A stretch of 32,009 nucleotides of DNA from Terriglobales bacterium (lineage in GTDB: Bacteria; Zixibacteria; MSB-5A5; RBG-16-43-9), in the NCBI GenBank assembly GCA_035543035.1, contig DATKKH010000173.1, forward strand, positions 1 to 32,009, written 5' to 3'. Of the stretch, positions 1 to 32,009 are shown in pieces (the first letter of the stretch is position 1; each line of letters starts with the position of its first letter). A model generated the notes under the pieces. The model was not told the origin of the DNA. It made no database searches and saw nothing but the letters and a program-made list of their open reading frames with translations. The translations under genes and the position numbers were made by a program.

Positions 1-40
1 ATCGTGGGAATAGGACAGTGCGTTATCCTCCATAAATCTC

Positions 41-70
41 TGTAGGGGCGTATGGCAATACGCCCTTACA
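41..70. repeat. GTAG-headed REP-like palindrome (class GGGGCGTATTG)
   Basis: tgtaggggcgtatggcaatacgcccttaca forms a 13-bp stem with one mismatch and a 4-nt loop. It is 27/30 identical to the copy at 8975-9004. Confidence 0.8.
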
Positions 71-123
71 TTTTCGATTAATCGAATCCCACAGTTTGTC
101 AGAGATTTTTTGTTCAAATTTAG

Positions 124-151
124 TTGACAAAAGGACGAAAAAGAATAACTT
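124..151 (+). promoter_or_regulatory. Candidate sigma-70 promoter (TTGACA-16 nt-TAACTT)
   Basis: TTGACA at 124-129 and TAACTT at 146-151, upstream of the DUF502 gene. The -10 is weak, so this is only a motif match. Confidence 0.3.
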
Positions 152-191
152 AAAAAGAATTGTATGGGAGGTAACTTTTTCCTGACATAAA

Positions 192-782
192 ATGGTAAAA
201 GCTCTGAGAAATTACTTTCTTTCAGGCGTTCTGATCATCGTCCCCCTGATTATTACTTACCTGGTGTTACGTTTCTTGTTTTTAGGCCTGGATGGACTAC
301 TATCTCCTCTGGTTAATAAACTAATAGGTTTCAATTTTCCGGGGACCGGGCTTTTAGCCACTCTAATTCTCATTTTCTTAGCAGGTCTTTTTGCCTCCAG
401 CCTTATATTTTCGCGTTTGGTCTCTTACGGAGAATCTCTTTTCAATAAAATCCCGGTTGTTCGCACCGTTTATGGTCCTGCTAAACAATTAGTGGAAAGT
501 CTCACAGTTGCTGATAAAAAGGGGTTCCAGCAGGTGGTCTTGATTCAGTTCCCCCGTAAGGATATTTATACTCTGGGTTTTGTAGCCAAGAGAGTTCAGA
601 TGAACGGCCAGACGCTTCTGGTAGTTTTTGTCCCTTCGACTCCTACCCCTTTTACCGGCTGGACGCTCCTGTTTAAAGAGGAAGAAGTCACCTTATTAGA
701 CATAACAGTGGAAAAAGGGATAGAGTTTTTTGTGTCCGGCGGGATAGCTTCCCCGGATAAGTTCAACTTCAAGGAAAAATAA
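192..782 (+). CDS. DUF502 family membrane protein
   Basis: 196-aa ORF. It has two N-terminal TM helices (VLIIVPLIITYLVLRF..., GLLATLILIFLAGLFASS), then the soluble beta-rich tail typical of DUF502. ATG start. Confidence 0.75.
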   Translation: MVKALRNYFLSGVLIIVPLIITYLVLRFLFLGLDGLLSPLVNKLIGFNFPGTGLLATLILIFLAGLFASSLIFSRLVSYGESLFNKIPVVRTVYGPAKQLVESLTVADKKGFQQVVLIQFPRKDIYTLGFVAKRVQMNGQTLLVVFVPSTPTPFTGWTLLFKEEEVTLLDITVEKGIEFFVSGGIASPDKFNFKEK

Positions 783-791
783 AATCGGGAA

Positions 792-1967
792 ATGCTGAAG
801 CAGACTGTTACTACAGTAACATCGATTAAAACAGCAGCTCTGTCCGCGATCTGGACTTTTCCCTCGGTCTTATTGTCAGCCTTAGTAGTCGGCTGGGCAG
901 CTGAGGCAGCTCAATTTTTATTCTCCCAGGGTTTAGCCTTAGCTATTTTAGCCTGGCTGCAGACTTTGCCCGAATTCGCAGTAGAGGCGGTGATTGCCTG
1001 GGAAGCAGGAACTGATCCACAAAAAGTCCATCTGGTGACGGCCAATTTCACCGGTTCCTTGCGTCTTTTAGTAGGTCTGGGCTGGCCTATGATCTATTTC
1101 ACCACGGTTTTCTTCAGAAAAAGAAAGCCCGGGGAGAAAAAACTCTTAAATATAAAGTTAGACGGTGAGCATGCGGTTGAAATCCTTGGGCTTCTACCAC
1201 CCATCCTATATTTTGTTGTCATAGTGATAAAAGGAACCCTTTCCCTTTTTGATTCAGTAGTGCTCTTCTTGATGTATGTAGGTTATCTTTATATCTTAAG
1301 AAAAATCCCTCCACAAGATCAAGAAAAGACAGAAGATTTAGACAGGGTTCCGAGATGGATCTTGAAACAACAGCCTGTCAGAAGGAATCTCTCCATAGCT
1401 TTTCTTTTTGTCTTTGGCGGGATCTGGCTCTATTTAGTAGCAGAGCCATTCCTGCACAGCATGTTAGCTTTAGCCACTCTATTGGGAGTGTCTCAATTCG
1501 TTTTCATCCAGTGGGTTTCCCCTTTTCTGTCTGAATTTCCAGAAAAAGTTACTGCTTTTAACTGGGCAAGGACTGTGAAGAAAGCGCCTATGGCTTTGAT
1601 GAATATGATCTCCTCCAATATCAACCAGTGGACTGTGCTGGTGGCGATGATCCCGATTGTCTATTCTATAAGCTCAGGTAAAGTTTCAGTCATTCATTTC
1701 GATTCACATCAGAAGGTGGAGATATTTTTAACCATTGCCCAATCAGCTTTAGGAATGATCCTTTTAGCCAATATGGAATTCCGCTGGTATGAGGCACTGG
1801 GCCTTTTCGGCTTGTGGTTTACCCAGTTCGTCATTCCTTCTTTGAGAGAGGAGATAACCTGGGTTTATCTTTTCTGGCTTTATGTGGAGCTGATTTTGGC
1901 CTTTATTGGAAAAAGGAAACTTTCAGTTTTTAAGGAGTTCAGAGAGTTGATAAGGAAACATTGGTAA
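792..1967 (+). CDS. Polytopic membrane protein, CaCA (Na+/Ca2+ or cation/H+ exchanger)-like
   Basis: 391-aa ORF starting 10 nt after the DUF502 stop. It has many TM helices and two alpha-repeat-like motifs (LQTLPEFAVEAVIA and SPFLSEFPEKVTA) resembling the GSSLPE repeats of CaCA exchangers. The family call is tentative. Confidence 0.55.
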   Translation: MLKQTVTTVTSIKTAALSAIWTFPSVLLSALVVGWAAEAAQFLFSQGLALAILAWLQTLPEFAVEAVIAWEAGTDPQKVHLVTANFTGSLRLLVGLGWPMIYFTTVFFRKRKPGEKKLLNIKLDGEHAVEILGLLPPILYFVVIVIKGTLSLFDSVVLFLMYVGYLYILRKIPPQDQEKTEDLDRVPRWILKQQPVRRNLSIAFLFVFGGIWLYLVAEPFLHSMLALATLLGVSQFVFIQWVSPFLSEFPEKVTAFNWARTVKKAPMALMNMISSNINQWTVLVAMIPIVYSISSGKVSVIHFDSHQKVEIFLTIAQSALGMILLANMEFRWYEALGLFGLWFTQFVIPSLREEITWVYLFWLYVELILAFIGKRKLSVFKEFRELIRKHW

Positions 1968-1968
1968 A

Positions 1969-2008
1969 ACCTCACTTTATCTCTCACCTGCGAGGAGAGG
2001 GAGATAAT
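1969..2008. repeat. CCTCAC...CTCTC-loop-GAGAGG hairpin repeat (diverged copy)
   Basis: cctcactttatctctcacctgcgaggagagggagataa. It is related to copies at 14781-14813, 24721-24752 and 26727-26759. Confidence 0.55.
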
Positions 2009-2066
2009 TGAGTCTACAGTTGCTCGATTTATCGAGTGGCTTCGAAAGTGAAAGAGAGGGAAAACT

Positions 2067-2681
2067 ATGTTAGGAATCATGCCCAAGGAAGATAAGTTTT
2101 TCACGATGCTCAAGGAACTGGCGCATTGCGTTCTGAGAGGAGCTGAAGCTTTGAAAGACCTGGTGGAAAACTATACTGACGTGGAGAGAAAGGTAAGGGA
2201 CATAAAAGAAATCGAGCATGAGGGAGACAGGAACATACACCAGATCGTAGACAATCTGAACAAGACCTTCGTCACCCCTCTGGACCGGGAAGACCTGCAC
2301 CAGCTTGCCAGCGAGCTGGATAACGTCTTGGATGCGATCGAGGGAATCTCAAGCCGCCTGCTGAACTTCAAAATCGAAAAACTGACCCCGGAGTGTATCC
2401 AGCTGGTAAATATAATTTACAAGGCAACTGTGGAAATAGAAAAAGCAGTATCCGATCTCAAGCACTTCAGAAACCTCCATCCTTTCTGTGTGGAGATAAA
2501 CAGCCTGGAAAACGAGGCAGACCAGATCACCCGGGACGAGGTAGGCAGACTTCTGGACGAGGAGCCCGACTGGAGAATGGCGATCAAGTGGAAGGAAATA
2601 TACGGAAGGCTGGAGACTGCAGCTGACCACTGCGAGAATATCTCTAACGTAATCGAGGGCATCGTGGTGAAAAACGCTTGA
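2067..2681 (+). CDS. DUF47 / PhoU-like phosphate transport regulator (TIGR00153-type)
   Basis: 204-aa helical protein with N-terminus MLGIMPKEDKFFTMLKE and an internal EHEGD motif. It sits directly upstream of a PiT-family transporter, which is the classic pairing. Confidence 0.85.
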   Translation: MLGIMPKEDKFFTMLKELAHCVLRGAEALKDLVENYTDVERKVRDIKEIEHEGDRNIHQIVDNLNKTFVTPLDREDLHQLASELDNVLDAIEGISSRLLNFKIEKLTPECIQLVNIIYKATVEIEKAVSDLKHFRNLHPFCVEINSLENEADQITRDEVGRLLDEEPDWRMAIKWKEIYGRLETAADHCENISNVIEGIVVKNA

Positions 2682-2793
2682 TAGATATCGCTGGATTTGG
2701 AAAATTGTAATTTCCTGGACAGTTTCTCCAGGTTGTCATGAAATCGTAAGGGAGACCATCTAAAGAATTGAATTCAAATAAACTCAAGCCAAT

Positions 2794-3798
2794 ATGCTCA
2801 GCCTACTTTTTGTCATTTTCATCATTTTAGTTGCCCTGGCTTTTGATTTCACCAACGGATTGCACGATGCGGCTAACTCCATCGCCACTGTAGTATCCAC
2901 CAGGGTTTTAACACCCAGACAAGCAGTGGTCTGGGCCGCTTTTTTCAATTTCGTAGCCTTTCTGATCTTTGGCACTGCGGTGGCAACCACTATCGGCAAG
3001 GGAATGATCAACATCAGCGTGGTCACGCCCCGCCTAATATTTGCCGGGCTGATCGGTGCCATCAGCTGGAACCTTTTCACCTGGTATCTGGGACTGCCCA
3101 CCAGCTCCTCCCATGCCTTGATCGGTGGTTATGCAGGAGCAGCTATAGTAAAAGCCGGCTTTAAAGTCCTCATCCTCAGCGGCTGGACCAAGACCCTCAT
3201 CTTTCTTGTTCTGGCGCCTACCATAGGTCTGATCTTAGGGTTATTTTTCATCGTTATCGTCACCTGGATAGTCCGAAAAAAAACTCCCGCAAATATAGAC
3301 AAATGGTCCCGTCGATTGCAACTATTCTCTGCTTGTCTATACAGTCTTGGGCATGGAGGTAATGATGCACAAAAGACGATGGGAATTATAACCAGCCTGA
3401 TCTTTTCCGTGGGAATTATCAAGACTTTTCACGTGCCTATCTGGGTGGTGCTGAGCGCACATGCTGCCATAGCTTTAGGAACTCTATCCGGTGGCTGGCG
3501 GATAGTCAAAACCATGGGACAGAAAATCACCAAACTCAGGCCAATAGATGGTTGTTGTGCTGAAACTGCGAGTGCCATAAGCATTTTCACAGCTACTCAT
3601 CTGGGTGTTCCGGTCAGCACCACCCACGTAATCACCGGAGCGATTTCCGGCGTAGGAGCAGCCAAGAGGCTGTCTGCGGTTCGCTGGGGAGTTACTATCA
3701 AAATCGTCTGGGCCTGGTTTTTGACCATTCCCGGAGCAGCTTTGACTGCTGGAGTTTTCTATTTTCTGCTGGAGTCAGCTATTAAGTTATTCTCTTAG
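2794..3798 (+). CDS. pitA: Inorganic phosphate transporter, PiT family
   Basis: 334 aa. It carries the PiT signature FDFTNGLHDAANSIATVVSTR near the N-terminus and a second GGNDAQKTMGII repeat. The protein is polytopic. Confidence 0.93.
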   Translation: MLSLLFVIFIILVALAFDFTNGLHDAANSIATVVSTRVLTPRQAVVWAAFFNFVAFLIFGTAVATTIGKGMINISVVTPRLIFAGLIGAISWNLFTWYLGLPTSSSHALIGGYAGAAIVKAGFKVLILSGWTKTLIFLVLAPTIGLILGLFFIVIVTWIVRKKTPANIDKWSRRLQLFSACLYSLGHGGNDAQKTMGIITSLIFSVGIIKTFHVPIWVVLSAHAAIALGTLSGGWRIVKTMGQKITKLRPIDGCCAETASAISIFTATHLGVPVSTTHVITGAISGVGAAKRLSAVRWGVTIKIVWAWFLTIPGAALTAGVFYFLLESAIKLFS

Positions 3799-3899
3799 TA
3801 GGCAAGGGTCCAAACTATAAATAAGTAAACTGCTTCTGTCACTTGTCATGGTCCTAAAAGTAAAAAAGACTGTTTAAAATTGCTGAGAATGAAAAAAAT

Positions 3900-3927
3900 A
3901 AACCCACGTTGCGGGCAACGCGGGTTT
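3900..3927 (-). terminator. Rho-independent terminator of the DUF2723 gene
   Basis: aaacccacgttgcgggcaacgcgggttt forms a 13-bp stem with one mismatch and a 2-nt loop. On the minus strand it is followed by tattttttt. It lies between the convergent pitA and DUF2723 genes. Confidence 0.7.
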
Positions 3928-3968
3928 ACCTTGTCAAAAAAGTAAGTGAAACTCTTCACCTAATTTTC

Positions 3969-6539
3969 TTATCTCATATTCCTCAATTTCTGCAGGACGT
4001 CATTGACTGTGGCATCATTAGGATGGTCCTGCATCCATCTCTCCAGAATTTTTTCCGACTGGCTGTATTTCTTGTTCATAATATACAGGTCGGAAAGAGC
4101 CCGGAAACTGATGTCATTGTCCGGGCTTATCTGATAAGCCTGATAAAAAGTATTCTCTGCATCCTGAATTCTTCTCTGCCCCAGGTAAAAAAGACCCAAG
4201 TACTGAAGATACAGAAGCTGGGGATTTGACTCGTATAGCTTTTTAAGATGCTCCTCAGCATTTTTCAGCAGAGCATCAGCATCTTGGGTTTTTCCCTCTT
4301 GTCTATACAGGTCAGCTAAAATCGCATAAGTGCGGTAATAATCCGAATATATCTGAATAGATTTTTTCAATTCAGCTTCATCTTTTAATGTATCTCCTTG
4401 ATTTAAATATACATTACCCAGTTCGATAAACATCTCCGGGTAGGAAATCAGCATACCTATTGCGTTTTCATCCTTGTAGACGTTCATATCATTCAGACCC
4501 CGGTACCTGTAGACCTCCCATAGGAGTTTATGGAACAAGTCCAGATCATACATGAACTTTCCTTCCTCTGGCACAAGTTTCAGCGCAAAACCTGCTTTTT
4601 TTAAATGATTATCCAGATTTAACCTTCCATCCGGCGGAACAGTAGAAGAAAAAACTATGGGATACTTCCACTGGTTCGTCAGGATTATATTCTCGATCAT
4701 CAGGTCCTGGACCCGGATAAGTTTTTTGTTTTTCTCGTCATAGTAACTGAAAAGATAATGGTTGGTTCCTCTCAAAGGGTCATAATACGTATCCCGGGGG
4801 AGGGAAATGACGGTTCCGTCCGGTCGTTTTCTGTCCACGCTCCATCTTATCTGGTCGTCGGTTAAACTGATAGGCACATTCCATTTGTTTTTAAGCTCCA
4901 GGATGTACCAGTCCGTATTCAGCAGGCTCAAATTAATCACCCGCACGTCGGTCCTGAATTTTTCCACCTGCTGGATATACCATAAGGGAAAAGTGTCATT
5001 ATCGCCATTGGTGAAAAGGATAGCGTCCCGGTCACAAGAGGTAAGGATATTATAAGCATAATCGTTCGGAATATAATCGCCTCGCCGGTTGTCGGGAGAA
5101 TGCAGACCGCGATTCAAAGGCATTAAAGGGGCTAACAGAAAAATAGCGGAAATTCCGAAGACTAAACTTCTGCTTCCCAATTTGCCTAACTTGGTAGAAG
5201 CTTCACCCAAATAGGCTATAAGCCAGGAGATGCCCAATCCCATCAATAAGGCAAAAAAAGTAAATGCCGGAGTGTAGAAATAATCTCTGTCCCTGACCTC
5301 TAATCGCTCCAACTCTCCGCTCAGAGGGTTGGTTTTGGTCCCATCTCCAAAATTAAGATAAAATAACAGCCCGATCGAGGAAATCAAAACCAGAAAAAGG
5401 AGCATCCAGCCGATGCCTTTGACTCTCCGGATCGATTCCAATACTCCTAATAATCCCAAAAGCACCGGGATAAACCATAAGCTCTTGTCCAGATACTGCT
5501 CCCTGAAAAATCCCCAGAAACCCATCCGCTCATGGGTTTCAAACTGGTTTTTCCAGCTTGCCCGGCGGGTGAACATCCGGTCGACCATCGAAACCTGGCC
5601 GTATTGCTTACGCTCCAGAAAATATTTGAAGCTCTTCCAGTCCCGGGGGTCGTTTTCATCGATGGCCGGGTCCAAAGATGACCGGATTGGGATGTATAAC
5701 TGCACTGTATAGCCTATGGCAGCAAAGGCTATTAAGGAAAAGATAAAATTCCAGCTTCTGGAACCGGGATTTAATTGCCAGAAAATAAAACTCAGGACTA
5801 AGGCGATTGCGAGTGAAACCAAGAACGGCACCAGGGTAAACATCACCAGGGATAAAACTATCCCGGCAGCCCAGAAACGGATATCTTTTAATTTGGATTT
5901 ATCAGTCAGAATTACCAGGAGGAAAACGGCTGGCATTATCAGATAAACAGTCATATGAATGCCAATCGATATCATCCCAAGGAAGGCGATCATGACTAAA
6001 TACCGGTCTGCTTTTGGCTCCCCTTTTCTCTCCCACCAGAGAAGGGCTAAATAGGCGATCAGAACCATCAATAGCATCGCTGCACCATAGACTTCTGCCT
6101 CAACCGAGTTGGACCAGTAGGTAGAGGAGAAACCTAAAAACAAACTACCAGAAACGCCTCCTACATAAGAGGCTATCCTAGTCCATCCTGAAGATTCCCT
6201 TTCTTTGAGAATGTGCCCCATTGTCCGCACGATAAATAAATAAGATAGCCAGACTGTTATGCTCGAAAATAAAACCGAGATGAAATTAACCCGCGGGGCA
6301 ATGGTCGAGAATAATGGTAGAAGGGTAAATATCCTGCCGATTAGTACAAATAAAGGTGTCCCAGGTGGATGAGGAATTCCCAAGATATAGGAACAGGCAA
6401 TAAACTCACCGCAGTCCCAGAAGGAAACTGTGGGCGCCATACAGTAAAGATAAACTAGAAAAACGAACAAAAATACGAAGACGGACAACCAGACATTTAT
6501 CGGGTCTTTTTTATACCAGCGGACGATGCCTGAAAACAT
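3969..6539 (-). CDS. DUF2723 (glycosyltransferase family 117 / TMEM260-like) membrane protein with C-terminal TPR repeats
   Basis: The motif WDCGEFIACSYILGIPHPPGTPLF is the DUF2723 hallmark. There are about 10 TM helices and a TPR-like C-terminus. The ORF extends to 6575, but the ATG at 6539 is preceded by GGAGGtaaa, so M13 is the likelier start. Confidence 0.85.
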   Translation of the reverse strand: MFSGIVRWYKKDPINVWLSVFVFLFVFLVYLYCMAPTVSFWDCGEFIACSYILGIPHPPGTPLFVLIGRIFTLLPLFSTIAPRVNFISVLFSSITVWLSYLFIVRTMGHILKERESSGWTRIASYVGGVSGSLFLGFSSTYWSNSVEAEVYGAAMLLMVLIAYLALLWWERKGEPKADRYLVMIAFLGMISIGIHMTVYLIMPAVFLLVILTDKSKLKDIRFWAAGIVLSLVMFTLVPFLVSLAIALVLSFIFWQLNPGSRSWNFIFSLIAFAAIGYTVQLYIPIRSSLDPAIDENDPRDWKSFKYFLERKQYGQVSMVDRMFTRRASWKNQFETHERMGFWGFFREQYLDKSLWFIPVLLGLLGVLESIRRVKGIGWMLLFLVLISSIGLLFYLNFGDGTKTNPLSGELERLEVRDRDYFYTPAFTFFALLMGLGISWLIAYLGEASTKLGKLGSRSLVFGISAIFLLAPLMPLNRGLHSPDNRRGDYIPNDYAYNILTSCDRDAILFTNGDNDTFPLWYIQQVEKFRTDVRVINLSLLNTDWYILELKNKWNVPISLTDDQIRWSVDRKRPDGTVISLPRDTYYDPLRGTNHYLFSYYDEKNKKLIRVQDLMIENIILTNQWKYPIVFSSTVPPDGRLNLDNHLKKAGFALKLVPEEGKFMYDLDLFHKLLWEVYRYRGLNDMNVYKDENAIGMLISYPEMFIELGNVYLNQGDTLKDEAELKKSIQIYSDYYRTYAILADLYRQEGKTQDADALLKNAEEHLKKLYESNPQLLYLQYLGLFYLGQRRIQDAENTFYQAYQISPDNDISFRALSDLYIMNKKYSQSEKILERWMQDHPNDATVNDVLQKLRNMR

Positions 6540-6723
6540 TTTACCTCCAAGAAAAAATGTAGTTGCTGAATTCATTGAGCATCTTCGCCCGATAAATCAA
6601 GCAACCAGCTTCTTCATTATCTTACGGCTAATTCCCTCGGCTTTTTAGCAAGTCTCCTAAAGATATAAAAAAATAGGTCGACTAATAAAATACAAACTAA
6701 ACCTTAAAAGTCAAGGAAAGGTT

Positions 6724-6963
6724 ATGTTAGTCTGGTGTGCAGTCCTGTTTTTTCTGGGCATTATAGCTTTCTTGGACAGCCTTTTTACCTTCGGAGAGAT
6801 TTTCAGGAGGATAAACTCGGTTTTCTTTATGCTGGTCTCCCTTGGTCTTCTGGTGAGAACCAGCACCAAAATGAAGATGAAACAGATAGAAGGGTACATC
6901 GAAAAGATAAAAAAGCTGGAAGAGGAAGTAAAAGTCCTTAAAGAAAAAGTCAAGGTTTTTTAG
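6724..6963 (+). CDS. Small membrane protein with C-terminal coiled coil (hypothetical)
   Basis: 79 aa with two hydrophobic helices followed by KKLEEEVKVLKEKVKVF. There is an aaggaaagg RBS-like stretch before the ATG. Competing overlapping ORFs on both strands lack such features. Confidence 0.45.
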   Translation: MLVWCAVLFFLGIIAFLDSLFTFGEIFRRINSVFFMLVSLGLLVRTSTKMKMKQIEGYIEKIKKLEEEVKVLKEKVKVF

Positions 6964-7014
6964 ACAGAACCAAAAAAGCGAGTATCGAAGGTCTAAGGTT
7001 CTCTTTCGTGCATG

Positions 7015-7039
7015 CACCCCCAAAACAAGTTTGGGTGTG
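7015..7039. terminator. Hairpin between convergent genes (weak terminator candidate)
   Basis: cacccccaaaacaagtttgggtgtg forms a 10-bp stem with one mismatch. There is no clear U-run on either strand. Confidence 0.3.
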
Positions 7040-7067
7040 TCACCCTTACGTTGAACAAAAAGATTTC

Positions 7068-8852
7068 TTAGGAAGCAGGACTCAGCACTTTCAATTTTTC
7101 CCTGACCTCCTGCACATAAAGGGAGGTGGGGAATTTTTTTAAGAAAAGCTCGTAGGTTTCCTTAGCCTTAGGAATATCTCCTAAATCCTGCTGATAAATA
7201 TCTCCTATCGATTTCAAAGCAAGAGCAAGATAAGGGCTCTCAGGAAATTTATCGCTTAAGGATTGGTATTCCGAAATGGACGATTTGAAATCCTTTTGCT
7301 TACGCAGAAGTGCAGATTTCTCCATCAGGGCTGCATCCGACAGGGTCGAAACCTTAGCCTGAGAAATTATCTCGAATAATTTTTCTGCTTCGGTAAAATT
7401 ACCCTGGTATTCCAGTAGCAGGCCTTTGGAGAAATCTTTAAGAAAAGGGCGGTTCATATCCAGGTTGTCCTTTATCAGATTTAACCTTTCCAGGCTATTG
7501 TTCACAAACATCCCTTTGGGAAAATCGTTTATTATTTTCTGATACAATTCTGCGGATTCCTCTAAATCCCCTTTATAAAAACGGACGTCTGCCAGGCGGA
7601 AACAAAGCTCCTCTGAATCGGGCTGGGCTATAGGGTCCTTCAGACTTTTTTCATAATGGACGATTGCGCTGTCAAGCTGGTTATTTAGAAGATAAATCTC
7701 ACCTAATTTAATTAATGTTCCCGGATAAAAGGAAGTCTCTTTCAGAGGAAGGATTTTTCGATACCATATGGTTGCATCTCCTTTTTTCTTCAGGTTATCC
7801 AGATAGATATTTCCCATCTGGAAATAAGCCTGGGCCTGGACTTGTCTGATTGGGAAGTCTTGAGCCAATTTCTGGTAAACTGAGAGGGCTTCATCGTATT
7901 TCTGAAGTCCTGCCAAGGAGGAGGAGGAGATGAGTCGTGACTCGATAGAGCATTCAACGCTCTGGCAGATGCTTTCCAGGTAGTGGCATGCCCTCAGGGA
8001 AAGCTCATAAGATTTTCTTTTAAGGCAGGTCCGGGCAAAAAGGAGCAGATTCTCCCCTTTAGGGGAGGAGAGCACATCTGCGGTTTTGTAAAACTCAAAA
8101 GCCTGTTCCATTTCACCTTTTTTGAGTTTTAAGTCTCCATAAAGCTTGTATCCCAAGCTTTTCTTCGGCTCAAGCTCGATTAGTTTTTTGACTCCGCTTT
8201 CGAGCTGATCTGGTTTTTCACCTGATTCAATGAACTGCATGATTTTCCTTTCCACATCCGGATAGGCAGTAGTATCTGCTTTTGCCCAGGCAAAATAATA
8301 TTCCAGACTCGAAGTCCAGTCTCCTGCAGCTTCATATATGTTTGCGAGGTCTCTTAATAAAACAGGGGGGTTCCCCAGTTTTTTGATTCCCTGCTTATAG
8401 GTTTCTATTCCCTTTTCCATCTCCTTGTTTGTCAGATAGGTGGCGGCTACCAGATGATAAGCGTTCAGAGTGTCCGTGCTCAGTTTTAAGGTCTGTTTAA
8501 ACGACTCATCGGCTTTGGTTTTTTCACCGGTTTTAAGATACAGGTCCCCTAACTTAGCCCAGGTAGCCCATTCGCCCGGATGTTTTTCCAGCCAGGTTTT
8601 AAGAAGGTTTTCGAGTTTGTCATAAGCTTTTGTATCCAGGTAGGCTCTGGACAAGAAGAAAAAAACCTGTCTATTGTCCGGGGAGATTTTTTCCAGCTTC
8701 TCCAGCATAGGCAAAGCCTCTGCAGACCTGCCAGCAGTGACCAGCGCCTGAGCTGCGTCCAAATCGCGTTTAAAGGAACCCTGGTCCTGGGAATAAGCGT
8801 AGAAGAAAAATAAAGCCAAATAAAAAAAAGTAAAAAGACTTTTCTTCAACAT
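7068..8852 (-). CDS. Secreted TPR-repeat protein
   Basis: 594 aa. It has an N-terminal signal-like helix (LFTFFYLALFFFYAYS) followed by repeated TPR-like A/Y/L patterns throughout. Confidence 0.8.
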   Translation of the reverse strand: MLKKSLFTFFYLALFFFYAYSQDQGSFKRDLDAAQALVTAGRSAEALPMLEKLEKISPDNRQVFFFLSRAYLDTKAYDKLENLLKTWLEKHPGEWATWAKLGDLYLKTGEKTKADESFKQTLKLSTDTLNAYHLVAATYLTNKEMEKGIETYKQGIKKLGNPPVLLRDLANIYEAAGDWTSSLEYYFAWAKADTTAYPDVERKIMQFIESGEKPDQLESGVKKLIELEPKKSLGYKLYGDLKLKKGEMEQAFEFYKTADVLSSPKGENLLLFARTCLKRKSYELSLRACHYLESICQSVECSIESRLISSSSLAGLQKYDEALSVYQKLAQDFPIRQVQAQAYFQMGNIYLDNLKKKGDATIWYRKILPLKETSFYPGTLIKLGEIYLLNNQLDSAIVHYEKSLKDPIAQPDSEELCFRLADVRFYKGDLEESAELYQKIINDFPKGMFVNNSLERLNLIKDNLDMNRPFLKDFSKGLLLEYQGNFTEAEKLFEIISQAKVSTLSDAALMEKSALLRKQKDFKSSISEYQSLSDKFPESPYLALALKSIGDIYQQDLGDIPKAKETYELFLKKFPTSLYVQEVREKLKVLSPAS

Positions 8853-8876
8853 ATTTATTATCGCTTTTCAGTCAAT

Positions 8877-9004
8877 GTAGGGATAGCCCTTGTGGCTGTC
8901 CGCCATTTCTTAATCAGTTTTCGGACAGGGACAAGCCCTGTCCCTACATAAAGCCGTTGTTTCATTTCTATTTGTGTAGGGGTGTATTGCAATACGCCCC
9001 TACA
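8877..9004. repeat. REP cluster: inverted pair (8877-8901 +, 8923-8947 -) plus palindromic REP (8975-9004)
   Basis: gtagggatagcccttgtggctgtcc matches the reverse complement gtagggacagggcttgtccctgtcc (same head and loop, compensatory stem). The third element is tgtaggggtgtattgcaatacgcccctaca. Confidence 0.85.
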
Positions 9005-9005
9005 G

Positions 9006-12000
9006 TTATTTTTTCTCTGGTTCGGATAAGGCTTTAAAATATTCCTTTATTGCTTCTTCATATTCCTTGGGATAAGTTTCTGAAGAAAGTCTCTGGGCTC
9101 TTTCTTTTTCCTTCTGGTCCAAGGCACCGATATCGGGCGGAAGCTGAACCGGGGATTTTCTGGCAATATCCTCGCCTGTTTCTGCTTTCCTTTTCTCGGA
9201 ATAATCTTTTTTGACCAGAGATTTTTCCGAATCCAGAAGACGGGATAAGATTTGCTTTTGCCGGTCTATGGTACTCTGATCCACCTTCATCCTTTGCAGG
9301 TCTTCGACCACCTTCTGCATATCTTTGGCAATATCATCCAGGTTTCCCAGGATCTGGGAGCGGTTTCCTGACTCCTGATTCAGTCTCTCCAGATTCTCTT
9401 TCAAAGCCTGCTGTTCTGCGGCCAAACGGGCTAATTCGGCTTGCTGCTCCATAGAAAACATCCCTTGGTCCGAAAGGTCTAAAGTCTGCTCGTTTATCGA
9501 TCCCTGGTTTTGACACATACCCTGGAGCTTGGAAAAGACATCTGGATTAGGGCATGATTTCTGAGCGTCCTGCACTCCTTCTAAGAGGGATTTGGCTGCC
9601 TGGTTCAGATCGAATAAAGACTCGAACTGGTAACTTAAAGAGCGGTTACCATCCAGTTCTTCCAACCTGCCGATCGACTGGAGCATATTGATCGAAGCCA
9701 GGGATAATTGCATGGCCAGATCAGCATTTATGTAAAACGTTTTCTTGGCCAGCTCATTTAAATCTTTTCCGACCTGGTTTAAGCCCTCCATCAGCCTTTG
9801 CTGTTCAGCAGCCAAGTTCGCCAGTCCGGCCTCTCTGGGCTGAAAGGTTTTTGTATCCTCAAACAGGCTCTCCTGGGAATCCGAAAGGTAAAGGATATCC
9901 TGCAATGATTTCCGCATATCTGCCAGGATCTGCTCTTTGTCTCCCTGCTTCATCTTCTCTAACATCGACTGATACTTCTGACTAAGATTGCTCAGTTTAT
10001 TGGAGCAGGTTTTCCCGGATTTTAAGCTTTCGGATTTTTGCCCCTGCTGCAGGCTCTGGCTGGTATTCTGCATATCGTTTTTGACTCCGGATTTTTCCAC
10101 AGAGCTGACTAAGGTATCCATGTCCTCAGAAGAAAGCAGAGGGGTATCCTTCATCAGCTCGTTTAATTCCTGTAATTTGTTCTCCAGACCTTCGGTTTCT
10201 TTTTTCAGATTCTCCTGCTTGTCCTTAAGAGAGCTTAACTCCTCCTTTTTGGCTTTTTCGATCTCCTTATTAAGATTCTCCTGATTCTGGGCAAGCCTTT
10301 GTGTCAGTTTGACCAGGTCCTCCATCCTCTGCTCAATTCTCATCTGCTTGAGCATGGCAATGGTTTTGTCCAGTCTTTTCAAAAGCTCCTCAGTAGATAA
10401 GTTAAGATTCTGGATCGCCTCCTTTATCTTATCCTTGTCCAAGGTATTCAAAGCCTCCTGCAGTTTTTCCATAGCCTCTTTAAGCTCAGGAGGTGCCACC
10501 TCCTCAAAAAGCTTTTTCATCTCGGCGATTTTCTCCAGCAATTCCAGAGAGGCTAAGTTGTTCTGTTCGATTTTATCTGCGGTTTTACCGGCTTCCTGGC
10601 TTAATTTCTTCAGACTTTCAGCCAGGTCATTTTGTTTTTGCAGAAGGTTATCCAGGTCATTCTTTTTTTCCCAGGAAATTTTTGACTCTTTTTCCTGCGG
10701 ATTGGTGCTTTCGGTCAAAAGGTCCTTGGAGAGCTGATCCAACTTTTTCTGAAGCTCCTTTTGCTCATCCAATTTTTTCTGCAGATCAGCCAACTGGTTT
10801 TCGCTTCCCTGTTCTATCTCTCCGACTATTTCCGCCAGAGTCGGATGACGCAGATTGTAGCTCTGGCTTACACCTTTCTTTGGTCCGGAGAAATTGTCAT
10901 TATCATAGATTTCGACCCAGTATTTCACGTTGTCCCCGGGCATAAGACCGATATTGGATAAGTCCCACGTATAATCCGAGCCGAGCTCTCCCTGGAGTTT
11001 CTCCTCATAGGGGAGTTTAATGGTTTTAGTTTGTTCTTCCTTTGATGGGATCTGATAAACCAGTCTCAAACCGGTAAACCCGAAATCATCATTTCCGTGA
11101 ATCCTCAGCTGAAGTTGCATATTCTCGGTCAAATCTCGGTCTTCGCCGGGCTGGAGGATTTCCACCTGAGGGAAAAGGTCGTCTTTCCTGGTGATCTTAT
11201 ACTCGATCGGATCAGGATTTTTATTTCCGGACTTATCTGCTACTTCCAGATGATAAATTTGGTCCTTTCTGACTAAAATCTTGCCCGTGGCTTTTTTGCC
11301 GTCGATTTTCATCTGAGATTTGGTCGAGTCCGAGAAAATCAGATTACCAACGGAAAGCTCCTTATTGGCTGATGCCTCGATTTTGACTCTTGTTCCGGCT
11401 AATGCCTCGATAGTTCCGTCGTTCTGATCCAGAACCAGAGGCTTCAATTGAGTATATTTCGGATAGTTCAAGGTCAATTTCAGATTGGTTATCCTGGGCT
11501 TGTCCGTAACTTTCAGCTTGTATTGCTCGCTTTTTATTCCTTCGGCTTTGGCATAATAATCGATGTCTCTTTTTACCTGCTTGAAAAGATATTCGAAATC
11601 GTGTCCTCCAACTGTCCCAGCAGTGTCCTGAAGTTGTCCCTTTGCTCCGCTCCGGTCGAGTTTTTCCAGTTTCTCCTGATTCCAGGCACCTTCTCCATCT
11701 CTCCAGTAAAAATCGACCTTAGAAGGTTTTTGTCCTTCTGCTGTGATTTCTATTCTCACGTCCGAATATTTCACCACCTCGGCATTTCCCGGGGAAATCG
11801 AGAAGAAAAATTTTTGGGATGACTGGACGGAGGTTAGAGGATGAGAGAAAAGATATAAGGAGCGGTTGAAATTGCCCGGAGAAAGAAAGGTGAAGATTAA
11901 AACCAATCCTAATAGACCAGAGCATATCTGCAGGGTCTTGCGCAGAGGTTTTTTGTCCACCACTAATCTGAAATCCAATTCCATTGAGACTGTATCTGCC

Positions 12001-12401
12001 TGCTCGATTATCGCCTCGATCATCTGGACAGAATAACCTTCCGGGTTTTTCTCTAAATTCCGGTAAAGCTGCAGGGCTCCGATTAGTCTATCCTTTAGCT
12101 TAGGGAACTGGGTCTCGATTTTGACGGCTAAATCCTCAAGAGGGGGTTTGTAAAAAAGAGGTCTGAGAAAATAATATGAAAAAGCAATGGATAAAGCTAA
12201 AAAGAAAATTCCTAAAAGAGCAACCCTTATGAATACCGACAGGATGAAACCGCTGAGGTAAGATAAAATAAAGCTGAATAAAAGATAGGTGAAGATAACG
12301 GATAGAACGATGAGGGAGCCGTTATATAGCCGCGTCCGGGTGTGATATGACCTAAGAGAGTTGAGACGCGTGATGAGATTGAAATAGCTGGTCGATTTCA
12401 T
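9006..12401 (-). CDS. Large membrane-anchored coiled-coil protein, DUF4175-like
   Basis: 1131 aa. It has N-terminal TM helices with a third TM around residue 165, then a beta-rich region, then about 500 aa of K/E/Q/L-rich coiled coil. Its position downstream of a DUF4159 gene fits the DUF4159/DUF4175 pairing seen in Bat-like clusters. The family name is from memory of architecture, not from a search. Confidence 0.8.
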   Translation of the reverse strand: MKSTSYFNLITRLNSLRSYHTRTRLYNGSLIVLSVIFTYLLFSFILSYLSGFILSVFIRVALLGIFFLALSIAFSYYFLRPLFYKPPLEDLAVKIETQFPKLKDRLIGALQLYRNLEKNPEGYSVQMIEAIIEQADTVSMELDFRLVVDKKPLRKTLQICSGLLGLVLIFTFLSPGNFNRSLYLFSHPLTSVQSSQKFFFSISPGNAEVVKYSDVRIEITAEGQKPSKVDFYWRDGEGAWNQEKLEKLDRSGAKGQLQDTAGTVGGHDFEYLFKQVKRDIDYYAKAEGIKSEQYKLKVTDKPRITNLKLTLNYPKYTQLKPLVLDQNDGTIEALAGTRVKIEASANKELSVGNLIFSDSTKSQMKIDGKKATGKILVRKDQIYHLEVADKSGNKNPDPIEYKITRKDDLFPQVEILQPGEDRDLTENMQLQLRIHGNDDFGFTGLRLVYQIPSKEEQTKTIKLPYEEKLQGELGSDYTWDLSNIGLMPGDNVKYWVEIYDNDNFSGPKKGVSQSYNLRHPTLAEIVGEIEQGSENQLADLQKKLDEQKELQKKLDQLSKDLLTESTNPQEKESKISWEKKNDLDNLLQKQNDLAESLKKLSQEAGKTADKIEQNNLASLELLEKIAEMKKLFEEVAPPELKEAMEKLQEALNTLDKDKIKEAIQNLNLSTEELLKRLDKTIAMLKQMRIEQRMEDLVKLTQRLAQNQENLNKEIEKAKKEELSSLKDKQENLKKETEGLENKLQELNELMKDTPLLSSEDMDTLVSSVEKSGVKNDMQNTSQSLQQGQKSESLKSGKTCSNKLSNLSQKYQSMLEKMKQGDKEQILADMRKSLQDILYLSDSQESLFEDTKTFQPREAGLANLAAEQQRLMEGLNQVGKDLNELAKKTFYINADLAMQLSLASINMLQSIGRLEELDGNRSLSYQFESLFDLNQAAKSLLEGVQDAQKSCPNPDVFSKLQGMCQNQGSINEQTLDLSDQGMFSMEQQAELARLAAEQQALKENLERLNQESGNRSQILGNLDDIAKDMQKVVEDLQRMKVDQSTIDRQKQILSRLLDSEKSLVKKDYSEKRKAETGEDIARKSPVQLPPDIGALDQKEKERAQRLSSETYPKEYEEAIKEYFKALSEPEKK

Positions 12402-12413
12402 CTTGTTTCCGAC

Positions 12414-12631
12414 CCAGGTTGGGGGTAACCTGGATCTACCTGTTCTATGTCATTGCGAGTTCCCGTATGGGGCGAATCAATCCGCTTATCGTGGACAGAT
12501 TGCTTCGTCGTCAAATGACCACCTCGCAATGACACCTATCTTCCACGTTGTGTCAGGAGCTACTCCTCTATGAGCCGTAAAGCTTTTATCGGCTGACACG
12601 ATGGTCGCCTGTCAGGTCTAGGACCTGACAG
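12414..12631. repeat. Composite structured spacer: hairpin, 12-bp terminal inverted repeat unit, multi-stem region, 23-nt palindrome
   Basis: A ccaggtt/aacctgg hairpin lies at 12414-12433. tgtcattgcgag (12448-12459) and ctcgcaatgaca (12523-12534) flank 63 bp. gtgtca/tgacac (12550-12599) encloses two small hairpins. ctgtcaggtc-tag-gacctgacag lies at 12609-12631. Confidence 0.7.
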
Positions 12632-12771
12632 AACAACAAAACACCAATTACTAATAATACGTAATCAAACTAGCCTAAATTTTCAAATTATTAAGTCCAG
12701 CCTACCCCTCAAAGGCGGTAATTACATAGTCTACCTGCTTTGTGAGCAAAGCAAACTTACCAATAAAGAGT

Positions 12772-13521
12772 TCAATTTTCCAACACCCAGGTTATGATAT
12801 TCACCCCCATTTTAAGGGCGGCTTCGCGTTTTTCAGGGGGGTCGTTGTGGACCTGGGGGTCTTCCCAGCCGTCTCCGATGTCGGACTCGTAAACGTAAAA
12901 AACTACCAGCCGGTTTTCTCCTACGGATCCGTTGACGGAATAAAATATCCCGAATCCTTGGGCGGGTTTTCCCTCGTGCTTGTGAATTTTGGGAAGGCCG
13001 TTGGAGAAATCATAATAAGAATGATAAATCCCGTGATTGAAAGGAATCTCCACCAGTTCGTTATTGGGAAAAACCTTTTTCATCTCCCTTCTGAAAGCCT
13101 TATCCAGCCCATAAGAGTCATTGGCGAATAAAAAGCCACCACGAGTCAGGTAAGTTCTCAGCCTGTCCACTTCTTCATCAGAGAATTTTATGTTCCCGTG
13201 CCCGGTTAAGAACAAAAACGGATAGTTGAAAAGCTCTTTATCCATAATGCTTACCCTGACTTCATTCTCGTCCACAGGGATATTGGTATTCTCTTTCAGG
13301 AATTTGAGCATATTGGGAATGGCAGATGAGCCCCAGTACCAGTCACCGCCTCCTTCATATTTCAATCTTGCGATTGTAAAGGCGTTCGGATCTTTTTTGA
13401 CCTGAGTCGCTGGAGCTGAAGGCATCCTGACTGTCTGAGAAAAAAGAATTGAATTGTCCATGAAAACAATGAGAAGCATAATAGACAAAGAAAGAAAGAT
13501 TTTTGAAATTCTGGAGGACAT
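12772..13521 (-). CDS. DUF4159 domain protein (class I glutamine amidotransferase-like fold), secreted
   Basis: 249 aa with a signal peptide. The motif ARLKYEGGGDWY and the FLFLTGHG block are typical of DUF4159. An AAGGAG lies 7 nt before the ATG. Confidence 0.8.
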   Translation of the reverse strand: MSSRISKIFLSLSIMLLIVFMDNSILFSQTVRMPSAPATQVKKDPNAFTIARLKYEGGGDWYWGSSAIPNMLKFLKENTNIPVDENEVRVSIMDKELFNYPFLFLTGHGNIKFSDEEVDRLRTYLTRGGFLFANDSYGLDKAFRREMKKVFPNNELVEIPFNHGIYHSYYDFSNGLPKIHKHEGKPAQGFGIFYSVNGSVGENRLVVFYVYESDIGDGWEDPQVHNDPPEKREAALKMGVNIITWVLEN

Positions 13522-13650
13522 TAAAGAACTCCTTAAATCAATGCTAGATGCCTACTAACAAGTGTACTATGACTTCAATTAAAATCTATGGTATTCAGAT
13601 TAAATGTCAATAGTAATTAGACGGATGATGATAGATAATATGATTTTATT

Positions 13651-13733
13651 GTAGGGACAGAACAGTGTTCTGTCCATCAATGGCGACCCCGAAAGGGTCG
13701 CACTACGAAAGGGCGAGGTAACCTCGCCCCTAC
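13651..13733. repeat. Three tandem GTAG-headed REP hairpins
   Basis: 13651-13675 (+) is gtagggacagaacagtgttctgtcc. 13683-13706 (-) is gtagtgcgaccctttcggggtcgc. 13711-13733 (-) is gtaggggcgaggttacctcgccc. Confidence 0.85.
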
Positions 13734-13739
13734 ATTCTA

Positions 13740-14630
13740 TCAATTATCTTTCTCTAATGCCAACTTTCTCCTCAAGTCATAAATGCAGTTTTCCGGATTG
13801 GTTATTCCCTGGAGGCAGAAAAGGTGGCGGTAGTTTCTTCTCCTCTTAGCATCCTCTTCGCTGATATCCAGCAAGATCCCTTTATCGCAGGCAAAACATT
13901 TTTCCGGCTGGACGTCGAACTCAGTCCCGGTCCTGCTGGCGACTAAGACCTCTCCCAAATTCCAGCCTGAAGAGCTTGAATACGCCTCCGCAGAATCATT
14001 CCGGTTAACTTCGATTTCCTTTGGACTGTAAAAGACGATTCTGCCGCGGTCGGTTTTCAGTTTTGCCCGGAAATCGATTTTGTCGCCAGGCAGAAGCTGG
14101 TAATCTCTGTGCATTCTCGCAGGAAGGTTCAGATAGAAATAGTCCTGGAAGAAAATCCTATCTATGTATCCTTCTCTGAAACTGAGCAAAAATCCCAGGA
14201 AGCTTATCTGCTCTTTTTTAAACAGGATATTTTTTCTGAAATGGGGCACTATCGAATTTACTACTCCGTCTACATCGACCATTTTCCCCTGAAGACCGGA
14301 CAGCCAGTGCTCATAATCCTCTAATTCCCTCTGGAAGATTTTGAATTCATCATCCGAGAGCAGAACCTCCGGCTGAAAATTCAGCTTCTCCTCGAAATAA
14401 TTTTTGCAGGAAAAGCAGCTCTTTCCCACATGTTTATATTTTTTCGGACACCCGCTCCCCTTGTTAAGCAGCTTGCATTTCCATTCGAAATAGATGCATC
14501 CTGCAGGGAAACACTTTTTCTCCTTGAGCACGTGGTGAACCGAGACGTTTTTTTCGAATCTGAAATGAGCTTTGTGCCCGCATCTGTAGACGTCTTCTCT
14601 CTTATGCTGGTTGATTAAGGTTTTCTGCAT
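13740..14630 (-). CDS. Cys-rich hypothetical protein (putative zinc-binding N- and C-terminal modules flanking a beta-rich core)
   Basis: 296-aa ORF with GGAG 8 nt before the ATG. There are 7 Cys in residues 17-75, including CFSC. A CFAC motif plus 2 more Cys sit near the C-terminus. I recognise no family. Confidence 0.75.
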   Translation of the reverse strand: MQKTLINQHKREDVYRCGHKAHFRFEKNVSVHHVLKEKKCFPAGCIYFEWKCKLLNKGSGCPKKYKHVGKSCFSCKNYFEEKLNFQPEVLLSDDEFKIFQRELEDYEHWLSGLQGKMVDVDGVVNSIVPHFRKNILFKKEQISFLGFLLSFREGYIDRIFFQDYFYLNLPARMHRDYQLLPGDKIDFRAKLKTDRGRIVFYSPKEIEVNRNDSAEAYSSSSGWNLGEVLVASRTGTEFDVQPEKCFACDKGILLDISEEDAKRRRNYRHLFCLQGITNPENCIYDLRRKLALEKDN

Positions 14631-14780
14631 GCAGATAACTCCGATTTTTGAGGACTATATTAATTTAATACGTCAATCAGTAGATGGAAATAGAAAAACA
14701 AGAAATTTGAAAAGGATGATAGTCCTTTGCACCTTTTCTTTGAAATTATGACCAGTAGCTGCTTTACGAGAAGCACAGAA

Positions 14781-14844
14781 CTCACCCTGAATCACTCTCT
14801 TAAAAGAGAGGGACTTTGACCCCTTCTCTTCTTAAGAGAAGGGG
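14781..14844. repeat. Two non-GTAG hairpin repeats (CTCACCC...CTCTCTT/AAGAGAG and CCCCTTCTCTT/AAGAGAAGGGG)
   Basis: The first is ctcaccctgaatcactctcttaaaagagaggga. The second is ccccttctcttcttaagagaagggg, with an 11-bp perfect stem. Relatives lie at 24721-24752 and 26727-26828. Confidence 0.75.
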
Positions 14845-14920
14845 TAAGGGGATGAGTTCGAAAACTTTCTCTAACAAAACCTCAAACCAGTTGAGGGAGT
14901 TACACAACAGTTGCCCTGAA

Positions 14921-15078
14921 ACGCATGCCATGCGTCTCTACGAACTTGATGGAAATAAAAAAATTGGAGGTAGGGGGCGCCCCTGCAGTTGGGCGGAATT
15001 GAACTCCGCCCCTACACGATTCTTATAGGAATTCATATTCCTAAAAGACCGAAGGACAGAACGATGTTCTGTCCCTAC
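14921..15078. repeat. Four GTAG-headed REP hairpins
   Basis: 14921-14941 (-) is gtagagacgcatggcatgcgt. 14970-14984 (+) is gtagggggcgcccct. 14991-15015 (-) is gtaggggcggagttcaattccgccc. 15054-15078 (-) is gtagggacagaacatcgttctgtcc, 23/25 identical to 13651-13675. Confidence 0.85.
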
Positions 15079-15092
15079 AAGATATTTTTATG

Positions 15093-15121
15093 TTGACAAT
15101 AAAAATCTTAGAGGATAATAT
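15093..15121 (+). promoter_or_regulatory. Candidate sigma-70 promoter TTGACA-17 nt-TAATAT
   Basis: TTGACA lies at 15093-15098 and TAATAT at 15116-15121. This overlaps the first two in-frame ATGs of the EBP ORF. It is a motif match in AT-rich DNA only. Confidence 0.3.
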
Positions 15122-16922
15122 GGAAAATATGAGGAGAAAAGAAGAATCCAAATTAGACAGTTTAGAGGAAAATCTCAAAAGCTTGACTAATTCAGGAAAC
15201 AAGGGTATCAAGCTTTTGTATCGCGGTTTGAATTCAGTCACTGGTGACCTTTCCGAGCTGCCCAATCTTGCCTCGCCCAAACTCTCCACTTCCTTCGAGA
15301 AAATCACCCAGGGTATAGATGAGCTGGAAAAGAAAATTTCATCCCTGGAAAATTCCTTGGAAGAAGGGCTGGCTAAAATCGGGCAGGAATATCAGAAGCT
15401 CAAAAAAGAATATGAGGAGAAGGAAGAGGAAAGAAGGATTTACCGGATTCTGTATGAGCTTTCCACCATAATCTATGCGGAAAGAGACATCAATCTGCTT
15501 CTGGAAGCGGTTCTGGATTCGGTCATAGACATTTTCTCTGCGGAAAAAGGATTTTTAGAAGTATATGACGAGAACAAAAATCTGAAATTAAGGCTGGCTA
15601 AGGATAAACAAAAGAAGGTTCTGGAGGAAACTGAAGAAGAGATTAAATCTGGAGTCATCGAGGACGTTCTCTCCACCGGTAACAATGTTTTAATTCAACA
15701 GTTGATCTACAAGGAAACAGAGGATAAGGAGGATTGGAGCAGGGGGACAAAATCTCTCCTCTGCATTCCTCTCAAGTCCAAAGAAAATGTATTAGGGGTG
15801 ATCTATTTAGAGGATAGCCGCGAAGGAGAATCGTTCTCCTCTGGTGACGTGGAGCTTTTGAATTCTTTAGCTGAAAGAGTATCCGTGGCGTTAGAAAATA
15901 ACCTTCTTTTTATGGAGCTGAAGGAGTCAGAGGAAAAATTACTTTCAGACTTAAGGGAAAAGTTCAAGTTCGACGAGATATTGGGGAACAGTCCGCAGAT
16001 GGTCGAAATTTTAAAAACCGTGGCAGATATCGCAGACACTGAAGCGACTGTTCTGATCGAGGGCGAAAGCGGGACCGGAAAGGAGCTTTTGGCCCGGGCG
16101 ATCCATTTCAATTCCAGCCGCTCCCGAAAGCCTTTTGTACCCATAAACTGCGCGGCAATTCCGGAAACCCTTCTGGAGTCCGAGCTTTTTGGATACGAGA
16201 AGGGAGCATTCACCGGTGCTACCCAGAAAAAATTAGGAAAATTCGAAGTCGCCAATGGAGGGACGATCTTTTTGGATGAAATCGGGGAGATGAGTCCGCT
16301 TCTTCAGGTCAAGATTTTACGCTTTCTGCAGTCGCATGAATTCGAGCCGCTGGGCTCCAATAAAGTCAAGAAGTCGGACGTGAGGATAATCGCTGCTACC
16401 AATAAAGACCTTTTGGCTCTGGTCAAAGAAAACAAATTTAGAGAAGACCTTTTCTACCGGATAAACGTGATAAATCTCAGACTTCCGCCTTTAAGAGAAA
16501 GAAAACTGGACATAGCACCTCTGGCAGAAAGTTTTTCCAGGAAATTTTCAAAGAAATCCGATAAGCAGATCAAAGGAATAGAGGTCGAAGCCTTAAATTT
16601 TCTCTCACGCTACAGATTCCCCGGAAATATCAGGGAACTGGAAAATATCATCGAGCGGGCAGTGATTCTGGCGAAAGGTGAATGGATTACCAGAGACGAT
16701 TTCCCAAAAAGCATTTTCGATGGATCGGGAAATGATTCGGAAATTAAAATCGCCCAGAATTATTCGGAGCTCAAATCTTTGAGAAATAAAGCAGTGGAAG
16801 AGGTCGAGAAAAAATTCCTGGAGAATCTCCTTCTGAGAAACAATAACAATGTCTCCCGAGCAGCTAAAGAAGCCGGTATGCACAGGGTGGAATTGCAGAG
16901 ACTCCTCAAAAAATATAAGTAA
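15120..16922 (+). CDS. Sigma-54-dependent transcriptional activator (coiled-coil N-terminus, GAF, AAA+, Fis-type HTH)
   Basis: It has Walker A GESGTGKE, the sigma-54 contact loop GAFTGA (EKGAFTGATQKK), Walker B FLDEIGEM, and a C-terminal HTH NVSRAAKEAGMHRVELQRLLKKY. The ORF opens at 15090. The ATG at 15120 has GAGGA 4 nt upstream. The ATG at 15129 is also possible. Confidence 0.93.
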   Translation: MENMRRKEESKLDSLEENLKSLTNSGNKGIKLLYRGLNSVTGDLSELPNLASPKLSTSFEKITQGIDELEKKISSLENSLEEGLAKIGQEYQKLKKEYEEKEEERRIYRILYELSTIIYAERDINLLLEAVLDSVIDIFSAEKGFLEVYDENKNLKLRLAKDKQKKVLEETEEEIKSGVIEDVLSTGNNVLIQQLIYKETEDKEDWSRGTKSLLCIPLKSKENVLGVIYLEDSREGESFSSGDVELLNSLAERVSVALENNLLFMELKESEEKLLSDLREKFKFDEILGNSPQMVEILKTVADIADTEATVLIEGESGTGKELLARAIHFNSSRSRKPFVPINCAAIPETLLESELFGYEKGAFTGATQKKLGKFEVANGGTIFLDEIGEMSPLLQVKILRFLQSHEFEPLGSNKVKKSDVRIIAATNKDLLALVKENKFREDLFYRINVINLRLPPLRERKLDIAPLAESFSRKFSKKSDKQIKGIEVEALNFLSRYRFPGNIRELENIIERAVILAKGEWITRDDFPKSIFDGSGNDSEIKIAQNYSELKSLRNKAVEEVEKKFLENLLLRNNNNVSRAAKEAGMHRVELQRLLKKYK

Positions 16923-17193
16923 TCTTTTCTTCGAAGCGGAAAGCTTCAGCTTTACTAAAAAAACCTTAAGGTCTGTCCCTCAGATTTCCTTTAAAAAGTC
17001 AAATATATTTTTTCTGCAACAGAATAGTTATTTTGCTACATCATTGTTGCATCTTATAAAATAGCATTTCCATAGTCTTTTTAACCTCAATGTGTTAAGA
17101 GAGTGTAACTGTATAGTTGCATAAAAATACGAACCAAGGAACATATAAATTTATAATCCATTGGATAGCAATCACTTAATTATAAGCAAAATC

Positions 17194-17209
17194 TGGCACA
17201 GCAGTTGCA
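17194..17209 (+). promoter_or_regulatory. Sigma-54 (-24/-12) promoter
   Basis: TGGCACagcagTTGCA has GG at 17195-17196 and GC at 17207-17208, exactly 12 bp apart. It differs from the TGGCACG-N4-TTGCW consensus at only one specified position. It lies about 270 bp downstream of the EBP stop and about 50 nt upstream of the ATG at 17268. Confidence 0.75.
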
Positions 17210-17267
17210 ATCTATTAATGTACAAGGTATTATAGTGAGCGACAAATTAAGCAAAACAGAAAAGGAG

Positions 17268-17630
17268 ATGTCTTTAAAAGAGCTTCAAGAACAGATACTT
17301 GAGGCGGCTCTGGAAGTCCATAAGAACATGGGGCTAGGGTTCCAGGAAACAGCCTATAGCCAGGCTTTAGCTTATGAGTTTGATCTCAGGAAGATTGAAT
17401 ATGAAAGGAAGAAGAATATCAAGCTTTCCTATAAAGGGAGCGTGGCTGGGGAATATGATCTAGAATTCGTGGTCAAGAATAGCATCATCGTAATGATAAA
17501 AGCTGGCGAGCCGGTGAGCGAATCGGACGAGACCAAAATGAAAAGTTTTTTGAAAACCACCAAGCTTCCCCTGGGAATGGTGATTAATTTCGGCAAGGAG
17601 AGTTTAGAGGTAAAAAACGTTCACAGATAA
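17268..17630 (+). CDS. GxxExxY protein (PD-(D/E)xK-like, PDDEXK_3 family)
   Basis: 120 aa. It has the exact signature G-F-Q-E-T-A-Y (GLGFQETAYSQAL), then the YDLEF...IVMIKA core and the C-terminal GMVINFGK block typical of the family. The track's TTG start at 17205 lies inside the sigma-54 promoter. M22 (17268) matches the family N-terminus. Confidence 0.85.
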   Translation: MSLKELQEQILEAALEVHKNMGLGFQETAYSQALAYEFDLRKIEYERKKNIKLSYKGSVAGEYDLEFVVKNSIIVMIKAGEPVSESDETKMKSFLKTTKLPLGMVINFGKESLEVKNVHR

Positions 17631-17633
17631 ATG

Positions 17634-17664
17634 GTTGGCGCAAATTTAGAAAATGCCAACTTTT
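17634..17664 (+). terminator. Weak hairpin plus TTTT after the GxxExxY gene (possible attenuator)
   Basis: The gttggc/gccaac stem is 6 bp with a 15-nt loop and is followed by tttt. It is too weak to be a confident terminator. Confidence 0.3.
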
Positions 17665-17696
17665 CACCCTATACCTAAAAGGAGGTGAAGCAGAGG

Positions 17697-17744
17697 ATGC
17701 CCGCAAAGAAGAAAGCAAAGGCTAAAGGGAAGAAGAAAAAATAA
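17697..17744 (+). CDS. Candidate 15-aa lysine-rich micropeptide MPAKKKAKAKGKKKK
   Basis: The ATG is preceded by AAAAGGAGGTGA (GGAGG at 17681-17685, 11-nt spacing). The stop is TAA, and a strong intrinsic terminator follows 27 nt downstream. It is too short for codon statistics. Confidence 0.35.
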   Translation: MPAKKKAKAKGKKKK

Positions 17745-17770
17745 GAGCCTTTAGGTTTTTTGCGCCCAAA

Positions 17771-17800
17771 GAGTCTCCCCAAAGGGGGGACTCTTTTTTT
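17771..17800 (+). terminator. Rho-independent terminator
   Basis: gagtctcccc-aaa-ggggggactc forms a 10-bp stem with one G-U pair. It is followed by ttttttt. Confidence 0.85.
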
Positions 17801-17837
17801 ATCAATAACCTATAGGTTGTCAGCGGCAGGGAAGTTC

Positions 17838-17926
17838 GTAGTGCGACTCTTTCAGGGTGCTTGAGATGTAGAGACGAATTGCATGCGTCTTTACTTAACA
17901 ACGTCGGGCACAGGTCCCGACTCTAC
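17838..17926. repeat. Three GTAG-headed REP hairpins
   Basis: 17838-17860 (+) is gtagtgcgactctttcagggtgc, a degenerate copy of the 13683-13706 class. 17868-17894 (+) is gtagagacgaattgcatgcgtctttac. 17903-17926 (-) is gtagagtcgggacctgtgcccgac. Confidence 0.8.
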
Positions 17927-18023
17927 AAATATTCCTTCAACTTTGCTTCCCCTGCTAGGGAAAGAAGATACTTTTCTATTGACTAAATCAAAAATTATTT
18001 TATCCTATAATCCTAAATAAAGT

Positions 18024-19580
18024 ATGTCCAGGAGAAACAGAAAAAAAATCTGGCTGGTTTTACTCGTGATAGCGGTCTTTGCTCTTTTTCTCTTGTACCA
18101 GTATCAGCAGAGCAAGAGGGTAGAGATAACGATACTTTACTGGAACGATTTCCACGCCTCGGTCTATCCCCATCCCGAGTCTGAAAAGGAAGGAGCGCCT
18201 CTGGTTTCGGGCAGCGCTAATTTTGCAGGATACGTTCTATCCTTGGAGATGGAGGCTATGTATGGACATGTGTATCCGATCCTTGTCTGCGCCGGGGATG
18301 AGTTCACCGGTGACCCGCTTTCTTCTCTGACCCAAGGGAAAGCCCAGATCGAAATTCTGAATCTTCTGCATCCCTCTGTGTTTGAACTGGGGAACCATGA
18401 GTTCGACTACGGAATAGATAATCTCAAAAAAGATTTAGAAGTTGCGGATTTTCCGGTTGTCTGCGCGAATCTCATAGACAAAGAAAAGGGAAGACCTCTG
18501 GTCAAACCATACATTATCATCGACGACGGTAAACTTAGGATTGCCTTTATTGGTTTGATTACAGAAAGTCTTCAGAAGATTCTCAAGGAAGGCGGGAAAC
18601 TTCAGGTTGTGGATGCGGAGAGTACTCTGACATACTACATGAATGTTTTGAGTGATAGCACGGATATTCAGGTTCTGGTCAGCCATATGGGAGTTCAGGC
18701 AGATAAGAGCATTGCAAAAAAGGTCCAAGGATTAGAGCTGATTATCGGAGGTCACAGCCACTCCACGATTTTCAAACCCGCTAAAGTGGGGAATACTTTG
18801 ATCTGCCAGGCCGGGTCGAATGGAAAATATATAGGGAAATTGGACCTTTTCTTAGATTCTAAAGGAAAAGTCCTGGGCTATCAGAATAAACTGGTGGAAA
18901 CATTTGTGGATCAGGTTCAGCCGGATACTCTGGTGAAAAATAAGATCGATGAGTTAGAGAAAAATCTCGATATAAATTTAGACGAAAAAATTGGGGAGCT
19001 TGAAACACCCTGGATCAGAAATGATGAGCGGGAGTCGAATGTCGGCAATTTCCTGACTGATGCGATGAGAAATTACGCTAAAGCTGACGTGGCTTTCACA
19101 AATTCGGGCGGCATCAGGAAAAATCTGAAAGCTGGTCCGATCACGGTGCGAGATATCTGGGAAATAGCACCTTTTTCTGATCGATTGGTTCTAATCGATT
19201 TGACAGGCGGACAGCTTCTGAATATTCTGGAGAAAAACTGCCGAAAAGATATTGACCTGCTTCAAGTCTCGGGGGTTAAATATTCTTTTACTCCGGAAAG
19301 ACCGTATGGCGAAAGGGTAATCGATGTTCTGGTCAATAACGAGAAGATACTGCCGTATAAGACATATAAAGCGGTCATAAATGATTATATCCTGGCGCAG
19401 TCAAAGGATTTTTTAGGAATTCCCAAGCAGGATCTGAAATATAAGATTTTAACGGGTTTAGATAGAGACGTTTTCATAAAAGAAGTTAAGCAAAGGATAA
19501 CAATAAATTCTCAGGTCGAGGGAAGAATAACGGAATTGAAAAAGGTTGAGAAAGAGGTTGGAGAAAAGACCGACAAATAA
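18024..19580 (+). CDS. Bifunctional metallophosphatase / 5'-nucleotidase (UshA-like), membrane anchored
   Basis: 518 aa with an N-terminal TM. The metallophosphoesterase motifs are present (NDFH, GDEF, GNHEFDYG, GGHSH), followed by a 5'-nucleotidase C-terminal domain pattern. Confidence 0.88.
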   Translation: MSRRNRKKIWLVLLVIAVFALFLLYQYQQSKRVEITILYWNDFHASVYPHPESEKEGAPLVSGSANFAGYVLSLEMEAMYGHVYPILVCAGDEFTGDPLSSLTQGKAQIEILNLLHPSVFELGNHEFDYGIDNLKKDLEVADFPVVCANLIDKEKGRPLVKPYIIIDDGKLRIAFIGLITESLQKILKEGGKLQVVDAESTLTYYMNVLSDSTDIQVLVSHMGVQADKSIAKKVQGLELIIGGHSHSTIFKPAKVGNTLICQAGSNGKYIGKLDLFLDSKGKVLGYQNKLVETFVDQVQPDTLVKNKIDELEKNLDINLDEKIGELETPWIRNDERESNVGNFLTDAMRNYAKADVAFTNSGGIRKNLKAGPITVRDIWEIAPFSDRLVLIDLTGGQLLNILEKNCRKDIDLLQVSGVKYSFTPERPYGERVIDVLVNNEKILPYKTYKAVINDYILAQSKDFLGIPKQDLKYKILTGLDRDVFIKEVKQRITINSQVEGRITELKKVEKEVGEKTDK

Positions 19581-19998
19581 GAATACGATCAATGCAGAGA
19601 AACTTGTGCCCAAGAGGAAAATTCCCTATATCTGGTTAACTCTGGTCTATGCTGTCATAATCTTGATTGCCTCCTCCATCCCGGACCTTAAAACCCCTCA
19701 ATTAGGCTTTGAAAATCAGGATAAACTTTACCATTTTATAGAATACAGTATTTTTTCTGTTCTTTTATTTTTTACTTTGCTAAATTCTGGTAAAACTTTC
19801 CTCAGAAAGAACGTCCTTCTCATCTCCCTTTTAATAGGGGCATCTTTCGGAATCCTGGATGAACTTCACCAGAAATTCATCCCCGGAAGGCAAGCCGATA
19901 TTCTGGATTTCACGGCTGATTTTGTGGGCGTGGCTTTAATTCAAGTTTGTTTCTGGATTTATCACCGTCGAAAATCAAGGGTTCATTCAAACAAGTAA
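19546..19998 (+). CDS. VanZ family membrane protein
   Basis: 150 aa. The VanZ-like motif is LDELHQKFIPGRQADILDFTADFVGVAL, and there are 4 TM helices. The TTG start overlaps the upstream gene by 35 nt, so the start is uncertain (an in-frame GTG at 19606 is possible). Confidence 0.78.
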   Translation: MRKRLEKRPTNKNTINAEKLVPKRKIPYIWLTLVYAVIILIASSIPDLKTPQLGFENQDKLYHFIEYSIFSVLLFFTLLNSGKTFLRKNVLLISLLIGASFGILDELHQKFIPGRQADILDFTADFVGVALIQVCFWIYHRRKSRVHSNK

Positions 19999-20017
19999 CC
20001 GAGCCTTTAGGGCTCGG
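19999..20017 (+). terminator. Hairpin directly after the VanZ stop (terminator-like, no U-run)
   Basis: ccgagcc-tttag-ggctcgg forms a 7-bp stem. Confidence 0.3.
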
Positions 20018-20039
20018 AGCATGTTGATCCAAGATTTTC

Positions 20040-20134
20040 GTAGGGCAAACCTTCAGGTTTGCGTTTCTTCTCGTTGAATTCAAAACCCGATGTCTGACCC
20101 TGCTTTTGTTCGCAAGCCTGAAGCCTTGCCCTTC
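20040..20134. repeat. BIME-like inverted pair of REP hairpins
   Basis: 20040-20063 (+) is gtagggcaaaccttcaggtttgcg. 20111-20134 (-) is gaagggcaaggcttcaggcttgcg. They are separated by 47 bp. Confidence 0.8.
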
Positions 20135-20151
20135 TGGTAGGTCTTTTTGTA

Positions 20152-20180
20152 TTGACTTTGAATGGTTAAGATATTATCAT
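20152..20180 (+). promoter_or_regulatory. Candidate sigma-70 promoter for hisS (TTGACT-17 nt-TATCAT)
   Basis: The -35 is at 20152-20157 and the -10 at 20175-20180. AGGA lies 7 nt before the ATG at 20205. Confidence 0.4.
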
Positions 20181-20204
20181 TTTTGAACGTTGAAAGGACG
20201 ACTG

Positions 20205-21461
20205 ATGAAATTTACTGCTCTTCAGGGGACAAAAGATTTATTGCCGGAGGATGCTTCTAAATGGAGATATATAGAGGAAAAAATCAGGGGGATTTTTTCT
20301 CTTTACAACTATAAAGAAATGAGGACTCCGGTTTTCGAGCAGACCGAGCTTTTCAAAAGGAGCATTGGGGATGACACGGATATCGTCCAGAAGGAGATGT
20401 ATACCTTTCAGGACCAGGGCAAAAGGAGCCTTACTTTAAGGCCTGAAGGGACAGCCTCGATTGTTCGGGCTTTTATCGAGCACAATCTGGGAGAAAAATC
20501 TCCACTGGTGAAGCTTTTTTATTTTGGCCAGATGTTCAGGCAAGAAAGGCCTCAAAAGGGAAGACTTCGGGAGTTCAACCAATATGGGGTGGAAGTCATC
20601 GGGTCCTTGGATCCTCTGGTAGATGCGGAGGTTATTGAGCTGGGTGTCAGGATACCCCAGGCTTTAGGACTGGATGGTCAGAAGCTTTTCCTAAACAGCA
20701 TCGGATGTAAAGACTGTCGGCCGGCCCATAGAGATGCTTTTAATAAATTCGTCAAGGATAAAATAAATAAATTCTGCCAGGATTGCCAGTTGAGGCTTCT
20801 CCGAAATCCCTTAAGAATTTTCGACTGCAAAAATGAGCAATGTATAAACGCTCTTAAGGATGCTCCTATGATCCTGGATTATCTTGATGAAAAGTGCAAA
20901 GAGCATTTCAAAAAAGTCAGGGAATATATAGACCAGATGGGGATTGAATATAATCTGGACGGCAGATTAGTCCGGGGTCTGGATTATTACACCAGAACGA
21001 CTTTTGAGATAAAATCAGAATCCTTAGGTGCGCAGGATACTCTGATCGGTGGTGGAAGATATGACCTTCTAGTCTCTGAGTTAGGTGGCAAGGATATCCC
21101 AGCCATAGGTTTTGCTGCAGGAATCGAGAGATTGTTCCTCGTCCTAGAAATGCAAAGGAAATTTCCTCCTGAAGATGACAGGCTGGATATCTTCATAGCT
21201 CCATTAGGTGAAAAGGAAAAAAGTCTGGGGTTAAAGCTACTCAGAGACTTGAGAGAAAAAGGTCTTAGATGTGATCTCGATTTTCTGGGAAGGAGCCTGA
21301 AATCTCAGTTGAAAGAAGCTGACAGGCAAAAGGCTAAAAAAGTCTTGATTATCGGAGAAGACGAGCTGAAAAAAGGAAAAGGGACTCTAAGGGATATGGA
21401 GACTAAGGAGCAGAAGGAGATTGAATTCGAAAAATTGGTTCAAGAGTTGATTCGGGGATGA
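20205..21461 (+). CDS. hisS: Histidine--tRNA ligase
   Basis: It has the class II HisRS motifs (GTKDLLPED, RTPVFEQTELF, LRPEGTASIVR, GGGRYD) and a C-terminal anticodon-binding domain. The ATG at 20205 is preferred over the TTG at 20190 because of RBS and promoter placement. Confidence 0.95.
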   Translation: MKFTALQGTKDLLPEDASKWRYIEEKIRGIFSLYNYKEMRTPVFEQTELFKRSIGDDTDIVQKEMYTFQDQGKRSLTLRPEGTASIVRAFIEHNLGEKSPLVKLFYFGQMFRQERPQKGRLREFNQYGVEVIGSLDPLVDAEVIELGVRIPQALGLDGQKLFLNSIGCKDCRPAHRDAFNKFVKDKINKFCQDCQLRLLRNPLRIFDCKNEQCINALKDAPMILDYLDEKCKEHFKKVREYIDQMGIEYNLDGRLVRGLDYYTRTTFEIKSESLGAQDTLIGGGRYDLLVSELGGKDIPAIGFAAGIERLFLVLEMQRKFPPEDDRLDIFIAPLGEKEKSLGLKLLRDLREKGLRCDLDFLGRSLKSQLKEADRQKAKKVLIIGEDELKKGKGTLRDMETKEQKEIEFEKLVQELIRG

Positions 21462-21569
21462 GTTATGATTTTGGCAGGTCATAGAACTGACAAAAAAGCA
21501 CGCTATCAGGAGTGTTTTCTGACACAACTTAGCATGACATTATGAATAAATGATAGAACTGGAGTCAAT

Positions 21570-23393
21570 TTGATAAAATTTGAAAATCTAAAACGTACGC
21601 ACACTTGCGGGGAGTTAAAAAAATCGCATTCGGGGCAGAAGGTGAGACTAAACGGGTGGGTGAATAGTTACCGCAATCATGGTGGTTTGATTTTCATTGA
21701 TTTGAGGGACAGGTATGGTATTACCCAGGTTGTCTTCAAGCCGGATTTGGTGGATAAAGATACTATGGAACTTTCAGCGAGTTTGAGGACTGAGTTTGTA
21801 GTCGGAGTTGAAGGAACTGTTTCAGAAAGACCATCCGGTATGCAAAATAAAGAAATGGCTACTGGCGAAATTGAGGTCATTGTCGAGAAACTGGCAGTTT
21901 TCAATGAATCTAAGACTACTCCTTTTGAGATCGTCGAAGAAACAAATGCGAGTGAGGAGTTAAAACTAAAATATCGCTACCTGGATTTGCGGCGTCCTCC
22001 TTTACAGCGAAATATCAGGATGAGGCACAGGATAACCAAAGCTGTCAGAGATTATCTGGACTCTGTTGGTTTTTATGAGATCGAAACTCCTCTTCTTATC
22101 CGCTCTACTCCTGAAGGAGCAAGGGATTTCATCGTTCCCTCCAGGGTGAATACGGGGAAGTTCTACGCGCTTCCGCAATCTCCCCAACTTTTGAAACAAA
22201 TCCTGATGATCTCCGGGTTCGACAAATATTTCCAGATAGCTCACTGTCTCCGGGACGAAGACTTGCGAGCTGACCGCCAGCCTGAGCATTCCCAGATAGA
22301 TATGGAGATGGCATTTGTCACAGAAGATGACGTTTTCTCGGTGATCGAAGGGATGATGAGCTATGTTTTCAAGAATGTTCTGAATTTGGAATTGAAGACT
22401 CCGTTTCCGAGGTTGAAGTATCAGGACGCAATGGAAAGATATGGATCAGATAAGCCAGATATCAGATTCGGTTTGGAAATTATCGACTTGTCCGACCAAG
22501 TCAAAGGTTCAGCTTTCAAGGTGTTTTCTGAGACCCTTGGTTCAGGCGGTAAAGTCAAGGGAATAAATTTCAAAAATGGGGCATTCTTAAGCAGAAAGCA
22601 GATCGATGAGCTAGAGGAAAGTGCGAAGAAATCAGGTGCCAAAGGGCTGGTCTGGATGGCCAAGTTAAAAGAAGGTCTGCGCTCGCCGATTAGCAAATAT
22701 ATCAGCCAGGCAGAGATCGATTCTATTTCCGGGAGATTAGATTTAAAGGAAGGGGATATAATCTTCATAATTGCTGGACAAGAGGATATGGCGTTGTCAA
22801 ATTTGGGTAAATTAAGAGTCGAAATTGCACGTAGATATAATATAATCGACAAGAGCAGATGGGGGTTTCTATGGATAACGGAATTCCCTCTTTTCGAATA
22901 TAATCCTGAGGAGCAAAAGATTCAGGCGATGCACAACATAGTTACCCAGCCTCTGGAGGAGGAGATTTTTAAATTAGACCAAGGTTTGAAAACGGACTTG
23001 CCGATTGATAATCCAGAGCACCCCTGGAGAAACATAAGGGGACGGCAGTACGATCTGGTCCTGAACGGGACCGAAATAGCCTCAGGTGGGATCAGGAATC
23101 ATAAAAAGGATCTTCAGATGAAGATCCTGAACATCTTAGGCTGGGATGAGAAAAGAGCAGAAAACGCTTTTGGATTTTTGCTCAATGCTCTGGAATACGG
23201 CGCGCCGCCGCACGGTGGAATTGCGCCGGGATTAGATCGGATAGTCGCTTTGATCTGCGGGTCTGATTCAATCAGAGACGTAATCGCATTCCCCAAGACC
23301 ACTGCTGCTCAATCTCTGATGGATGGGGCACCGTCCGAAGTCGACGAAGTACAACTCAGAGAACTGAGAATTAAGATAGTGAAAGATGAGTAA
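21570..23393 (+). CDS. aspS: Aspartate--tRNA ligase
   Basis: 607 aa with an N-terminal OB fold. Class IIb motifs are present (FYALPQSPQLLKQ, CLRDEDLRADRQPEHSQIDMEM, GGIRNH, PPHGGIAPGLDR). The TTG start has GGAG 5 nt upstream. Confidence 0.95.
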   Translation: MIKFENLKRTHTCGELKKSHSGQKVRLNGWVNSYRNHGGLIFIDLRDRYGITQVVFKPDLVDKDTMELSASLRTEFVVGVEGTVSERPSGMQNKEMATGEIEVIVEKLAVFNESKTTPFEIVEETNASEELKLKYRYLDLRRPPLQRNIRMRHRITKAVRDYLDSVGFYEIETPLLIRSTPEGARDFIVPSRVNTGKFYALPQSPQLLKQILMISGFDKYFQIAHCLRDEDLRADRQPEHSQIDMEMAFVTEDDVFSVIEGMMSYVFKNVLNLELKTPFPRLKYQDAMERYGSDKPDIRFGLEIIDLSDQVKGSAFKVFSETLGSGGKVKGINFKNGAFLSRKQIDELEESAKKSGAKGLVWMAKLKEGLRSPISKYISQAEIDSISGRLDLKEGDIIFIIAGQEDMALSNLGKLRVEIARRYNIIDKSRWGFLWITEFPLFEYNPEEQKIQAMHNIVTQPLEEEIFKLDQGLKTDLPIDNPEHPWRNIRGRQYDLVLNGTEIASGGIRNHKKDLQMKILNILGWDEKRAENAFGFLLNALEYGAPPHGGIAPGLDRIVALICGSDSIRDVIAFPKTTAAQSLMDGAPSEVDEVQLRELRIKIVKDE

Positions 23394-23430
23394 AAAGCTT
23401 ATAAGCTCAAGCGCTCAAAAGAAAGTCAAT

Positions 23431-23456
23431 GGTGGAACAGGCATCTTACCTGTTCG
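23431..23456 (+). repeat. GGTGGAACAGGCATCTT(A/G)CCTGTTCG hairpin repeat, copy 1
   Basis: ggtggaacaggcatcttacctgttcg lies 38 nt after the aspS stop. Copies 2 and 3 lie at 24581-24606 and 26764-26788. Confidence 0.85.
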
Positions 23457-23483
23457 GGATTTTATGAAAGGGGAGAGAATTTC

Positions 23484-23535
23484 GTAGCGCGAGGCTGAAA
23501 GCCTCGCAATGTGACCCTAAAAGGGTCGCGCTACG
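23484..23535. repeat. Back-to-back REP pair sharing a GTAGCGCGA head
   Basis: The (+) element is gtagcgcgaggctgaaagcctcgc and the (-) element is gtagcgcgacccttttagggtc. The two heads are mutually complementary (cgtagcgc / gcgctacg). Confidence 0.85.
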
Positions 23536-23565
23536 TCAGATAGAAGGAGGCAGTCGAGAAAGAGC

Positions 23566-24531
23566 TTGAAGAAAAAATGGGTAAAAAAAATTAATCTGGG
23601 GGATGTGGACCAGAGGATTTTGTTCGGGCAGGGGGGTTCATTTTTGAGGATTATCGAAAGCCAGTTCGATTCCAAGATCATCGCGCGTGGGGATAGCGTA
23701 ATAATCCAGGGAACAGAAAAAGAGATAAACCAATTGGAGGCCTTGTTTGATTCCCTGATAACTTACCTTAAGAAAAATAGGGAACTGCCAGAGAAGTATT
23801 TGCTTTATGCTATCTCCTTGGCAAAAGAGGAGGAGGAAGGCTCCCCTGAGAATCTTCAGGTATCTTCATTGGTGACTTCGATTTTTACCAAGGAGGTCAT
23901 CCAGCCAAGGACAGTTGGGCAGAGGGAATATGTTCAAGCAATGGAGGAATATGATATCGTGTTCTCCATAGGTCCCGCAGGTACAGGCAAGACCTATTTA
24001 GCAGTAGCAAAAGCAGTCGGGGCTTTGAAAGGCAAGGAGGTCAGCCGTCTGGTGTTAGTGCGACCTGCAGTAGAAGCAGGTGAAAGTCTCGGATTTCTGC
24101 CAGGAGACATCAGAGCAAAAGTCGACCCCTACTTGCGCCCGGTCTATGATGCCCTGCATGATATGCTCTCGGCCGAAAAGATAAGGAGATTGATGGAACT
24201 GGGAATCATCGAGATAGTTCCTCTGGCATTTATGCGAGGCAGAACTTTAAACCACGCATACGTCATACTGGACGAAGCACAAAACACCACTGTAGCCCAG
24301 ATGAAGATGTTTTTGACCCGGTTGGGGGTCGGGTCCAGGGCGGTGATAACCGGCGATATAACCCAGATCGATCTGACGGACAAAAAAGCCTCAGGCCTGG
24401 TTCAGATTCAAAAGATTCTGGCCGGTATACAAGGGATTGAGTTCGTCTACCTTACTGAAAAAGACGTGGTCAGACATAGACTGGTACAGGATATCATCAA
24501 AGCGTATGAAAGGTTTGAGTCAGAACAGTAA
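23566..24531 (+). CDS. phoH: PhoH-like ATPase (YbeZ)
   Basis: 321 aa with Walker A GPAGTGKTYLAVA, Walker B VILDEAQN, and the ITGDITQIDL motif. The TTG start is uncertain. Confidence 0.92.
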   Translation: MKKKWVKKINLGDVDQRILFGQGGSFLRIIESQFDSKIIARGDSVIIQGTEKEINQLEALFDSLITYLKKNRELPEKYLLYAISLAKEEEEGSPENLQVSSLVTSIFTKEVIQPRTVGQREYVQAMEEYDIVFSIGPAGTGKTYLAVAKAVGALKGKEVSRLVLVRPAVEAGESLGFLPGDIRAKVDPYLRPVYDALHDMLSAEKIRRLMELGIIEIVPLAFMRGRTLNHAYVILDEAQNTTVAQMKMFLTRLGVGSRAVITGDITQIDLTDKKASGLVQIQKILAGIQGIEFVYLTEKDVVRHRLVQDIIKAYERFESEQ

Positions 24532-24580
24532 AAGCAGACTTTAGAGTTCAAATGCTCAAAAGATCAAAAGCTCAAAAAAT

Positions 24581-24606
24581 GGTGGAACCGGCATCTTGCC
24601 TGTTCG
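24581..24606 (+). repeat. GGTGGAAC(C)GGCATCTTGCCTGTTCG hairpin repeat, copy 2
   Basis: ggtggaaccggcatcttgcctgttcg lies 50 nt after the phoH stop. It is preceded by the same GCTCAAAAG-type lead as copy 1. Confidence 0.85.
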
Positions 24607-24615
24607 TCTGTGCTC

Positions 24616-24672
24616 AGAGAGGATGTTATCATCCTCTCTAAGAATCGTCTTGTGGATGATAACATCCACAAG
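24616..24672. repeat. Twin perfect hairpins with a shared GGATG-N4-CATCC core in opposite orientation
   Basis: agagaggatg-ttat-catcctctct lies at 24616-24639 and cttgtggatg-ataa-catccacaag at 24649-24672. Each has a 10-bp perfect stem, and the 14-nt cores are reverse complements. Confidence 0.85.
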
Positions 24673-24711
24673 GAGGGATGGTGCGGTAATCGAGCGTTCA
24701 AAGCCGCTTTA

Positions 24712-24752
24712 GTAGTGCGACCTCACCCAGACCCTCTCCTACAAGGAGAGGG
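24712..24752. repeat. REP head fragment fused to a CTCACCC...CCCTCTCC hairpin repeat
   Basis: The sequence is gtagtgcgacctcacccagaccctctcctacaaggagaggg. It has an 8-bp stem ccctctcc/ggagaggg. Confidence 0.8.
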
Positions 24753-24793
24753 AAAAGGGTCCCGACTAAGGTCAGTTAGAACTAAAGAATAAT

Positions 24794-26266
24794 ATGAGCA
24801 ATTTTCTCAAATTCAAAAATAAACTAAAAGGGATTTTGTTTTTAAACGGGGGCCAGAAAAGGAACAACAAGGTCTTAAGCTACCTTCCTAAAATCATCTT
24901 GGGATTAGCCACGGTTTTGTTTGTGACTTTTCTTTTTCCGTTTCATCGCCTGCCGGAAAGCCAGGTGGTCGCGATGTCACCCTGGCAAACAATCCTTCCC
25001 TTCTTCATAAGGTTTGTTTTGATATTGCTGGTATTCCTCTTCTTCCTGATCTTCCTTTACCTGCTGAAAAAAGAGGTTCTTGAGAGCTTCTCCCAGCTTC
25101 TGATCATAGCCATCCTGATCGTGGCAGAGATGGCACTCGGTTACGTTCTGGTGCTGCAGTTAGGTTTTTCCTACTATTTGATACCGATAACCTTAGGCTC
25201 CATGCTTCTTACTCTACTTCTGGGGTACGAAGTGGGGTTGATCTACAGTTTCCTGATTGGGTTCCTCCTGGAAACGGTTTTCAACTTTAGTTTCAATTTG
25301 GATTTCATCTCCATCGTGGCGGGCTCAGTTGCCACTTTCAGCGTGATAGGGGTAAAGGAAAGATATAAATTCTACAGGCCGATGCTCTATAATGCGCTAA
25401 GCTATCTGGTGATGATATATCTTTTCGAGGTTCTAAAAGGGAGCCAAGCCCAGGCCATTCTGGAACAGTGCGGGTATGGTATCCTGAATGGTTTTTTCTC
25501 AACCTTTCTGGCGATGGGGCTTCTGCCGATCTTCGAATACCTGTTCGATATCACCACCGATGTTACCCTGCTGGAGCTTTCTGACCTGAACAGACCAGTC
25601 CTGAAAAGATTAGCCCTGGAAGCTCCAGGAACGTATCATCATAGCATTGTGGTGGGAAACTTAGCCGAAGCAGCAGCCAAAGCTCTTAATGCCAATCCTC
25701 TTCTTGCCCGGGTCGGGGCTTATTATCATGACATAGGCAAGATCGAGAAACCGGAATATTTCGTGGAGAACCAAATGGGCGCAAAGAGCAAACACGAGAA
25801 GCTCTCCCCATCAATGAGCGCGCTGATCCTGGAGTCTCATGTCAAAGAAGGTGCAGAACTGGCTCTGAAAGAGCATCTACCTAAAAAATTGACTGATATG
25901 ATAAAAGAGCATCACGGTACAACCCTGATGACCTATTTCTATAAAAAAGCCCTAGACCAGAAAATTCCCGAGGTGCAGGAATCTGAGTACCGGTATCCAG
26001 GTCCCAAACCCCGCTCCAAAGAGGCGGCAATACTGATGTTGGCAGATGCAGTCGAGGCAGCCTCCCGTACCTTAGAAGAGCCAAAACCTGCCCGGATAAT
26101 GAGCCTGATCAAAAAGATAATTATGGATAAATTCGAGCAGGGTGAATTGGAGGAGTGCGAGCTGACTCTTAAGGACCTGCATATCATAAAGGAAAGCTTC
26201 CTTCCGATTTTGATCGGGGTATTTCATCCCAGGATAGATTATCCGGAGTTGGTAGAGGAAGGTTAG
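24794..26266 (+). CDS. 7TM-HD membrane phosphohydrolase (PgpH/YqfF-like HDIG protein)
   Basis: 490 aa with about 8 TM helices, then an HD domain (YHHSIVVGNLAE..., YYHDIGK, MLADAVEAASR). It sits in the conserved phoH-X-ybeY-corC position. Confidence 0.88.
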   Translation: MSNFLKFKNKLKGILFLNGGQKRNNKVLSYLPKIILGLATVLFVTFLFPFHRLPESQVVAMSPWQTILPFFIRFVLILLVFLFFLIFLYLLKKEVLESFSQLLIIAILIVAEMALGYVLVLQLGFSYYLIPITLGSMLLTLLLGYEVGLIYSFLIGFLLETVFNFSFNLDFISIVAGSVATFSVIGVKERYKFYRPMLYNALSYLVMIYLFEVLKGSQAQAILEQCGYGILNGFFSTFLAMGLLPIFEYLFDITTDVTLLELSDLNRPVLKRLALEAPGTYHHSIVVGNLAEAAAKALNANPLLARVGAYYHDIGKIEKPEYFVENQMGAKSKHEKLSPSMSALILESHVKEGAELALKEHLPKKLTDMIKEHHGTTLMTYFYKKALDQKIPEVQESEYRYPGPKPRSKEAAILMLADAVEAASRTLEEPKPARIMSLIKKIIMDKFEQGELEECELTLKDLHIIKESFLPILIGVFHPRIDYPELVEEG

Positions 26267-26713
26267 GTGTCAAAAGTATTCATAGAAAATACATCTTCCG
26301 ATTCAAAGATCAAACTCTCTTCACTGAAAAAAATAGCACAGAAAATTTTGGAAGATTTCCATGGACAGGGTGATCTGAATATAATTCTGGTCCCGGATAA
26401 TTTTATGAGAAGATTGAACCAGAGATTTACCAGAAGAAATGGAACGACTGACGTTCTCTCTTTCAGTTTCAAAGAGGAGAAGAATCTAAAAATAAAAAAA
26501 AAGCTGTTGGGAGAAGTCTATATCTCTGTCGATAGGGCAAGGAAGCAGGCTCATGAGTATCAAGCCACTTTTGATCAGGAATTAAAAAGGCTATTAGCCC
26601 ATGGAGTTCTACATCTTTTGGGTTACGAGCACAAAACCAATAAGGACCTTGAGAAGATGAGGAAAAAAGAGGATGAATATATCAGTTTGAACATTGTCAA
26701 AAAAAAGACGTGA
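26267..26713 (+). CDS. ybeY: rRNA maturation endoribonuclease YbeY
   Basis: 148 aa with the zinc motif HGVLHLLGYEH. The GTG start immediately abuts the pgpH TAG stop (tag-gtg), which suggests translational coupling. Confidence 0.93.
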   Translation: MSKVFIENTSSDSKIKLSSLKKIAQKILEDFHGQGDLNIILVPDNFMRRLNQRFTRRNGTTDVLSFSFKEEKNLKIKKKLLGEVYISVDRARKQAHEYQATFDQELKRLLAHGVLHLLGYEHKTNKDLEKMRKKEDEYISLNIVKKKT

Positions 26714-26726
26714 CCGTATAAAATGA

Positions 26727-26828
26727 CCTCACCCTGACCCTCTCCTTAAAGGAGAGGGTAAATGGTGGAACAGGCATCTTGCCTGTTGAAATTAGAGCCC
26801 ACCTTCTCTCTTCTGTAGGAAGAGGGGA
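26727..26828. repeat. Mosaic of three hairpin repeats
   Basis: 26727-26759 is cctcaccctgaccctctccttaaaggagagggt. 26764-26788 is ggtggaacaggcatcttgcctgttg (copy 3). 26798-26828 is cccaccttctctcttctgtaggaagagggga, a CT-rich hairpin like 14820-14844. Confidence 0.85.
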
Positions 26829-26859
26829 AGATATTTAACGAAATCAAATTATACCATAT

Positions 26860-27744
26860 ATGGGAACGAAGAAAAATTTAATCCGAAAACTCTTAAATCC
26901 TCTGCTCAAGCTTCTGATCAGAGCATGCAAGTATCCTTCAAGATTGGGGACTGCCAATAAAACGTCTGAGGAAAGATTCGAGCAACGGATTGAATCGCTT
27001 GAATTGGCAGAAGGTGAAAAGATGGAAGCTTTGGAAGAAGACGAAAAGAAAATGATCCACAGCATTTTCAAGCTAGGAGAAACTGCTGCCAAGGAGATAA
27101 TGATTCCCAGAATCGATATGATCTGCGTAGAAGGAGGGGAACCTTTAGATAGCGTAAAAGAACTGGTAAAAAAATATGGTCACTCGCGCATACCTCTTTT
27201 TAGGGAGTCTATCGATCAGATAATAGGGATTTTGCACGTTAAGGACATTTTTGTGGAAGAAGGAAAGGAATCGGCAAAGATAGATTTGGCAAAGACAGCT
27301 CACAAACCCTTTTTCATCCCGGAGGATAAGAAAATCGACGAGTTGCTGCAGGAGATGAGAAAGGATAAACAGCATATAGCCATCGTGGTGGACGAATACG
27401 GAGGAACAGCAGGGCTGGTCACAATAGAAGACATCCTGGAAGAGATTGTTGGAGAAATAGAAGACGAACACGACAGGGCCGAGCCGGCAATTCAGAAGAT
27501 TAGCGAAGAAGAATATCGGATCGCAGCAAAGGTTACAATTCCCGATTTAAACGAAGCGATGGGTTCGGATTTGCCGGAGAAGGAATTCGAAACCTTAGGA
27601 GGATTGATCTACGATCTGGTAGGCGGTGTTCCGGAGGAGGGGAAAACTATCGAATATAGAGGATTAAATTTTAAGGTAGAGAAAGTGAAAGGTCAGCGCA
27701 TAATAAGAGTGAAAGTGAAAAAGATGGAAGACGTAAGACAATAG
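26860..27744 (+). CDS. corC: CorC/YbeX-type CBS-pair plus CorC_HlyC domain protein (Mg/Co efflux-associated)
   Basis: 294 aa. It has a CBS pair ([12 protein letters not shown]..., [33 protein letters not shown]) and a C-terminal transporter-associated domain. It has no DUF21 TM domain, as in YbeX. Confidence 0.9.
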
Positions 27745-27800
27745 AGGAAAACTGGAAAAAATGACGAATGACTGATGACGGATAAAAAATAAAAAAAAAC

Positions 27801-28928
27801 ATGAAAAGCAGAGTCTCGATAGAGAAATGCCAGGATTATCTTTTAGATAATGTTCGGGGAGCAATTAAAAAATCGTTTGATAATCTGGGAGGATTGGGCA
27901 AGTTCGTCAAAGCAGGGGATAAAGTCCTGATCAAGCCTAATCTTCTTTCTGCCAAAGAACCCTCCAGGGCAATTACCACCCATCCTACAGTTGTTCAGGC
28001 AGTGGCAGAGCAGGTTCTGGCTCTAAAAGCAAAGCCTTATATCGGTGATAGTCCCGGTGGCGCGGACAGGGGAGTAAGGCGGGTCTGGGATAATACCCAG
28101 ATGAGCCTGGCTTCTCAGAATTCGGGAGTTCCTCTGGTCTCTTTTGAAGAAAAGGGTGTGGAGTTGAGAAAATCTCAAACCGGCAAAACCTATTATATCG
28201 CCCGTCCGGTTTCAGAGTCTGACTTGATAATCAGTTTAGGGAAACTTAAAACCCATACCCTGACTTTGATGACAGGCGCGATTAAAAATATGTTCGGGGT
28301 GATTCCTGGCTTCAGAAAGGGCCAGTACCACAAAGAAGCACCCAGGCCAGAGATGTTCGCACAGGTCATCGTCGACATCTTTTCCGTTTCCAAACCCAGG
28401 ATAACCTTGATGGATGCAGTTGTCGGGATGGAAGGAGATGGTCCCTCTTCTGGTGATCCCAGATATTTAGGTTTTCTTTTAGCCGCTGAAGATGCAGTGG
28501 CATTGGATACGGTTGCCTCGAAGATCCTGGGTTTCAAAGATGGTGAGATTGACTCAACTAAAATCGCAGCTAAAAGAGGTTTGGGTGTGTCTGATTTTTC
28601 TCAAATAGAAATTGCAGGTGAAAAAATTGAAAGCGTGAAGCCTCCTTCTTTCAACTTGCCTTCGAACCGGCTTTTGAAACTGGTTCCTAATTTTTTAGTT
28701 GACCTGCTTGGACCTCTGGTCTGGGTGCGTCCCAATATTTATAATGGCACCTGCACTAACTGTAATATCTGCGTCATAAATTGCCCTCTTAAGACAATCT
28801 CTGCAGGAAAGCAAAGGCCAGTTTTCGATTATTCGAAATGCGTCAATTGCATGTGCTGCCAGGAGCTGTGCCCTCAAAAAGCAATATATTTAGAGAAAAG
28901 CTGGCTGGCCGGGAAAATAGCGAAATAA
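27801..28928 (+). CDS. DUF362 domain protein with C-terminal 2x[4Fe-4S] ferredoxin motifs
   Basis: 375 aa with the DUF362-type VLIKPNLLSA motif. Two CxxCxxCxxxCP motifs are present (CTNCNICVINCP, CVNCMCCQELCP). Confidence 0.85.
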   Translation: MKSRVSIEKCQDYLLDNVRGAIKKSFDNLGGLGKFVKAGDKVLIKPNLLSAKEPSRAITTHPTVVQAVAEQVLALKAKPYIGDSPGGADRGVRRVWDNTQMSLASQNSGVPLVSFEEKGVELRKSQTGKTYYIARPVSESDLIISLGKLKTHTLTLMTGAIKNMFGVIPGFRKGQYHKEAPRPEMFAQVIVDIFSVSKPRITLMDAVVGMEGDGPSSGDPRYLGFLLAAEDAVALDTVASKILGFKDGEIDSTKIAAKRGLGVSDFSQIEIAGEKIESVKPPSFNLPSNRLLKLVPNFLVDLLGPLVWVRPNIYNGTCTNCNICVINCPLKTISAGKQRPVFDYSKCVNCMCCQELCPQKAIYLEKSWLAGKIAK

Positions 28929-28968
28929 ACAGACAGTAAACAGAATACAGCATACAAGAGAATAGAGA

Positions 28969-28996
28969 GGACAGACATTCTTGTCTGTCCTTTTTT
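28969..28996 (+). terminator. Rho-independent terminator
   Basis: ggacagaca-ttct-tgtctgtcc forms a 9-bp perfect stem followed by tttttt. It lies 40 nt after the DUF362 stop. Confidence 0.85.
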
Positions 28997-29191
28997 AATG
29001 CCCGATTATCGGGTTCTCTTGAACTCTATGAAGACTAAACATCTTTGGTTCAAGAGTTGTTGAAAGTTAATTGCTAGAAAATGTTCGAAACCGATGTCTG
29101 TGAATTCTTCCCACCATAAGCTGATATGTTGAGGGTTTTATCTTTTTGCTGTTAGCGGGCAGATTGGAAATTTATAAGGTTCTGGTGTAGC

Positions 29192-30181
29192 TCACGCGGG
29201 GACTCTGGAAGGAGCAGCTTGAGGTTCTCTCTTTTCGTGTTTTTCCAGAAACCTGGCAAAAATGAATGGATATAGAATTTTTTGGGTGACAAAATATGCA
29301 ATTGCCACGTAAAGAGCCCCGATGATCAAATCAATTACGTAATGGTGATTCGTATAAACGGCACAGACCCAGACTGCGATACAATATAAAAACAGCCAAA
29401 TTGTGTAGCGGTGGAACTTCTGAAAGAGAAATATTGCAGTTACGATCGGGTAAGCTCCGTGCAAAGAAGGGATGGCAGCAAAATGATTGGGATTAAAAGA
29501 ATCCCAGACAGTCGCATAAAAGTGAGTCCCGAAGAGCTTGTCGACATTGAGCAAAGATCCTGCACTCAGGCCATGAAAAGCATTGTGGGCAGGCTGAACG
29601 AAACCGTAGCTGGAAACATACCAGGGCGGCGCTGCCGGATATACCATGAAGGTTATTAGTGCCATTGCATTGAGGACCGTAAGGGTGTAAAAATAGCGAT
29701 AAAAAGTCTTCCGGTCGTTGGTAGTGTGCCAGAAGATCCAGCCAGCAACCAGAGGGATAGCAAAATGCAGGGTGTAAAGATTAGCGACCATGATGTCAAG
29801 ACCGCGGTGCAAAATTGTGTTGCCCAGCCAGGTTTGAAAATCCTGAAACCAAAAAGACGGGATTTTTCCGCCAAAAAAATGGGAGAATAATGCATATTCC
29901 AGCTTGTAAGGAGCTTCGACCTGGATGACACCCCGCACGCTATCGGCAACCCCGCGCATCATGTCATATGCGATCCAGAATAAAATCAAGGGCGCCCAGT
30001 CGATTAAAAATCTGCGAGATTTTTCCTTTCCCAGAGAGAGAGTCATAATCAAAAGGGCTAAAAAAGCATGGTCAGGCCTGAATTTGGTAATCTGGTTAAT
30101 TATTATAAAAAAGAGGATAACCAGGATTAAAACTATAATTGGGAATTTCTTATCTTGCGTGTTAAATAATCTTAAGTTCAC
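29192..30181 (-). CDS. PAP2-superfamily membrane protein (PAP2_3 / Aur1-like inositolphosphotransferase-type)
   Basis: 329 aa and polytopic. The motifs AAIPSLHGAYP and TNHHYVIDLIIGALY match the SxH and HxxxD phosphatase motifs of PAP2_3. The start is GTG. Confidence 0.8.
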   Translation of the reverse strand: MNLRLFNTQDKKFPIIVLILVILFFIIINQITKFRPDHAFLALLIMTLSLGKEKSRRFLIDWAPLILFWIAYDMMRGVADSVRGVIQVEAPYKLEYALFSHFFGGKIPSFWFQDFQTWLGNTILHRGLDIMVANLYTLHFAIPLVAGWIFWHTTNDRKTFYRYFYTLTVLNAMALITFMVYPAAPPWYVSSYGFVQPAHNAFHGLSAGSLLNVDKLFGTHFYATVWDSFNPNHFAAIPSLHGAYPIVTAIFLFQKFHRYTIWLFLYCIAVWVCAVYTNHHYVIDLIIGALYVAIAYFVTQKILYPFIFARFLEKHEKREPQAAPSRVPA

Positions 30182-30433
30182 AATGATTTCCCTTTTCTAG
30201 GGAGTTAAAACTAAATGAGTCGTTAATATAGGGTTTGATATAGATTTCAGCAATAAAAAAAATTACTAAGTGATAAAAGGATGACACCTTAATTGTAGGT
30301 CAAGATGAAACCACAGATTTTGTTGATACAATCTGTTTGACTTAGTGAATTTAACAACTGCAGATAAAATCTGCTTTACTTAACGTAATCCAGGACATAT
30401 TTTTCTATTTCTAGGTTCGTATGGACTCATGAT

Positions 30434-31921
30434 ATGGATAATTCTTATACAATTTCAGCACTGGACAAAAGACAAATCGACAAAGGGCTTAGAATCTCGA
30501 TTTATGAAGGGTCTTTTGCGGCTATATTTACCGCTTTGACCACAGGTCCTTTTTTAGCCGGTTATGCGATTTTCTTGGGCGCAAATGACTTCCAGTTAGG
30601 ACTGGTTGCCGCTTTTCCTTTTTTGGCCCAAGCTTTTCAGCTTTTGGGAGCTTTGGGGGTCGAGAAGTTTAAACAACGAAAGAGGTTCAATTTATTCGGG
30701 TCTATTCTCTTTCGCTCGATTTTCTTAATCTTCGTCTTTTTGCCATTTTTCCCTCAAGACCAAAGAGTCAAGACCGGTATCTTTCTTCTGTTCTTATCAT
30801 TATCCGCAGCCATTGCCAACCTGGTCTCTGTTGCTTGGCTATCCTGGATGTCAGATCTGGTTTCTGAGGAAAGAAGAGGAAGATATTTCGGGCTTAGAAA
30901 TACCGTGCTTGGATTCATCACTATGGGGGCAAATTTCGGAGGAGCTAAGATAATCGATTACCTGAGGGCCGATCCGATCGAAGTGAAATCTCATTTGCCT
31001 GATTTTGTTAACAGATACCTTGAGCAAAATCCTGCTGGTTTTGCCTTCTCCTTTATTTTCATCTTGGCGGTTCTCTCGGCCTGGGCTGCTGCATATTTCC
31101 TGATCAGGCAGCCAGAACCCAAGATGGTTCTTCATCCGGAGGTGAGCTTAAGGTCAACTCTAAAAATACCTCTATCAGATAAAAATTTCAGAAGGCTGAT
31201 CTATTTTTTCATCTACTGGTCTTTTGTGACCGGGATCTCAGCTCCTTTCTGGTCGCCTCATATGCTCAAAAACCTTCATCTGGATTTTTACCTGATCTCC
31301 CTTTTTTCGATTTTGGCAGGGGTAATAAGTCTCTTTATGCAGCCTCTCTGGGGAAGAGCTATCGATAGATACGGCAACAAACCAGTAATGGCTTTTAACA
31401 TATCGTTCATCTTCCTGATTCCCTTCTTGTGGCTGTTTGCCACCCCCCGGTTTATTTTCCCCTTATGGATGGATGCGATTATGGGAGGAGTTTTCTGGTC
31501 AGGGTTTAACCTGGCATCTTTCAACGTAGTCTTAGCCCTGTCCCCCCAGCAAGGCAGGGTCTACTATCTGGCGGCTGTTGCAGCTATCAACGGGTTGGTC
31601 TTATTCCTGGCAGCAACCCTGGGAGGGATCATTGCCCAGCATCTGAGCAGCTTCAAATTCGTTTTCCAGGGACAAACCCTGGTGAACTTTCACATTCTCT
31701 TCGTGATCTCAGGATTTGGTAGAATCTTCGGACTTTTATTCTTGAAAAAGCTTTTTGAGCCGAAGAGCAGGCCTGCCAGGGAGATGATCGAGGAACTGGG
31801 GGATTCATTTTTCAACCGGGTTACTCTGGGAAGAGAGACCTGGACTCTGGTTAACTGGGCACGGTCGACTTTCACTTTCAAAAAGAAAAACAATCAAAAT
31901 CTTTCCAGAATGGATCCATAA
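30434..31921 (+). CDS. MFS-type transporter
   Basis: 495 aa with about 12-14 TM helices. An MFS-like loop motif follows TM2 (GALGVEKFKQRKRF), and a central cytoplasmic loop is present. Confidence 0.78.
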   Translation: MDNSYTISALDKRQIDKGLRISIYEGSFAAIFTALTTGPFLAGYAIFLGANDFQLGLVAAFPFLAQAFQLLGALGVEKFKQRKRFNLFGSILFRSIFLIFVFLPFFPQDQRVKTGIFLLFLSLSAAIANLVSVAWLSWMSDLVSEERRGRYFGLRNTVLGFITMGANFGGAKIIDYLRADPIEVKSHLPDFVNRYLEQNPAGFAFSFIFILAVLSAWAAAYFLIRQPEPKMVLHPEVSLRSTLKIPLSDKNFRRLIYFFIYWSFVTGISAPFWSPHMLKNLHLDFYLISLFSILAGVISLFMQPLWGRAIDRYGNKPVMAFNISFIFLIPFLWLFATPRFIFPLWMDAIMGGVFWSGFNLASFNVVLALSPQQGRVYYLAAVAAINGLVLFLAATLGGIIAQHLSSFKFVFQGQTLVNFHILFVISGFGRIFGLLFLKKLFEPKSRPAREMIEELGDSFFNRVTLGRETWTLVNWARSTFTFKKKNNQNLSRMDP

Positions 31922-31951
31922 GAGATTCACAGGATCGGAGGTAGATTTAGA

Positions 31952-32009
31952 ATGTCCCAATGGATGATGATATTTGCGGCAATTCTCTTGAACGTAGGAG
32001 GCCATGTTT
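31952..32009 (+). CDS. Partial ORF at the window edge, hydrophobic N-terminus (possibly an SMR/DMT-like small membrane protein)
   Basis: The ATG is preceded by GGAGGT 8 nt upstream. MSQWMMIFAAILLNVGGHV reads like a first TM helix. Only 19 codons are visible. Confidence 0.3.
   Translation, partial: MSQWMMIFAAILLNVGGHV

What the first reader, a model, noticed from the sequence alone, without database searches (positions are those of the whole stretch)
41..24722. Unusually diverse superfamily of GTAG-headed REP-like hairpins (about 19 copies, about 10 stem classes) with no RAYT in the window
Seen in the sequence: elements of the form GTAG(G/T/C/A)G-stem-loop-stem occur at these positions.
- 41
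- 8877, 8923, 8975
- 13651, 13683, 13711
- 14921, 14970, 14991, 15054
- 17838, 17868, 17903
- 20040, 20111
- 23484, 23513
- 24712

The head is conserved while the stems differ completely between classes (GGGGCGTATTG, GGGACAGAAC, GGGA(C/T)AG, TGCGACCC, (G)CGAGG, AGACG, AGTCGGGAC, GGCAAACC, GGGCGGAG, GGGGCGCCCC). Within a class, copies are 85-95% identical. All copies are intergenic.

Established knowledge: REPs processed by REP-associated tyrosine transposases (RAYTs, Y1 HUH enzymes) have a conserved 5' GTAG tetranucleotide next to an imperfect palindrome. As I recall, genomes usually carry only one or a few classes.

Inference: either many RAYT-class systems have acted in this lineage, or one enzyme reads mainly the GTAG head plus the hairpin shape.
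Basis: partly seen in the sequence, partly recalled or inferred. Interest (0 to 1): 0.65.

Follow-up and report, generated by a model that had tools for sequence, protein, structure and literature searches.

The report
REP hairpin repeats in a Zixibacteria genome
The GTAG-headed hairpins are real repetitive extragenic palindromes (REPs) of an already described kind, spread by small RAYT transposase genes that close relatives of this uncultured wetland bacterium carry, so the finding is mostly ordinary.

Summary
The window has 20 clean GT[AG]G-headed hairpins plus 4 decayed ones. All lie in the 14% of the window that is non-coding. Shuffled sequence gives fewer than one.

The window comes from a Zixibacteria genome in a wetland metagenome. 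The elements match a published type: REPs of the RAYT/TnpA_REP subclass 2.4 (RAYT Group 4). That type has single-foot and "double-foot" GTAG...CTAC hairpins and puts REPs in frame inside the transposase gene.

No RAYT lies in the window. The closest relatives carry one at a conserved chromosomal site, with the window's class A REP twice upstream and once inside the gene.

In 80 metagenomic RAYT loci, 76 carry an internal REP, with 56 different stems. In 31 of 41 testable loci the flanking REPs match the internal one. This favours "each class has its own RAYT" over "one enzyme reads GTAG plus shape". Cognate RAYTs were found for classes A, C1 and D only.

Orthologous spacers in three relatives hold different REP sets, which shows gain and loss.

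One result is less expected: class A occurs letter for letter in 57 species-level genomes labelled as at least 15 phyla.

Verdict: a new member of a known kind, of modest interest.

The parts
42..69 (+). Class E REP, GTAGGGGCGTATggcaATACGCCCTTAC; near double-foot form, with the 3' foot decayed to TTAC
8877..8901 (+). REP GTAG-GGATAGCC-cttgt-GGCTGTCC (A-like stem, 1 mismatch); left half of a heads-out pair with 8923-8947
8923..8947 (-). Class A2 REP GTAG-GGACAGGG-cttgt-CCCTGTCC; identical copies occur in Zixibacteria loci L010 and L058
8976..9003 (.). Class E double-foot REP GTAGGGGTGTATTGCAATACGCCCCTAC (GTAG on both strands), 2 nt after the stop codon of the DUF4175 gene
12412..12439 (-).
13651..13675 (+). 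Class A REP GTAG-GGACAGAAC-agt-GTTCTGTCC (perfect stem); absent from the orthologous spacer of L119
13683..13706 (-). Class B REP GTAGt-GCGACCC-tttcg-GGGTCGC; an orthologous decayed copy is present in L119
13711..13733 (-). Class C1 REP GTAG-GGGCGAGG-tta-CCTCGCCC; the same stem lies inside RAYT genes of L157, L170 and L187
14919..14941 (-). Class D REP GTAG-AGACGCAT-ggc-ATGCGTTT; the same stem lies inside the RAYT gene of L158
14970..14988 (+). Doubtful element: GTAG followed by the loop-less palindrome GGGGCGCCCC
14991..15015 (-). Class F REP GTAG-GGGCGGAGT-tca-ATTCCGCCC
15054..15078 (-). Class A REP GTAG-GGACAGAAC-atc-GTTCTGTCC (perfect stem), 11 nt upstream of the sigma-54 activator gene
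17838..17860 (+). Decayed class B REP GTAGTGCGACTCTTTCAGGGTGC; further decayed orthologous copies in L119 and L120
17868..17894 (+). Class D REP GTAG-AGACGAAT-tgc-ATGCGTCT-TTAC; orthologous copies in L119 and L120
17903..17926 (-). Class G REP GTAGa-GTCGGG-acctgtg-CCCGAC; the relatives have GTAGCGTCGGGCtttatGCCCGACG at the same site
20040..20062 (+). Class H REP GTAGg-GCAAACC-ttca-GGTTTGC; an orthologous copy is in L120
20111..20131 (-). Decayed, tag-less inverted partner of the class H REP (CGCAAGCCtgaaGCCTTGCCC)
23432..23454 (+).
23484..23507 (+). Class C2 REP GTAGc-GCGAGGCT-gaa-AGCCTCGC; left half of a heads-out pair
23511..23534 (-). Class B REP GTAGc-GCGACCCT-ttt-AGGGTCAC; right half of the pair. 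The same B+C2 pair occurs in L117 (order swapped) and in L120
24582..24604 (+). Class I REP GTGG-AACCGGCA-tct-TGCCTGTT, 50 nt after the PhoH stop codon
24712..24766 (+). Class B REP (GTAGTGCGACC...GGGTCCCGAC) interrupted in its loop by a 34-nt CTCACCC/CCCTCTCC...GGAGAGGG hairpin element
26765..26787 (+). Class I REP GTGG-AACAGGCA-tct-TGCCTGTT, 51 nt after the stop codon of the gene I call ybeY by position (its orthologues in L117, L119 and L120 hit Pfam YbeY)
28968..28996 (+). Hairpin AGGACAGACAttctTGTCTGTCCT followed by TTTTTT after the DUF362 gene. The orthologous copies in L117, L119 and L120 carry a GTAG head; here the head is GAGA. I read it as a REP now serving as an intrinsic terminator

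Best explanation
The elements are repetitive extragenic palindromes (REPs) of the GT[AG]G-tagged type. They are single-strand hairpin substrates of REP-associated tyrosine transposases (RAYT, also called TnpA_REP: Y1 HUH enzymes, Pfam PF01797), specifically of subclass 2.4, which equals RAYT Group 4. The host is a Zixibacteria bacterium from a wetland.

**Proposed mechanism (inferred from studied RAYTs, not shown here).**
- The enzyme binds the folded hairpin on single-stranded DNA.
- It needs the 5' GTAG for cleavage.
- It reads the first loop base and the intact stem.
- It cuts at a nearby dinucleotide and transfers the strand, which seeds copies in non-coding spacers.

**How the many stem classes arise (part shown, part inferred).**
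- Each stem class belongs to its own RAYT lineage, which carries one copy of its REP in frame inside its own gene and further copies beside it.
- The window therefore shows the layered products of several such systems.
- Class A has perfect stems, is present or absent between close relatives, and has a cognate RAYT in those relatives. I read it as recently active.
- Several other classes (decayed B, H, the split B copy) look like ageing relics.
- Some copies have been taken over by the host, for example as a terminator hairpin after the DUF362 gene.
For: **The hairpins are non-random.**
- GTAG is the most enriched tetramer next to hairpins: 13 against 0.87 in shuffles. The enrichment repeats in independently chosen related loci.
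- All 20 clean elements are intergenic.

**The host and its RAYT.**
- AspRS is 89% identical to Zixibacteria RBG_16_43_9 and 86% to the complete Zixibacteria chromosome OY970208.1. Gene order is shared.
- Both relatives carry a PF01797 RAYT gene at the same chromosomal site (FtsK-LolA-MiaB-...-RAYT-radical SAM-SLT).
- That RAYT has class A REPs twice upstream and once in frame inside the gene, just after the HUH motif.

**Co-occurrence of class A and RAYT genes.**
- 10 of 113 8-kb blocks that hold class A also encode a RAYT.
- In 6 of those 10 the REP lies inside the RAYT ORF.

**RAYT genes carry their own REP class.**
- Of 80 metagenomic RAYT loci, 76 have an internal GT[AG]G hairpin, at a median of +256 nt.
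- 56 distinct stems occur among them.
- The flanking class equals the internal class in 31 of 41 loci that have both.
- The nearest RAYT core neighbour shares the internal REP class in 94 of 103 cases, against 0.32 expected by chance.
- Window stems A, C1 and D occur as RAYT-internal REPs.

**Sign of enzyme recognition.** The first loop base of class A is A in all 66 single-foot copies, and on both strands of all 57 double-foot copies. This parallels the loop-base requirement measured for a perfect-palindrome REP (PMC8266576).

**Gain and loss.** Orthologous spacers of the window, L117, L119 and L120 hold different REP sets.

**Match to published description.** Published accounts of subclass 2.4 describe double-foot REPs, in-frame REPs inside tnpA and a patchy phylum distribution (PMC6006769).
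Against: - The window's own genome was not available, so no RAYT is shown in the very same organism. The evidence comes from relatives at 86-93% AspRS identity.
- Cognate RAYTs were found for classes A, C1 and D only. For class E only the stem was found, beside one RAYT, and a relative of class I was found. None were found for B, C2, F, G, H or J in the 80 metagenomic RAYT loci and the 113 class-A-selected blocks (about a dozen more RAYT ORFs) that were screened for stems.
- No precise insertion junction was recovered, because the related spacers are too diverged to align base by base.
- No biochemical activity has been tested for any subclass 2.4 enzyme in the papers I read.
- The RAYT core analysis included 30 residues before the WQ motif, and the sequences are phylogenetically related, so the 94/103 figure overstates independence.
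Confidence: 0.8

Rival explanations
1. One promiscuous RAYT, for example the conserved-locus class A enzyme, reads only the GTAG head, the first loop base and the hairpin geometry. It mobilises all stem classes in this lineage, and the stems drift freely by compensatory change.
For: - Only one RAYT locus was seen in the relatives.
- For the Stenotrophomonas perfect-palindrome REP, block changes in the stem had only modest effects on cleavage, and changes in the three bottom pairs even improved it (PMC8266576).
- Paired REPs differ only at the top of the stem: GCGAGGC against GCGACCC, and GGACAGCC against GGACAGGG.
- No cognate RAYT was found for 7 of about 11 classes.
Against: - Across 80 RAYT loci the flanking REPs match the gene's internal REP in 31 of 41 cases, and RAYT clades track REP class.
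- RAYTs with the C1 and D stems do exist.
- Loops differ between classes in their first base: A in class A, T in C1, B and I, G in D.
- I could not count RAYT paralogues in any whole Zixibacteria genome, so "only one RAYT" is not established.
Confidence: 0.15
2. The hairpins are host regulatory elements, such as transcription terminators, mRNA 3' stabilisers or protein binding sites. They are kept by selection and are not products of a transposase.
For: - The three class I copies sit 38-51 nt after stop codons, all in the direction of transcription.
- The hairpin at 28968-28996 has a T-run and is conserved at the same site in four genomes.
- Such roles are documented for REPs (PMC3733652).
Against: - Only one element has a T-run.
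- Elements occur in both orientations and upstream of genes (12412, 15054).
- Orthologous spacers differ in content.
- Identical units occur inside RAYT genes, and in genomes labelled as at least 15 phyla with unrelated flanks.
- Host use is compatible with a transposase origin, and secondary to it.
Confidence: 0.05
3. The pattern is a chance or compositional effect, or the remains of another kind of mobile element such as a MITE, IS200/IS605 ends or integron attC sites.
For: A few weak GT[AG]G hairpins inside genes (2969, 3652, 6559, 28158) look like chance.
Against: - Shuffles give 0.15-0.87 against 10-13 observed.
- All 20 clean copies are intergenic (P about 1e-17).
- There are no long terminal inverted repeats, no transposase ORF beside them, and the units are only 23-29 nt.
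- Rfam has no match.
Confidence: 0.01

Closest known systems
REPs and REPtrons of TnpA_REP subclass 2.4 (Quentin et al. 2018, PMC6006769), equal to RAYT Group 4 (Bertels et al. 2017, PMC5581495)
   Same: - GT[AG]G foot on a long perfect hairpin whose stem starts with G-C pairs.
- "Double-foot" GTAG...CTAC forms.
[quoted passage not shown]
- REPs flanking the gene.
- Patchy distribution over many phyla.
   Different: - The host phylum (Zixibacteria) is not named in the passages I read; those name Cyanobacteria, Bacteroidetes, Chlorobia and Caldilineae.
- Bertels reports only modest copy numbers for Group 4: flanking 16-mers occur about 14 times per replicon. Here the density is 0.2-0.6 per kb.
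- In this clade the RAYT sits at a conserved chromosomal site.
GTAG-tagged REP superfamily (Di Nocera et al. 2013, PMC3733652)
   Same: - A conserved terminal GTAG with unrelated stems across 24 families.
- Several families in one genome, each with its own REPtron.
- Heads-out and tails-out dimers and clusters.
- REPs inside genes.
   Different: - The window's stems could not be matched to the 24 published consensus sequences, because their figure is not held as text.
- That survey did not cover candidate phyla known only from metagenomes.
Stenotrophomonas maltophilia REPs (SMAGs) and their RAYTs (Nunvar et al. 2010, PMC2817692; Corneloup et al. 2021, PMC8266576)
   Same: - The same geometry: GTAG plus an 8-bp perfect stem plus a 3-nt loop.
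- Six classes coexist per genome.
- Biochemistry shows that GTAG is needed for cleavage and that the first loop base and an intact stem are needed for recognition.
   Different: - A different RAYT clade: Group 3 in Corneloup 2021, and Bertels' Group 3 maps mostly to subclass 2.5 in Quentin 2018.
- It is confined to one proteobacterial lineage.
- Quentin 2018 calls REPs inside tnpA_REP a feature unique to subclass 2.4.
E. coli REP/BIME and RayT (PDB 4ER8); Pseudomonas REPINs
   Same: - GTAG-tagged extragenic palindromes.
- Clustering in alternating orientation.
- A single domesticated RAYT at a fixed locus.
   Different: - E. coli REPs are imperfect, bulged palindromes of one family.
- REPINs are near-identical inverted pairs. 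Here the paired units differ in the upper stem, and many classes are mixed within one cluster.

Membership tests
GTAG-tagged REP superfamily | A 20-40 nt palindromic unit with a GT[AG]G tag at one end | tested here: met
   There are 20 units of 23-29 nt with 6-9 bp stems and a GTAG head (17) or a GTGG head (3). GTAG is the top-enriched flanking tetramer.
GTAG-tagged REP superfamily | Extragenic location | tested here: met
   All 20 clean units lie in the 14% of the window that is intergenic.
GTAG-tagged REP superfamily | High copy number, dispersed over the genome | tested here: inconclusive
   - The whole genome is not available.
- Density is 20 per 32 kb here, and 5-12 per 22 kb in three related loci chosen through AspRS.
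- The same classes recur in other Zixibacteria and Ignavibacteria blocks.
- Extrapolating to hundreds of copies or more per genome is inference.
GTAG-tagged REP superfamily | Units associated as dimers or mixed clusters (BIME-like) | tested here: met
   Clusters lie at 8877-9003, 13651-13733, 14919-15078, 17838-17926 and 23484-23534, with heads-out pairs at 8877/8947 and 23484/23534.
REPtron of RAYT subclass 2.4 / Group 4 | A Y1 HUH RAYT gene (PF01797) in the genome | tested here: inconclusive
   - None in the window.
- Present at a conserved locus in the closest relatives, OY970208.1 and RBG_16_43_9, and in JGI and ENA contigs.
- The window's own genome could not be searched.
REPtron of RAYT subclass 2.4 / Group 4 | The RAYT gene is flanked by the same REP class that is dispersed in the genome | tested here: met
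   - Class A: two copies upstream of the RAYT in L121 and in L203-L206.
- In general: 31 of 41 metagenomic RAYT loci.
- This is met for class A only in this lineage.
REPtron of RAYT subclass 2.4 / Group 4 | [quoted passage not shown] | tested here: met
   - Class A encodes (K/W)(R/T)TE(Q/H)CSVPT right after MPNHIHGII in P0025 and P0044.
- 76 of 80 metagenomic RAYTs have such an insert.
REPtron of RAYT subclass 2.4 / Group 4 | Double-foot REPs (GT[AG]G...C[TC]AC) alongside canonical single-foot REPs | tested here: met
   - The window has a double-foot unit at 8976-9003 and a near double-foot unit at 42-69; the rest are single-foot.
- Class A elsewhere: 57 double-foot and 66 single-foot copies.
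REPtron of RAYT subclass 2.4 / Group 4 | The enzyme binds and cleaves the single-stranded REP | not testable with these tools
   This needs purified protein and oligonucleotide assays.
REPIN | Two near-identical inverted REPs with a spacer that form one long hairpin and replicate as a unit | tested here: not met
   Inverted pairs exist (8877/8947, 20040/20131, 23484/23534), but the two arms differ in the upper stem, and the pair order is swapped in L117.
Intrinsic terminator | A G+C-rich hairpin directly followed by a T-run | tested here: not met
   Only 28968-28996 has a T-run; the other elements do not.

The most novel reading that the evidence does not exclude
The class A REP and its RAYT form a promiscuous unit that crosses phylum boundaries. 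The in-frame copy of the hairpin inside the transposase gene acts as the heritable master copy, and it re-seeds a REP population in every new host.

This would explain three observations:
- The same 25-29 nt sequence, including an invariant first loop base, is found in 57 species-level genomes labelled as at least 15 phyla (28-56% GC), while the RAYT proteins themselves are only 50-75% identical.
- Almost every RAYT of this subclass keeps a REP at the same point of its ORF.
- One genome can accumulate ten or more classes.
Probability: 0.25. Interest if true: 0.6.

Novelty: new member of a known kind. Interest (0 to 1): 0.32.

Why it matters
The result extends REP/RAYT systems to Zixibacteria and other candidate phyla known only from metagenomes. 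In these genomes non-coding spacers are crowded with mixed REP classes.

For annotation, such hairpins explain many short spurious ORFs and odd in-frame peptides such as VGTEQCSVPT.

For REP biology, the internal REP makes each RAYT gene carry a label of its own substrate. Enzyme-substrate pairs can therefore be read directly from sequence for dozens of classes. This is a ready-made data set for studying how HUH enzymes change DNA specificity.

The cross-phylum identity of one class challenges the view that REP/RAYT systems are mainly inherited vertically. Horizontal movement of this subclass has, however, already been suggested.

Tried and rejected
- **Rfam at gathering thresholds on the whole window:** no match.
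- **Full-text search for the class A and class E sequences:** only unrelated primer hits.
- **First exact-protein look-up (sigma-54 activator):** not on record.
- **Phages or plasmids as vehicles:**
  - Class A occurs in only 1 of 2.9 million IMG/VR contigs.
  - The Zixibacteria RAYT has one weak match in the phage collection and five in the plasmid collection, at 32-39% identity.
  - No vehicle was identified.
- **Laying contigs of four metagenome runs on window 12300-27000, to find precise insertion or deletion junctions at REPs:**
  - The output was dominated by short contigs from other loci that share the repeats.
  - No clean junction was recovered.
- **The PDDEXK_3 (GxxExxY) gene at 17205-17630 as a possible partner:** rejected, because it is conserved at the same site in L119 and L120, with one also at the edge of L117, and it shows no link to REP classes.
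- **A third whole-database protein search with chimeric class peptides, to look for RAYTs of classes B, C2, E, F and G:** not run, because it would not change the verdict.

Full report
**1. The observation**

The window is 32,009 bp with 43.5% G+C. I re-read all 19 positions in the finding.

- Fifteen are clean hairpins with a GTAG directly 5' of the stem, or a CTAC 3' of it when the element is on the minus strand.
- Four are weak:
  - 14970 is a loop-less GC palindrome.
  - 17838 is a decayed copy.
  - 20111 is a tag-less decayed partner of 20040.
  - 24712 is a hairpin split by another nested hairpin element.
- A systematic scan for GT[AG]G followed by a stem of at least 6 bp found 20 intergenic elements.
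  - It added one GTAG hairpin at 12412-12439.

The pattern is not chance.

| Test | Observed | Shuffled |
|---|---|---|
| Perfect hairpins flanked by GTAG in the window (GTAG ranks first of 256 tetramers) | 13 | 0.87 |
| Same, stricter hairpin settings | 10 | 0.15 |
| Clean elements that are intergenic (14.0% of the window is intergenic) | 20 of 20 | P about 1e-17 |

**2. The organism**

- The window's genes are housekeeping genes.
- One window protein is found exactly on an ENA metagenome contig and a Logan contig.
- The run that holds 99% of the sampled words from window 13000-18000 is a wetland metagenome.
- AspRS is 93-90% identical to proteins on JGI metagenome contigs, 89% to Zixibacteria RBG_16_43_9, and 86% to the complete Zixibacteria chromosome OY970208.1.
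- Gene order around it is shared with three relatives, L117, L119 and L120.

The window is therefore from a Zixibacteria genome.

**3. The elements are not confined to the window**

- *Enrichment.* In L117, L119 and L120, which were chosen through AspRS and not through repeats, GTAG-flanked hairpins number 3, 7 and 5, against 0.05-0.15 in shuffles.
- *Turnover.* Orthologous spacers hold different REP sets.
  - The class A copy at 13651 is absent from L119, while the neighbouring class B and C1 copies are present there in decayed form.
  - The ORF296/sigma-54 spacer holds four REPs in the window, one A-like unit plus an unrelated GTAG hairpin in L119, and a different set in L120.
  - The heads-out B+C2 pair after AspRS is present in the window, sits in swapped order in L117, is reduced to B alone in L119, and lies in another spacer in L120.
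  - This is the pattern expected of elements that are gained and lost.
- *Recurrence.* Classes A2, B, C1, C2, D, E, F, G2 and I recur in other Zixibacteria and Ignavibacteria blocks.

**4. Link to a transposase**

I built an HMM from E. coli RayT and first hits.

- It finds RAYT-like ORFs in 10 of those 113 blocks. That is far more than expected for a gene present once or a few times per genome.
- In six of them the class A hairpin lies inside the RAYT ORF, in frame, right after the HUH motif. It encodes V(G/R)TE(Q/H)CSVPT.

A database search with one such protein gave 1,398 homologues, mostly Pfam PF01797 and often named "REP element-mobilizing transposase RayT". Nearly all of the best 120 carry a hairpin-encoded peptide at that point, of several kinds.

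Two of these proteins come from the window's closest relatives: P0025 on OY970208.1 and P0044 on RBG_16_43_9.

- Their gene sits at the same chromosomal site in both: FtsK-LolA-MiaB-...-RAYT-radical SAM-SLT.
- It has two class A REPs upstream on the coding strand and one inside on the opposite strand.
- P0044 is also encoded, letter for letter, on three ENA assemblies whose accession numbers are close to that of the assembly holding the window's contig.

**5. This is a described system**

- *Quentin et al. 2018* (PMC6006769) define TnpA_REP subclass 2.4. Its features are:
  - canonical long REPs whose stem starts with three G-C pairs;
  - "double-foot" REPs with 5' GT[AG]G and 3' C[TC]AC;
  - a patchy distribution over phyla.
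- They equate subclass 2.4 with RAYT Group 4 of *Bertels et al. 2017*, which is found in 17 bacterial classes.
- *Di Nocera et al. 2013* (PMC3733652) already defined the GTAG-tagged superfamily with 24 stem families. They describe several families per genome with repeat-specific REPtrons, dimers and clusters, and REPs inside genes.
- *Nunvar et al. 2010* list six REP classes coexisting in Stenotrophomonas genomes.

The window shows both REP forms: double-foot at 8976-9003, near double-foot at 42-69, and single-foot elsewhere.

**6. One enzyme or many?**

I fetched 80 RAYT loci of this subclass from metagenomes.

- 76 carry an internal GT[AG]G hairpin, at a median of +256 nt.
- There are 56 distinct stems among them.
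- 41 loci also have REPs within 700 bp. In 31 of these the flanking class equals the internal class.
- Among the 120 proteins, the nearest neighbour by core sequence shares the internal REP class in 94 of 103 cases, against 0.32 by chance. The caveat is that the sequences are related and the core includes part of helix C.

The window's stems were then compared with RAYT loci:

| Window class | Where the same stem was found |
|---|---|
| A | Internal in L126; flanking in L128 |
| C1 | Internal in L157, L170 and L187 |
| D | Internal in L158 |
| I | A relative is internal in L123 |
| E | The stem only, beside the RAYT of L197 |
| B, C2, F, G, H, J | No cognate found in this sample |

Published biochemistry on a perfect-palindrome REP shows that GTAG is needed for cleavage and that the first loop base and an intact stem are needed for recognition. 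Stem sequence matters less (PMC8266576). In line with this, the first loop base of class A is A in all 66 single-foot copies and on both strands of all 57 double-foot copies. The window's classes differ in that base.

I conclude that separate RAYT lineages for separate classes is the better-supported reading. A partly promiscuous enzyme is not excluded for the unmatched classes.

**7. The unexpected part**

- The 113 class A blocks come from 57 assemblies.
- The submitters label them as Zixibacteria, Ignavibacteria, Omnitrophota, Latescibacterota, Sumerlaeota, several CPR/Patescibacteria groups, Gammaproteobacteria, Deltaproteobacteria, Bacteroidetes, Acidobacteriota, Anaerolineae, Planctomycetia, Bacillota, Marinimicrobia, Sericytochromatia and others.
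- The flanks are unrelated, and G+C ranges from 28% to 56%.
- Double-foot copies dominate in Omnitrophota, CPR and Gammaproteobacteria. Single-foot copies, like those of the window, dominate in Zixibacteria, Ignavibacteria and Sumerlaeota.
- Some copies lie in frame inside long ORFs that are not RAYTs (L012/L063, L056, L115, L053).
- The RAYTs that carry class A are only about 50-75% identical to each other, while the REP is identical.
- Horizontal spread of subclass 2.4 has been proposed before, but I found no report of one REP sequence shared this widely. Binning errors in some MAGs cannot be excluded.
- Phages and plasmids do not appear to be the vehicle.

**8. Verdict**

- The finding is real and correctly identified as REP-like.
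- It belongs to a published kind and is not exceptional in principle.
- The absence of a RAYT from a 32-kb window is expected for a gene that the relatives show at one locus.
- What is new is the host lineage, the density and mixture of classes, and the cross-phylum identity of class A.
- The idea that the in-frame REP acts as a travelling master copy is my inference and is untested.

Noticed in passing
window 23432-23454, 24582-24604, 26765-26787: Three copies of AATGGTGG-AACAGGCA-tct-TGCCTGTT sit 38-51 nt after the stop codons of AspRS, PhoH and the ybeY-like gene. All point in the direction of transcription. A GTAG-headed relative (GTAGGGAACAGGCATGCCTGTTCCCTAC) lies inside the RAYT gene of L123.
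   Followed up: partly
window 14781-14845, 24722-24752, 26728-26758, 26799-26830: A second hairpin family has no GTAG head: CTCACCCTGA + CCCTCTCC-nnnn-GGAGAGGG. One copy is nested in the loop of a class B REP at 24712-24766. The family also occurs in the related loci and in Ignavibacteria blocks L066 and L073. Its mobilising enzyme is unknown.
   Followed up: partly
window 12449-12533: An 85-nt element is bounded by the inverted ends GTCATTGCGAG...CTCGCAATGAC. Copies are present in spacers of L117 and L120. Metagenome contigs pile up on it at 15-50x word depth across the four runs (23x in the window's own run X1, against about 7x for the surrounding DNA there). It is therefore a highly repeated MITE-like element.
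   Followed up: partly
window 28968-28996: A hairpin plus T-run follows the DUF362 gene. It is conserved at the same site in L117, L119 and L120, where it carries a GTAG head; the window has GAGA instead. It looks like a REP fixed as an intrinsic terminator.
   Followed up: partly
window 17697-17744 (terminator-like hairpin at 17768-17800): A tiny ORF with a strong ribosome-binding site (AGGAGGTGA) encodes the lysine-rich peptide MPAKKKAKAKGKKKK. It is followed by a hairpin plus T-run, and it is conserved with its terminator in L117, L119 and L120.
   Followed up: no
L119 9128-9843, L120 7284-9967, L117 7952-9985, against window 21462-21569: The HisRS-AspRS spacer is 108 bp in the window. In L119 and L120 it holds a HEPN/nucleotidyltransferase (toxin-antitoxin-like) pair, with an extra 652-aa ORF in L120. 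In L117 it holds a 677-aa TPR/DUF4145 gene. The site is a hot spot for gene insertion.
   Followed up: no
L121 10001-10567; L203-L208 (gene at 4001-4558, or 1567-2124 in L206): The Zixibacteria RAYT sits at the same chromosomal site in OY970208.1, RBG_16_43_9 and several metagenome contigs: after FtsK-LolA-MiaB and small ORFs, and before a radical SAM gene and SLT. This suggests vertical inheritance within this clade, despite the cross-phylum spread of its REP.
   Followed up: partly
L012 2714-2742 and L063 4152-4180; L056 1213-1241 and 2647-2675; L115 about 6161-6189; L053 865-889: Class A REPs lie in frame (VGTE(Q/H)CSVPT) deep inside long ORFs that are not RAYTs, in Omnitrophica, Sericytochromatia and Saccharibacteria MAGs. 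One giant ORF holds two copies.
   Followed up: no
L031 5064-5654 and 6302-6883: A Parcubacteria contig carries two RAYT genes in tandem. Each has a different internal double-foot REP (GTAGGGAACGGTTTAAAACCGTTCCCTAC and GTAGAGACGCGGTTAACCGCGTCTCTAC), and a class A double-foot REP lies 900 bp upstream.
   Followed up: no

Follow-up and report, generated by a model that had tools for sequence, protein, structure and literature searches.

A predicted sigma-54 regulatory module of Zixibacteria with a GxxExxY protein gene and a polylysine gene as its cargo

The window analysed here, i.e. the whole 32,009-nucleotide stretch of contig DATKKH010000173.1, carries on its forward strand a gene for a sigma-54 enhancer-binding protein (EBP; 15090-16922), followed by predicted enhancer sites, a predicted sigma-54 promoter and two genes closed by an intrinsic terminator. 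The EBP comprises an N-terminal helical region, a GAF domain (residues 132-270), an AAA+ domain (Sigma54_activat, PF00158, residues 297-463, E 3e-72) with AAA_lid_14, and a Fis-type helix-turn-helix (HTH_8, residues 569-609), whose recognition helix is MHRVELQRLLKKY; the GAFTGA motif is located at residue 372 and has also been found in 12 of the 12 relatives checked. The true start of the gene is probably 15120 rather than 15090, because the relatives are 600 aa long and a Shine-Dalgarno sequence (GAGGA) precedes 15120. Exact-sequence look-ups of the EBP and of the GxxExxY protein encoded downstream returned no match, and a scan of a genome collection with the whole EBP as the query was dominated by paralogs matching through the AAA+ motifs, with a single ortholog (locus L001). 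Orthologs of the EBP exhibit 61-94% identity, and the named ones all come from Zixibacteria.

The promoter (TGGCACagcagTTGCA, 17194-17209, forward strand) has as its core an exact TGGCAC-N5-TTGC, TGGCACagcagTTGC (17194-17208), which begins 272 bp past the EBP stop codon and in which the GG (17195-96) and the GC (17207-08) are 12 bp apart. No other exact match occurs on either strand of the 32 kb window (0.01 matches expected from shuffles); the next-best site has one mismatch, lacks TTGC and lies within a long ORF (2794-3798). Transcription would be expected to start near 17220, and the TTG at 17205, which had been listed as a start codon, belongs to the -12 element, upstream of any sigma-54 start site. 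Two 18-bp palindromes of the form TGyAAC-N6-GTTrCA are found between the EBP gene and the promoter, namely TGCTACatcattGTTGCA (17034-17051), 160 bp upstream of the promoter, and TGTAACtgtataGTTGCA (17104-17121), 90 bp upstream of it and 70 bp from the first. With up to one mismatch allowed, TGYAAC-N6-GTTRCA matches the window at these two places only, where 0.10 matches are expected, and it matches the related loci only at equivalent places. Both predicted sites fall within the distance of approximately 80-200 bp from the promoter that characterizes sigma-54 architectures, and the two palindromes are probably the enhancer (UAS) of this promoter, to which the EBP would bind. Upstream of palindrome 1, a conserved TGCAAC (17015-17020, forward strand) may represent an extra half-site; its TGC-AC is invariant in an alignment of five loci, the fourth base being T in L083 (TGCTAC).

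The first gene behind the promoter (17268-17630, forward strand) encodes a 120-aa protein that matches the GxxExxY model TIGR04256 over its full length (108 bits, cut-off 35) as well as PF13366 (PDDEXK_3; 101.9 bits, cut-off 22), the motif itself being G24-F-Q-E27-T-A-Y30. An in-frame GTG at 17235 offers an alternative start, but the frame is not kept in L083. The second is a polylysine micro-gene, MPAKKKAKAKGKKKK (17697-17744, forward strand; 15 codons, net charge +9), with a strong Shine-Dalgarno sequence, AAGGAGGTGA, at 17679-17688. The terminator (17768-17802, forward strand) consists of a 13-bp stem (17768-17796) with seven G-C pairs and a following T-run, has a free energy of -23.9 kcal/mol (z = -2.95), and equivalent hairpins come after the lysine-rich gene in the relatives. 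The GxxExxY gene is flanked by the EBP gene on one side and by a 5'-nucleotidase gene on the other. It does not lie in or next to an rRNA gene, unlike the inserts in 23S rRNA intervening sequences that the initial annotation of the locus had mentioned for such genes; Rfam identifies no RNA family of any kind in the window, rRNA included. In its account of the elements, this annotation, which had proposed a GAF-AAA+(GAFTGA)-HTH activator ending at 16922, a promoter with a 12-bp GG-GC spacing about 270 bp after it and no comparable site elsewhere in the window, a GxxExxY gene starting at the ATG at 17268 rather than at the TTG at 17205, a lysine-rich micro-ORF and a strong closing terminator, has been borne out.

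For comparison we used the window together with 33 related Zixibacteria loci, 32 of which include upstream DNA. Among the 33 loci, 24 have the EBP gene immediately upstream of the module (25 sequences with the window), with EBP identities ranging from 94% to 45%, so that the adjacency of the EBP and GxxExxY genes in relatives, a check that had been set beforehand, is confirmed. The module lies apart from the EBP gene in three or four loci, where it retains the enhancer and the promoter, and in L101 and L110 there is no EBP gene upstream of the module. Synteny is also observed in long contigs or genomes, all from Zixibacteria (L082, a 2.7 Mb contig; L114, CP070742.1, 3.7 Mb; and L118). A few closely related EBPs (L084-L089) have different neighbors and no promoter match; one of these loci, L087, carries a second sigma-54 EBP. 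No PDDEXK_3-like or polylysine gene has been found beside 79 paralogous EBPs of other phyla.

The promoter is found 72-100 nt before the GxxExxY gene in 33 of the 33 sequences with upstream DNA (the window and 32 loci). When 23 non-redundant loci were aligned from 12 nt upstream of the promoter through the gene start, the -24 and -12 elements were the sole strongly conserved bases: GG and GC are invariant, GGCA and TTGC reach approximately 1.8-2 bits each, and the values fall to approximately 1 bit or lower in the flanks. Most loci keep the palindromes as well as the promoter. In the table of the window and the 33 loci the pair is 67-71 bp apart at fixed offsets; position and half-sites are kept, while the spacer varies. 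Judging from these comparisons, a sigma-54 regulatory module is likely to be conserved across Zixibacteria, and its predicted cargo is a two-gene operon made up of the GxxExxY gene and the polylysine gene.

Deeper lineages show co-variation between the palindrome half-site and the recognition helix of the EBP. Palindrome 2 becomes TGCGAC-N6-GTCGCA in the lineages of L114-L118, where the helix is altered too, i.e. TGyAAC is accompanied by MHRVELQR and TGCGAC by MHRKQFQR. The sensor domain varies as well: the GAF domain is not universal among the relatives, since the EBP of the L117 lineage carries a receiver domain in its place. The view of the locus as an expression module gated by a GAF-sensed signal stands as far as the EBP, the enhancer, the promoter and the conserved adjacency are concerned, but not with respect to the GAF domain as a general sensor.

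The GxxExxY protein is predicted with high confidence (AlphaFold2 pLDDT 94.9) to adopt the PD-(D/E)XK core fold, and Foldseek matches of the model include Cas4, RecE and lambda exonuclease; a sequence search of the PDB gave no match. A competent nuclease of this fold has D...(D/E)-x-K, which the window protein replaces with E66...M76-I-K78. An acidic residue (D or E) is present at position 76 in none of the 120 subfamily members, compared to 99 of 110 members of the wider family; K78 is kept in 72 of the 120 and lost in 48, and the motif glutamate E27 is lost in 51. The protein is probably non-catalytic, i.e. not a nuclease, because the acid of the (D/E)XK motif is missing in 120 of 120 relatives, and given this loss its most likely activity would be to bind something rather than to cut it. 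The earlier notion that a nuclease-fold protein is the cargo under EBP control holds for the predicted fold and the EBP adjacency, with the refinement that the catalytic acid is missing. Some PD-(D/E)XK enzymes, however, relocate their catalytic residues, and the protein may for this reason retain residual nuclease activity. It is unlikely that the module turns on a catalytically active nuclease, e.g. for degradation of DNA or RNA, defense or repair, the lysine-rich ORF being incidental: the HMM scores far above the cut-offs, the predicted resemblance to Cas4, RecE and lambda exonuclease, the invariant E37 and the acidic residue still present at position 66 in most members speak in its favor, but the pattern of loss at the active site set against a highly conserved remainder, the absence of any PADLOC defense family matching the protein, and the lysine-rich gene co-conserved everywhere argue against it.

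The same decay of catalytic residues could suggest that the GxxExxY gene is a mere passenger, sitting between the sigma-54 promoter and the polylysine gene as the real cargo and having no role in the module. The wider family is indeed large, patchy and present in multiple copies elsewhere, with 6509 cluster representatives at E <= 0.001, and a 2012 survey described multiple transfers (PMC3424549). We nonetheless find this explanation improbable, since the gene is present in 34 of 34 sequences (the window and the 33 loci) with a constant spacing to the promoter, and its product, with identities of 35-98%, is better conserved than the EBP (e.g. 76% vs 62% in L001). Moreover, only active-site positions have decayed, G22, G24, Y30, E37 and Y55 being invariant in the subfamily, a pattern that indicates purifying selection acting on a new role other than catalysis. 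Nothing in the net charge of the protein hints that it pairs with a polycation, and a comparison of net charge and pI between the subfamily and the wider family yielded no useful signal.

The lysine-rich ORF, which had been noticed in the window after the GxxExxY gene, is, as judged from its relatives, a real conserved gene of variable length. Its Shine-Dalgarno sequence, start and N-terminus (MPAKKK or MPMKKK) are kept in every locus with downstream DNA, and the products range from 15 to 116 aa, those of 49-116 aa in relatives being (KKKTA)n proteins; the gene of L118 consists of 20.7 tandem copies of a 15-bp unit. We regard it as very unlikely that the purine-rich AAG/AAA tract acts as RNA, e.g. 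by binding a protein through an (ARN)n 3' region or by stalling ribosomes, and that the peptide is not the product. It is true that A/G-rich DNA seldom contains stop codons, which makes the open frame alone weak evidence, that length and sequence vary widely (15 to 116 codons), and that a conserved structure is able to mask the Shine-Dalgarno sequence. Yet a near-perfect Shine-Dalgarno sequence, GGAGGTGA, 2-10 nt before the start, and the conserved N-terminal codons persist amid intergenic DNA that is unalignable between lineages, GTG substitutes for the ATG start in L101, and repeat expansion proceeds 15 bp at a time, i.e. by whole pentapeptides. The structure in question was predicted by RNAalifold as a consensus of six loci (17633-17690, forward strand): positions 17633-17661 fold into a hairpin, after which 17662-17670 pair with the Shine-Dalgarno region of the polylysine gene (17681-17690). 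All its pairs are kept, none covaries, and it is specific to the clade of the window, and a functional claim for an anti-Shine-Dalgarno hairpin was dropped on these grounds.

It is scarcely credible that the -24/-12 match is unused and that the operon is transcribed from an overlapping sigma-70-like promoter (TTGCAA-17-TATTAT, 17205-17233) or by read-through from the EBP gene, for although the sigma-70-like site scores 9/12, a scan found no clear terminator after the EBP gene, and rpoN was found neither in the window nor, as judged by the RpoN box, in any fetched locus, the -10 hexamer is not conserved beyond the clade of the window whereas GG and GC are invariant across the 23 non-redundant loci, which led us to reject the sigma-70 promoter as the main driver, and L101 and L110 keep promoter and palindromes with no EBP gene upstream, which excludes read-through there and speaks against it as a general mechanism.

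In the mechanism that we propose, the EBP would bind the two palindromes, a signal would free its sensor domain, and the EBP would then remodel the sigma-54 RNA polymerase at TGGCAC-N5-TTGCA (17194-17209), to yield a transcript of the two genes that runs from near 17220 to the terminator. The first product would be a PD-(D/E)XK-fold GxxExxY protein without the (D/E)XK acid, a binder and not a cutter, and the second a polylysine peptide, the counterpart of which in relatives is a protein built of (KKKTA)n repeats and reaching 116 aa. By analogy with the histone-H1-like proteins Hc2 and AlgP, and given the lysine-rich composition of the second product, the pair most likely constitutes an inducible system for coating a polyanion (DNA, RNA or polyphosphate), with the putative pseudo-nuclease as a binding partner or adaptor. 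A more specific version, to which we assign a low probability, is a sigma-54-triggered protamine-like system, in which a metabolic or stress signal leads to condensation of the nucleoid (or of rRNA or polyphosphate) by the polylysine peptide, while the dead PD-(D/E)XK protein serves as a loader, a targeting factor or an antagonist.

The regulatory design of the module is classical; its cargo is new. Searches of the literature for GxxExxY, for PDDEXK_3, or for Zixibacteria together with sigma-54 or rpoN retrieved no relevant description, and full-text searches for GxxExxY/PDDEXK_3 retrieved almost nothing. The locus would provide the first regulatory handle for the GxxExxY family, in the form of a dedicated EBP, a defined enhancer and a sigma-54 promoter, all of them predicted, together with an obligate partner gene for the polylysine peptide, and it suggests that the family includes at least one conserved branch able to function with no nuclease active site. 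It also offers a fully specified, predicted cis-regulatory system from an uncultured phylum (an activator, two operators and a promoter, with natural co-varying variants), suited to rebuilding in a heterologous host, and a very small, length-variable polylysine gene, the short forms of which are missed by standard annotation. If the protamine-like reading is true, a role would for the first time be assigned to the family, namely that of a pseudo-enzyme that binds nucleic acids and has a polycation as its partner.

Among known systems, NifA-type EBPs share with the activator studied here the order of domains (GAF, AAA+ with GAFTGA, Fis-type HTH), and palindromic sites approximately 90-160 bp upstream of a TGGCAC-N5-TTGC promoter are alike in both. 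NifA is the best NCBIfam match of the EBP, yet identity with it was rejected, as TIGR01817 scores 407.1 bits against a cut-off of 528.85. The upstream sites of NifA are TGT-N10-ACA, whereas those of the window correspond to TGT-N12-ACA, no nif genes are found near the EBP gene, and the cargo consists instead of a putative pseudo-nuclease and a polylysine peptide. In the RtcR/rtcBA system, as in this one, the EBP gene lies beside a sigma-54 promoter and the cargo has nucleic-acid-acting folds; however, the RtcR models of PADLOC and NCBIfam match only the generic AAA+/HTH part of the EBP, below the cut-off, the sensor of RtcR is a CARF domain in contrast to GAF (or the receiver domain in L117), and rtcBA encodes nucleic-acid repair enzymes, while the cargo in the window is predicted to be non-catalytic.

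The polylysine proteins resemble Hc2 (HctB) of Chlamydia and AlgP of Pseudomonas in their lysine-rich pentapeptide repeats. Polycations of this type bind DNA or organize polyphosphate granules. At 15-116 aa the polylysine proteins are much shorter, and they differ in regulation and partner gene. The likeness is compositional: an Hc2/H1-like identity was rejected, the match of Pfam HC2 (PF07382) to the 69-aa relative being not significant (14.6 bits, E 0.037, cut-off 40), and the shorter forms (24 and 31 aa) do not match this HMM. The copy number of the pentapeptide repeats of Hc2 varies between strains or lineages (PMC2848022), and AlgP has been described as a polycation that organizes polyphosphate granules (PMC9239181). 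Finally, the full-length HMM match, the motif and the predicted fold are common to the window protein and the GxxExxY family (TIGR04256/PF13366). Compared to the wider family, the subfamily is tight (with E below 1e-30 for only two cluster representatives), its named members all come from Zixibacteria, and it lacks the (D/E)XK acid; and unlike the scattered remainder of the family, it is syntenic, under predicted sigma-54 control and always followed by the polylysine gene.

The ORF at 15090-16922 of the forward strand encodes a GAF domain, a sigma-54 interaction AAA+ domain, an AAA lid and a Fis-type helix-turn-helix (HTH) according to Pfam, with the GAFTGA motif at residue 372, in agreement with the initial annotation, which had a sigma-54 enhancer-binding protein (EBP) end at 16922. 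The protein falls under every NCBIfam equivalog cut-off, including that of NifA, and is therefore classified as a generic GAF-type EBP. Its start is ambiguous within 15090-15130, where relatives of 600 aa and a Shine-Dalgarno sequence (GAGGA) favour the ATG at 15120; a sigma-70-like element, TTGACA-17-TAATAT (15093-15121, 10/12), predicts a transcription start near 15128, just 5' of an ATG at 15129, and would thus yield a leaderless EBP mRNA. Divergently oriented upstream of the EBP gene is a 296-aa cysteine-rich protein (13740-14630, reverse strand), for which no match was found by Pfam, NCBIfam or PADLOC; the same position in L081, L082 and L083 (L numbers denote related loci fetched for comparison) is occupied by unannotated ORFs of similar size (295, 295 and 248 aa), also without a Pfam match.

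The -24/-12 site reported about 270 bp past the EBP gene was located on the forward strand at 17194-17208, 272 bp 3' of the stop codon, as the predicted sigma-54 promoter TGGCACagcagTTGC. It is the sole exact match within the window, with 0.01 expected, which upholds the earlier remark that no comparable site exists there; weaker promoter-like matches are not more frequent than expected by chance. The stretch that separates the EBP stop codon from the promoter contains two 18-bp palindromes, 70 bp apart: TGCTACatcattGTTGCA (17034-17051), which is 160 bp from the promoter, and TGTAACtgtataGTTGCA (17104-17121), which is 90 bp from it. The pattern TGYAAC-N6-GTTRCA with at most one mismatch retrieves just these two sites in 32 kb (0.10 expected), and exact palindrome matches occurred in just three orthologous loci, at equivalent positions, among an initial set of 89 loci. 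Activator sites 90 and 160 bp upstream are the usual geometry at sigma-54 promoters, and the pair, overlooked by the initial annotation, is predicted to be the enhancer of this promoter. The unit is closed by the strong intrinsic terminator described before, a 13-bp G+C-rich hairpin with a T-run (17768-17802).

Relatives were gathered both via the EBP and via the GxxExxY protein, and lineages were assigned from the names in the source databases. All named best relatives of the window proteins are Zixibacteria, and by sequence kinship the source of the window is a member of this candidate phylum. The final comparison comprises the window and 33 loci, many of them metagenomic fragments and several near-duplicates, with 23 non-redundant promoter sequences; one locus begins inside the GxxExxY gene and hence lacks upstream DNA. 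In all sequences with upstream DNA (33/33, window included) TGGCAY-N5-TTGCW is found 72-100 nt ahead of the equivalent of GxxExxY residue 1, and in a site-anchored alignment of the 23 promoters GGCA and TTGC carry ~1.8-2 bits each and the flanks ~1 bit or less. The two palindromes are 67-71 bp apart in most loci, with offsets fixed per lineage (90/160, 104/175, 114/184 or 117/184).

The EBP gene is directly upstream in 25 sequences, window included, with identity to the window EBP from 94% down to 45%, so the adjacency is conserved among relatives. The order EBP, GxxExxY, lysine-rich gene, (5'-nucleotidase), VanZ, HisRS, AspRS, PhoH, 7TM-HD is wholly or largely kept in long contigs and genomes, e.g. 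L082 (2.7 Mb contig), L083, L114 (CP070742.1, 3.7 Mb) and L118, the last without HisRS. Complete or near-complete Zixibacteria genomes with the module include CP070742.1, contig_53747 of ERZ25039515 and GCA_964511075.1. Four loci (L101, L102, L103 and L110) have no EBP gene within 1.5-4 kb upstream and still carry the promoter, palindromes, GxxExxY gene, lysine-rich gene and terminator; therefore the cis-acting module is the conserved unit, and adjacency to the EBP is frequent, not obligatory. The existence of such loci, together with the conservation profile, speaks against transcription by sigma-70 or by read-through, and a sigma-70-like TATTAT that overlaps the promoter region of the window is not conserved beyond the window's clade. 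In L101 (3660-3830) several additional TGTAAC/GTTACA half-sites and palindromes lie upstream, and one more palindromic or half-site element, TGTAACaaatttATGACA, lies downstream of the promoter.

At L084-L089, EBPs of 64-66% identity are flanked by other genes, and the promoter pattern is missing there; because their HTH helices are nearly unchanged, their targets are probably elsewhere in their genomes. Neither a PDDEXK_3 nor a polylysine gene adjoins any of 79 paralogous EBPs of other phyla. HEPN/nucleotidyltransferase (MNT/HepT-type) toxin-antitoxin pairs were observed a few kb downstream of the EBP gene in L083 (12216-12928, ~4.4 kb past it, module present) and L084 (8163-8962, directly 3' of a DUF2283 gene, module absent).

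Half-sites read TGyAAC in the clade of the window and in its near relatives, and the recognition helix there is MHRVELQRLLKKY; in L114-L118, which are deeper lineages, both palindromes have the form TGCGAC-N6-GTCGCA and are accompanied by the helix MHRKQFQR(I/L/M). Such co-variation is expected if this EBP binds the predicted sites. In L117 a receiver domain replaces GAF as the N-terminal sensor, with enhancer, promoter and cargo unchanged, which indicates that the input domain is exchangeable while the output is kept; this natural swap (L117, 3-1184) was seen in one Zixibacteria lineage. The observed elements, with their order, conservation and co-variation, can be read through the mechanism of promoter opening established in sigma-54 biology: an EBP oligomer would bind the palindromes, the sensor domain would keep the AAA+ motor inactive in the absence of a signal, and once a signal is received ATP hydrolysis would open the closed sigma-54 complex, giving a start near 17220 and a two-gene transcript of ~580 nt ending at the terminator.

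The first cargo gene begins, as annotated, at ATG 17268 (forward strand) and encodes 120 aa matching PF13366 (PDDEXK_3) and TIGR04256 (GxxExxY) far above the cut-offs. An exhaustive search of the wider family returned 6509 cluster representatives at E <= 0.001, of which only two, plus a stray fusion, fall below 1e-30; the sigma-54-linked proteins are therefore a tight branch of it. AlphaFold2 models the protein with high confidence (pLDDT 94.9), and the best PDB matches of the model are the PD-(D/E)XK enzymes Cas4 SSO0001, LHK exonuclease, RecE and lambda exonuclease. An active nuclease would fit this fold, but the residue statistics speak against it. Across 110 single-domain proteins from the wider family, the putative catalytic residues are D66 in 105, E76 in 95 (with D in 4 more), K78 in 105 and E27 in 103. 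In the Zixibacteria branch, none of the 120 members has an acidic residue at position 76, where M, A, V, L, I or S is found instead; position 66 is occupied by E, D or Q, K78 is kept in 72 and E27 in 69, and G22, G24, Y30, E37 and Y55 are invariant. PADLOC made no defence assignment. A passenger gene is disfavoured by its universal presence and high conservation, the protein being better conserved than the EBP in every lineage. These data are most simply read as strong selection having preserved the nuclease fold for a role other than catalysis, probably binding.

The lysine-rich micro-ORF of the initial annotation was recovered on the forward strand from ATG 17697 to 17744 (15 codons, encoding MPAKKKAKAKGKKKK), preceded by the strong Shine-Dalgarno sequence AAGGAGGTGA (17679-17688). 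In every locus with downstream DNA GGAGGTGA lies a few bases 5' of the start codon (GTG instead of ATG in L101), and the ORF opens with MPAKKK or MPMKKK, continues as a lysine-rich stretch and ends in a stop codon ahead of the terminator; on this pattern the 15-codon ORF is not noise. Its predicted products have 15-31 aa in various loci, 49 in L114 (MPA(KKKTA)n KKKRKR), 69 in L115 and 116 in L118 ((KKKAT)n; 15-bp tandem repeat, 20.7 copies), with a net charge of +9 in the window and +30 in L114. That the purine tract instead acts at the RNA level is unlikely, given that the translation signals are conserved and the repeats grow by whole pentapeptides. After the GxxExxY stop codon (17633-17690) there is a hairpin, GGTTGGC...GCCAACT, beside which UUUCACCCU can pair with the Shine-Dalgarno sequence; the region is unchanged across 6 loci from the clade of the window, without covariation, and absent in deeper lineages. 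Such an RNA structure may determine the proportion in which the two operon products are made.

The window also contains twelve perfect G+C-rich hairpins (stem 6-9, loop 3-7) with CTAC 0-2 nt after each, where shuffled sequences average 0.6: 42-65(-), 8923-8947, 12414-12439, 13651-13675(-), 13683-13706, 13711-13733, 14921-14941, 14991-15015, 15054-15078, 17903-17926, 20040-20062(-) and 23484-23507(-). Most, at least, seem intergenic to long ORFs; they flank the EBP/GxxExxY unit and look like REP-type elements (GTAG and a palindrome on the opposite strand). In L081 and L082, hairpin-forming insertions, some like these, are found downstream of the EBP stop codon and upstream of the enhancer, and may explain the variable spacing.

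The regulatory design of the module is textbook; its cargo and phylum-wide coupling are undescribed in the literature searched. A GxxExxY family with no assigned function gains a regulator, a partner and a non-catalytic interpretation, each of which could be tested directly in a heterologous host. By analogy, the products could be an inducible polyanion-binding pair, in which the pseudo-nuclease would target, load or restrain a polycationic coat on DNA, RNA or polyphosphate. The lysine-rich products belong to no Pfam or NCBIfam family at threshold, and their sub-threshold compositional matches are Hc2 and a Burkholderia H1-like protein. Chlamydia Hc2 binds DNA and contains lysine-rich pentamers in variable number (PMC2848022), and the H1-like protein AlgP of Pseudomonas spaces polyphosphate granules (PMC9239181); by composition and variable pentamer number, these two are the closest known analogues of the lysine-rich product.
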